A DNA stretch of 64,000 nt, from the NCBI GenBank assembly GCA_017499595.2, contig CM039006.1:2108001-2172000 (forward strand), in the 5' to 3' direction. The translations under genes and the position numbers were made by a program. This document shows, one piece after another, positions 1 to 64,000 of this stretch. The notes under the pieces are model-generated. The model worked only from the letters and a program-made list of their open reading frames with translations. It did not search any database and had not been told where the DNA came from. The DNA comes from Psilocybe cubensis (lineage: Eukaryota). Position 1 is the first letter of the stretch, and every line of letters starts with the position of its first letter.

Positions 1-1609
1 AAAGCATAACTTTTGCACAAATGCTATCTACGGTGCAAAATAAGCAGTGAGCTGTATAATGCATATTACAGGAAACACACTCTCAGACCCCAAAATACCC
101 ACCATTCTATCATACAGACACTCTTCCCCATCACCGCAGACTCAAACCGACCACCCAATCGCTCCGAGTCGCAGACTAGACCCAGAGCTATTGCAAACGG
201 GCATCTGCGCCTCCTCCCCCATTACGCACTTTCCAAGCCTTCCAAACCGCTCGCTCCCGGTCGCAACGTGTTTACGACACCCCTTACATACACGATCGAC
301 GCTTGTGGCGATTGAAAATGAGAGGAAGCAGCGGTGAACTTGGGTGAACTGTTTGTGTGCTGGCAGTCGTTACAAGCTCTAGCGACGTTTAACGCGTTTT
401 ACGTCGGTTTATGGGTTTCTGGGGATGCTGGTAATCACTGTGATATGAATAGGGGTTGTTGGGGTGAAGGATTTGTGGGCAAAAAAAGTTGTCGGATTGT
501 TTGCAAAGATGGAGTAGACGCGAGCTGAATCGCTCGCAGATCAATTTCAGCACCTTTGCACAACGGGGTACTATGCAGAATATGTTATACTTGACCAGGA
601 GAGCACCATAGAATGGTCAGCCAGACGGTCAAGCTCCCGGTGGAGTCCTGCAACACATCCGTTCCCCAATCCAATCCCCTCCTCCTTCCCCAAAACACCG
701 CTCGTCTCGCAAAAAAACCACCTGGATTGTTATCATCCCTGAACGTATCACTTATTCATAGCATCTCACGTACCTCGTCGCGTAATTTCGAAGCTGGAAA
801 CTGAAATTTTTTTTGTGATACTCCCGAGGCATTCCAGTCCGTCCATTCAATCGACACAAACACTAGAACGCAGAATACGTACGAATACAACACCTAGAAG
901 AGTACGGTAGTGTAGTACATGTCAGCTCCAAGCCCCGACAATAGAAAGATCAAGGAGTGCAACTCACCAAGTAGCAAATGTACATTTCACAAACGGCAGG
1001 ATGTAATGCATTGCGATGCAACAACTCCCCATCTGCATCTTCCGACCGAAATGCAGTTTGAAACGTCTGGAATTCGGTGCTTTGTATCTCGTTAGCTTAA
1101 TTAAGCAACGTAAGATCGAGGACTGTACCGAAATTGAGATGCAAATTTTTGAAGCTAGAGCTCGAGAGTTCACGTAGAGGCGGTTTGGCGAGTTTGCGGT
1201 GAATACTGGACTGCTTTGTGATGGGTGTAGCTGTTTTATGCTCGTCTCCTATTCTGTGGGTGTAGTTGTTATTTATTCTTCTAATTTTTGTGAGTGTAGT
1301 TGCACTGAGAGTATGTACTCGTTTACTTTTCTTTTCTGTGCTGCCTGGATATCAGAATTGATAACAAAAGTGATTATCACGAATCTCGTCTTTTCATGTC
1401 TATCGTGAACTGATCTTTAGCAAATAGAATGAAATTATATTGCATTAGCACACTACACGACGACAGGGGGTATACAGTGTACAGAAATACACCCAATCTC
1501 TCGCTTAGCGGAGGAGGCAGGTTGCAGATCCCAAATCGGACCCTGCAAAACGACCCGAAAACACAACCCCTGTGCGTATGTATGTACATACAGCGGCAAG
1601 GTGCGCGTG

Positions 1610-4590
1610 TATATAAGGAGTGTGGAATACCACTCACCTTTCCTCATCCCGCCTTGGCTTCTCCGCTCCGCTCTCCTCTCCTCTCCTCGAGTCTTGGGCA
1701 CCGCGCCCCCCACTCTTCTCTTTGGACTGGCACGACGACGAGGCGGCTCTGCTGTCTGTCGCAGAAATCAAGCTCACACTCACCTATTTGCAGGCCGCCC
1801 TGCTCGTGTCTAGCCTTCTCCGTGTGTGTCTTGCGAGCTGGAATATCCTTCTGCTGATTGACACCCATTCTCGCAGATGTTATCACCACATCTAACCGTA
1901 CTGCCTCCCCTGTAAGTGTCTTGTCATCGTGTTCTTTGTCGGGATGTTGCTAACAGTCTCTTGAAACTGCAGAATCGAGCGCGATGGAAAAGATGAGTGC
2001 TGGGTGACGTGTACCCCTGTAAGTGTCTGGATATTGTTTTTCTTACCAGAGACGTGTTGAGGCAACTGCTGGACGAGGTGCGAGAAACACCGTCGTAAGT
2101 ATTAGTCGCTCCGCGCTGTCTTGCTGGATGCCGTGTTCTGATGACTGTGGCATTACTGTACAGGAGCGACAGGATCGGCGCAGAACAGTCACAAATGACG
2201 CACCTAAAAGTGAGTACAATTTGCAGTCAGTCGTGTTACATGCCATCGAATTAACTCGCACCTACGCACCTTTTACAGCCACGCAGCGGACCCATTCTTC
2301 CTCATCTAGACCACGTTTGAACGTCCGCCCGCCCCCGTAAGTGTCTCGATCGTCATGTTTCTGGTAGGGCTTGTGCTGACAACTGGAAAGGCAGCTCGAA
2401 ATACGAGCTTGACGGTGCCGACGAGTGTTGGGTGACGTGGGAGAAGCGTCCGAGTAAGCTCCCTGCATGTCGAGGTCGCTCCGTGCCGTCTTGCTGACTG
2501 ACATTGCTGTAGATGAATGATGCGATTGACGGAGAGGAGCATTGAAAGGTGAGTACGTCCTGCAGTTGTGCTTCACATGTTTGATGCTGCTCCTTGCAGG
2601 CGTTGTCCGGTCTATCTCTGGATGTTGAGCTGCAATCGTGCTCCTCGTCGGAATCGCGCTGGAAGTCGATAAACGCGAGCGGGATGGTGTGGTGCAACAG
2701 GGAACTGTGGAGGCGGAGTGCGGGTGCGGTGGGTGCTGTATGCGACACGAGATGAGCTGTAGGTTGTTGTGACTGGAGGTATGTACCTCTATCTCTGTGG
2801 ATGTTGAACAATCGTGCTGACAGAGAGATTGAGGGTCAAGGGACTGCTGTCACTTTACCTCGTCCATGGTTGTCCATGGAAACCTCGCACCACGAGGGCC
2901 GGTAAGTTTGTTCTTGGTGAACTCATGCTGTCTGACGCTGAACTGGATGGTCGGTAGGCAACGTTCGAGATAGCGCAGCCTGTCAAGGTTGAGCACAACG
3001 CCAGCAGGGTTCTCGCGGCCTTGCGCTTGCCATGAATCCACTTCTGAATGTCGTCCCGCGATTGTGATCATCGTGACGCCGTGTTTCCAGCGCGGCCTCT
3101 TGCTGAATATCGTGACGAACGACTGGAACAGCGAAGAGGATGGTTGATGGGTGAGTACTTCTTGCGATCCAGCCGTCAAACTGATGTTCAATGCCTCTCG
3201 CAGACATTCTCCCGCCGCTTCGACCCACAAACCTCGTCAGAGTCGATGAACGTGAGTGCGGTGGAGCGAAAACAGGTTGTGGGGTACCGTGTGCGAGAGA
3301 CGGAGAGCTGGACACGGGTGCTGGAGATCAGTGTGAGTGGGGAAACTTTGAATAATGGTATGTATGTACCTTTATATTAGTGGTTGTTGTTGAACACCCA
3401 TGCTGACAGCGAGTTTGAGGCGCGAGACACTGCTGTCGATATGCGTCGTCCGTTGTTGTCCAGGGCGGTATCGTACATTAAGGATCTCGGTGAGTTTCTT
3501 GTCGGACTCGTGGTTGGTTGTTGATAAACCCAATGTCTGGTAGGCACTGTGCAATGAGGCACCCTGTAAATGTTTGGCACAGTGCTGCCAGGTGTTACGA
3601 GTATCGTATGAGGAGTGTCTACAGGTAGGGGATGAGCCGGGTGTCTTGAAAAGCTTGAATCACGGTACGTACCTTATTGCGGTTGGTGTCAAGTACCGGG
3701 CTGAAATTGAGGTTGAAGCTTGCTTTCAATAAGCATCGTCCATTGGCGAGGTCGTACGAGGATCTCTGTTGTGGGCAGAGATGTAGAGGTTGTGAACAAT
3801 GAATCGGCAGCCGTTTTGGTGAGTTTTATGCCTGTGTGTGTCGACGATGAGATTGAAGATGATTGCTAGCAAGGTGCAGAAGGTGAAGGCACGACGAGAA
3901 TCCGTGGAGATGGGCGAAGGCAGGTGGGGTGCTTTATAAGATAGGAGATGGGCTAGATGACCAGAAATCTCTGAATCATGGTACGTACCTTTATCGCGAT
4001 CGGTATGTAGTAACAGGCTGACAGAGAGGTTGAGGCACAAGGAATTGATGTCGATAAGCATTGTTCATTGGCGGCATCGAACGAGAAGGGCATTTGGGCC
4101 AGAGAGCCAGAGGTTGTGCATGAGGATTTGGCGTCTACGTCGGTGAGTTTACGCCTTTCCGTGTTGACGACGATGTTGAAACCGATGGGCAGCACGATGA
4201 GCAAGGTTGAGGTGCGAGGTAGGCCTGGGGCAGCAGATGCAGAATGTCTGTTGACAGGGAATGAGTTGGACGTCTGAAAAGTTTTGAATGACAGTACGTA
4301 CCTTTATCACAATGGATGTTGAATACCAGACTGACAGAAATATAAGGGTGTCCACGATGGCAGCGTATCTCAAAGAAAACAGGCAGGGTGTAGATGCTAT
4401 GAAAGGAGTAAATCGTGTTGTGGGGCGCCATGGATAGACCGGATTGTGCACGACGGCGAGCGTTGGAAGGGCAGAGGTCGAAGGTGTTGCAGTGCAGAAG
4501 AGAGAAGCAAGGGACGCTAGGAAAGAAGAGTCAAAGTGAGACAGTCGGGTTGGAAAAGAGGGAATTGCAGCGAAAAAGATGAGACGGACG
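1610..4590. ncRNA. Intron-dense repeat region, probably non-coding transcript(s) or a decayed microexon gene (copy 1)
   Basis: TATA-like TATATAA at ~1610. Canonical plus-strand introns 1912-1972, 2095-2163, 2210-2278, 2337-2394, 2454-2512 and 2549-2599 separate 35-60 nt exons. No long spliced ORF found. Confidence 0.45.
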
Positions 4591-4798
4591 CGTTAAATGG
4601 GTCATTGTAATGTAACCGGGTAACTGTAAGTCATTGGCGGAGTTCATAGATCATCTCCTGATTGATCAAGAGTAGCGCTAATCATGCAAACCCTTCATAT
4701 CTTGAATCCGCCCCAAATACTATCAAAGCTCTTTATTCCTACTTTAATGTCCAGTAAACACCAACACCCTACAGCTCAGAACTGGGCCTACATTTAAC

Positions 4799-5353
4799 AT
4801 GCACGTCGTTTGCGACGCACGCATGCCAACACATCTCCTCGCCGCCACACAGTCCGACCAGGATCCAGTGAAAACGTCGCCGCTAATGCTCCCCATTGAC
4901 CGCGTTCTTTTCGAGCGCGGATTTCGCATCGACCTTAATTTTCCACCAGCTACATCTATTACCCCCAAACCACGCAGTATAACCGTTGGAGATTCACAGG
5001 TCCTCTACGTGAACCTTCCGGTGATTCCTGTCAATGTGCCCCACCTCTCATCCCTTGCGCTCCTACTTCTCTATGCAATGGGTCTCGAAACCAATCTTAA
5101 CATCCTCGCTTGGAAGCTGCTTCCTGTAGAAGTCGTAGAGGAGTTTCCAAACGCGGCAGCCATGTCGACGATCTTATCAAGACGACCGCAGGCCGAACAG
5201 GAATCAATATACAGGCATAACCAGGGTTTGTGGAAAAACATTCTCGCGTTGGGATTAAATAATGCCCGGATAATCCAGGTTGTGCAGACGGCGTGGAATG
5301 TTACGGCAGACGCTCGTCGTGTCATGCTTCGCAATAACCTGAAGCAATACTAG
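4799..5353 (+). CDS. Clampless-1 (Clp1)-like protein, 184 aa
   Basis: Longest ORF of the unit. Motifs LPVIPVNVPH..S..LLLLY and GLWKNILALG......V..AWNV resemble the conserved Clp1-family C-terminal region. Confidence 0.7.
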   Translation: MHVVCDARMPTHLLAATQSDQDPVKTSPLMLPIDRVLFERGFRIDLNFPPATSITPKPRSITVGDSQVLYVNLPVIPVNVPHLSSLALLLLYAMGLETNLNILAWKLLPVEVVEEFPNAAAMSTILSRRPQAEQESIYRHNQGLWKNILALGLNNARIIQVVQTAWNVTADARRVMLRNNLKQY

Positions 5354-6653
5354 CCCAATTCCTGGCTTCTAATTTTTATGGATGCTTGCACAACCTACGA
5401 CTCCAACTTTACGATCACAAACTATATCTACAATGGATTCTCTCGGCCTCTTTTATCTTATCTTTTCCGGTCCATCTATTCATCCCGTACTAATATTTTT
5501 TCATGTGCGCCATCTATCGTTCATTTGTTTCTTATGGAACTTGTTATATCTATTCCTCATCACTATCTTACACTCATTCAGTTTACACTATTCAGCGTGT
5601 ACGAGAACCGGCGCAAGCTCTAATTTTCACATTCGCTGTCAAAACTGTGGTGGGCGATCAGCATCACTTAACCCTAAACCCTATGGCTGCCCAAGTGGGG
5701 AGATATTCCCCGTAGATATAATTTCCTTATTTTTGAGAAGTGCGTCAATGATAGAACAAAATTTGTGAGCGGACACATTTGTTTGGTGTGTGCAGATTTC
5801 TTTCTGAACCAATTTGATGAATCGGTAAACACAATTAGCTATTTCGAATATTTGAATTTGCAAGCGCGAGTGCATTATTTCTGCTCCAAATTATATTTAA
5901 TGTGTAAATTACATGTGCATAAGCACATTTTGTGCGCTGAACAAACGTTTCAATGCGAGGAAAACATACTATCATTGACCAGACGTTTGGTTGACCACTG
6001 ATTCGGTTTACCCACCTTCCCGTACTCCGTTTCTTCTGCAAATTGAAATATAAGCTTTAGTGTATGAGTTATACATGATCTTACTTTTTTTTGACCAGAA
6101 ACGAGGTAGAAATGAGCAAAACAAATGAGTGTTAGAAATTGATCGTTTTGCAATGCCGACAATGCCATCAAAAAGAAAGAAAGGACGGCATGTCGGCGCA
6201 TCGCGTCTCACGTGCAATATAGTCTCTAGACAGACCACGATACGTTTGCGTGTTTACTGAAACGCGTTCAGGATGCTCTGAGCACATCGTAACACTTTCT
6301 TTTCCTTTTCACAATTATATATGCTGACCCTACCTATGAAAATAGAATACAGGAAGCTATCAATGCTGTCCGTGATGGTCGATTTCCCACTCGTAATACC
6401 CATAGTTATACTTATACTAATAATTTCTGATATACTGATAACCAATAAATACCATTGTCTTTATTGCAACTGCAAGCGACGACAAAACATGAATGGACTT
6501 GAGGAGGAATCCCACGAGAATACGTCTTAGTTATAGGAAGCCGTCTTGTCGGCAGTGGTCGGAGTTGAAAATATTATGTACCGATGATCAGCCATCAAAA
6601 CGAATCCAAACCGAATGATTCTTTTTGTGAAGTGGGCAGCCGTGATTGGTTCC

Positions 6654-7165
6654 CTTTCGAGTCATTCAGCATGTACATCAAGACTGCGCTGATGTTGTTC
6701 ACTTCGCTTTGTAGCTGAGATCGAGCAGGTGGGTCATGATATTGGGTTCCCTTCAGCGCCAGATTAAATAAAATGCTCGTGGATGAAAGACCGACACTTT
6801 GTGTTCGATGGCGGGTGTTAGAAGGGATGTATCAATTCAATGTAGAAGCTTCAGGGAAACGGTATTGGTACTTCAAAATGCTTGAGAATTTGTTGAACGA
6901 GGCCTGCTATGATCTGAACATAGGGAGCTTGTGCAAACGCCTCTAAAACATCATCAGCAAGACTTGTCACAGTATGGATAGTAGCATTTCCCCATCCGAA
7001 TACAGTGCTTGGGAGTGATTCAGTGGTTTCAGCTCTCAGCGCTCCCGGACTGTCTACTGCAGCGTCAACTCTGTCTGGTTTTTCGTTTGACCTTGGCCGA
7101 GTCTGGCCATAAAGTATGATAGCACTATGTGGCGATGGCCTCGCGGTATTCGTCATTCTCCCCAT
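6654..7165 (-). pseudogene. Internally deleted NLR remnant (first exon plus an internal fragment)
   Basis: 6851-7165 (MGRMTNTARPSPHSAIILYG...VLEAFAQAPYVQIIAGLVQQILK) is homologous to NLR exon 1 at 59453-59800. 6654-6817 closely matches 57693-57852. Confidence 0.85.
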
Positions 7166-7732
7166 GATGCTTTGTACTTCAATCCGGTTTCCTTGTGGCT
7201 AATACGGCTGGTGGATTGGTATCGGTTGGCCACTGATATTGTATGCTGGCTAATTGAAGCGAGTTTGTTTATCTGTTTGGACACAGGAAGGTCTCCTTTT
7301 GCAACATTGAATGATAATGGTGATGCTTATTGAATATCTTTCAATATTCAAGTCTAAAGGATTGCGCGCCACGCATAGTACACCTGCCTCTGGAATCTTC
7401 GAATTTGTTATTTATGACTAGGCCTTGTCAATTATCTGACGAATATACGGTTTGGTAGACATCAAAAATCAAGAAAATTGGTATGTTTCTCCGGACTCGG
7501 ACCGTAGGCATAGGCCTTCGATAAACCGGATAATAGACGACACGTTTGGGCCTGAATGAGCTGTGATATTATCGAACAAAAGCCTTCGGGGCCGCCGCGG
7601 CATGCCCATGTCATTGTCGATGGCACTTGATGCCTATGAATCACGGTGAGTCACAAGCGCACGGTTATATATGGACGATATGAGCGGAGAGAAAAGAAGG
7701 CAATCTATCCATCGATACAACTGATATCTAGA

Positions 7733-8123
7733 ATGTTGACCCGGGACGATTATGTGTTTTTCTGGAAGACAAATGAGGAGCAGTGAGTCATTAAGTCACT
7801 TCCAACCAGGTCACGTAAAGAGTACATATAACCGTGCACAGTGGATGGGGCTCGCAGTGGTATCTTTCGCCCTTCAAAGCGGCCGTTGTACTTTCTGGAG
7901 ACGAGGGGGCAGAAGAAGAGACTGTGCTTTTCCCTACTGCTGAGCATTGAAAGCGCTGTTATTCAAAGACTATGCGGTGGCCCGAGAAATTCTAGAGATC
8001 ACAGGAGTCGGACAAGAGGAAATGCGATATGTCAAAGGCTTAGGTCGCAAAGTTCAGGGATTTGACGAAGAAACGTGCTTACTCAACCCCGAAATCATGG
8101 GGATCAAAGACGCTAATGTTTAT
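7733..8123 (+). pseudogene. Truncated NADAR (YbiA/DUF1768-like) pseudogene
   Basis: Near-identical to 40000-40341 up to GAAGAAAC (8074), then only short fragments of the remaining gene. Confidence 0.88.
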
Positions 8124-8329
8124 TCTAACCATCAATGGAGCGAATAACCATATTGAGACGACCCTGAGTGAAAGACATAGAAGTTTTTTTCTCTTTTTTG
8201 CTACGTACGGACATAGTTTCTCCCCGCCCGAAGGCCAGGGTGCTTATTTTCTCTATCTACACAAAAAAAATATCTTCACCTCTTAGTTTTGACTGGGGGC
8301 GCGTGAACGGAACTCTGTGACCAGAAAAC

Positions 8330-9560
8330 TTGCGGAAATCCAAAAGTTTGAATCTATATCTACAGAACCGTATTAGCAAAGACCACAAAACACATAATCT
8401 TGACTCTGACTCACGGTTTGTGTGAATTCAAAGCATTCAATTTCAACTGCAAAGGTAACATCAGCAAAGACCGAGATACCATGTACCACCAAACTCACCC
8501 TTGCAAGGCGATTCGGAAATATCAAAAATACTTGCCGGTCATAACTGGCGCAAAACATCAAATTTAGACCCGAGAGGTACCCGACATGGAAACACACACA
8601 ACAAACACACCTGCAGGGCGATTCGCCGGAACGCGAAATATCAAATTTTGACTTTGGGGGCGACTTGTAATGGGGCAGTTCGCGGGAATCCAAAATATCA
8701 AATTTCAACTCCTAGAGGTTGTATCAAACACAACTGTCCGCTACTAGAAAGGCAAATTATTGAAGGGAAAGTCAACATACAAACAAATGCCACGTACCAT
8801 CAAACAGACCCACAGAGCGATTCTCGGGAACGCAAAATATCAAATTTGGACTTTGGGGGCCACATACCACAAAAAATGTGTTGACTTGTAGCGGGGAGGT
8901 TTGCGGGAATCCAAAATATCGAATGTAGGTCTGAGGGGGAGAGGTTTACAACTGAGTTTGACACCCTGGAGTCATATTCGCATACACCTAACATGCTCGC
9001 AGGGCGGTCCGCGGGAACGCGAAATATCAAATTTCGACTTCGAGGGGTGCCACATAGCACCAAACACTAGGGCATGGTTCGCGGGAATCCAGAATATCGA
9101 ATTTACGTCCGAGGGAGGCCAATCTGACTTGCACCGTGTTTGCTTTGACTCCTGTTGTCATGTTAGTAAAGAATAAAAGAGAGATGCAAGTGCCACGTAC
9201 GAAAATATGTAGTCTTCAGCACAGTTCGCGGGAACACAGAATCTCAAATTTCGGTCGGGGGCCGGTCAATCTGACTTGCAAGATGTTTGCTTTGACTCCT
9301 GCTGTAATGTTAGTAAAGACTGAGAAAGAGAAGCAAGTGCCACGTACCAAAATATGTAGCCTTCAGCGCGGTTTGCGGGAACACAGAATATCAAATTTCG
9401 AAAGGTGACGGAGTTTGATGAACAGGGTGGTTCGCGGGAAGTCAAAATATACAATTTTGATGCCTGGGACCGTAACTGGCATTCAGGCCACGGCAGCGTA
9501 TCACTATGGTGGCGGGAAGGCGAAATATCGAGTCGGCGGACGCCCAAAAATCAAATTTTG
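8330..9560 (+). repeat. Degenerate iterated motif, consensus about GGTTCGCGGGAA(T/C)(C/G)CAAAATATCAAATTT, about 12-14 copies
   Basis: Clear copies near 8620, 8678, 8820, 8898, 9006, 9076, 9224, 9370, 9429 and 9509. Weaker copies near 8330, 8510, 8548 and 9542. Confidence 0.9.
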
Positions 9561-12500
9561 AGCGCGACACCAACTCGAATCGCAGACTGGCATAAGGACG
9601 GGATGGACAGCTGTCAAAATTCCATTTCGTGCCCTCTTATATACCTTCAGCAAAGTTCCGAGAACCCTGATCCAATTCTTTTAGCTCGCTCCTACGTTTG
9701 CCAAATTTTCTGCCTGATCCCCGTGTACGTACACCCAGCAACACATCCTCGTTACCTCACTTTCCACTCTACATGGCCCAGGAATGTCAGCCTATCATTT
9801 GAGTCAAACACATTGCTAATGGTATTCATGATTTTCACAACTCACAGGGGCTCAAAATTCCAAAAATAAGTAACACAACTCCTGATGAACTTTTCGATGG
9901 ATTCTAACGACTCACAGGGGCTTGAAATTCCAAAAATAAGCAACACAGCAACTAGCGTGTATCGGCAATTTAAACTACATACGAGATCGCAGCCAGCTCA
10001 TCGGTCCACCCAAACCAATCGACTGGATTTCAGGGTCCCAGATATCTTTTTTGGCAAAATCGATTCGTCTGGAAATGAGCTCATCGTGAACCTTTTCCCA
10101 TAGTCCTCTTATGTGCGAATGACATCACATACCGTGCCAAGTCCAATAGACGCGCGGATTTCAAATAAGCGCCCAGTCTTTTCCGGGACGTTCATCAAGG
10201 TTCCTACGCTGTCCTTCCACTTTCAAGTCATTTCAATTGCTAAACGTTGTGCTTTTCATCATTCTAAGAGGTTTCCATGGTCAAATAGCTGCAGAAACGC
10301 ACCGAATTCATGTATCGAGCATTGCCACGTAGGTCACAAAATCCAGCATTTCGAGATCAAACACAACGAACAACAGGTCAAAATGAGTGTTCCCATATAT
10401 AAACAGGACCACTAAGTACTTCTCGGATCTTTTCTAACGAGTAAACGCGTGGGATATGAAAATGTAACTATATTTTCCCCTGACTACATTGGTTTACTCC
10501 TGTTCTAGGTTTACTTTACCCTCGCTAGTGGTTCACAATGACATATTTACCTTCTTTGCATCCTTGCATGTACCTTTAAACATAATACGGACTCGTCAAC
10601 TTGTCTGAACGCTGGAGACAAAGCGAAATCAACACGTCACCCTATAACGTTCTCCGTCTCGATTTCGACATTTGTTGAATTAGAGTCGTTTCGAGGGCAC
10701 TACGTAACGTAAGATATAATTAGTTTTGATAAAAATATTGGGCTTAGAAGACGGAAACGTCGGCGGATGCGAAGAGACTGTAATTCCGGAAAACACAGTT
10801 ACGAACGTTCCTTGAATTTCGCTTTATACAGGTCATTGTACACTTTGAAGATCCATGTAGGGTATTCTAGTCTACATATGTTAAAAGACTCAATGCTCTG
10901 TGAGGCACGATTTTATGTTCAAAATGTTCCATAAAGCTCGATTGAGTCGTTCCGGAGTGGAATAACAACACACGGAAAACACTCTGTTTCAAATGTACAG
11001 ACACTGAGAGATTTAAAACTACCCTAATTCACTTGAAGCATCAAACTTCAAAGCATAACTTTTGCACAAATGCTATCTACGGTGCAAAATAAGCAGTGAG
11101 CTGTATAATGCATATTACAGGAAACACACTCTCAGACCCCAAAATACCCACCATTCTATCATACAGACACTCTTCCCCATCACCGCAGACTCAAACCGAC
11201 CACCCAATCGCTCCGAGTCGCAGACTAGACCCAGAGCTATTGCAAACGGGCATCTGCGCCTCCTCCCCCATTACGCACTTTCCAAGCCTTCCAAACCGCT
11301 CGCTCCCGGTCGCAACGTGTTTACGACACCCCTTACATACACGATCGACGCTTGTGGCGATTGAAAATGAGAGGAAGCAGCGGTGAACTTGGGTGAACTG
11401 TTTGTGTGCTGGCAGTCGTTACAAGCTCTAGCGACGTTTAACGCGTTTTACGTCGGTTTATGGGTTTCTGGGGATGCTGGTAATCACTGTGATATGAATA
11501 GGGGTTGTTGGGGTGAAGGATTTGTGGGCAAAAAAAGTTGTCGGATTGTTTGCAAAGATGGAGTAGACGCGAGCTGAATCGCTCGCAGATCAATTTCAGC
11601 ACCTTTGCACAACGGGGTACTATGCAGAATATGTTATACTTGACCAGGAGAGCACCATAGAATGGTCAGCCAGACGGTCAAGCTCCCGGTGGAGTCCTGC
11701 AACACATCCGTTCCCCAATCCAATCCCCTCCTCCTTCCCCAAAACACCGCTCGTCTCGCAAAAAAACCACCTGGATTGTTATCATCCCTGAACGTATCAC
11801 TTATTCATAGCATCTCACGTACCTCGTCGCGTAATTTCGAAGCTGGAAACTGAAATTTTTTTTGTGATACTCCCGAGGCATTCCAGTCCGTCCATTCAAT
11901 CGACACAAACACTAGAACGCAGAATACGTACGAATACAACACCTAGAAGAGTACGGTAGTGTAGTACATGTCAGCTCCAAGCCCCGACAATAGAAAGATC
12001 AAGGAGTGCAACTCACCAAGTAGCAAATGTACATTTCACAAACGGCAGGATGTAATGCATTGCGATGCAACAACTCCCCATCTGCATCTTCCGACCGAAA
12101 TGCAGTTTGAAACGTCTGGAATTCGGTGCTTTGTATCTCGTTAGCTTAATTAAGCAACGTAAGATCGAGGACTGTACCGAAATTGAGATGCAAATTTTTG
12201 AAGCTAGAGCTCGAGAGTTCACGTAGAGGCGGTTTGGCGAGTTTGCGGTGAATACTGGACTGCTTTGTGATGGGTGTAGCTGTTTTATGCTCGTCTCCTA
12301 TTCTGTGGGTGTAGTTGTTATTTATTCTTCTAATTTTTGTGAGTGTAGTTGCACTGAGAGTATGTACTCGTTTACTTTTCTTTTCTGTGCTGCCTGGATA
12401 TCAGAATTGATAACAAAAGTGATTATCACGAATCTCGTCTTTTCATGTCTATCGTGAACTGATCTTTAGCAAATAGAATGAAATTATATTGCATTAGCAC

Positions 12501-12658
12501 ACTACACGACGACAGGGGGTATACAGTGTACAGAAATACACCCAATCTCTCGCTTAGCGGAGGAGGCAGGTTGCAGATCCCAAATCGGACCCTGCAAAAC
12601 GACCCGAAAACACAACCCCTGTGCGTATGTATGTACATACAGCGGCAAGGTGCGCGTG

Positions 12659-15639
12659 TATATAAGGAGTGTGGAATACCACTCACCTTTCCTCATCCCG
12701 CCTTGGCTTCTCCGCTCCGCTCTCCTCTCCTCTCCTCGAGTCTTGGGCACCGCGCCCCCCACTCTTCTCTTTGGACTGGCACGACGACGAGGCGGCTCTG
12801 CTGTCTGTCGCAGAAATCAAGCTCACACTCACCTATTTGCAGGCCGCCCTGCTCGTGTCTAGCCTTCTCCGTGTGTGTCTTGCGAGCTGGAATATCCTTC
12901 TGCTGATTGACACCCATTCTCGCAGATGTTATCACCACATCTAACCGTACTGCCTCCCCTGTAAGTGTCTTGTCATCGTGTTCTTTGTCGGGATGTTGCT
13001 AACAGTCTCTTGAAACTGCAGAATCGAGCGCGATGGAAAAGATGAGTGCTGGGTGACGTGTACCCCTGTAAGTGTCTGGATATTGTTTTTCTTACCAGAG
13101 ACGTGTTGAGGCAACTGCTGGACGAGGTGCGAGAAACACCGTCGTAAGTATTAGTCGCTCCGCGCTGTCTTGCTGGATGCCGTGTTCTGATGACTGTGGC
13201 ATTACTGTACAGGAGCGACAGGATCGGCGCAGAACAGTCACAAATGACGCACCTAAAAGTGAGTACAATTTGCAGTCAGTCGTGTTACATGCCATCGAAT
13301 TAACTCGCACCTACGCACCTTTTACAGCCACGCAGCGGACCCATTCTTCCTCATCTAGACCACGTTTGAACGTCCGCCCGCCCCCGTAAGTGTCTCGATC
13401 GTCATGTTTCTGGTAGGGCTTGTGCTGACAACTGGAAAGGCAGCTCGAAATACGAGCTTGACGGTGCCGACGAGTGTTGGGTGACGTGGGAGAAGCGTCC
13501 GAGTAAGCTCCCTGCATGTCGAGGTCGCTCCGTGCCGTCTTGCTGACTGACATTGCTGTAGATGAATGATGCGATTGACGGAGAGGAGCATTGAAAGGTG
13601 AGTACGTCCTGCAGTTGTGCTTCACATGTTTGATGCTGCTCCTTGCAGGCGTTGTCCGGTCTATCTCTGGATGTTGAGCTGCAATCGTGCTCCTCGTCGG
13701 AATCGCGCTGGAAGTCGATAAACGCGAGCGGGATGGTGTGGTGCAACAGGGAACTGTGGAGGCGGAGTGCGGGTGCGGTGGGTGCTGTATGCGACACGAG
13801 ATGAGCTGTAGGTTGTTGTGACTGGAGGTATGTACCTCTATCTCTGTGGATGTTGAACAATCGTGCTGACAGAGAGATTGAGGGTCAAGGGACTGCTGTC
13901 ACTTTACCTCGTCCATGGTTGTCCATGGAAACCTCGCACCACGAGGGCCGGTAAGTTTGTTCTTGGTGAACTCATGCTGTCTGACGCTGAACTGGATGGT
14001 CGGTAGGCAACGTTCGAGATAGCGCAGCCTGTCAAGGTTGAGCACAACGCCAGCAGGGTTCTCGCGGCCTTGCGCTTGCCATGAATCCACTTCTGAATGT
14101 CGTCCCGCGATTGTGATCATCGTGACGCCGTGTTTCCAGCGCGGCCTCTTGCTGAATATCGTGACGAACGACTGGAACAGCGAAGAGGATGGTTGATGGG
14201 TGAGTACTTCTTGCGATCCAGCCGTCAAACTGATGTTCAATGCCTCTCGCAGACATTCTCCCGCCGCTTCGACCCACAAACCTCGTCAGAGTCGATGAAC
14301 GTGAGTGCGGTGGAGCGAAAACAGGTTGTGGGGTACCGTGTGCGAGAGACGGAGAGCTGGACACGGGTGCTGGAGATCAGTGTGAGTGGGGAAACTTTGA
14401 ATAATGGTATGTATGTACCTTTATATTAGTGGTTGTTGTTGAACACCCATGCTGACAGCGAGTTTGAGGCGCGAGACACTGCTGTCGATATGCGTCGTCC
14501 GTTGTTGTCCAGGGCGGTATCGTACATTAAGGATCTCGGTGAGTTTCTTGTCGGACTCGTGGTTGGTTGTTGATAAACCCAATGTCTGGTAGGCACTGTG
14601 CAATGAGGCACCCTGTAAATGTTTGGCACAGTGCTGCCAGGTGTTACGAGTATCGTATGAGGAGTGTCTACAGGTAGGGGATGAGCCGGGTGTCTTGAAA
14701 AGCTTGAATCACGGTACGTACCTTATTGCGGTTGGTGTCAAGTACCGGGCTGAAATTGAGGTTGAAGCTTGCTTTCAATAAGCATCGTCCATTGGCGAGG
14801 TCGTACGAGGATCTCTGTTGTGGGCAGAGATGTAGAGGTTGTGAACAATGAATCGGCAGCCGTTTTGGTGAGTTTTATGCCTGTGTGTGTCGACGATGAG
14901 ATTGAAGATGATTGCTAGCAAGGTGCAGAAGGTGAAGGCACGACGAGAATCCGTGGAGATGGGCGAAGGCAGGTGGGGTGCTTTATAAGATAGGAGATGG
15001 GCTAGATGACCAGAAATCTCTGAATCATGGTACGTACCTTTATCGCGATCGGTATGTAGTAACAGGCTGACAGAGAGGTTGAGGCACAAGGAATTGATGT
15101 CGATAAGCATTGTTCATTGGCGGCATCGAACGAGAAGGGCATTTGGGCCAGAGAGCCAGAGGTTGTGCATGAGGATTTGGCGTCTACGTCGGTGAGTTTA
15201 CGCCTTTCCGTGTTGACGACGATGTTGAAACCGATGGGCAGCACGATGAGCAAGGTTGAGGTGCGAGGTAGGCCTGGGGCAGCAGATGCAGAATGTCTGT
15301 TGACAGGGAATGAGTTGGACGTCTGAAAAGTTTTGAATGACAGTACGTACCTTTATCACAATGGATGTTGAATACCAGACTGACAGAAATATAAGGGTGT
15401 CCACGATGGCAGCGTATCTCAAAGAAAACAGGCAGGGTGTAGATGCTATGAAAGGAGTAAATCGTGTTGTGGGGCGCCATGGATAGACCGGATTGTGCAC
15501 GACGGCGAGCGTTGGAAGGGCAGAGGTCGAAGGTGTTGCAGTGCAGAAGAGAGAAGCAAGGGACGCTAGGAAAGAAGAGTCAAAGTGAGACAGTCGGGTT
15601 GGAAAAGAGGGAATTGCAGCGAAAAAGATGAGACGGACG
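12659..15639. ncRNA. Intron-dense repeat region (copy 2)
   Basis: Identical to 1610-4590 at offset +11049. Confidence 0.45.
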
Positions 15640-15847
15640 CGTTAAATGGGTCATTGTAATGTAACCGGGTAACTGTAAGTCATTGGCGGAGTTCATAGAT
15701 CATCTCCTGATTGATCAAGAGTAGCGCTAATCATGCAAACCCTTCATATCTTGAATCCGCCCCAAATACTATCAAAGCTCTTTATTCCTACTTTAATGTC
15801 CAGTAAACACCAACACCCTACAGCTCAGAACTGGGCCTACATTTAAC

Positions 15848-16402
15848 ATGCACGTCGTTTGCGACGCACGCATGCCAACACATCTCCTCGCCGCCACACA
15901 GTCCGACCAGGATCCAGTGAAAACGTCGCCGCTAATGCTCCCCATTGACCGCGTTCTTTTCGAGCGCGGATTTCGCATCGACCTTAATTTTCCACCAGCT
16001 ACATCTATTACCCCCAAACCACGCAGTATAACCGTTGGAGATTCACAGGTCCTCTACGTGAACCTTCCGGTGATTCCTGTCAATGTGCCCCACCTCTCAT
16101 CCCTTGCGCTCCTACTTCTCTATGCAATGGGTCTCGAAACCAATCTTAACATCCTCGCTTGGAAGCTGCTTCCTGTAGAAGTCGTAGAGGAGTTTCCAAA
16201 CGCGGCAGCCATGTCGACGATCTTATCAAGACGACCGCAGGCCGAACAGGAATCAATATACAGGCATAACCAGGGTTTGTGGAAAAACATTCTCGCGTTG
16301 GGATTAAATAATGCCCGGATAATCCAGGTTGTGCAGACGGCGTGGAATGTTACGGCAGACGCTCGTCGTGTCATGCTTCGCAATAACCTGAAGCAATACT
16401 AG
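15848..16402 (+). CDS. Clp1-like protein (copy 2)
   Basis: Identical translation to 4799-5353. Confidence 0.7.
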   Translation: MHVVCDARMPTHLLAATQSDQDPVKTSPLMLPIDRVLFERGFRIDLNFPPATSITPKPRSITVGDSQVLYVNLPVIPVNVPHLSSLALLLLYAMGLETNLNILAWKLLPVEVVEEFPNAAAMSTILSRRPQAEQESIYRHNQGLWKNILALGLNNARIIQVVQTAWNVTADARRVMLRNNLKQY

Positions 16403-17702
16403 CCCAATTCCTGGCTTCTAATTTTTATGGATGCTTGCACAACCTACGACTCCAACTTTACGATCACAAACTATATCTACAATGGATTCTCTCGGCCTCT
16501 TTTATCTTATCTTTTCCGGTCCATCTATTCATCCCGTACTAATATTTTTTCATGTGCGCCATCTATCGTTCATTTGTTTCTTATGGAACTTGTTATATCT
16601 ATTCCTCATCACTATCTTACACTCATTCAGTTTACACTATTCAGCGTGTACGAGAACCGGCGCAAGCTCTAATTTTCACATTCGCTGTCAAAACTGTGGT
16701 GGGCGATCAGCATCACTTAACCCTAAACCCTATGGCTGCCCAAGTGGGGAGATATTCCCCGTAGATATAATTTCCTTATTTTTGAGAAGTGCGTCAATGA
16801 TAGAACAAAATTTGTGAGCGGACACATTTGTTTGGTGTGTGCAGATTTCTTTCTGAACCAATTTGATGAATCGGTAAACACAATTAGCTATTTCGAATAT
16901 TTGAATTTGCAAGCGCGAGTGCATTATTTCTGCTCCAAATTATATTTAATGTGTAAATTACATGTGCATAAGCACATTTTGTGCGCTGAACAAACGTTTC
17001 AATGCGAGGAAAACATACTATCATTGACCAGACGTTTGGTTGACCACTGATTCGGTTTACCCACCTTCCCGTACTCCGTTTCTTCTGCAAATTGAAATAT
17101 AAGCTTTAGTGTATGAGTTATACATGATCTTACTTTTTTTTGACCAGAAACGAGGTAGAAATGAGCAAAACAAATGAGTGTTAGAAATTGATCGTTTTGC
17201 AATGCCGACAATGCCATCAAAAAGAAAGAAAGGACGGCATGTCGGCGCATCGCGTCTCACGTGCAATATAGTCTCTAGACAGACCACGATACGTTTGCGT
17301 GTTTACTGAAACGCGTTCAGGATGCTCTGAGCACATCGTAACACTTTCTTTTCCTTTTCACAATTATATATGCTGACCCTACCTATGAAAATAGAATACA
17401 GGAAGCTATCAATGCTGTCCGTGATGGTCGATTTCCCACTCGTAATACCCATAGTTATACTTATACTAATAATTTCTGATATACTGATAACCAATAAATA
17501 CCATTGTCTTTATTGCAACTGCAAGCGACGACAAAACATGAATGGACTTGAGGAGGAATCCCACGAGAATACGTCTTAGTTATAGGAAGCCGTCTTGTCG
17601 GCAGTGGTCGGAGTTGAAAATATTATGTACCGATGATCAGCCATCAAAACGAATCCAAACCGAATGATTCTTTTTGTGAAGTGGGCAGCCGTGATTGGTT
17701 CC

Positions 17703-18214
17703 CTTTCGAGTCATTCAGCATGTACATCAAGACTGCGCTGATGTTGTTCACTTCGCTTTGTAGCTGAGATCGAGCAGGTGGGTCATGATATTGGGTTCCC
17801 TTCAGCGCCAGATTAAATAAAATGCTCGTGGATGAAAGACCGACACTTTGTGTTCGATGGCGGGTGTTAGAAGGGATGTATCAATTCAATGTAGAAGCTT
17901 CAGGGAAACGGTATTGGTACTTCAAAATGCTTGAGAATTTGTTGAACGAGGCCTGCTATGATCTGAACATAGGGAGCTTGTGCAAACGCCTCTAAAACAT
18001 CATCAGCAAGACTTGTCACAGTATGGATAGTAGCATTTCCCCATCCGAATACAGTGCTTGGGAGTGATTCAGTGGTTTCAGCTCTCAGCGCTCCCGGACT
18101 GTCTACTGCAGCGTCAACTCTGTCTGGTTTTTCGTTTGACCTTGGCCGAGTCTGGCCATAAAGTATGATAGCACTATGTGGCGATGGCCTCGCGGTATTC
18201 GTCATTCTCCCCAT
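17703..18214 (-). pseudogene. NLR remnant (copy 2)
   Basis: Array copy of 6654-7165. Confidence 0.85.
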
Positions 18215-18781
18215 GATGCTTTGTACTTCAATCCGGTTTCCTTGTGGCTAATACGGCTGGTGGATTGGTATCGGTTGGCCACTGATATTGTATGCTGGCT
18301 AATTGAAGCGAGTTTGTTTATCTGTTTGGACACAGGAAGGTCTCCTTTTGCAACATTGAATGATAATGGTGATGCTTATTGAATATCTTTCAATATTCAA
18401 GTCTAAAGGATTGCGCGCCACGCATAGTACACCTGCCTCTGGAATCTTCGAATTTGTTATTTATGACTAGGCCTTGTCAATTATCTGACGAATATACGGT
18501 TTGGTAGACATCAAAAATCAAGAAAATTGGTATGTTTCTCCGGACTCGGACCGTAGGCATAGGCCTTCGATAAACCGGATAATAGACGACACGTTTGGGC
18601 CTGAATGAGCTGTGATATTATCGAACAAAAGCCTTCGGGGCCGCCGCGGCATGCCCATGTCATTGTCGATGGCACTTGATGCCTATGAATCACGGTGAGT
18701 CACAAGCGCACGGTTATATATGGACGATATGAGCGGAGAGAAAAGAAGGCAATCTATCCATCGATACAACTGATATCTAGA

Positions 18782-19172
18782 ATGTTGACCCGGGACGATT
18801 ATGTGTTTTTCTGGAAGACAAATGAGGAGCAGTGAGTCATTAAGTCACTTCCAACCAGGTCACGTAAAGAGTACATATAACCGTGCACAGTGGATGGGGC
18901 TCGCAGTGGTATCTTTCGCCCTTCAAAGCGGCCGTTGTACTTTCTGGAGACGAGGGGGCAGAAGAAGAGACTGTGCTTTTCCCTACTGCTGAGCATTGAA
19001 AGCGCTGTTATTCAAAGACTATGCGGTGGCCCGAGAAATTCTAGAGATCACAGGAGTCGGACAAGAGGAAATGCGATATGTCAAAGGCTTAGGTCGCAAA
19101 GTTCAGGGATTTGACGAAGAAACGTGCTTACTCAACCCCGAAATCATGGGGATCAAAGACGCTAATGTTTAT
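18782..19172 (+). pseudogene. Truncated NADAR pseudogene (copy 2)
   Basis: Array copy of 7733-8123. Confidence 0.88.
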
Positions 19173-19378
19173 TCTAACCATCAATGGAGCGAATAACCAT
19201 ATTGAGACGACCCTGAGTGAAAGACATAGAAGTTTTTTTCTCTTTTTTGCTACGTACGGACATAGTTTCTCCCCGCCCGAAGGCCAGGGTGCTTATTTTC
19301 TCTATCTACACAAAAAAAATATCTTCACCTCTTAGTTTTGACTGGGGGCGCGTGAACGGAACTCTGTGACCAGAAAAC

Positions 19379-20609
19379 TTGCGGAAATCCAAAAGTTTGA
19401 ATCTATATCTACAGAACCGTATTAGCAAAGACCACAAAACACATAATCTTGACTCTGACTCACGGTTTGTGTGAATTCAAAGCATTCAATTTCAACTGCA
19501 AAGGTAACATCAGCAAAGACCGAGATACCATGTACCACCAAACTCACCCTTGCAAGGCGATTCGGAAATATCAAAAATACTTGCCGGTCATAACTGGCGC
19601 AAAACATCAAATTTAGACCCGAGAGGTACCCGACATGGAAACACACACAACAAACACACCTGCAGGGCGATTCGCCGGAACGCGAAATATCAAATTTTGA
19701 CTTTGGGGGCGACTTGTAATGGGGCAGTTCGCGGGAATCCAAAATATCAAATTTCAACTCCTAGAGGTTGTATCAAACACAACTGTCCGCTACTAGAAAG
19801 GCAAATTATTGAAGGGAAAGTCAACATACAAACAAATGCCACGTACCATCAAACAGACCCACAGAGCGATTCTCGGGAACGCAAAATATCAAATTTGGAC
19901 TTTGGGGGCCACATACCACAAAAAATGTGTTGACTTGTAGCGGGGAGGTTTGCGGGAATCCAAAATATCGAATGTAGGTCTGAGGGGGAGAGGTTTACAA
20001 CTGAGTTTGACACCCTGGAGTCATATTCGCATACACCTAACATGCTCGCAGGGCGGTCCGCGGGAACGCGAAATATCAAATTTCGACTTCGAGGGGTGCC
20101 ACATAGCACCAAACACTAGGGCATGGTTCGCGGGAATCCAGAATATCGAATTTACGTCCGAGGGAGGCCAATCTGACTTGCACCGTGTTTGCTTTGACTC
20201 CTGTTGTCATGTTAGTAAAGAATAAAAGAGAGATGCAAGTGCCACGTACGAAAATATGTAGTCTTCAGCACAGTTCGCGGGAACACAGAATCTCAAATTT
20301 CGGTCGGGGGCCGGTCAATCTGACTTGCAAGATGTTTGCTTTGACTCCTGCTGTAATGTTAGTAAAGACTGAGAAAGAGAAGCAAGTGCCACGTACCAAA
20401 ATATGTAGCCTTCAGCGCGGTTTGCGGGAACACAGAATATCAAATTTCGAAAGGTGACGGAGTTTGATGAACAGGGTGGTTCGCGGGAAGTCAAAATATA
20501 CAATTTTGATGCCTGGGACCGTAACTGGCATTCAGGCCACGGCAGCGTATCACTATGGTGGCGGGAAGGCGAAATATCGAGTCGGCGGACGCCCAAAAAT
20601 CAAATTTTG
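19379..20609 (+). repeat. Iterated motif block (copy 2)
   Basis: Array copy of 8330-9560. Confidence 0.9.
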
Positions 20610-23600
20610 AGCGCGACACCAACTCGAATCGCAGACTGGCATAAGGACGGGATGGACAGCTGTCAAAATTCCATTTCGTGCCCTCTTATATACCTTCAGC
20701 AAAGTTCCGAGAACCCTGATCCAATTCTTTTAGCTCGCTCCTACGTTTGCCAAATTTTCTGCCTGATCCCCGTGTACGTACACCCAGCAACACATCCTCG
20801 TTACCTCACTTTCCACTCTACATGGCCCAGGAATGTCAGCCTATCATTTGAGTCAAACACATTGCTAATGGTATTCATGATTTTCACAACTCACAGGGGC
20901 TCAAAATTCCAAAAATAAGTAACACAACTCCTGATGAACTTTTCGATGGATTCTAACGACTCACAGGGGCTTGAAATTCCAAAAATAAGCAACACAGCAA
21001 CTAGCGTGTATCGGCAATTTAAACTACATACGAGATCGCAGCCAGCTCATCGGTCCACCCAAACCAATCGACTGGATTTCAGGGTCCCAGATATCTTTTT
21101 TGGCAAAATCGATTCGTCTGGAAATGAGCTCATCGTGAACCTTTTCCCATAGTCCTCTTATGTGCGAATGACATCACATACCGTGCCAAGTCCAATAGAC
21201 GCGCGGATTTCAAATAAGCGCCCAGTCTTTTCCGGGACGTTCATCAAGGTTCCTACGCTGTCCTTCCACTTTCAAGTCATTTCAATTGCTAAACGTTGTG
21301 CTTTTCATCATTCTAAGAGGTTTCCATGGTCAAATAGCTGCAGAAACGCACCGAATTCATGTATCGAGCATTGCCACGTAGGTCACAAAATCCAGCATTT
21401 CGAGATCAAACACAACGAACAACAGGTCAAAATGAGTGTTCCCATATATAAACAGGACCACTAAGTACTTCTCGGATCTTTTCTAACGAGTAAACGCGTG
21501 GGATATGAAAATGTAACTATATTTTCCCCTGACTACATTGGTTTACTCCTGTTCTAGGTTTACTTTACCCTCGCTAGTGGTTCACAATGACATATTTACC
21601 TTCTTTGCATCCTTGCATGTACCTTTAAACATAATACGGACTCGTCAACTTGTCTGAACGCTGGAGACAAAGCGAAATCAACACGTCACCCTATAACGTT
21701 CTCCGTCTCGATTTCGACATTTGTTGAATTAGAGTCGTTTCGAGGGCACTACGTAACGTAAGATATAATTAGTTTTGATAAAAATATTGGGCTTAGAAGA
21801 CGGAAACGTCGGCGGATGCGAAGAGACTGTAATTCCGGAAAACACAGTTACGAACGTTCCTTGAATTTCGCTTTATACAGGTCATTGTACACTTTGAAGA
21901 TCCATGTAGGGTATTCTAGTCTACATATGTTAAAAGACTCAATGCTCTGTGAGGCACGATTTTATGTTCAAAATGTTCCATAAAGCTCGATTGAGTCGTT
22001 CCGGAGTGGAATAACAACACACGGAAAACACTCTGTTTCAAATGTACAGACACTGAGAGATTTAAAACTACCCTAATTCACTTGAAGCATCAAACTTCAA
22101 AGCATAACTTTTGCACAAATGCTATCTACGGTGCAAAATAAGCAGTGAGCTGTATAATGCATATTACAGGAAACACACTCTCAGACCCCAAAATACCCAC
22201 CATTCTATCATACAGACACTCTTCCCCATCACCGCAGACTCAAACCGACCACCCAATCGCTCCGAGTCGCAGACTAGACCCAGAGCTATTGCAAACGGGC
22301 ATCTGCGCCTCCTCCCCCATTACGCACTTTCCAAGCCTTCCAAACCGCTCGCTCCCGGTCGCAACGTGTTTACGACACCCCTTACATACACGATCGACGC
22401 TTGTGGCGATTGAAAATGAGAGGAAGCAGCGGTGAACTTGGGTGAACTGTTTGTGTGCTGGCAGTCGTTACAAGCTCTAGCGACGTTTAACGCGTTTTAC
22501 GTCGGTTTATGGGTTTCTGGGGATGCTGGTAATCACTGTGATATGAATAGGGGTTGTTGGGGTGAAGGATTTGTGGGCAAAAAAAGTTGTCGGATTGTTT
22601 GCAAAGATGGAGTAGACGCGAGCTGAATCGCTCGCAGATCAATTTCAGCACCTTTGCACAACGGGGTACTATGCAGAATATGTTATACTTGACCAGGAGA
22701 GCACCATAGAATGGTCAGCCAGACGGTCAAGCTCCCGGTGGAGTCCTGCAACACATCCGTTCCCCAATCCAATCCCCTCCTCCTTCCCCAAAACACCGCT
22801 CGTCTCGCAAAAAAACCACCTGGATTGTTATCATCCCTGAACGTATCACTTATTCATAGCATCTCACGTACCTCGTCGCGTAATTTCGAAGCTGGAAACT
22901 GAAATTTTTTTTGTGATACTCCCGAGGCATTCCAGTCCGTCCATTCAATCGACACAAACACTAGAACGCAGAATACGTACGAATACAACACCTAGAAGAG
23001 TACGGTAGTGTAGTACATGTCAGCTCCAAGCCCCGACAATAGAAAGATCAAGGAGTGCAACTCACCAAGTAGCAAATGTACATTTCACAAACGGCAGGAT
23101 GTAATGCATTGCGATGCAACAACTCCCCATCTGCATCTTCCGACCGAAATGCAGTTTGAAACGTCTGGAATTCGGTGCTTTGTATCTCGTTAGCTTAATT
23201 AAGCAACGTAAGATCGAGGACTGTACCGAAATTGAGATGCAAATTTTTGAAGCTAGAGCTCGAGAGTTCACGTAGAGGCGGTTTGGCGAGTTTGCGGTGA
23301 ATACTGGACTGCTTTGTGATGGGTGTAGCTGTTTTATGCTCGTCTCCTATTCTGTGGGTGTAGTTGTTATTTATTCTTCTAATTTTTGTGAGTGTAGTTG
23401 CACTGAGAGTATGTACTCGTTTACTTTTCTTTTCTGTGCTGCCTGGATATCAGAATTGATAACAAAAGTGATTATCACGAATCTCGTCTTTTCATGTCTA
23501 TCGTGAACTGATCTTTAGCAAATAGAATGAAATTATATTGCATTAGCACACTACACGACGACAGGGGGTATACAGTGTACAGAAATACACCCAATCTCTC

Positions 23601-23707
23601 GCTTAGCGGAGGAGGCAGGTTGCAGATCCCAAATCGGACCCTGCAAAACGACCCGAAAACACAACCCCTGTGCGTATGTATGTACATACAGCGGCAAGGT
23701 GCGCGTG

Positions 23708-26688
23708 TATATAAGGAGTGTGGAATACCACTCACCTTTCCTCATCCCGCCTTGGCTTCTCCGCTCCGCTCTCCTCTCCTCTCCTCGAGTCTTGGGCACC
23801 GCGCCCCCCACTCTTCTCTTTGGACTGGCACGACGACGAGGCGGCTCTGCTGTCTGTCGCAGAAATCAAGCTCACACTCACCTATTTGCAGGCCGCCCTG
23901 CTCGTGTCTAGCCTTCTCCGTGTGTGTCTTGCGAGCTGGAATATCCTTCTGCTGATTGACACCCATTCTCGCAGATGTTATCACCACATCTAACCGTACT
24001 GCCTCCCCTGTAAGTGTCTTGTCATCGTGTTCTTTGTCGGGATGTTGCTAACAGTCTCTTGAAACTGCAGAATCGAGCGCGATGGAAAAGATGAGTGCTG
24101 GGTGACGTGTACCCCTGTAAGTGTCTGGATATTGTTTTTCTTACCAGAGACGTGTTGAGGCAACTGCTGGACGAGGTGCGAGAAACACCGTCGTAAGTAT
24201 TAGTCGCTCCGCGCTGTCTTGCTGGATGCCGTGTTCTGATGACTGTGGCATTACTGTACAGGAGCGACAGGATCGGCGCAGAACAGTCACAAATGACGCA
24301 CCTAAAAGTGAGTACAATTTGCAGTCAGTCGTGTTACATGCCATCGAATTAACTCGCACCTACGCACCTTTTACAGCCACGCAGCGGACCCATTCTTCCT
24401 CATCTAGACCACGTTTGAACGTCCGCCCGCCCCCGTAAGTGTCTCGATCGTCATGTTTCTGGTAGGGCTTGTGCTGACAACTGGAAAGGCAGCTCGAAAT
24501 ACGAGCTTGACGGTGCCGACGAGTGTTGGGTGACGTGGGAGAAGCGTCCGAGTAAGCTCCCTGCATGTCGAGGTCGCTCCGTGCCGTCTTGCTGACTGAC
24601 ATTGCTGTAGATGAATGATGCGATTGACGGAGAGGAGCATTGAAAGGTGAGTACGTCCTGCAGTTGTGCTTCACATGTTTGATGCTGCTCCTTGCAGGCG
24701 TTGTCCGGTCTATCTCTGGATGTTGAGCTGCAATCGTGCTCCTCGTCGGAATCGCGCTGGAAGTCGATAAACGCGAGCGGGATGGTGTGGTGCAACAGGG
24801 AACTGTGGAGGCGGAGTGCGGGTGCGGTGGGTGCTGTATGCGACACGAGATGAGCTGTAGGTTGTTGTGACTGGAGGTATGTACCTCTATCTCTGTGGAT
24901 GTTGAACAATCGTGCTGACAGAGAGATTGAGGGTCAAGGGACTGCTGTCACTTTACCTCGTCCATGGTTGTCCATGGAAACCTCGCACCACGAGGGCCGG
25001 TAAGTTTGTTCTTGGTGAACTCATGCTGTCTGACGCTGAACTGGATGGTCGGTAGGCAACGTTCGAGATAGCGCAGCCTGTCAAGGTTGAGCACAACGCC
25101 AGCAGGGTTCTCGCGGCCTTGCGCTTGCCATGAATCCACTTCTGAATGTCGTCCCGCGATTGTGATCATCGTGACGCCGTGTTTCCAGCGCGGCCTCTTG
25201 CTGAATATCGTGACGAACGACTGGAACAGCGAAGAGGATGGTTGATGGGTGAGTACTTCTTGCGATCCAGCCGTCAAACTGATGTTCAATGCCTCTCGCA
25301 GACATTCTCCCGCCGCTTCGACCCACAAACCTCGTCAGAGTCGATGAACGTGAGTGCGGTGGAGCGAAAACAGGTTGTGGGGTACCGTGTGCGAGAGACG
25401 GAGAGCTGGACACGGGTGCTGGAGATCAGTGTGAGTGGGGAAACTTTGAATAATGGTATGTATGTACCTTTATATTAGTGGTTGTTGTTGAACACCCATG
25501 CTGACAGCGAGTTTGAGGCGCGAGACACTGCTGTCGATATGCGTCGTCCGTTGTTGTCCAGGGCGGTATCGTACATTAAGGATCTCGGTGAGTTTCTTGT
25601 CGGACTCGTGGTTGGTTGTTGATAAACCCAATGTCTGGTAGGCACTGTGCAATGAGGCACCCTGTAAATGTTTGGCACAGTGCTGCCAGGTGTTACGAGT
25701 ATCGTATGAGGAGTGTCTACAGGTAGGGGATGAGCCGGGTGTCTTGAAAAGCTTGAATCACGGTACGTACCTTATTGCGGTTGGTGTCAAGTACCGGGCT
25801 GAAATTGAGGTTGAAGCTTGCTTTCAATAAGCATCGTCCATTGGCGAGGTCGTACGAGGATCTCTGTTGTGGGCAGAGATGTAGAGGTTGTGAACAATGA
25901 ATCGGCAGCCGTTTTGGTGAGTTTTATGCCTGTGTGTGTCGACGATGAGATTGAAGATGATTGCTAGCAAGGTGCAGAAGGTGAAGGCACGACGAGAATC
26001 CGTGGAGATGGGCGAAGGCAGGTGGGGTGCTTTATAAGATAGGAGATGGGCTAGATGACCAGAAATCTCTGAATCATGGTACGTACCTTTATCGCGATCG
26101 GTATGTAGTAACAGGCTGACAGAGAGGTTGAGGCACAAGGAATTGATGTCGATAAGCATTGTTCATTGGCGGCATCGAACGAGAAGGGCATTTGGGCCAG
26201 AGAGCCAGAGGTTGTGCATGAGGATTTGGCGTCTACGTCGGTGAGTTTACGCCTTTCCGTGTTGACGACGATGTTGAAACCGATGGGCAGCACGATGAGC
26301 AAGGTTGAGGTGCGAGGTAGGCCTGGGGCAGCAGATGCAGAATGTCTGTTGACAGGGAATGAGTTGGACGTCTGAAAAGTTTTGAATGACAGTACGTACC
26401 TTTATCACAATGGATGTTGAATACCAGACTGACAGAAATATAAGGGTGTCCACGATGGCAGCGTATCTCAAAGAAAACAGGCAGGGTGTAGATGCTATGA
26501 AAGGAGTAAATCGTGTTGTGGGGCGCCATGGATAGACCGGATTGTGCACGACGGCGAGCGTTGGAAGGGCAGAGGTCGAAGGTGTTGCAGTGCAGAAGAG
26601 AGAAGCAAGGGACGCTAGGAAAGAAGAGTCAAAGTGAGACAGTCGGGTTGGAAAAGAGGGAATTGCAGCGAAAAAGATGAGACGGACG
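23708..26688. ncRNA. Intron-dense repeat region (copy 3)
   Basis: Identical to 1610-4590 at offset +22098. Confidence 0.45.
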
Positions 26689-26896
26689 CGTTAAATGGGT
26701 CATTGTAATGTAACCGGGTAACTGTAAGTCATTGGCGGAGTTCATAGATCATCTCCTGATTGATCAAGAGTAGCGCTAATCATGCAAACCCTTCATATCT
26801 TGAATCCGCCCCAAATACTATCAAAGCTCTTTATTCCTACTTTAATGTCCAGTAAACACCAACACCCTACAGCTCAGAACTGGGCCTACATTTAAC

Positions 26897-27451
26897 ATGC
26901 ACGTCGTTTGCGACGCACGCATGCCAACACATCTCCTCGCCGCCACACAGTCCGACCAGGATCCAGTGAAAACGTCGCCGCTAATGCTCCCCATTGACCG
27001 CGTTCTTTTCGAGCGCGGATTTCGCATCGACCTTAATTTTCCACCAGCTACATCTATTACCCCCAAACCACGCAGTATAACCGTTGGAGATTCACAGGTC
27101 CTCTACGTGAACCTTCCGGTGATTCCTGTCAATGTGCCCCACCTCTCATCCCTTGCGCTCCTACTTCTCTATGCAATGGGTCTCGAAACCAATCTTAACA
27201 TCCTCGCTTGGAAGCTGCTTCCTGTAGAAGTCGTAGAGGAGTTTCCAAACGCGGCAGCCATGTCGACGATCTTATCAAGACGACCGCAGGCCGAACAGGA
27301 ATCAATATACAGGCATAACCAGGGTTTGTGGAAAAACATTCTCGCGTTGGGATTAAATAATGCCCGGATAATCCAGGTTGTGCAGACGGCGTGGAATGTT
27401 ACGGCAGACGCTCGTCGTGTCATGCTTCGCAATAACCTGAAGCAATACTAG
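26897..27451 (+). CDS. Clp1-like protein (copy 3)
   Basis: Identical translation to 4799-5353. Confidence 0.7.
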   Translation: MHVVCDARMPTHLLAATQSDQDPVKTSPLMLPIDRVLFERGFRIDLNFPPATSITPKPRSITVGDSQVLYVNLPVIPVNVPHLSSLALLLLYAMGLETNLNILAWKLLPVEVVEEFPNAAAMSTILSRRPQAEQESIYRHNQGLWKNILALGLNNARIIQVVQTAWNVTADARRVMLRNNLKQY

Positions 27452-28751
27452 CCCAATTCCTGGCTTCTAATTTTTATGGATGCTTGCACAACCTACGACT
27501 CCAACTTTACGATCACAAACTATATCTACAATGGATTCTCTCGGCCTCTTTTATCTTATCTTTTCCGGTCCATCTATTCATCCCGTACTAATATTTTTTC
27601 ATGTGCGCCATCTATCGTTCATTTGTTTCTTATGGAACTTGTTATATCTATTCCTCATCACTATCTTACACTCATTCAGTTTACACTATTCAGCGTGTAC
27701 GAGAACCGGCGCAAGCTCTAATTTTCACATTCGCTGTCAAAACTGTGGTGGGCGATCAGCATCACTTAACCCTAAACCCTATGGCTGCCCAAGTGGGGAG
27801 ATATTCCCCGTAGATATAATTTCCTTATTTTTGAGAAGTGCGTCAATGATAGAACAAAATTTGTGAGCGGACACATTTGTTTGGTGTGTGCAGATTTCTT
27901 TCTGAACCAATTTGATGAATCGGTAAACACAATTAGCTATTTCGAATATTTGAATTTGCAAGCGCGAGTGCATTATTTCTGCTCCAAATTATATTTAATG
28001 TGTAAATTACATGTGCATAAGCACATTTTGTGCGCTGAACAAACGTTTCAATGCGAGGAAAACATACTATCATTGACCAGACGTTTGGTTGACCACTGAT
28101 TCGGTTTACCCACCTTCCCGTACTCCGTTTCTTCTGCAAATTGAAATATAAGCTTTAGTGTATGAGTTATACATGATCTTACTTTTTTTTGACCAGAAAC
28201 GAGGTAGAAATGAGCAAAACAAATGAGTGTTAGAAATTGATCGTTTTGCAATGCCGACAATGCCATCAAAAAGAAAGAAAGGACGGCATGTCGGCGCATC
28301 GCGTCTCACGTGCAATATAGTCTCTAGACAGACCACGATACGTTTGCGTGTTTACTGAAACGCGTTCAGGATGCTCTGAGCACATCGTAACACTTTCTTT
28401 TCCTTTTCACAATTATATATGCTGACCCTACCTATGAAAATAGAATACAGGAAGCTATCAATGCTGTCCGTGATGGTCGATTTCCCACTCGTAATACCCA
28501 TAGTTATACTTATACTAATAATTTCTGATATACTGATAACCAATAAATACCATTGTCTTTATTGCAACTGCAAGCGACGACAAAACATGAATGGACTTGA
28601 GGAGGAATCCCACGAGAATACGTCTTAGTTATAGGAAGCCGTCTTGTCGGCAGTGGTCGGAGTTGAAAATATTATGTACCGATGATCAGCCATCAAAACG
28701 AATCCAAACCGAATGATTCTTTTTGTGAAGTGGGCAGCCGTGATTGGTTCC

Positions 28752-29263
28752 CTTTCGAGTCATTCAGCATGTACATCAAGACTGCGCTGATGTTGTTCAC
28801 TTCGCTTTGTAGCTGAGATCGAGCAGGTGGGTCATGATATTGGGTTCCCTTCAGCGCCAGATTAAATAAAATGCTCGTGGATGAAAGACCGACACTTTGT
28901 GTTCGATGGCGGGTGTTAGAAGGGATGTATCAATTCAATGTAGAAGCTTCAGGGAAACGGTATTGGTACTTCAAAATGCTTGAGAATTTGTTGAACGAGG
29001 CCTGCTATGATCTGAACATAGGGAGCTTGTGCAAACGCCTCTAAAACATCATCAGCAAGACTTGTCACAGTATGGATAGTAGCATTTCCCCATCCGAATA
29101 CAGTGCTTGGGAGTGATTCAGTGGTTTCAGCTCTCAGCGCTCCCGGACTGTCTACTGCAGCGTCAACTCTGTCTGGTTTTTCGTTTGACCTTGGCCGAGT
29201 CTGGCCATAAAGTATGATAGCACTATGTGGCGATGGCCTCGCGGTATTCGTCATTCTCCCCAT
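28752..29263 (-). pseudogene. NLR remnant (copy 3)
   Basis: Array copy of 6654-7165. Confidence 0.85.
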
Positions 29264-29830
29264 GATGCTTTGTACTTCAATCCGGTTTCCTTGTGGCTAA
29301 TACGGCTGGTGGATTGGTATCGGTTGGCCACTGATATTGTATGCTGGCTAATTGAAGCGAGTTTGTTTATCTGTTTGGACACAGGAAGGTCTCCTTTTGC
29401 AACATTGAATGATAATGGTGATGCTTATTGAATATCTTTCAATATTCAAGTCTAAAGGATTGCGCGCCACGCATAGTACACCTGCCTCTGGAATCTTCGA
29501 ATTTGTTATTTATGACTAGGCCTTGTCAATTATCTGACGAATATACGGTTTGGTAGACATCAAAAATCAAGAAAATTGGTATGTTTCTCCGGACTCGGAC
29601 CGTAGGCATAGGCCTTCGATAAACCGGATAATAGACGACACGTTTGGGCCTGAATGAGCTGTGATATTATCGAACAAAAGCCTTCGGGGCCGCCGCGGCA
29701 TGCCCATGTCATTGTCGATGGCACTTGATGCCTATGAATCACGGTGAGTCACAAGCGCACGGTTATATATGGACGATATGAGCGGAGAGAAAAGAAGGCA
29801 ATCTATCCATCGATACAACTGATATCTAGA

Positions 29831-30221
29831 ATGTTGACCCGGGACGATTATGTGTTTTTCTGGAAGACAAATGAGGAGCAGTGAGTCATTAAGTCACTTC
29901 CAACCAGGTCACGTAAAGAGTACATATAACCGTGCACAGTGGATGGGGCTCGCAGTGGTATCTTTCGCCCTTCAAAGCGGCCGTTGTACTTTCTGGAGAC
30001 GAGGGGGCAGAAGAAGAGACTGTGCTTTTCCCTACTGCTGAGCATTGAAAGCGCTGTTATTCAAAGACTATGCGGTGGCCCGAGAAATTCTAGAGATCAC
30101 AGGAGTCGGACAAGAGGAAATGCGATATGTCAAAGGCTTAGGTCGCAAAGTTCAGGGATTTGACGAAGAAACGTGCTTACTCAACCCCGAAATCATGGGG
30201 ATCAAAGACGCTAATGTTTAT
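29831..30221 (+). pseudogene. Truncated NADAR pseudogene (copy 3)
   Basis: Array copy of 7733-8123. Confidence 0.88.
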
Positions 30222-30427
30222 TCTAACCATCAATGGAGCGAATAACCATATTGAGACGACCCTGAGTGAAAGACATAGAAGTTTTTTTCTCTTTTTTGCT
30301 ACGTACGGACATAGTTTCTCCCCGCCCGAAGGCCAGGGTGCTTATTTTCTCTATCTACACAAAAAAAATATCTTCACCTCTTAGTTTTGACTGGGGGCGC
30401 GTGAACGGAACTCTGTGACCAGAAAAC

Positions 30428-31658
30428 TTGCGGAAATCCAAAAGTTTGAATCTATATCTACAGAACCGTATTAGCAAAGACCACAAAACACATAATCTTG
30501 ACTCTGACTCACGGTTTGTGTGAATTCAAAGCATTCAATTTCAACTGCAAAGGTAACATCAGCAAAGACCGAGATACCATGTACCACCAAACTCACCCTT
30601 GCAAGGCGATTCGGAAATATCAAAAATACTTGCCGGTCATAACTGGCGCAAAACATCAAATTTAGACCCGAGAGGTACCCGACATGGAAACACACACAAC
30701 AAACACACCTGCAGGGCGATTCGCCGGAACGCGAAATATCAAATTTTGACTTTGGGGGCGACTTGTAATGGGGCAGTTCGCGGGAATCCAAAATATCAAA
30801 TTTCAACTCCTAGAGGTTGTATCAAACACAACTGTCCGCTACTAGAAAGGCAAATTATTGAAGGGAAAGTCAACATACAAACAAATGCCACGTACCATCA
30901 AACAGACCCACAGAGCGATTCTCGGGAACGCAAAATATCAAATTTGGACTTTGGGGGCCACATACCACAAAAAATGTGTTGACTTGTAGCGGGGAGGTTT
31001 GCGGGAATCCAAAATATCGAATGTAGGTCTGAGGGGGAGAGGTTTACAACTGAGTTTGACACCCTGGAGTCATATTCGCATACACCTAACATGCTCGCAG
31101 GGCGGTCCGCGGGAACGCGAAATATCAAATTTCGACTTCGAGGGGTGCCACATAGCACCAAACACTAGGGCATGGTTCGCGGGAATCCAGAATATCGAAT
31201 TTACGTCCGAGGGAGGCCAATCTGACTTGCACCGTGTTTGCTTTGACTCCTGTTGTCATGTTAGTAAAGAATAAAAGAGAGATGCAAGTGCCACGTACGA
31301 AAATATGTAGTCTTCAGCACAGTTCGCGGGAACACAGAATCTCAAATTTCGGTCGGGGGCCGGTCAATCTGACTTGCAAGATGTTTGCTTTGACTCCTGC
31401 TGTAATGTTAGTAAAGACTGAGAAAGAGAAGCAAGTGCCACGTACCAAAATATGTAGCCTTCAGCGCGGTTTGCGGGAACACAGAATATCAAATTTCGAA
31501 AGGTGACGGAGTTTGATGAACAGGGTGGTTCGCGGGAAGTCAAAATATACAATTTTGATGCCTGGGACCGTAACTGGCATTCAGGCCACGGCAGCGTATC
31601 ACTATGGTGGCGGGAAGGCGAAATATCGAGTCGGCGGACGCCCAAAAATCAAATTTTG
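30428..31658 (+). repeat. Iterated motif block (copy 3)
   Basis: Array copy of 8330-9560. Confidence 0.9.
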
Positions 31659-34600
31659 AGCGCGACACCAACTCGAATCGCAGACTGGCATAAGGACGGG
31701 ATGGACAGCTGTCAAAATTCCATTTCGTGCCCTCTTATATACCTTCAGCAAAGTTCCGAGAACCCTGATCCAATTCTTTTAGCTCGCTCCTACGTTTGCC
31801 AAATTTTCTGCCTGATCCCCGTGTACGTACACCCAGCAACACATCCTCGTTACCTCACTTTCCACTCTACATGGCCCAGGAATGTCAGCCTATCATTTGA
31901 GTCAAACACATTGCTAATGGTATTCATGATTTTCACAACTCACAGGGGCTCAAAATTCCAAAAATAAGTAACACAACTCCTGATGAACTTTTCGATGGAT
32001 TCTAACGACTCACAGGGGCTTGAAATTCCAAAAATAAGCAACACAGCAACTAGCGTGTATCGGCAATTTAAACTACATACGAGATCGCAGCCAGCTCATC
32101 GGTCCACCCAAACCAATCGACTGGATTTCAGGGTCCCAGATATCTTTTTTGGCAAAATCGATTCGTCTGGAAATGAGCTCATCGTGAACCTTTTCCCATA
32201 GTCCTCTTATGTGCGAATGACATCACATACCGTGCCAAGTCCAATAGACGCGCGGATTTCAAATAAGCGCCCAGTCTTTTCCGGGACGTTCATCAAGGTT
32301 CCTACGCTGTCCTTCCACTTTCAAGTCATTTCAATTGCTAAACGTTGTGCTTTTCATCATTCTAAGAGGTTTCCATGGTCAAATAGCTGCAGAAACGCAC
32401 CGAATTCATGTATCGAGCATTGCCACGTAGGTCACAAAATCCAGCATTTCGAGATCAAACACAACGAACAACAGGTCAAAATGAGTGTTCCCATATATAA
32501 ACAGGACCACTAAGTACTTCTCGGATCTTTTCTAACGAGTAAACGCGTGGGATATGAAAATGTAACTATATTTTCCCCTGACTACATTGGTTTACTCCTG
32601 TTCTAGGTTTACTTTACCCTCGCTAGTGGTTCACAATGACATATTTACCTTCTTTGCATCCTTGCATGTACCTTTAAACATAATACGGACTCGTCAACTT
32701 GTCTGAACGCTGGAGACAAAGCGAAATCAACACGTCACCCTATAACGTTCTCCGTCTCGATTTCGACATTTGTTGAATTAGAGTCGTTTCGAGGGCACTA
32801 CGTAACGTAAGATATAATTAGTTTTGATAAAAATATTGGGCTTAGAAGACGGAAACGTCGGCGGATGCGAAGAGACTGTAATTCCGGAAAACACAGTTAC
32901 GAACGTTCCTTGAATTTCGCTTTATACAGGTCATTGTACACTTTGAAGATCCATGTAGGGTATTCTAGTCTACATATGTTAAAAGACTCAATGCTCTGTG
33001 AGGCACGATTTTATGTTCAAAATGTTCCATAAAGCTCGATTGAGTCGTTCCGGAGTGGAATAACAACACACGGAAAACACTCTGTTTCAAATGTACAGAC
33101 ACTGAGAGATTTAAAACTACCCTAATTCACTTGAAGCATCAAACTTCAAAGCATAACTTTTGCACAAATGCTATCTACGGTGCAAAATAAGCAGTGAGCT
33201 GTATAATGCATATTACAGGAAACACACTCTCAGACCCCAAAATACCCACCATTCTATCATACAGACACTCTTCCCCATCACCGCAGACTCAAACCGACCA
33301 CCCAATCGCTCCGAGTCGCAGACTAGACCCAGAGCTATTGCAAACGGGCATCTGCGCCTCCTCCCCCATTACGCACTTTCCAAGCCTTCCAAACCGCTCG
33401 CTCCCGGTCGCAACGTGTTTACGACACCCCTTACATACACGATCGACGCTTGTGGCGATTGAAAATGAGAGGAAGCAGCGGTGAACTTGGGTGAACTGTT
33501 TGTGTGCTGGCAGTCGTTACAAGCTCTAGCGACGTTTAACGCGTTTTACGTCGGTTTATGGGTTTCTGGGGATGCTGGTAATCACTGTGATATGAATAGG
33601 GGTTGTTGGGGTGAAGGATTTGTGGGCAAAAAAAGTTGTCGGATTGTTTGCAAAGATGGAGTAGACGCGAGCTGAATCGCTCGCAGATCAATTTCAGCAC
33701 CTTTGCACAACGGGGTACTATGCAGAATATGTTATACTTGACCAGGAGAGCACCATAGAATGGTCAGCCAGACGGTCAAGCTCCCGGTGGAGTCCTGCAA
33801 CACATCCGTTCCCCAATCCAATCCCCTCCTCCTTCCCCAAAACACCGCTCGTCTCGCAAAAAAACCACCTGGATTGTTATCATCCCTGAACGTATCACTT
33901 ATTCATAGCATCTCACGTACCTCGTCGCGTAATTTCGAAGCTGGAAACTGAAATTTTTTTTGTGATACTCCCGAGGCATTCCAGTCCGTCCATTCAATCG
34001 ACACAAACACTAGAACGCAGAATACGTACGAATACAACACCTAGAAGAGTACGGTAGTGTAGTACATGTCAGCTCCAAGCCCCGACAATAGAAAGATCAA
34101 GGAGTGCAACTCACCAAGTAGCAAATGTACATTTCACAAACGGCAGGATGTAATGCATTGCGATGCAACAACTCCCCATCTGCATCTTCCGACCGAAATG
34201 CAGTTTGAAACGTCTGGAATTCGGTGCTTTGTATCTCGTTAGCTTAATTAAGCAACGTAAGATCGAGGACTGTACCGAAATTGAGATGCAAATTTTTGAA
34301 GCTAGAGCTCGAGAGTTCACGTAGAGGCGGTTTGGCGAGTTTGCGGTGAATACTGGACTGCTTTGTGATGGGTGTAGCTGTTTTATGCTCGTCTCCTATT
34401 CTGTGGGTGTAGTTGTTATTTATTCTTCTAATTTTTGTGAGTGTAGTTGCACTGAGAGTATGTACTCGTTTACTTTTCTTTTCTGTGCTGCCTGGATATC
34501 AGAATTGATAACAAAAGTGATTATCACGAATCTCGTCTTTTCATGTCTATCGTGAACTGATCTTTAGCAAATAGAATGAAATTATATTGCATTAGCACAC

Positions 34601-34756
34601 TACACGACGACAGGGGGTATACAGTGTACAGAAATACACCCAATCTCTCGCTTAGCGGAGGAGGCAGGTTGCAGATCCCAAATCGGACCCTGCAAAACGA
34701 CCCGAAAACACAACCCCTGTGCGTATGTATGTACATACAGCGGCAAGGTGCGCGTG

Positions 34757-37700
34757 TATATAAGGAGTGTGGAATACCACTCACCTTTCCTCATCCCGCC
34801 TTGGCTTCTCCGCTCCGCTCTCCTCTCCTCTCCTCGAGTCTTGGGCACCGCGCCCCCCACTCTTCTCTTTGGACTGGCACGACGACGAGGCGGCTCTGCT
34901 GTCTGTCGCAGAAATCAAGCTCACACTCACCTATTTGCAGGCCGCCCTGCTCGTGTCTAGCCTTCTCCGTGTGTGTCTTGCGAGCTGGAATATCCTTCTG
35001 CTGATTGACACCCATTCTCGCAGATGTTATCACCACATCTAACCGTACTGCCTCCCCTGTAAGTGTCTTGTCATCGTGTTCTTTGTCGGGATGTTGCTAA
35101 CAGTCTCTTGAAACTGCAGAATCGAGCGCGATGGAAAAGATGAGTGCTGGGTGACGTGTACCCCTGTAAGTGTCTGGATATTGTTTTTCTTACCAGAGAC
35201 GTGTTGAATGTGTTTTGAAGCTGCAGAAGCGAGCGGGATGGCGAAGGCAACTGCTGGATGAGGTGCAAGAAACACCGTCGTAAGTGTCAGTCGCTCCGCG
35301 CTGTCTTGCTGGATGCCGTGTTCTGATGACTGTGGTCTTATTGTACAGGAGCGACAGGATCGGCGCAGAACAGTCACGAACGACGCACCTAAAAGTGAGT
35401 ACAATTTGCAGTCAGTCGTGTTACATGCCATCGAATTAACTCGTACCTACGCACCTTTTGCAGACACGTAACGGACCCATTCTCCCTCATCGAGACCACG
35501 TTTGAACGTCCGCCCGCCCCCGTAAGTGTCTCGATCGTCATGTTTCTGGTAGGGCTAGTGCTGACAACTGGAAAGGCAGCTCGAAATACGAGCTTGACGG
35601 TGCCGACGAGTGTTGGGTGACGTGGGAGAAACGTCCGAGTAAGCTCCCTGCATGTCGAGGTCGCTCCGTGCCGTCTTGCTGACTGACATTGCTGTAGATG
35701 AATGATGCGATTGACGGAGAGGAGCATTGAAAGGTGAGTACGTCCTGCAGTTGTGCTTCACATGTTTGATGCTGCTCCTTGCAGGCGTTGTCCGGTCTAT
35801 CTCTGGATGTTGAGCTGCAATCGTGCTCCTCGTCGGAATCGCTCTGGAAGTCGATAAACGCGAGCGGGATGGTGTGGTGCAACAGGGAACTGTGGAGGCA
35901 GAGTGCGGGTGCGGTGGGTGCTGTATGCGACACGAGATGAGCTGTAGGTTGTTGTGACTGGAGGTATGTACCGTTATCTCTGTGGATGTTGAATACCCGT
36001 GCTGACAGTGAAAATGAGGGTCAAGGGACTGCTGTCACTTTACCTCGTCCATGGTTGTCCATGGAAACCTCGCACCACGAGGGCCGGTAAGTTTGTTCTT
36101 GTTAAGCTCGTGCTGTCTGACGCTGAACTGGATGGTCGGTAGGCAACGTTCGAGATAGCGCAGCCTGTCGAGGTTGAGCCGAACGCCAGTATGGTTCTCG
36201 CGGACTTGCGCTCGCCATGAATCCACTTCTGAATGTAGTCCCGTGATTGTGATCCTGGTGAGGCCGTGATTCCAAAGCGGCTTCTTGCTGGATATCGCGA
36301 CGATCGACTGGAACGGCGAAGAAGAGGGTTAGCGGGTGAGTTCTTCTTTGCAATCTCACTTGGGCTGTTGATAAACCCGATGACTAGTTGACAATGCGCC
36401 ACGATGGACCCGTAAACATTCGGCACAGTGCTGCCAGGTGTTGTGGTATCATATGAGAGGTGTCTACACGGGTGAGCCGGGTGTCTTGAAAAGTTTGAAT
36501 CACGGTACGTACCTCATTGCGGTTGGTGTTAAGTACCGGGCTGAAATTGAGGTTTAAGCACGAAGACTTGCTGTCGATACGCGTCGTTCATGCAGCATCG
36601 TACGAAGAAGATCTTGGTTGTGGGCAGAGAGCTAGAGGCTGTGCATGATGAAGGGCGCCTGCGTCGGTGAGTTTATGCCTTTCCGTGTAGACGAAGACGC
36701 TGAAAATGATCCCTGGCAGGTTGAGGAGTGACGAGGATCCGTGGAGATGGGTGTGAAGGCAGGTGTTGTGGGGTGCTGTATAAGATGAGTTGGATGTCAA
36801 GAGATCTTTGAATCATGGTACGTACCTTTATCGCGGTTGGTATCGATAACCAGGCTGACAGCGAGATTGAGGGGCGAGGGACTGCTGTCGATACGCCTTA
36901 ACCGCGGCCTTGTGGTTGTTGAGGTTGAGGTGATAATGAGAGTGGAAAGAGGGGATGCCCGGATGTTGTGGGGTGTTGTAACTGTCCTGGTGTCTATGTG
37001 AGTGTTCTCTGTGGATATCAAGTGCCAACTAACTGTGCAGTTGAAAGATTGATGGCGGCGGGCCTTTACCCCCCTAATACCACGACGGCGGACTGAACTG
37101 CGGCATCGTACAAGGAGAATCTCGGTTGTGGGCAGAGAGTTAGATACTGTGCACGATGAAGGGCGCCTGCCTCGGTGAGTTTTACGCCTGTGTGTATCAA
37201 CGACGACGTTGAAGATGATTGTTAGCACAGTGCGGAAGGTTGAGGCGTGACGGAGGTGGGTAAAGGCAGATATTGTGGGGTACTGTATAAGACAGGAGAT
37301 GAGTTGGATGTCAAGAGATCTTTGAATCATGGTACGTACCTTTATCGCGGTTGGTATGGAGTAACAGGCTGACAGACAGGTTGAGGCACTAGGAATTGAT
37401 GTCAATAAGCATTGACCATTGGCAACATCGAACGAGAAGGGTTTTTGGGCCAGAGAGCCAGAGGTTGTGCACGAGGATTCGGCGTCTGGGTCGGTGAGTT
37501 TATGCCTTTTCGTGTTGACGAGAATGTTGAAACCGATGGGCAGCACGATGAGCAAGGTTGAGGTGCGAGGTGGGCCTGGGGCAGCAGATGCAGAATGTCT
37601 GTTGACAGGGAATGAGTTGGACGTCTGAAAAGTTTTGAATGACAGTACGTACCTTTATCACAATGGATGTTGAGTACCAGACTGACAGAAATATAAGGGT

Positions 37701-37945
37701 GTCCAGGATGGCAGCGTATCTCAAAGAAAACAGGCAGGGTGTAGATGCTATGAAAGGAGTAAATCGTGTTGTGGGGCGCCATGGATAGACCGGATCGTGC
37801 ACGACGGCGAGCGTTGGAAGGGCAGAGGTCAAAGGTGTAGCAGCGCAGAAGAGAGAAGCAAGGGACGCTAGGAAAGAAGAGTCAAAGTGAGACAGTCGGG
37901 TTGGAAAAGAGGGAATTGCAGCGAAAAAGATGAGACGGACGCGTT
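34757..37945. ncRNA. Intron-dense repeat region (diverged copy 4, with an additional repeat unit)
   Basis: Same intron chain. Four (G/A)GTACGTACC-containing units (36504, 36817, 37331, 37644) versus three in the array unit. Confidence 0.45.
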
Positions 37946-38149
37946 AAATGGGTCATTGTAATGTAACCGGGTAACTGTAAGTCATTGGCGGAGTTCATAG
38001 ATCATCTCCTGATTGATCAAGACTAGCGCTAATCATGCAAACCCTTCATATCTTGAATCCGCCCCAAATACTATCAAAGCTCTCTATTCCTACTTCAATG
38101 TCCGGGAAACACCAACACCCTACAGCTCAGAACTGGGCCTACATTTAAC

Positions 38150-38704
38150 ATGCACGTCGTTCGCGACGCACGCATGCCAACACATCTCCTCGCCGCCACA
38201 CAGTCCGACCAGAATCCAGTGAAAACGTCGCCACTAATGCTCCCCATTGACCGCGTTCTCTTCGAGCGCGGATTTCGCATCGACCTTAATTTTCCACCAG
38301 CTACATCTATTACCCCCAAACCACGCAGTATAACCGTTGGAGATTCACAGGTCCTCTACGTGAACCTTCCGGTGATTCCTATCAATGTGCCCCACCTCTC
38401 ATCCCTTGCGCTCCTACTTCTCTATGCAATGGGTCTCGAAACCAATCTTAACATCCTCGCTTGGAAGCTGCTTCCTGTAGAAGTCGTAGAGGAGTTTCCA
38501 AACGCGGCAGCCATGTCGACGATCTTATCAAGACGACCGCAGGCCGAACAGGAATCAATATACAGGCATAACCAGGGTTTGTGGAAAAACATTCTCGCGT
38601 TGGGATTAAATAATGCCCGGATAATCCAGGTTGTGCAGACGGCGTGGAATGTTACGGCAGACGCTCGTCGTGTCATGCTTCGCAATAACCTGAAGCAATA
38701 CTAG
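38150..38704 (+). CDS. Clp1-like protein (diverged copy 4)
   Basis: Same length, no indels, three amino-acid differences from the array copies (C/R, D/N, V/I). Confidence 0.7.
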   Translation: MHVVRDARMPTHLLAATQSDQNPVKTSPLMLPIDRVLFERGFRIDLNFPPATSITPKPRSITVGDSQVLYVNLPVIPINVPHLSSLALLLLYAMGLETNLNILAWKLLPVEVVEEFPNAAAMSTILSRRPQAEQESIYRHNQGLWKNILALGLNNARIIQVVQTAWNVTADARRVMLRNNLKQY

Positions 38705-39039
38705 CCCAATTCCTGGCTCCTAATTTTCATGGATGCTTGCACAACCTACGACTCCAACTTTACGATCACAAACTATATCTACAATGGATTCTCTCGGCCT
38801 CTTTTATCTTATCTTTTCCGGTCCATCTATTCATCCCGTACTAATATTTTTTCATGTGCGCCATCTATCGTTCATTTGTTTCTTATGGAACTTGTTATAT
38901 CTATTCCTCATCACTATCTTACACTCATTCAGTTTACACTATTCAGCGTGTACGAGAACCGGCGCAAGCTCTAATTTTCACATTCGCTGTCAAAACTGTG
39001 GTGGGCGATCAGCATCACTTAACCATATTACCTAAGGCT

Positions 39040-39431
39040 GAGGGAAAAGGTATTGATATTTCAGATGCCTTGAGAATTTGTTGAACGAGGCCTGCTATGA
39101 TCTGAACATAGGGAACTTGTGCAAACGTCTCTAAAACATCATCAGCAAGACTTGTCACAGTTTTCGGGATAGTAGCATTTCCCCATCCGAATACAGTGCT
39201 TTGGAAATAGGTCGAATTCGTGACAGTGTGCGTTTCGACTACTTCTTTGAGATCATTGGAGGATGGGGGAACAATTAAAGGAGTGACCCAGTGGTTTCAG
39301 CTTTCAGCGCTCCCGGACTGTCTACTGCAGCGTCAACTCTGTCTGGTTTTTCGTTTGACCTTGGCCGAGTCTGGCCATAAAGTATGATAGCACTATGTGG
39401 CGATGGCCTCGGTATTCGTCATTCTCCCCAT
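39040..39431 (-). pseudogene. NLR first-exon remnant, frameshifted
   Basis: Homologous to 6851-7165. A 2-bp loss (GGCCTC-GGTATT versus GGCCTCGCGGTATT) shifts the frame. It retains ~80 bp missing from the array copy and lacks the internal fragment. Confidence 0.8.
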
Positions 39432-39999
39432 GATGTTTTGTACTTCAGTCCGTTTTCTTTGTGGCTAATACGGCTGGTGGATTGGTATCGGTTGGACCAC
39501 CGAGATTGTATGCTGGCTAATTGAAGCGAGTTTGTTTATCTGTTGGGACACAGGAAGGTCTCCTTTTGCAACATCGAATGATAATGGTGATGCTTATTGT
39601 ATATCCTTGAATATTCAAGTCTAAAGGATTGCGCGCCACGCATAGTACACCTGCCTCTCGAATCTTCGAATTTGTTATTTATGACTAGGCCTTGTCAATT
39701 ATCTGACGAATATACGGTTTGGTAGACATCAAAAATCAAGAAAATTGGTATGTTTCTCCGGACTCGGACCGTAGGCATAGGCCTTCGATAAACCGGATAA
39801 TAGACGACACGTTTGGGCCTGAATGAGCTGTGATATTATCGAACAAAAGCCTTCGGGGCCGCCGCGGCATGCCCATGTCATTGTCGATGGCACTTGATGC
39901 CTATGAATCACGGTGAGTCACAAGCGCACGGTTATATATGGACGATATGAGCGGAGAGAAAAGAAGGCAATCTATCCATCGATACAACTGATATCTAGA

Positions 40000-40594
40000 A
40001 TGTTGACCCGGGACGATTATGTGTTTTTCTGGAAGACAAATGAGGAGCAGTGAGTCATTAAGTCACTTCCAACCAGGTCACGTAAAGAGTACATATAACT
40101 GTGCACAGTGGATGGGGCTCGCAGTGGTATCTTTCGCCCTTCAAAGCGGCCGTTGTACTTTCTGGAGACGAGGGGGCAGAAGAAGAGACTGTGCTTTTCC
40201 CTACTGCTGAGCATTGAAAGCGCTGTTATTCAAAGACTATGCGGTGGCCCGAGAAATTCTAGAGATCACAGGAGTCGGACAAGAGGAAATGCGTTATGTC
40301 AAAGGCTTAGGTCGCAAAGTTCAGGGATTTGACGAAGAAACATGGGTCGCTGCGCGGGAGAAGATCGTGCTTGAAGGCAACCTACTCAAATTCCAACAAA
40401 ACCCCGAAATAAAAGAGAAATTGATGGCCACTGGAAGCAAGCACATCGTAGAAGCTAGCCCAAGAGATAGGATATGGGGAATTGGGTTTGGAGAAAAGAA
40501 TGCCATGGGACAAAAAGAACGCTGGGGGCTTAATTTATTGGGCAAAGCTCTCGAAAAAACGCGAAGTCAGCTGCATATTAGCGTGGGAAAATAG
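40000..40594 (+). pseudogene. NADAR-family (YbiA/DUF1768) gene, apparently frameshifted
   Basis: Motifs YVFFWK, WGSQWY.SPF, FPTAEH, KALLF, K.LGRKV.GFDE..W, GNLLKF.QN, EASPRDRIWGIG and GLNLLGKAL. After AEH the frame reads TGA, and KALLF resumes in another frame with the expected (W/Y)MM segment missing. Confidence 0.8.
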
Positions 40595-40658
40595 GAATAC
40601 AGTCATTTGTGCCATTTTGTTAACAAGTTGAACTCTCTCTTACACACATATCATATCC

Positions 40659-43600
40659 ATGAGCTCTTATGCAGAAAGAGCACAACTCGCGGTCAAGGCG
40701 CTTAATATCGTAGCGGCGAACAAGCCTACCACCGATGTGTGGGCTAACCGAATAGAAAACATCGCCGACAGTGGCTCAACGAACACCCATCTAAGCCCGG
40801 AGCTGTGGCCAGAGATTGGTCAACGTATGTTCAATGGTTCTTCTTTTATATGGTACTTACGTAGAGTTTCAGAACCCAAGGTTACAGTGGGCACCGTGGC
40901 AGGGTCATCGCGCCGCACAGTGACAACAACAGGGTCGACGGAGGGCGGGGGACGGTCAATGTCATCCACAGCGCGTGTCCAGAGTGGAATCGCCCAGAGT
41001 CGGAATAATATCAACGTTTCAGAATCGCAGAAAGTAAAGGGTCAACAACAACAACCCAGCTTGATAACGGAGACAATAACTACCACTACCCGCTCCACTT
41101 CCCCCTCTACATCTTCATCGTCGCAGGCACCCAAATCTGCGTGGAATGTCCCACTAGTGCCCACAGTAACCAAACCGCAACATGAGCAGCCCATACCGAG
41201 AATCGTTCTAGCATCGGCGGACGAACAGGAGAGTCAGACTAGCATGGGCCCAAGCACAAGCAGTGGCGGAGGCAAGATCATCTTTGGCACCATCCGCCCT
41301 CTTTCACCACCACCGCCTACAATACCGGCATCGGTATCCTCACCATCACCGTCGACATCTGCGTCGTTGGGAACACCAACTTTTGTTTCGAGCACGAGCA
41401 TTCCTTTCATTATCGGAGCTGCGTCAAGCACGGTCAAATTGAAATCGAGGACAAGCAGTGGGTCGCTGAATACAAAAACGAGGGCGCGTCTTTCATCTAT
41501 CACCAGTATAGGCGACAGTACGAATACGAGTAATGTCGGATCCTCCTCGGAATTTGGATACACCAAAAAGTGGAAGTTTGGGACTACGAGTCGGGGTGGT
41601 ACGCCTCCTCCTGTGCTGCTTTCGGTGTCGTCATCTGCTACATCGTCAGAGGATGCTTCCGCGTCTGCATTGTCGTCTGCAACGGCGACTACAACACCGT
41701 CAGTATCGGTTTCAGTGTCAGTGGGGACTTCGGCGCCTTCGTCACCGTTGCCTCCACCATTGCCATTAGAGTTGGATGACGATATGCGAGTGCGTGATTT
41801 TGGATATGGGTTTGGGCAAACACCGCAAGGGGAGAGAGTGCAGGGTGATAAGGAAAACGAAAACAAGGCACGGGAAGAGGGACAGGAACCCAATCGGAAC
41901 GAGGATCAAAGTTTGAACCAGCAGCCATACCCACACCCTTACTGGGCACCAAATCCAAATGCATATCACCTCCCGTATCCTCAGCAGTATCCGTTTCTAC
42001 CGCTGCCTCCGCAACACTACCAGGGAGCCACGGCCACGTCGCCTCCGCCACCGCCACCGTTGCCATTGCCGTTGCAGAGGGCATCTGTTGAAGAAGCGTC
42101 TTCCCCAAGGCAGGTGCCAGTACCTATTCCCCTGCCCAACAACTACTACGTACCGCCTGAACAAATGGGAGCGTATCCACACCTATATTCCCCACCTGGT
42201 CCCCCCTACCCTTATTCCAACCAGTTGAACCCGCCTCCGGGAATGGGTGGTGGAAGAGGACGACGCGGCTATGGAGGACGTGGAGGACGTGGAGGTGCAC
42301 GTGGAGATGGCTTCTATGGACATGCTTATGCGGATCGCGAACGCGGTGGGTATGAACGAGAGCGGGAAAAGGAATTCGTGAGGGGTGGAGGAGACCGGGA
42401 AAGAGGGTTTGGCGGGAACAGGGACAGGGAGTTCGGTAGGGACAGAGAGACAGGCAGAGACTTCGGACGAGGTTCAGGCCCGCGACGAGGTCGTGGCCGT
42501 GGATATGCTGGCGGTGGCGGCGAGCGAGAACGAAATCGCGCAGAACACTACTTTACTGCCGACAGGCGTGCATACTCGAGCAACTCGAATGGGAGCAGTG
42601 TGAGTGAGGCGCGAGCACCGCCATTTGTGGTTACACCACCACCGCGGTTTGTACCCCTCCCGCTCCCACTACCTCATCAGCCGCTGGCAATGCGATATCC
42701 TCCTCCTCCTCTGCCGCCGCCGCCCGGGTTTGCACCTCCGCCGCGGCCTATTTTGCAGTCTGGATTTGTCCCTCAGCAACAGCAGCTAGAGGGACCACCG
42801 TCGAACGGGTACAATGTGCCGCTCCTCCATCCCCACCCACAATATTCCTCCTCCCCATCGCCGCCGTCACTGCCCAACCCATCTTCAGTAGCGCATCCCC
42901 AGGGTCCTCGGCAGCTTTCTCCGCTTTCACAGACAGTCTCGGTCGGAGATGCTTCGTCGAGCAGGAGTCCAGTTGATGAAAAGTCTACTGGGCAACACAC
43001 ATCTGTGACGCCATCTTCACCGCTACCGAAGACGATGTCGCCACAACCACTGCAACCTCCCAAGACCCAACCACATCACCATCCAGCACCGCCTCCTGTT
43101 CCAGCGCCTTTGACACCGATTCCGTTCCCTCTTGATCCGACGCGATACTGGCTTCTTGGACAATTGGAGTATTATCTCAGCCCGCAGAATATGGCACATG
43201 ATATATTTTTGAGGCGTAATGTAAGTCAATTTACGCCTTGTTTGATGTTATATCTATCAGGAATCAGGCATCTGATTACATCTTTTTTTATTATTTTATT
43301 TAGATGGACAGTAAAGGGTGGATTCCAATAGAGTTGATTGCGTCGTTCAATCGAGTCAAGACTTTGACTATGGACGTGGCGCTTGTCAGAGATGTGCTTG
43401 CGCTTTCGAGTATTGCGCAGGTGCGGAGAGGCGGTGCCGCTGCTTTGAGCGGCGATGATGTTGTTGAAAGCAAGGGCAAAGAGGAGCAAGGGGCGGATAA
43501 CGAAGATAAAAGCGCGAAAGAGGGTCTTGGAGGAAGAGTGGACGCCAATGTAACGCCCAATGTTGCGGTGGGGTGGGTGCGTATGCAAGGTTGGGAACGG

Positions 43601-44293
43601 TACGTCTTGCCCGATGCGAGGCCTAGTACTGTTCCGGAACAGGAGGAGGAAAACGGCGTCGGAGGATATGGGTATACTCAAACTTTAGGGTACGGCGCGC
43701 CTTATGGAAACGCTTTGTATGGCCTGTCACCGCCACCACCACCACTTCCACTTCATCCTGAGTATAGTCTCGGGCCAAGTGTGGCGTATGGTTATGGGCA
43801 ACCTCCCTTTCCTCCTCGTATGATAGATCGGCATGCTGGGCATGCAGTAGGCTGGGAAGAAAACCCAGCCGGTAGGCATCATGGACTTGATGGAGGGTTC
43901 TGGAGGCCGCCACCTGTAGGAGGATTCATACCAGGGACAGTGAATGGTCATGGATACGGCTACGAGCAGAACATGGGACAGGTCAGGATGGAAGCACTTC
44001 AAGTGGAAGGACCAGGCGCAAAACCTGTCAATGGACACAGCCAAGATACTCCAATGGAAAAAGTTAGTGTGGGGGCGGATGAGCTAGCTGTGGGAGTGGA
44101 GGGCCTGCGTCTAGGCGATGATGGATCCCAGGTCAGTCCCGGACACGTAAATGTCAAAGATAAAGAGACTCCTTCGACAAAGAAGGGTCATCGAGAGGAA
44201 GGTGACGAGCCGGAGGATGAGGATGAAGAAGAGGACGAGGAGGACATTATCTTTGTCATGGGCACCCAAAGCAACGTCTCGTGGGTCTCATGA
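40659..44293 (+). CDS. La-motif (LARP/Sro9-like) RNA-binding protein, Pro/RGG-rich, spliced
   Basis: La HTH motif LLGQLEYYLSPQNMAHDIFLRRN|MDSKGWIPIELIASFNRV, split by a GT-AG intron 43221-43303. RGG and R-E/D tracts, acidic C-terminal tail. Confidence 0.88.
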
Positions 44294-45217
44294 TCGAGAT
44301 GCGTTGTGGACGCGTCCAGTTCATGCTGGTCAACATTTGGTTATATTCACATTCTATTCTTCTCCCTCTATCCTTCTTCTTCACTCTTCTTACTTGGTTG
44401 CATGTACTGTTTACATATTCCAAGTGCAAGCAAGTTCTTATTGCTCCTTGATATATTTTTCTATTCCTTTTTTCTTAGGGCTTCATTTTCATTTTCTGGT
44501 TTCTGTGTTATTCGTCTCTTTAACATTGTAAATACTTAATATTCATCCAACCATCATCCGCTACGTTTTCTGGACACCCATTTCTTTTTTTTGCTGGCTA
44601 TTTCTTCAACGACGTGCTTACCAAGTTATTCTCCCCATTTTACTGTCAGTTATGCATTTTTTTCTGTACAACACTTGAAGGTTTCTGTTTTCTTTTTGTC
44701 TCCTGTACGGGTATTTATGATACTGTAGCATTCAGGATTCAAACCTTTTGGAGACGCAGATGCCGCCTCCCATATAGCTAGATTCTGTCTGTACTCGATA
44801 CACGACTTGCCAAACATCTCAATAACTAGCATGTTAATAGACTCTATGATACATTTATATTTGGAAGACGTTATGTCTTGTTCCCAACCGCCACCTCAAT
44901 CCCCAGCAATCCCATTCAAAAACATCACAACTACTAAATAGCAGCGCCTTATGCGATACCATTTAGTCTTCCGAGATATATAATCTACGACATGTATAAT
45001 TACGGGGGAGGGTATCTAGCATACAAGATATTGAAGAAAATTTACCCAAAATTACCCACTTTTTGTACAAAATGTTACAACAGATGCGAGTGGCGGGGGT
45101 GCGAGAGTCGGATTGATTTGTGAAATCTGACTCGAAGCGTTTCGCTGCCGCGCCATGTGAATGAAGGAATGCAGACCCCAAAGGATACAAGATCGGAGGT
45201 ACAGAGATGTGTGTCTT

Positions 45218-47236
45218 TTATACGAGGTTGACCCGTGCGAGAATCTTCATAAGGATGACATCTTGGACTGGTGGCGGTAAAGCATTCGAATTAGGCGGTG
45301 ATATGGTTGTAAAAGGGGCCAAGGACTTACTTTTGGTGATGATGTCTGAAGTTGCCTTGGTGTCCTTTTGAATTGAGGCGTTAGTCAGCTTGGTGCAAGA
45401 GAGCAAGGTCCTTGGCTTAACGTACAACTGCGCATGTAAGATATGAATGTAACTTTCTTCGTTTTGGAGAATACTGCTTATGGATCCGGATGAAGACATC
45501 AAGCAGGTCTAAAAAAGGGAGAAAGGGAAAGTTCAGGGTGGGATTTTTTTTACTTTGTAGTTTGTTTATACAACGCACATTTTGACACCGGCTCGGTTTC
45601 GTTTGGTTTGTTGCCGTAGGATGTTACAAAGTCGGCAAATTGAATTCCAGATTTCAGTTTCGACTCGAGGATGTCTAATTTGTTTAGGAAAAGAACAAAT
45701 TCTACACCAGCGAGGATCCTATTACTGCATATTGATTGCCATAGTCGCAGGGAATCGGTCTGCGGACATGGTGAGAATGAATATTACATAAATCCAAATT
45801 AAACTTGGTCAGCGTACCAGACGATTCACATTTGTATCTTCAGCGAGAACTTGATTGAACCCGGACATGGGCGCCAGAAATATAATGATATCAACTAGAC
45901 ATATTTGATTAGCTCGTTAATGTTGTATCAGACAGCCGATCCCTACCGTCATCAAAAAATTGCGCCCACGCGTCTGCGATCAGTAAAAATGAGCAAGATT
46001 CGTAATTCCCGTTTCTTCGGAGTAAGTTGGTAAAACTTACTGCGTTGACTTCGGCTACCTCCTACATCATATATTGTGTAGTGTTTCTCCTTTTCGCTTC
46101 CACTTTCCGCGACGATGGTATGCTCTTCAGGACCAAGGGTGTTGACTCGCGCCTTGAGAACGTCGTCTGGAGGAAAGATGTCACTAAATTTAGAGATCGC
46201 GTAAAAAAGGCAACGGATTGACGCGACTCACCAGGACGTGGACGGAAATTCTCTCCCGTAACACGTTTCACTTGATCCAAAAAGCTGACGTCTAGTCAGA
46301 GCGGGCGTTATTTGTGGACTACATGGGACTTACAATCCCGGTTGTTCGTGAAGAGCAATGTCCGCCGTTTTCAGCATCTCCTGGACGGAACGATTTGCCC
46401 ACAGTGCTTCGATGTCACTACTCAGCGCTGTCAGCATCCGTCGGCATTGAATGATTTCCGTTGACTCCCTGCTCGCTGTCGAGCTCATAGAATCAATTGA
46501 ATGTTTACGATGGACAGTCATAGCCTTCCGCCATTGCGTTCCATTAGACAAGGTGATATCAGGAGCTTTAGTCGGATTGTAGGGTTGTACTAGCGCCACA
46601 CCAGAGTCATTGGTTGCCTCCTGGCCAGATAGAATTTGAATGAGGTGCTCCTCTACTTGACGTAAAGGAGCCAGTCGGACAGTGAGTTTACGGAGTTCCG
46701 GAGTCATGGAGGTTGATAGTTTGCGTGGGCCTCTTGGGACCTTTGGATTTTCTTGCCGGGGCAATTGACCACGCGACATAGCTAGGTTGACGATGAAGTT
46801 GACGGATCTGACGAGGTTGAGATGGATGACAGGCCGCCATATTTCAGCCTGTCAAAAAAAAGATGGAATGTTATACAGCAAGTGTGATTTTCGGGAGCGC
46901 GTCAAACACACCTCAAGTTCGAAGGCCTTGGGAGCGAGGTGCAACTGGAAATTCTTTAGCACGGTCGACTTGCCCGACTCCGCCTGGCCTTTGTTTCACG
47001 ATGTTTAACAGAGTAACAAATAGGTAGACAGTGAGCGCACCTAGAAGCAGAATCTTCCCCGCCCTTTGCTTATGTATACGCTGGCGTTCAGCCTCCAACT
47101 CGCGATTTATTGCATCGTTTCTCCGCTTTGCTTCCGCTGCCCGCAACTTCCTCGCCTTTCTCTCCTCATCGGTTTCGTTGCCGCGCGTAGCGGGCCATGG
47201 GAGGGCGGTCAGAGACTTCTTCTTCGTTACAAGCAT
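45218..47236 (-). CDS. Heterotrimeric G-protein alpha subunit (atypical), multi-exon
   Basis: Spliced motifs ILLLGQAESGKST, KARVNTLG, YDVGGSRSQR.AWAQFFDD, VLAED..VNRL, LFLNKLD and TCAVDT, all with canonical introns. Confidence 0.92.
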
Positions 47237-50222
47237 AACGAACCACCAGCGGGGTCGAACTCGAATTCGGGACTCGTCGGGGGCCCAGGGCCTGCCTGCG
47301 AGAGGTGGGTGGTAGGGCAGAACAAACGACGCCTTGCGACTCGCCGGGATAGATATAACAAGATAGGCGGGGTCCGCATTTATCTCCAAGGTTCTCCTTT
47401 TGAACTGACCCGAAATAACATTATTCTCGAGATCTGGCAAAAGGTGCAAGTCCGCATGCCATCATTTCTATGACAACTAAGCACAAAATCGCCCGAAAGC
47501 TCCGTGCATTCAGGGGACCGCCGCCGAGTTTGAACATGAATGGGCATTTCTTCTTGAACCTCACCATCGAATACGTCCCTCTGCTTGTCTATGCGCCACA
47601 TATGTAGACGCCCAAAGATATTGTGGGTGTTCCACTTGATGCATGATGATTGACAATGATAGTGTGCAGCTCTAAAATAGAACGCTGGAATGTCAGATAT
47701 CTGGGGCTCTGGCCGCTCATGGATCAGTTTCAGCTTCAGAGCCGGCGTTCTTCCCTGCGCTAAAGCCAAGCTGGAAGCAAATCGCGCATCATTTCTCTAC
47801 GCCTATTTCGATCCCATGAGACTTGTATCAAAAATAATTCAGGCCATCCTTCACCATCCCAGCCCACTCATGCATGAAAACCAGTGCACGCATGCGTTTC
47901 CCGTCTTGCACGGTTCATCATGCATAATCGCGGGCGGGCAAAGCCCTCTCTGAAACCTTGAGCATACCGCCCATCATTAAAAGTGACAAAGCAGAAGCGT
48001 GTAGAAGCTTCGAGGAAAGTACTTCCGTGGACTCGCAAATAGCAGGCCTTGTTCTCCGCATTGTTCCCCATCCGCTATCTTTCCGCCTCGACCAGTTTTG
48101 TTCTAGAGGCTCACTGCTTCATCCTGTATCTGCCCTCCACTGGATCTGAAGCAGCCGGAATTTTTGCCTGATCATGGTGACCAATGCTCAAGGGCCTATG
48201 GACCGAGAATTGCCGTCGGGACCACATTAGTTGCGCCCTTCCTTGTGGATCTTTATTCATAAAAAGTGCACCGTGTCTTCAGCACAAGGTGCTCAGCTGC
48301 AGTAATTTTGTTACAAGTTTGGTACTAGCCGAGGGTTGTGATAACTTGAAATTCGTGGCCCCGCCTTTCGGCTTGCCCTCATGATATCGATCCGTTTCAA
48401 CCGCCTTTTGTGTATGCTACCCCTTGGAGCCAATTCGTATGTTTTCAATCCAACCTTGACCTCAGAAGAAGCCCTTGGCGCAGTGGGGCCGTCTACGTAA
48501 AGTGTTCATCCAGCTAATGTATACGACTTGGGGTCATATCTGCTAACTGTTACTTCACTATTATAATCAACAGAATCTGTCAACACCCCACACTGATGGT
48601 ACGCATCCAATTATTATACAGTCTCCGTGTCTTGGATCAGCATGTAAACAATTAGACCTACTACTTTTTTCCAGTGATCTCCCGCAGAAAGACAATTACA
48701 CATGGCGAGGGTCAAAATTCTTGAACTTTCTAATAGTTGCTTACATATTTATGTTTTGGTAAGTGCTATTCGTTCAGTCAGAAGACTTCTAGTGCATCCT
48801 GTCTTATCCGATCTCTTGTGCGCCAAATGGCTTATTTCGTTTTAATTCCAGTCTCCGGAGTTTGGATATTGCCCGGTCTCGATAAAAAGGTGTATTCGGC
48901 ACTCGGTCCACCTTGCCATGAGATAATATCGTGACCTTCTCACCCGTTAACGCCTTACAGATGCCCCAGAGCAGATAGAGCACTACAGTTCTCTCTCTAT
49001 TTTGCGCGTCATGTCCAAAGACTATTCACTGAATTCCACTGAATTCCAAAGACACCCAGGGTAGTAACAGTGGGAATAAGGAACGCACGTTTATTTTACC
49101 GTATATACTTAGAACCTGATTGACTAATGGTGCTTCGGTGGCCTTGAAATATATTAGATAGTCATCCTATATTCAGTGCATCGTTCTCATGCAAGCCTTT
49201 CATTTTTCTATCTTCAGACCTATTTGCCTGCTTCTACATCAGCGCCCACGAAATGTCTCTCACTCAGCTGCGCCAGTCATTGCAACGCGATGGATGGACA
49301 CCCATCCGACAGGTCAGATTACTCTGTCGTACACGCCAGCCGGATTATTTGTTGATGCTGATTGGCTTTTGCATCAGGGGCGTGCGTCAATGTGATTTCT
49401 AGACTCTCAATCAGGGACATTACTTTTAAAAAATTAATCTTGAGCCTACTGTAAGATTATGAAGTACACATTGTTGATAAAATATACTATAGCCTTCTTT
49501 TAGCTTCATCTCGTTGGTGTAATTGAAAGTCAAATGTCAATCTCTCCCCCTTGTCGTGGCTTGACCTGGTCCAGAAGCTGATATCATAAGGTATATCTCA
49601 ATTGTACGGAGCTTTGAGGTTGCATTTCCTAGTACATAATTCGCGATACAAGCCTAACTCCACTGAAATCTGACAAAGAAGACAACTATCACGAAGACTA
49701 ACTTAAGTAATTTGAAGTTGACGAGGTAGTTCTAGACTCTTTGGCTGCCCGGGGTTTGCTTGTGGCCGCATTACGGTCGCCAATTTGGTACAGAGTCGTG
49801 CGGCGTGCCACACGACACTACAGCCGTCTATGTCGCTGTTAACGTACGTCGTATACTGCCGTCCACATTGCAACAAAACGAGGAAAATTTTTGAAATGGA
49901 GCTGGTGGCACTACTGGTTACTTCAATTTAGAATGTGCGCAATTTCTACGCAACAATGATTCGCATTACGCCGACTGTATTGATACTGTCGAGAATGCAC
50001 TGAGTATTACGCCATGCCAAAGTTGCTCAAGGAGGTCGTAACATCTCCTATAGATGCCATTATAACCTAGAAACTCACAGATAAATTCGGGTGTACAGAC
50101 AATTCGGGAATGACTCTACGGATAACCATCAGCGCAAAAAATGCCGGCATTGGTCTGAGAAAACATTAGTCGCTGAGCAACAGTTGTCTGTGCGTTACTA
50201 CCAGTGGATCGCTACCTTTGAG

Positions 50223-52562
50223 TTACAGGGTAGTCTTTCCAATGACGTCCACCAACTGGGTCTTCGGTATAGCTGCCGGATACGCCCTCCGAGCCAAGCG
50301 AGTTCGTGTCCTCTGCTCATAAGCATATCCAAAGCCAATCAGATCGAAGTCTGAAAAAGCTGTCCCAAGAAATGAAAGGCCGAATGGTACACCAGGTGCG
50401 GGGTACACTGTAGTTGGACCAGCAGGTACGGGAACTACATCGTCCGGTAAGAAGCCCAAAGGTACTATAGTGAATGGTTTGAGCGAATCAAAACCTATGC
50501 AAAGCCAATGAGCGTACCTGTGACTATAGGATAGCCAGCAAGGGCTGGGCAATACAAAGCAAAATTTAATCAACGGGGATGAAGGTAGAAATTAATGATG
50601 TCGAACAAACCTGCAGGCATCAAGGTCCGTCCTCGAGCAGGTGCTACGAGAGCATCTAGGTTGTGAGCTTTCAATGCTGCATCTATACCTCGTGTGGCAC
50701 CCAGTTCTACGTCAAATGCTAGTTGCTTCCAAAACGTTTCATTCCGCCCTTGCGTCGCTTCAGCTTCGTAGAAACTATTAGATGCAGATGAGTTTTACGA
50801 AATAAGGCGTGCAGGTGTTATCCGTACTCGGACTGCGACTCATAGCCTGGTGGCTTCTCGAGCTCAGGATGGGCGTTGTTGAATGCGATCAAGTCAGCCA
50901 CGCTCCTCACTCCTGATGGATTTTCTATGAGGGCCTCGAAGTAGGCGTTCATTTGAATCTATTGATCATGAGCATATGATTTAATTCATGTTTGTAACGT
51001 TTAAAATCTTGAATTATAAGTACCTTGAAATCCACTGCGAAGATGAGGCTATCATTATGAGAATTCATGATTTCTTCTGCTGAAGGTATGTCCGCAGGAT
51101 CTACAATGGTAGCTCCAAGCTCTCTTATTGTGTTGAGTGCCTGTTCAAAAGCAATTGCGATGGATGGATGATTGCCACTGATACTATCATTAAGAAAGAC
51201 GTGGCGAGGTACACCGATTCTCTTTCCCTTGAAAGCATCCTTGTTCAGCGCTTTAGTAAAGTCAGGTACATCTTGCGGCTGTGAAAGTGTGTAATTGTCG
51301 TTGGGGTCTTTGCCCGCGATAACAGAAAGCACAATTGCAGCGTCCGTCATGCTCCTCGTCATAGGACCAACGGTATCTTGGTGCTCTGTGATAGGGATGA
51401 CTGGAACAAAGTTCATTGACAAGCCCAAAGTTTCATTGGAAAGGTGTGTAACATACCTCCTGCCCTTGAAGTCAAACCAAGTGTAGGTTTAATACCGGCC
51501 AGATTGTTGTAACTTGACGGGCATGTGATGCTACCAGCCGTTTCCGTACCCAAAGTAACAGCCGCGAGACCGATAGAGGCGGCGACTCCCGACCCCGAGG
51601 ATGAGCCACAAGGATCGGCGTTGGGGAAGTAGGCGTTTGTGCATTGGCCGCCTATACCAGACCAGCCAGAGGCTAATGCACTTCGGTATCGAGCGAATTC
51701 TGATAGATTTGCCTTGCCTGAAACCAGAATTCAGTATATTAATGGTTTAGCAGTAGGTGTTTCGATACCCAAGATGACAGATCCAGCCTTGCGTAAACGC
51801 TTGACAACGCCAGCATCATCTGGAACGATGGATCCTAGAAGGCTATATGATCCAGCGGTCGTATTCGTGCCTGTTTGCGAAGTCACTCGATTAGTTATTT
51901 CAATCTTGTACTGGGAGTGTACTAAAACAAACCTATAGCAGCTATGTTGTCCTGTTGTCGCAAAATCAATATATCCCAAACAGATATATCGTTTCACCGT
52001 TTACGCACCTTTAGCAACATTGGTATGCCATGCATCAAAGACCTCTTTCCTGATTTCTTCCTCTCCTCATCAAGCCTCGCTGCTTCTGTTAATGCAGATG
52101 GGTTGATTTCGATAACTGCCCGAAGTGTTGGTCCCTTGAGATTAACTTCCTCAATACGAGCGAAATAGGCCTGGTGAAAATCCAATATAAGCACATATCG
52201 CCAACTGACAATTAGAAACTCGCTAACTTTTACTAAATCCACGCTGGTGAAGTGCCCAGCATCCATCCCAGCTTGAAGCTCGAGGACAGTTGCCTCATAG
52301 AGGTCGGGTAGATTTAATTTTCTTCCAGTAATAGGACCTCTATGAAGCGCGAAGGCAAGGCAGGCATAGGCTATAATGACTAGCAGTGCCAGTGATCTGA
52401 GGACTGGAGATTTAGATACTAAGTAGTCCCAGAAGTGTTTCTTGTGAGCCTGGAAGAAAAGTCAGTACTTCAATTATAACCGGGCTAGAGCGAACGTGCC
52501 CTGGCATTGACAGTCACTGCAATGGGATCAATAGTCGACACGTTCTTCAGACGAGTCGGCAT
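50223..52562 (-). CDS. Amidase-signature family enzyme, multi-exon
   Basis: LHGIP-like MHGIPMLLK|DNIA, GKANLSEF, DPCGSSSGSG, GTETAGSITCPS, GIKPTLG, QDTVGPMTRS, PFGLSFLG and LIGFGYAYEQ. Hydrophobic N-terminal segment. Confidence 0.95.
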
Positions 52563-52934
52563 TAGGACCAGAGGGTCAGAGGGTTGAAAAACAAAGAGAA
52601 GAAAAATAAAGATCTAGTCAACAAGTGGGTCAGTTACTAGAGTTGGTATGTAGCTCTATGCGTAGACACTGCTGCGCATTTGTTGCATTTTGTCGATGGA
52701 ACTGCATGGATGTTGAACAGATGAATAATCGAATGCCCCTGAACCCTGTGAAATAATGTAAGCACGTGAATAGAATGATACGCGTCGCGATTTCGGATGC
52801 GCTAACGCGCCCCACGCGTACTTCTCGCTCGCAGTCCTGCAATAATTGCGGTTGTGATTGAATTTTTAATACATTTATTGTGTACGGCATTTATAGTTGG
52901 GACGCGTGTGTGGACTTTGATTGAGAGCATTTGG

Positions 52935-54950
52935 AAGAAAAGAAAAATATAAAAAGGGAAGAAAAGATTAAGAAAAGAAAGAAAAGAATAAAAAAAAAGA
53001 AGACAAGATTTTAAAAAAGGAAGAAAAGAAATTAAAACAGAAAGAAAAGAAAGAAAAAAGAAAGAAAAAAAAGAAAGAAAAGAGTAAAAAAAAGAAAAGA
53101 ATAAAAAAAAAGAAGAAAAGATTTTAAAAAAAGGAAGAAAAGAATAGAAAACGAAATTTAAAAAAGGAATTTATAGACAAAGGGGGAAAGAGCAAACAAA
53201 AGGAAAGAAAAGAAGGAAGGATTATGGGAATGATTGAGAAGAGAGACAGGATGGTGATTGAGTGTAGCTTGATTAAAGAAGTGGAAATGAGACGATGAGA
53301 GTAACAAGGGTGATAGGATCATGGTTAAAGTGAAAGGGAAAAAAGATGGGTGTCAGGGTCACGATTGAGAATGTTGGAAGTGAAGTTAAATGCAAGCAGA
53401 AATGAAGGGAAATAATCGAGAAAGAATTGAGATGAAGAGATAAATAAGGGTGATGGATCATGTGAAGAAGACGATTGTTGGTTTATATGAGTGATTCAGA
53501 GTAGCCGGGGGAAACCTCAAGAAAAGATTTTAAAAAAAGGAAGAAAAGATTAAAAACGAAAAAAGTGATTAAAAAAAGGGAAGAAAAGAATAGAAAAGGA
53601 AATTGAAAATTAAAAAGGGATTTAACGAAGGGGTCCAAAAGACCAAATATGAAAGGAAAGGAAAGAAGGAAGGATTATGGGAATGATTGAGAAGAAAAAA
53701 AGGATGTTGATTGAGTGTAGCTTGGGGAGAACCTCCAACAGCTCAAGAGCCTAGACAGACAAAACCACCTGTGATGAAGACACCCGGAGCAAAACCACCA
53801 GCATGCGCATGAAGGCGGTCTCACGAAGGAGCCAGAGGCACAGGCAGCCGTCCACCAAAGGCCCGAGAGGCGTCGAAGCAGACAGCCAGCGGTACCAAGG
53901 AGTCAAGACGGGATACTGCTCAAGCGTACGCAAGAGACAGGTACCCTGACTGAGACCGAGGTGGCGTGGAGTCCGCCAAAGCAAGAAGCAGGGAGACAGA
54001 CTCCGCCATCGATGCGCGGGGCATCAATAGTAGTGTCCGTCAATGCAACAAGCCTCGAGGTCTTGGAAGTGGAGAGCATAATGCGGAGTGTGTAAGAGAA
54101 GGTCAAGAAAAAGAAAAGATGGCTGTTGGGGTGAATTGATTAAAAAAGGGAAATTGAGATGACGAGAGTGACAAGGTTGTCAGGATCATGGTTAAAGTCG
54201 AAAGAAAAAAAGATGGGTGTCAAGATCATAATTGAGGTTGTTGGAAGTGAAGTTGAATGCACGCGGAAATGAAGGTAAATAATGGAGAAAGAAATGAGCT
54301 GAAGAGACAAATAAAGGTGGCGGATTATGTGAAGATGACGATTGTTGGTTTATATGAGTGATTCAGAGTAGCCGGGGGAAACCTCCAACAGCTCAAGAGC
54401 CTAGACAGACAAAACCACCTGTGATGAAGACACCCGGAGCAAAACCGCCAGCATGCGCATGAAGGCAGTCTCACAAAGGAGCCAGAGGCACAGGCAGCCG
54501 TCCACCAAAGGCTCAAAGAGGTGTCGAAGCAGACAGCCAGCGGTACCACGGAGTCAAGACGGGATACTGCTCAAGCGTACGCAAGAGACAGGTACCCTGA
54601 CTGAGACCGAGGCGGCATGGAGTCCGCCAAAGCAAGAAGCTGGGAGACAGACTCCGCCATCGATGCGCGGGGCATCAATAGTAGTGTCCGTCAATGCAAC
54701 AAGCCTCGAGGTCTTGGAAGTGGAGAGCATTATGTGGTTGTTGAGTTGGATATGGGTAGATATGAAAGAGGTGGACTGTGTTGATGTTGAATAAGGGGTT
54801 TAGGGGAAGAAAAAAAGAATCAAGGCGAGGTTCAGAAAAAGTTGAGAAAAGGCGAGGTTAAGAAAAGGCGAATTTGAGGAAAGGCGAGTTTAAAAAGGGC
54901 GAGGTTGACAGATTTGAAAAGGCGATGAGGAGGAATAACGGCGAGGCCGA
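52935..54950. repeat. Purine-rich low-complexity tract with interleaved direct duplications
   Basis: A/G tract 52935-53220. Duplicated blocks 53118-53271/53524-53724, 53271-53519/54139-54386 and 53724-54079/54374-54730. AAAAGGCGAGGTT minisatellite 54822-54947. Confidence 0.85.
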
Positions 54951-55761
54951 GGAAAACCAGACAAAAGAAAAAATAAAGCAGAGCTTGAATACGTTCAGAC
55001 CTATAATAGACATTGATTAGTCGATAAATTACCTACGAGAGCGACACTCACAACAATTGAGACTAGGCGATATAGCGATGTGTTGTGGTCAGGCTCAGTT
55101 GCAACCGGTCGGAGGTAATTTGGCCAGCCCGCCTTCTGAAATATTGTTGGGCGATGTCGTTACTGTGACAGCACCCAGACCACACACGCGGGGGCGATGT
55201 GAAGCTTGAGCTTAAGGTCTCTTATCATCACCCCGCCTTGTGGAATGGTGTGCCAACCTAGTCGTGGAATGTACAGCATAACAAATCAAAGCACAGCGAC
55301 GAACAAAACCACATACCACTATCAAAACCATCTGTACTGAGCAGTGATTGTAGTAGACGAGAGTCAAGTTGTGGGGGGCACCCAAACGAGCAATGCACGG
55401 TTTATATACCACACCGTCGATCGTTGGGCGGCATGCAATGCCGCACTTTCGGTGGTTGTAGTGAGATAGTGTGATGTCATTGTCAGCCGCATCAGGTGCA
55501 AGTAGGCGCCAGCCACTAGTCGCCAGATGTAATGTTTGCTGGACTGATCTTCTGGAAATGTTTTTAACTTGCCTGGATATTGGTAAAATCCTGAGCTATT
55601 AGGGGGACTAGCAGTATACCTGGGCTTTGATATGCAGACAACGCTGAATTCACGTTAATTTTTAATTGTAGGTCAAATTGGCTTTGAATGTAGCAAAGCG
55701 GCGTCAATCCTAGTCGATACAAAATGAGTAATTGAAGTCCTTCAAGTTGCATAGATAACAG

Positions 55762-58700
55762 TCAGTGTACATAAACAGGAAATAAAGGGACCCATGCAGG
55801 ATTGGATTTGCCATCTCCCTCATTGTCATCATCGTCATCGTCGAAATCATAATAACCCGAGTCGTCCGAGTCGTAGTCAACGGAAGCATCTGTCTCCAAA
55901 GGGACCCAGGCAGATACTTCAATTTTCTCTAGGGCTATATCTTGCTTCATATGCAGAATCTGATTCTTGCACTCGGTAATCTCACCAACTGCTCCCAGCC
56001 GTTGAAAAAGGGACATTGCCGTTTGCATATGTTGTACAGCGCGTTCGGTTCCATGCATCCGTTGCCAGAGGATATAACCAAGGAGAGCATTGTCTTTGGC
56101 CATACCGTATATTGACTCCGCTGCGCTGTGTAGCTCCAGAGCATGACGTACGAATTTTTCAGCATCCGTAAGTCGTCCTTGCGCAAGAAAGAGGGATGCC
56201 TGGATGAGCAAATCATCCCCTTGCCCTCGTCTGTCGCCGATCTGGATATGAAGAGCTAGAGCCTCCGCGCTCAGCGTCATGGCATCTTCAATATTTCCCC
56301 TAGACAGCAATGCCTCGCATATCTTGTTCAAGTCGTCGGCGTGGCCCTGGACATTCCCTACTCTTTGATGAAGAGTGATTGCGTCACCCAAGGCGACAAC
56401 TGCGTTTCCAAATTGACCTCGGCGAAGGAATAGTAAACCTTGAGTGTACAAACAATACGCCTCACCGAGTGTGTGTCCTGCATCGGTAAACTCCTCTGCT
56501 GACGCATCAAGGATCTCCTTTGCCTCTGAAAAATTCAAGAGTCGGATGTTGGTGATAGCGAGGAGGATGTTGATGTCAGCTTCTACGAGGCTGTTGTTGG
56601 GTATAGCCAAAGCCTGTTCTGCAAGGGCCTGTGCGTCCGAGCAACTCCCCTGGTCAAATTCAATATAACCAAGATAGAGCAGGTTGGCGGCCTGTCCACG
56701 GGTGTTTCCAATATCCTTTTGGATAGAAAGAGAGCGTTCGAGCGCAGCTTTGGCTTCTTTATATCTATCCATTGCAATGAAAATTCTGCCTAGAATGTGG
56801 AGATGCTCTGGGTCTTCGAACGGTTGCCGGAGTGCTAAAGCTCGCTCAATGGTCTCGAGGGCTTCTGGAAAGCGAGATCGAAGGAGTAACGTAGTTGCAA
56901 GTCCCCCAAGATTTTCTGCCTCCCCAACGATATCTCCTAAGTTCTGGCACAGATTGATTGCGTTTTTGAAGTACTTGGCCGCGGGTTCAAAAGCAGATAC
57001 CGACACGAGTGTCGCTCCCAGCCCGTTCATTGCGGCCGCTTGACCATGGAGATCATCCAATTCCTTGAAGATCTGGGCTGCAAGTTCAAATTGGTCCTCT
57101 GCTTCTTCGAATTGGCAAAGATCTTGGTAGACGTGACCTAAACCTAATAAATCGTATGCCTTTCCAGTAGCATCTCCTAGGTTATTGTGGAGGTTGAGAG
57201 CTTCTTTGACAGTGTCCAAAGCTTGTGGAAGAGTGTCAAAATTCCGCGAATATATGAGGCCGATATTGAGCAGGTCGTACGCATGTGCACTTTGGTCTCC
57301 GGATTGAATGTGCAATTCCTTCGCTAGCTCAAATTTTTCTCGAGCCTGATCAAACTGAGACTGACGATTAAGGATTTGGCCAAAACAGCCCAGGCAATCG
57401 GCACGGAGTTGCAGCGCAGTGGCTATTTGCACAACGGATGCCCCTGTGTCCTTAGATATGACGGATGGAATGGGTTTCGCGACTTTGGATTGGCCAAAAC
57501 CGACGAATGATCGCTGCCACACTTTCTTGGGTTTTGGTGCTGCTAAAACAGCTGGCTCGGCCGATATTGTCGCTGGCTTGACATTCTCCAATTTCTCAAT
57601 GGCGAGAGAGAGATATTGCGTCGTTCCGTACCCGGCAACATAAGTGAAATGGCAAAAGTTGATCACAGCCTCCACAACGCGAAACAAGTTCTCTTTCGAG
57701 TCATTCAGCATGTACATCAAGACTGCGCTGATGTTGTTCACTTCGCGTTGCAGCTGAGATCGAGTAGGTGGGTCTTGATATTGGGTTCCCTTCAGTGCCA
57801 GATTAATAAAATGCTCGTGGATGAAAGACCGACACTTGTTCGACGGCGGGTGCCGTGCGCACATCAAGAGTCGGATGGGGCTTAAGATCCGTAGGTCTTT
57901 ATTTGCATCCTCGTAGATGAGAGCATTCTGGCGAAGCGTAGATATGGCTTTTTTGACCGACTGAACCTCTGGTAAATTATTCTCGCATGCAAGAAGGGTG
58001 GCCGGAGATACACCATCTGGCAGAAGTGAAAGCGTGCTGAGTAAGTGAGAAGCACTGGGATCCTTTTGCATACGCGGGCCATTCAAAGAGAGCCGAATCG
58101 ATGCCTCCAAGCTGCTTAACCTGTCCTGACCATTTTCTACCATCGAAGTCCGTTCTGCCTCCCAGCGAGCCCACAATGCTTCCGTTGTCTCTCCGTCAAC
58201 GGCAGCCAAATTCGCAAGAAGAGTGACGGCCAATGGGACACAATCAACTGCACGAACAAGATCAACGGCATATTTGTCATTCTTATGGGAGATATCTGTG
58301 AAGATGGAAATAGCTGATTCGAGATCGACGGGCAGAAGAGGGGGAATAACGTTGGTCCATCGCGTACCAGCAGGTTGTTGAGAGCCTCGCATCGTTACTA
58401 GAAGGGTGACCGTCGGGAGAGCAGATATGTCGCTGAGGACACCCTCTACTTGAGAACGGGTGTGTAAGGGATCCCATGCAGTCTCAAAGTTATCAATGAC
58501 AAGCAAGCAGTCCGTTTTCCTGAGATGAGCAAGTATCGCTTCTAGCAGGCTGACTTTGAGTTCCTCCACTGCAAGCCGCAGGGAGCTCGCAAGTTGGTTT
58601 AGCAATAGTTCGACAGAGGAGGCGGCTTCACAGCTCACAAAGTATCGCTTTTCTTGATACTGCCGTACCACCAGTTCGTGGTGAACAACAGAGAGCGCTA

Positions 58701-59800
58701 GCGTTGTCTTCCCAATCCCGCCTGGTCCCAGAATGCATAGCTTAGGGGGAGAAACGGTGGCTTGCGATACATCTGCACTGCCCTGAAGCGAGGTAATGAT
58801 CAAATCGATCTCTTTTGTCCGACCGTAGAAAATTTGAGGTTTTGATCGCAATCCCAGAGTTAGACTTGCACTCGCGGCGGGAGATAGAGTTGGTATTTCC
58901 TACCAAGCTGAGTTTCGAAAGTAGCGTAGGCTCACAAAAAGTACTCACTTTGATCTTGGATTCAACCCTCTCTTTTCCAGAACGATTGATGATGGCACAT
59001 TTAAGCTTCAAATAAAGTCAGACTATAGGAAATGACCCAGGGGACGCAGCACTGACTTGAAACGCAGTAATTGTAGTATCTAAATTTCGGTCTTGCTCGG
59101 CCAACATGGATGCTATTTCATTCCGATACACCAGGCGACTAATAAGCGATGCTTGGTTCGGGCCTGTCATTTCTTGAAGGACGCCGTGGATAGATTCAAG
59201 GACTCTAAAAATTGATTCATTAGGAGTATGGCAAGTTGATATAATGAGACTGACGCTGCAAGATCTTCCAGATCGTGCTTGAGTCCAATGGCGGTCTGTT
59301 CATCTAGTCCCAACAGCGCATCGAATACGACTTTGGCATAGATCATCACTTTTGCTATAAGCTGTTTGCTTCTATCTTTGTTGGATTCAATTTCCTACAT
59401 AAAGTGAAAATATTAGTCAAACGGAATAATAGAGATAGAAATAGTATACTACATCAGATATCTTGATAATCTGCTCGATAAGACCAGTTATAACGCTCAC
59501 GTACGGTACCTGCTCAAATAGGCTTAAAACATCCACAGCCATACTTGCCACAGTTTGTGCGGTAGCCTTTTCTTGGACATAAGTTGGTTTGAAATAAGTC
59601 TTGTTCGTGATTGTCCTCTTTTCCAACGACTCCTTCTTTTCATTGGAAGACGACTGGGTTTGTGAACGGTTATCGGATGGTAGATCGGATGCCGTCTGGG
59701 TAGTTTTATTTGCTGTAGAGTCAATTGAAGCTCTAGATCGTCCGTAGAGTATAATAGCACTATGAGGCGCTCGCCTCGCAGTATTGACTGTTCTGCCCAT
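55762..59800 (-). CDS. Fungal NLR: MLKL-like/HeLo-type helical N-terminus, STAND (NB-ARC-like) NTPase, TPR repeats
   Basis: KPQIFYGRTKE, Walker A ILGPGGIGKTTLA, Walker B LLVIDNFET, LLVTMRG, VDCVPLAVTLLA and ~40-aa TPR-like repeats. Four upstream exons join in frame. The exact 3' end is uncertain. Confidence 0.92.
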
Positions 59801-60382
59801 TAAGACTGTAATTGATGGTATGCTTTCACAGATGTAAAGGCGGTGGAATGGCAAAATGGTAAAACAGATGCAGAGGGAAAAAGATCAACTTATATGATGG
59901 CAATCATGGCCGCTATGTTTTGAGCTGGTTTTGACACCCAAATACGCGCCTTAACCAGCCATAACCTACTACGCGGTCAATCGGTGAGCGATCGTGGCAA
60001 CGGCAATTTGCGATGTTGATACAGTTCGAACTTCGGATCAAGCTGATAAGTCGGGCAAGAATCGAATGCGATATCTATCTCTCGGACGTTGCTGGTGATA
60101 ATTTTTGGGCGTAGAAACGAAGTAGAGAAGGAGGACGATATATACATGAATTAGGAGTACTATCTGTGCTCCGAATTGAAGAAGATGCGCTTTCCGACTC
60201 GTTCCTGCCGAAACGGTCACAGTCACGCATTCCACGCTGAACAGAGGCACGTGGACGTTAATACCATATGACGTATGACAGCAGATGCTCCCACGCCTTT
60301 AAACCGCAGGATCGAGCGCGCCGCAGTCGTAGACTCTCCTTTCTAACCACTACTTCCACACCCTCAGTCACCTTTCCTCACT

Positions 60383-60854
60383 ATGGTTAGATCCTCAGAC
60401 GTTCTCCTTATCTTGGTAAGAGCTATGTCGCGGTAATCCTTTGACAGGAGTGTTATTGAACTGCTCTTCTGAACAGGTAGCCATTCTTTTCCCCCCAGCA
60501 GCTGCGGCAATTGTTACAGGATGCAGCTGTGATTTGCTCATCAACATCCTATTGACCATGTATATTGATGCATTCTCTCATGACTCATGTCTTTCTCATT
60601 GCGTTTTACAGCCTTGGATACATTCCTGGTCATATTCACGCTTTCTGGCTTATCTACAAGAAGATGCAGGCTGAAGAGCGTTACGGCAATGGCGGTTTCG
60701 TATGTGAGTAATGTCTCATACCACCTGTTTGTCATTCACAATTGTTAATGATATCTGTTTGCCTCTTCAAGATGTCGGAAATGGTCAATATCAACCATTG
60801 TATCAGAACAACGGCCCCGCCCAAGCGCCCTATTATGGGGCGACCGGTCAGTAG
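60383..60854 (+). CDS. PMP3: PMP3/UPF0057 plasma-membrane proteolipid, 4 exons
   Basis: Spliced MVRSSDVLLIL|VAILFPPAAAAIVTGCSCDLLINILLT|ILGYIPGHIHAFWLIYKK... Confidence 0.9.
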
Positions 60855-61784
60855 GACGTCGACCCCTCTTACCCATCCAATCTCATGGATAAATACCCAG
60901 TCGGAGAAGGCGAGAAGAAGTTTTAATCACCTCATTTCCATGTGCTCATATTGCTGTACACATTTTCTTGAATCTCCGAATTCTTTGTGAAATTTAATCG
61001 TTTCCGTGTTGCATCTGAGTTTTAAAAGACAACGTACTCATGTGGGCTTCTATATCGCCTCCGAGGTTGAAAGGGGCTCTCTCTGGCTCTCTTTGATTCT
61101 CAAACGAACAACAAATGTCGTTTGAATGATGGAAAACGGTTTATCTCCCATCAAACCGCTAAATATAGCCCAGGCTGATTTTCGTAATTTCGAGACAGGA
61201 ACCGTGACATGACTGGAAGATTCTACAATTTCCTTGACAGTAGAGCAGAGATTGTTTATTCTCTTCTTGTCACTATTAAGTAACTGTATAGATGAGCGTG
61301 GTGTGATCTCTGTACAATAACAGTGTCAGCGGTCATCAATGACTTCATACCTTACACCTTCGATGTGTCACTGCTGGATTCTTTTCTTTCGCCGTCCATT
61401 ATTTGATAGTATGCCGACGTGCTTCTCTCTCCGGTGAGCATAAATAATTTGGAAAATTTGTCCACCTAATAGATACGCTTATCATTACCATAAATTCCGT
61501 GTCGTCCAAAGTACGATGCTGCTAGGCCTAATGACGTCTCATTGTGAACCAAGTATGGAGGGATTTTTTGCATTTTAATATATGGATTGCGGACCTTCGA
61601 GAGATAATCCTTTATGGCCTACTTACATGGAATGCCGAAGCGGCGAATGGTTGTGCACTACAGCGCGTACACTACTGACGTCGGATATGATGTATTTTTA
61701 TGGTTTGTATACAACTCGGAAGGTTATAAGAAGTCCAGTGCCCTCAAGCCTTGAGAATCCAAAAGACTCTTGAAATTTGTTGCA

Positions 61785-62917
61785 ATGTCCGCCCACTACA
61801 CTGCTACAAATATCCCAGGACTTCCAGGTTCATCAAACACATTATCCTTGGTGTATAACATCTCCAACAAAGCCCCTGGTCTGGAGACGCCTCCAGAAGA
61901 TGAAGCAGATCAACCTCATTATGTACCAGGGGCGACATCTCTCATATCCACAGCGTTCTTTTCAGGCTCTCATAACTCAATCTCAGACGTCGTATTTCGT
62001 TCTTCAGATGGCGTAATGTTCTATGTAGGAACTGACGACATTTTGCACAAGTCGGGCAATGCTTTCGAACCTTTCCTAGGCTCCTCATTGAGCGAAGAAA
62101 GGTTCAAAATCAGAAACGGTGCTATAATCGACATACCAGAGTCATCCGCCGTCCTCGACGTAATATTGCACACGCTGTACCATATTTCATGCGCCAGACA
62201 TGCTCCTACAATTGACGACATCGAAGAAGCTGTATATCGTATGCCTGTCTACGGGATTGACCCCAAAGCACACATTGTCCCCGCCAACCCGTTATTCGAC
62301 CTACTCCTGTCGAAAGCTCCCTTGTATCCATTGCGCATATACACCTTAGCCGGCCATTTTCGTGCCCACGAGCTGGCGCTAAAAACCTCATCCCATCTTC
62401 TGTCATATAACCTTGCAAACTTGACGGATGAGATTTCGATTCGCATGGGACCCATTTATCTCAACAAGCTCATGGCGCTACACCTGAATACGGTTGATTC
62501 GTTGAAAAAAATTATTCTGCAACCTCCCGACCCTCATGGGAGGAGCAACCTCTGTGGCTCCGATGAGCAAAAGGCGCTGGCGAGGGCGTGGGCTCTTTCG
62601 GCGTCATATCTGGCGTGGGACTCCAATCCGGGTGAGTTGGCTCGTAATGCGCGCGTCCCTAATTTTCGGCATCGGTGCCACTATTCTAATTTTCTGACCG
62701 TCGTTTTTTTTCGAATGGAGAAGATGTCTCGATAAACAAGATACAGTCCACTTTTGAAGCTTTGGGGGATCATTTAACTTGTGCCGACTGCGAAATGGCG
62801 TTGCAAAAACGAATTAAAGAGGTTATAGTTCAGTGGGCCAAGGTTAAGGTAGGTCGTTTTCCATCATATAAAAATCATAAACACTTGTTTACTTTCATTT
62901 GACAGAGGACAATTTAA
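61785..62917 (+). CDS. BTB/POZ-domain protein (agaricomycete-expanded type)
   Basis: SDVVFRSSDGVMFYV, IDIPESSAVLDVILHTLY, P+RIYTLA, MGPIYL.KL and W...S.YLAW; downstream exons encode LTC..C...L..RI..V...W. Confidence 0.85.
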
Positions 62918-63131
62918 CGTAGAATTTCGATTTATGGCGTGAAAAAATAAAGGGAAAACTGGTCTTGACCAGTACTATTACACTTCAGATAGCGATAGGC
63001 CTCTGAGGTAGGTGTTCGTAGTATACGGGTTGTTCGATGGGTCTCGATTGTTTCATAGATTATAATTCGAAAATACATGTCGTCTATATACATTGTAGTA
63101 TTTTGTAAAAAAACGGATACTTGATATCAAA

Positions 63132-64000
63132 TCAATCCTCCTGCAATGAGTCTAACACACTGTTGAACAGGGAGTCTATCCAGAGATTGTTCACCGTACC
63201 CCCTTCCATAACATCACTCACTGTAACTTTGCGCTGCATGGCCAAATTGGGGACCACAGAAAAGCTTTGTATCCGTTTGCTCTCTATAAGCCACGCATAA
63301 GCCTGGTCAATCGCGCGTGAGTAGGCAAATGGTGGATGCGTCAGATGCAGCAGTAGACGCCGGGCGCCTGCGCGGGAGACAGCGTAGGCATGTGTGCATT
63401 TGGGATCGGTAGAGGTATACATTTTCGACCATGTCGGGAGCGATCCGTTTGTAGGTGATTCTTTTGTGATTAGACTACCCCGGGTTTCGTCTGACCAGCA
63501 ATGACCTGATAGAGGATTAGAATTTAGACAAAAAAGAATACATTCTTCACATGAAGTGCTCAATACCTAGAAACACCATGTCCCAATCTTCCGGCAAATC
63601 CTTCCACAGGAATTCCATTTGCTGCATGATATCTCTTTCCATGTCGACGTCGTCTTCCAGAATCAACGCAATACTTCCTTTACCAGAAGCAGTTGGTAAA
63701 CTGTTTGCATGTAGGTGCAGGACCGATAAATGTGAGTGCCAGCATGCGACACGCCCAGAAGTCAGTCGCTTGTATTCCGGTACCTCGTCAGGCGCCTTGT
63801 CGAGGAGATAAAAGTCTTGCTCGCTGCACGTAAGAGGCTCATAGGGTGGACGCCTGACTGGCTGAGCCCAAATTAGTGGATCAAGGAGGGGGATCTCGAG
63901 GTTAGATTGTGCGATATCCTCTAAATATTCTGGCCAAAATAACACATCTTCTGCATGTATATCGCCATCGCTATAGGAGTCGTCATTGCCGAGAGATCCA
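63132..64000 (-). CDS. Glycosyltransferase family 25-like protein (5' end outside the window)
   Basis: ACWHSH, ALILEDDVD, WDMVFLG|HCW, PKCTHAYAVSRAGARRLL and AIDQ motifs. Confidence 0.88.

Follow-up and report, generated by a model that had tools for sequence, protein, structure and literature searches.

The left part of the window, by which we mean the whole stretch of 64,000 nucleotides of Psilocybe cubensis contig CM039006.1 that was analysed, consists of a gene-bearing segment repeated head to tail every 11,049 bp, and the question raised by this locus is what exactly is being repeated and by what means it was duplicated. Coordinates are window positions, and stranded features lie on the plus strand unless stated otherwise.

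Period, borders and copy number of the array

In a self-comparison at a lag of 11,049, window positions 1-24,158 showed no mismatch (24,158/24,158), indicating that 1-35,207 is perfectly periodic. The identical tract extends 3,741 bases leftward beyond the window, to a total of 38,948 bp or 3.525 periods, bearing out the at least 3.2 identical head-to-tail copies counted in the earlier note; the lack of any mismatch over 38.9 kb points to a recent last round of amplification. The diverged version that had been said to abut these copies is present up to 40,344, but 35,207 is not a unit border, since the borders lie between 8077 and 8078 and between 4591 and 4592. At 35,207 the diverged copy carries 38 extra bases, and its identity is 97.0% over the first 3.2 kb (identical part included), followed by blocks of 94.6% and 98.0%. 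A second diverged partial copy is found on the left (-5379 to -2972; 97.2% identical to 37,943-40,344). The outer copies are 97% alike and the three versions form a three-way mosaic, which together with the perfect tract upholds the earlier proposal of an older duplication followed by recent amplification of one variant. The layout of the array is M[E M]n, in which a 7.6-kb non-coding cassette (E) alternates with a host segment (M) and M is outermost; the true repeat unit is the cassette plus a copy of local host DNA.

Copy number was supported by the read depth of assembled contigs. In run X1 the depth was 9.75 for one copy, 25.9-33.1 for three, 38.9 for four (the cassette) and 47-48 for five, against 9.6-10.0 in the flank, and these steps of about 1:3:4:5 match the assembled copy numbers; the array stood at 3.0x in run X13 and 4.6x in run X14, indicating that copy number differs between runs. 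An assembly expansion of a two-copy repeat, for which this depth check had been suggested, would fit the perfect identity, and a second array (C6) contains a gap of 100 N across which part of it is doubled; in the face of these depths, however, we find such an expansion hardly credible. The amplification is thus shown to be real and variable between strains. On its contig of 3.13 Mb the array occupies 2.10-2.14 Mb, with ~0.99 Mb separating it from the closer end, and E has no helicase gene, both of which speak against the Y'-like subtelomeric array that had been considered. No Rfam family reached its gathering score in 22,000-64,000, in keeping with the stated absence of rRNA from the unit. 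An rDNA or rDNA-spacer origin was rejected: the cassettes hold no rRNA genes, and five of them gave no match at an E-value of 0.5 to the rDNA unit, which is located on C13 with a period of 8,975.

Host segment, cassette and transcripts

By unit comparison, the amplified version of M occupies 4592-8077, 15641-19126 and 26690-30175, and the last M (37943-40594) continues into a complete NADAR frame (open at 40211-40594). M contains a Clampless-1-family gene, NLR fragments and the 5' half of a NADAR gene. The intact clp1-like gene, encoding 223 amino acids, is in the leftmost M copy, outside the window. Its product gave no match in the local Pfam copy; it has a language-model score of 0.96-0.98 to clusters carrying CLP1_C (PF28353), a domain precomputed on many of its homologues, and shares 48% identity with a Coprinopsis protein that carries the label Clp1 in UniRef. 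By sequence similarity we place the gene in the Clampless protein 1 family (CLP1_C domain), an assignment at family level to one of at least two paralogues here; a weak search found no longer or fused forms of the protein. In the amplified copies (4684-5353) the ancestral start at 4684 no longer lies in frame: the frame of the first 39 codons is lost, and one of 184 codons is left at 4799-5353. A stretch of 1.16 kb (5682-6852), found by alignment only in the amplified version, holds one ~290-bp TIR-type repeat arm, a portion of another dispersed repeat and, at 6649-6817, a fragment of an NLR gene; a minus-strand fragment at 6851-7165 resembles in sequence the 5' exon of the NLR gene at 59417-59884, and the 5' part of the NADAR-domain gene (7600-8077, start approximate) is cut at the junction with E. 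The unit had been described as transposase-free, and it indeed has no Pfam transposase domain, but non-coding remnants of TIR-type repeats are present at 5682-6615. Since the extra clp1-like copies have lost their initial frame and the NADAR copies are cut, the suggestion of an amplicon selected for dosage is unlikely to hold.

The second of four copies of E spans 8078-15640; comparison of units placed the others at 1-4591 (the part inside the window), 19127-26689 and 30176-37942, the last with a right arm that is diverged in the alignment (35208-37942). E has two divergent TATA promoters. The right arm (1610-4675) begins with a TATA at 1610, followed by a non-coding leader that is spliced; 14 of its GT-AG introns have RNA support (2095-4346), and two more are predicted (1912-1972 and 4626-4675). 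The left arm (8360-9643, minus strand; partly inferred) has a TATA at 9643 and a start near 9581, and is built of repeated exon-intron units with a GCGGGAA-type motif, its introns being located by pattern search (9347-9302, 9200-9152, 8498-8447 and 8414-8360) or picked by eye (8796-8740 and 8610-8545). A reading of these repeats as iterons was dropped because they are exon-intron units, and a gapped pattern for them gave no matches. The middle of the spacer (9650-12600) is barely covered by RNA, if at all; two sister cassettes on contig C7 align collinearly with the spacer at 60-80%, and a 733-bp piece of it (11898-12625, equal to 849-1576) matches a subtelomeric repeat on C8 at 93%.

E drives spliced non-coding RNA rightward into the clp1-like copy: in record X9, taken to be RNA on account of the GT-AG joints in it (no run is recorded as RNA, and the contigs are unstranded), plus-strand spliced RNA enters this copy at a depth of 209, compared with 98.8 for the neighbouring gene, and the copy sits behind 45 upstream ATGs. 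A protein-coding right arm was rejected, as each of the three frames is interrupted by stops in the spliced RNA and, on inspection, no open stretch comes near 100 codons. E probably also gives rise to a second, leftward RNA; in one contig, NADAR RNA spliced on the plus strand is continuous with left-arm RNA that is apparently spliced on the minus strand, indicating that the two RNAs overlap near the joint. It is conceivable that E, however it arose, is a domesticated silencing cassette, kept because its promoters would transcribe the duplicated gene in sense on the right and in antisense on the left; the resulting dsRNA and small RNAs would tune the clp1-like gene, rho1, chitin synthase and other genes. 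The spliced RNA behind its many upstream ATGs, the overlap of the opposed RNAs in one contig and the frameshifts in the extra gene copies agree with such a role, and its logic is shared with Su(Ste) and hoppel as presented in the consulted part of the source (PMC7874207). We nonetheless consider it quite unlikely, since the duplicated segments of the family are mixed, some having no Pfam match and some beginning inside a gene, as chance targets would give.

No Pfam transposase or other mobile-element domain was found in six frames read through stops (one spurious match, E-value 0.076), and two cassettes scanned with Pfam held no remnant of a Rep-helicase, RT, transposase or recombinase. Terminal inverted repeats were absent from all five cassettes tested (best local scores 13-17), as were direct terminal repeats, and there is no LTR in E, the flanking repeats differing at every locus and running on into host genes. 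Introns are retained on both strands of E, which favours a DNA rather than an RNA intermediate.

The conserved block and its family

The left end of E is formed by a block of ~170 bp (8078-8260, repeated at +11049 and +22098), recognised by family comparison, with an invariant 15-mer at 8222-8236. This 15-mer had 69 matches at 23 loci, 57 of them in 11 arrays with spacings mostly of 7.4-11 kb, compared with a single match for the reversed sequence (~1.9 expected). The layout M[E M]n was recovered at all seven loci tested of the 23 (six by sequence and one by flank search only), with direct repeats of local DNA measuring 1.6 to more than 2.8 kb flanking E where measured, and none of these seven had E without a flanking duplication. 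The excess of matches over the control and the constant layout favour a mobile family, and the array looks like one of about 23 sites of an undescribed mobile element that duplicates genes rather than breaking them. The duplication in the window, treated earlier as a single event, belongs to a family that shares the block and has at least 23 loci. An ordinary old duplication with recent amplification by unequal crossover, perhaps under selection for gene dose, agrees with the mosaic, the perfect tract and the run-to-run differences in copy number, and is probably right for the last step; as a whole explanation it is decidedly unlikely, being contradicted by the block and architecture shared with other loci, for which it does not account; the damage to the amplified genes also speaks against it. 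Searches of openly accessible literature on P. cubensis repeats, basidiomycete Helitrons, large target duplications, DINE-1 amplification and fungal antisense arrays showed no description of the family, and two pattern scans of JGI metagenomes returned no relatives.

The ends of E are ragged: between 0 and ~130 filler bases precede the block on its left, and the cassettes have no right end in common. Microhomologies of a few bases occur at the right joint in C9, C1a, C7b and C7a. A right joint placed always at a host promoter was rejected: this holds for C9, C6a and C7b and fails for C13c, where the joint is inside a chitin synthase gene. Cut-and-paste transposons such as P and Ac/Ds can leave one element between direct duplications, and a hybrid-end or sister-chromatid insertion by such a DNA transposon would yield the same M E M layout; with ragged ends and no terminal inverted repeats in the five cassettes tested, we regard this as very improbable.

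The right edge of the block is CTATCTAC (8253-8260). A stem was matched in 17 of the 23 loci and the edge in 18, and at every locus where the script matched both (13/13) the stem ends 11 nt before the edge. In Helraiser, which gives rise to circles whose ends are joined, a palindrome is located 11 nt upstream of the 3' end, according to the sections consulted of two papers (PMC4778049, PMC5876387), and the shared distance favours a Helitron-type end. Against such an end stand the edge itself, which reads CTAC and not CTRR in all 18 loci, the variable two bases after it (TC, the 5' end of Helitron1, in 3/18 loci and T in 8/18), and the loss of the long stem in the window's copy, which lacks its right arm, and in three relatives. 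E thus behaves as a Helitron only in part: it has the hairpin distance of Helitron1, and it lacks the CTRR end, the insertion between A and T without target duplication, and the asymmetric terminal inverted repeat of Helitron2 and FoHeli. Also against a Helitron-type end are the lack of a Rep-helicase in the two cassettes scanned and the placing of the 22 Helitron Rep matches, none of which lies within 20 kb of a 15-mer site (compared by eye); the one autonomous Helitron family whose 3' end was read differs from the block, and no partner of E was found. The block hairpin appears compensated, its stem being retained despite changed sequence in C10, C8b and C9b; 90.8% of cells in the hairpin alignment are paired, and 2 pairs changed on both sides give a weak covariation signal. 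An inverted copy of the hairpin core occurs in one of five units, 490 bases from the joint, and there is no end-to-end inverted match.

An RNA element would fit the block as well: 13 of 18 loci have a splice donor on the minus strand 8-10 nt past the edge, and a branch-point-like CTAAC is covered by the stem. On the minus strand the loop is UUCG, and all 8 variants change it to UUUG. Hammerhead, twister and snoRNA readings had no Rfam support, consensus folds of five degenerate block copies were weak, and 16 block-bearing loci gave one Rfam match only (E-value 3.3), so that no Rfam family was found for the block. Spread might then need no dedicated enzyme: host repair, by template switching at a broken or stalled fork, would copy E into the joints of ordinary tandem duplications as a self-spreading 'core duplicon', the block being the structured last intron and exon of the leftward RNA. 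The ragged, filler-bearing ends, the missing common right end, the splice donor, the loop variants and the failure to find a partner enzyme are consistent with this. It leaves unexplained, however, why repair should choose the E family at 23 sites and why unit size is so narrow in most spacings, and for its RNA part the G>A change is also the one that CpG mutation most often produces and an Rfam family is lacking; we rate it as somewhat unlikely.

Proposed spread and comparison with known systems

Our own proposal, held tentatively and with rather less than even confidence, is that E is a non-autonomous element that forms circles, takes up host DNA, enters the matching site by recombination and then amplifies; neither an empty site nor a free circle was seen, which speaks against it. 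The block would be a rolling-circle (Helitron-type) 3' end, and E would travel as a DNA circle, its ends joined at the CTAC edge, mobilised by an enzyme encoded elsewhere. The circle would acquire 1.5-3 kb of host DNA beside the block through repair or template switching, as the ragged joints and short microhomologies suggest, and a single crossover in matching host DNA, without pasting by a transposase, would produce M E M. The paired M copies would then permit unequal exchange or repeated circle entry, giving arrays. One whole host-gene copy would survive at the site, so that insertion into gene-dense DNA would be nearly harmless, and the extra copies would decay while being transcribed from the E promoters as long spliced non-coding RNAs.

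If E spread in this manner, there would be a route of tandem gene duplication tied to one cis-element and recurring at many loci, overlooked by repeat annotation that relies on transposases and terminal repeats, and at least 11 tandem arrays of the P. cubensis genome would have one cause, as would strain-variable copy number beside developmental and cell-wall genes. It is possible, though doubtful, that E represents a new class of mobile element in eukaryotes. Such an enzyme-free cassette would always insert with a gene-sized target duplication, destroy no gene, make expandable arrays and, via back-to-back promoters, turn the extra copies into a source of sense-antisense RNA aimed at the captured gene (here of the clp1 family; elsewhere rho1 and chitin synthase).

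With Helitrons (Helraiser, HELPO1/2 of Pleurotus ostreatus and FoHeli of Fusarium), E shares the hairpin 11 nt before a sharp edge, the lack of TIRs, captured host DNA, promoters driving spliced chimeric RNA and head-to-tail arrays, and the CC-GAA-GG core of its block resembles the end hairpins of FoHeli1/2, as far as the consulted parts of these papers describe them (PMC4778049, PMC5876387, PMC4289320, PMC5148889). Helitrons, however, insert at AT or TT without target duplication, have CTRR or ATIR ends and carry captured DNA off, whereas the captured DNA of E is always local and outermost, as direct repeats of 1.6 to more than 2.8 kb. Su(Ste) with hoppel in Drosophila likewise combines tandem frameshifted host-gene copies with an inserted element, which there supplies antisense transcription; in the consulted part of that source it is one locus with a known TIR transposon and proven piRNAs (PMC7874207). 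In contrast, E is a dispersed family at many unrelated genes, beside the parent copy, whose silencing here is only putative. Other partial parallels are primate core duplicons, in which a promoter-bearing core seeds duplications, and integrase-independent Tf1 insertion and re-entering circles, in which entry is by homologous recombination; E resembles these in having a seeding core or circle entry, and to our knowledge none of them is a family in which every new site comes with a kilobase duplication of its own DNA. IS26 translocatable units also hold an element and a host gene in tandem and grow by unequal exchange. In transposon-flanked amplicons of this kind, including that of Kochia EPSPS, it is the element that sits outermost or delimits the unit, and it codes for a known transposase or descends from one. 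The Kochia EPSPS array, as described in the consulted part of its source (PMC6808082), is like E in that element and host gene are tandemly repeated and grow by unequal exchange, but E differs from such amplicons in that the host DNA is outermost at seven of seven loci.

The tandem tract and its copy number

Self-comparison of the window, C9:2,108,001-2,172,000 of the genome analysed (46.6 Mb, 21 contigs), whose protein matches indicate Psilocybe cubensis, a mushroom, revealed an 11,049-bp period with zero mismatches across 1-35,207, and the perfect tract begins 3,741 bases before the window does, reaching 38,948 bp in total, or 3.525 periods, which bears out the homogeneous tandem amplification claimed in the earlier note; position 35,207 is merely a 38-base indel at the end of the identical tract. 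The claimed absence of rRNA and transposase also held, as the repeat matched no Rfam family, its six frames translated through stops contained no mobile-element domain, and the rDNA, located on contig C13, is unrelated to it. The array sits ~1 Mb from the nearer end of its contig, so a Y'-like subtelomeric array is the wrong reading. Elsewhere in the window, 52935-54900 is low-complexity, A-rich sequence with internal duplications of 250-380 bp at 87-95%.

The array is not an assembly expansion. Contig depths of sequencing run X1, which are not copy numbers and count through their agreement across all steps, were 9.6-10.0 in the flank and, by expected number of copies, 9.75 (one), 25.9 and 33.1 (three), 38.9 (four) and 47-48 (five), fitting the assembled copies; X1 is not independent, because it may be the source sample. 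Raw reads over the spacer stood at 3.0x in X13 and 4.6x in X14, or at 2.6x and 4.3x when more sequence was included; both are another study's runs, with many fixed differences.

A cassette between copies of local host DNA

The true unit borders lie at 8077|8078, which cuts a NADAR gene, and at 4591|4592, and the locus consists of unique DNA, the leftmost copy (M0) of a duplicated segment M, four repetitions of a 7.6-kb cassette E followed by M, and unique DNA. Judged by sequence, M is local host DNA, since its outermost copies agree at 97.2% across 2.4 kb and the last continues into an entire NADAR frame. M0 carries an intact 223-aa Clampless-1-family gene, whose first 39 codons are no longer in frame in the later copies, which makes a dosage-selected amplicon unlikely; the three versions of M form a mosaic.

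The clp1-family gene at C9 (the window array) is intronless and its 76%-identical C13 paralogue has an intron after codon 15 (L011:4730-5401 vs L046:4938-5678), and the C9 gene may be a retrocopy or have undergone intron loss. Domain matches place an NLR-type gene (NB-ARC/NACHT and TPR) on the minus strand at 55762-58899 and 59417-59884; the amplified M contains pieces of an NLR-type paralogue at 6649-6817 (93%) and 6851-7165. Window 5682-5967 is one arm of an element (also at L049:4079-5235) that measures ~1.15 kb, has inverted ends of ~290 bp and occurs as inverted pairs in many parts of the genome.

The layout M[E M]n is general among the loci tested (seven of 23), E lying in each between direct repeats of local DNA that differs from locus to locus. 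These repeats measure 2.4 kb (97%) at C9, 1.9 kb (94%) at C7a, 2.3 kb (96%) at C7b, 2.1 kb (83%) at C6a and, around single cassettes, 1.6 kb (94%) at C1a and at least 2.8 kb (96-98%) at C13c; that at C13b comes from a flank search only. Where rho1 is duplicated, the first copy is intact and later copies are frameshifted, as read by eye; at other loci the duplicated DNA is a DUF4140/4139 gene, a chitin synthase gene's 3' part, or segments that matched nothing in Pfam. The C13c cassette, of low sequence likeness to that of C9 and without transposase, matches its plan: block, left repeats with a GCGGGAA motif, a TATA per strand, spacer and repeated exon-intron arm.

The block family and transcription of the cassette

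Segments of E recur, one per unit, in other arrays of the genome. A 15-mer from its left end gave 69 genome matches at up to one mismatch (61 exact, eight sharing one change), as against one for the reversed sequence and ~1.9 expected; 57 fall in 11 arrays, mostly spaced 7.4-11.3 kb, and 12 are single, making 23 loci; the 10 matches on C6 are an overcount, as a stretch beside a scaffold gap is doubled there. The ~170-bp block is present in the flanks of all 23, with the right edge CT(A/G)TCTAC in 18, a long stem in 17 and the left edge motif in 12. In C10, C8b and C9b the sequence has changed and the stem is retained, though the formal covariation signal is weak. The window block, which lacks the right arm of the stem, groups with C7a, C7b, C6a, C1a and C10 (support 0.997). 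With the shared block, the rho1 array at least no longer reads as an ordinary array of its own. The duplication history of the earlier note is partly right in its last step, recent amplification; its subtelomeric and dosage readings are not borne out, and it missed the family to which the C9 array belongs.

Several loci showed further structure. Four block sites at C8:2,650,682-2,812,794 (L125-L128) form two near-identical pairs, one inverted 162 kb apart; one unit of a 7,837-bp array has 4.6 kb extra (C7:225,036-229,671, L069; spacing 12,476); and a long inverted repeat, whose two arms are 98% alike over at least 3.5 kb, lies near block site C1b (C1:4,181,542-4,190,000, L103). At C6:220,820-317,865 (L087-L096) the rho1 array is present in two versions, one on each side of a 100-N gap at 257,331, that share 17.2 kb at 99.99%, unique flank included; they may be two haplotypes, with ~4 cassettes in one and ~6 in the other, or reflect an overlap in the assembly. 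A subtelomeric array at C8:3,238,718-3,335,923 (L034-L044) includes four copies, 99.7-100% alike, of a 12.9-kb segment, set among ~4.5-kb repeats that adjoin the telomere; this segment has no block, contains a 733-bp piece of the C9 cassette's right promoter region and shares 2.1 kb at 68% with the C13c spacer.

Cassette E is non-coding and carries two promoters. In X9, a run treated as RNA, one 2,800-nt contig has 14 plus-strand GT-AG joints among those listed (15 of 33 shown) and extends into the clp1-like copy, with a depth of 209 vs 98.8 for the next gene. The reconstructed rightward RNA has stop codons in every frame, and 45 ATGs precede the remaining frame. Leftward RNA is likely, as a second X9 contig spans the joint of NADAR and E, and the piece of it that was listed stops at 30,457, precisely where a predicted minus-strand intron (8360-8414) has its acceptor; its bin depths fall short by 173 and 152 bases, both of which six minus-strand introns add up to, a fit partly made because two of the six were picked by eye once the deficit was seen; and RNA cover stops near 9,581, ~60 bases beyond a minus-strand TATA conserved in two sister cassettes.

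Possible mechanism and comparison with known systems

Introns lie on both strands of E, which argues for a DNA intermediate, and terminal inverted repeats were not found in the five cassettes examined. At all 13 loci where stem and edge were both matched, the stem ends 11 nt upstream of the edge, the geometry of a Helitron 3' end (PMC4778049); Helitrons produce joined-end circles (PMC5876387). We tentatively propose that a circle bearing E and captured M, with a Helitron-type end, would enter the chromosome via a single crossover in M, giving exactly M E M, and that further exchange would then yield arrays. Against this, the edge reads CTAC with variable bases after it, both outer joints are ragged, no Helitron Rep match lies near any 15-mer site, and the 3' end differs in the single autonomous Helitron family read. 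Five Helitron copies have 1,958-codon open frames, and a second family has frames of 2,808 codons (L105-L109, L139 and L140 taken together). Two of the five, set side by side, show no difference over 5.7 kb and close with an 8-bp hairpin 2 bases before the end, without CTRR.

In 13 of 18 loci a splice donor lies 8-10 nt past the edge, and the minus strand has a UUCG loop; both would suit a block that is an RNA element, the cassette being copied by host repair, an unlikely origin in our judgement. The divergent promoters of E could also supply sense and antisense RNA of M to silencing, in the manner of hoppel at Su(Ste) (PMC7874207), though we consider this quite improbable.

In the openly accessible literature searched the block family had no description, and two metagenome scans gave no relatives. 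On the features tested E falls outside the Helitron1, Helitron2, TIR and LTR classes. That the E family is a new class of element is rather doubtful. The E-M array resembles Su(Ste) in its RNA output, with the antisense side likely only, and behaves like an amplicon of the Helitron-circle or translocatable-unit type.
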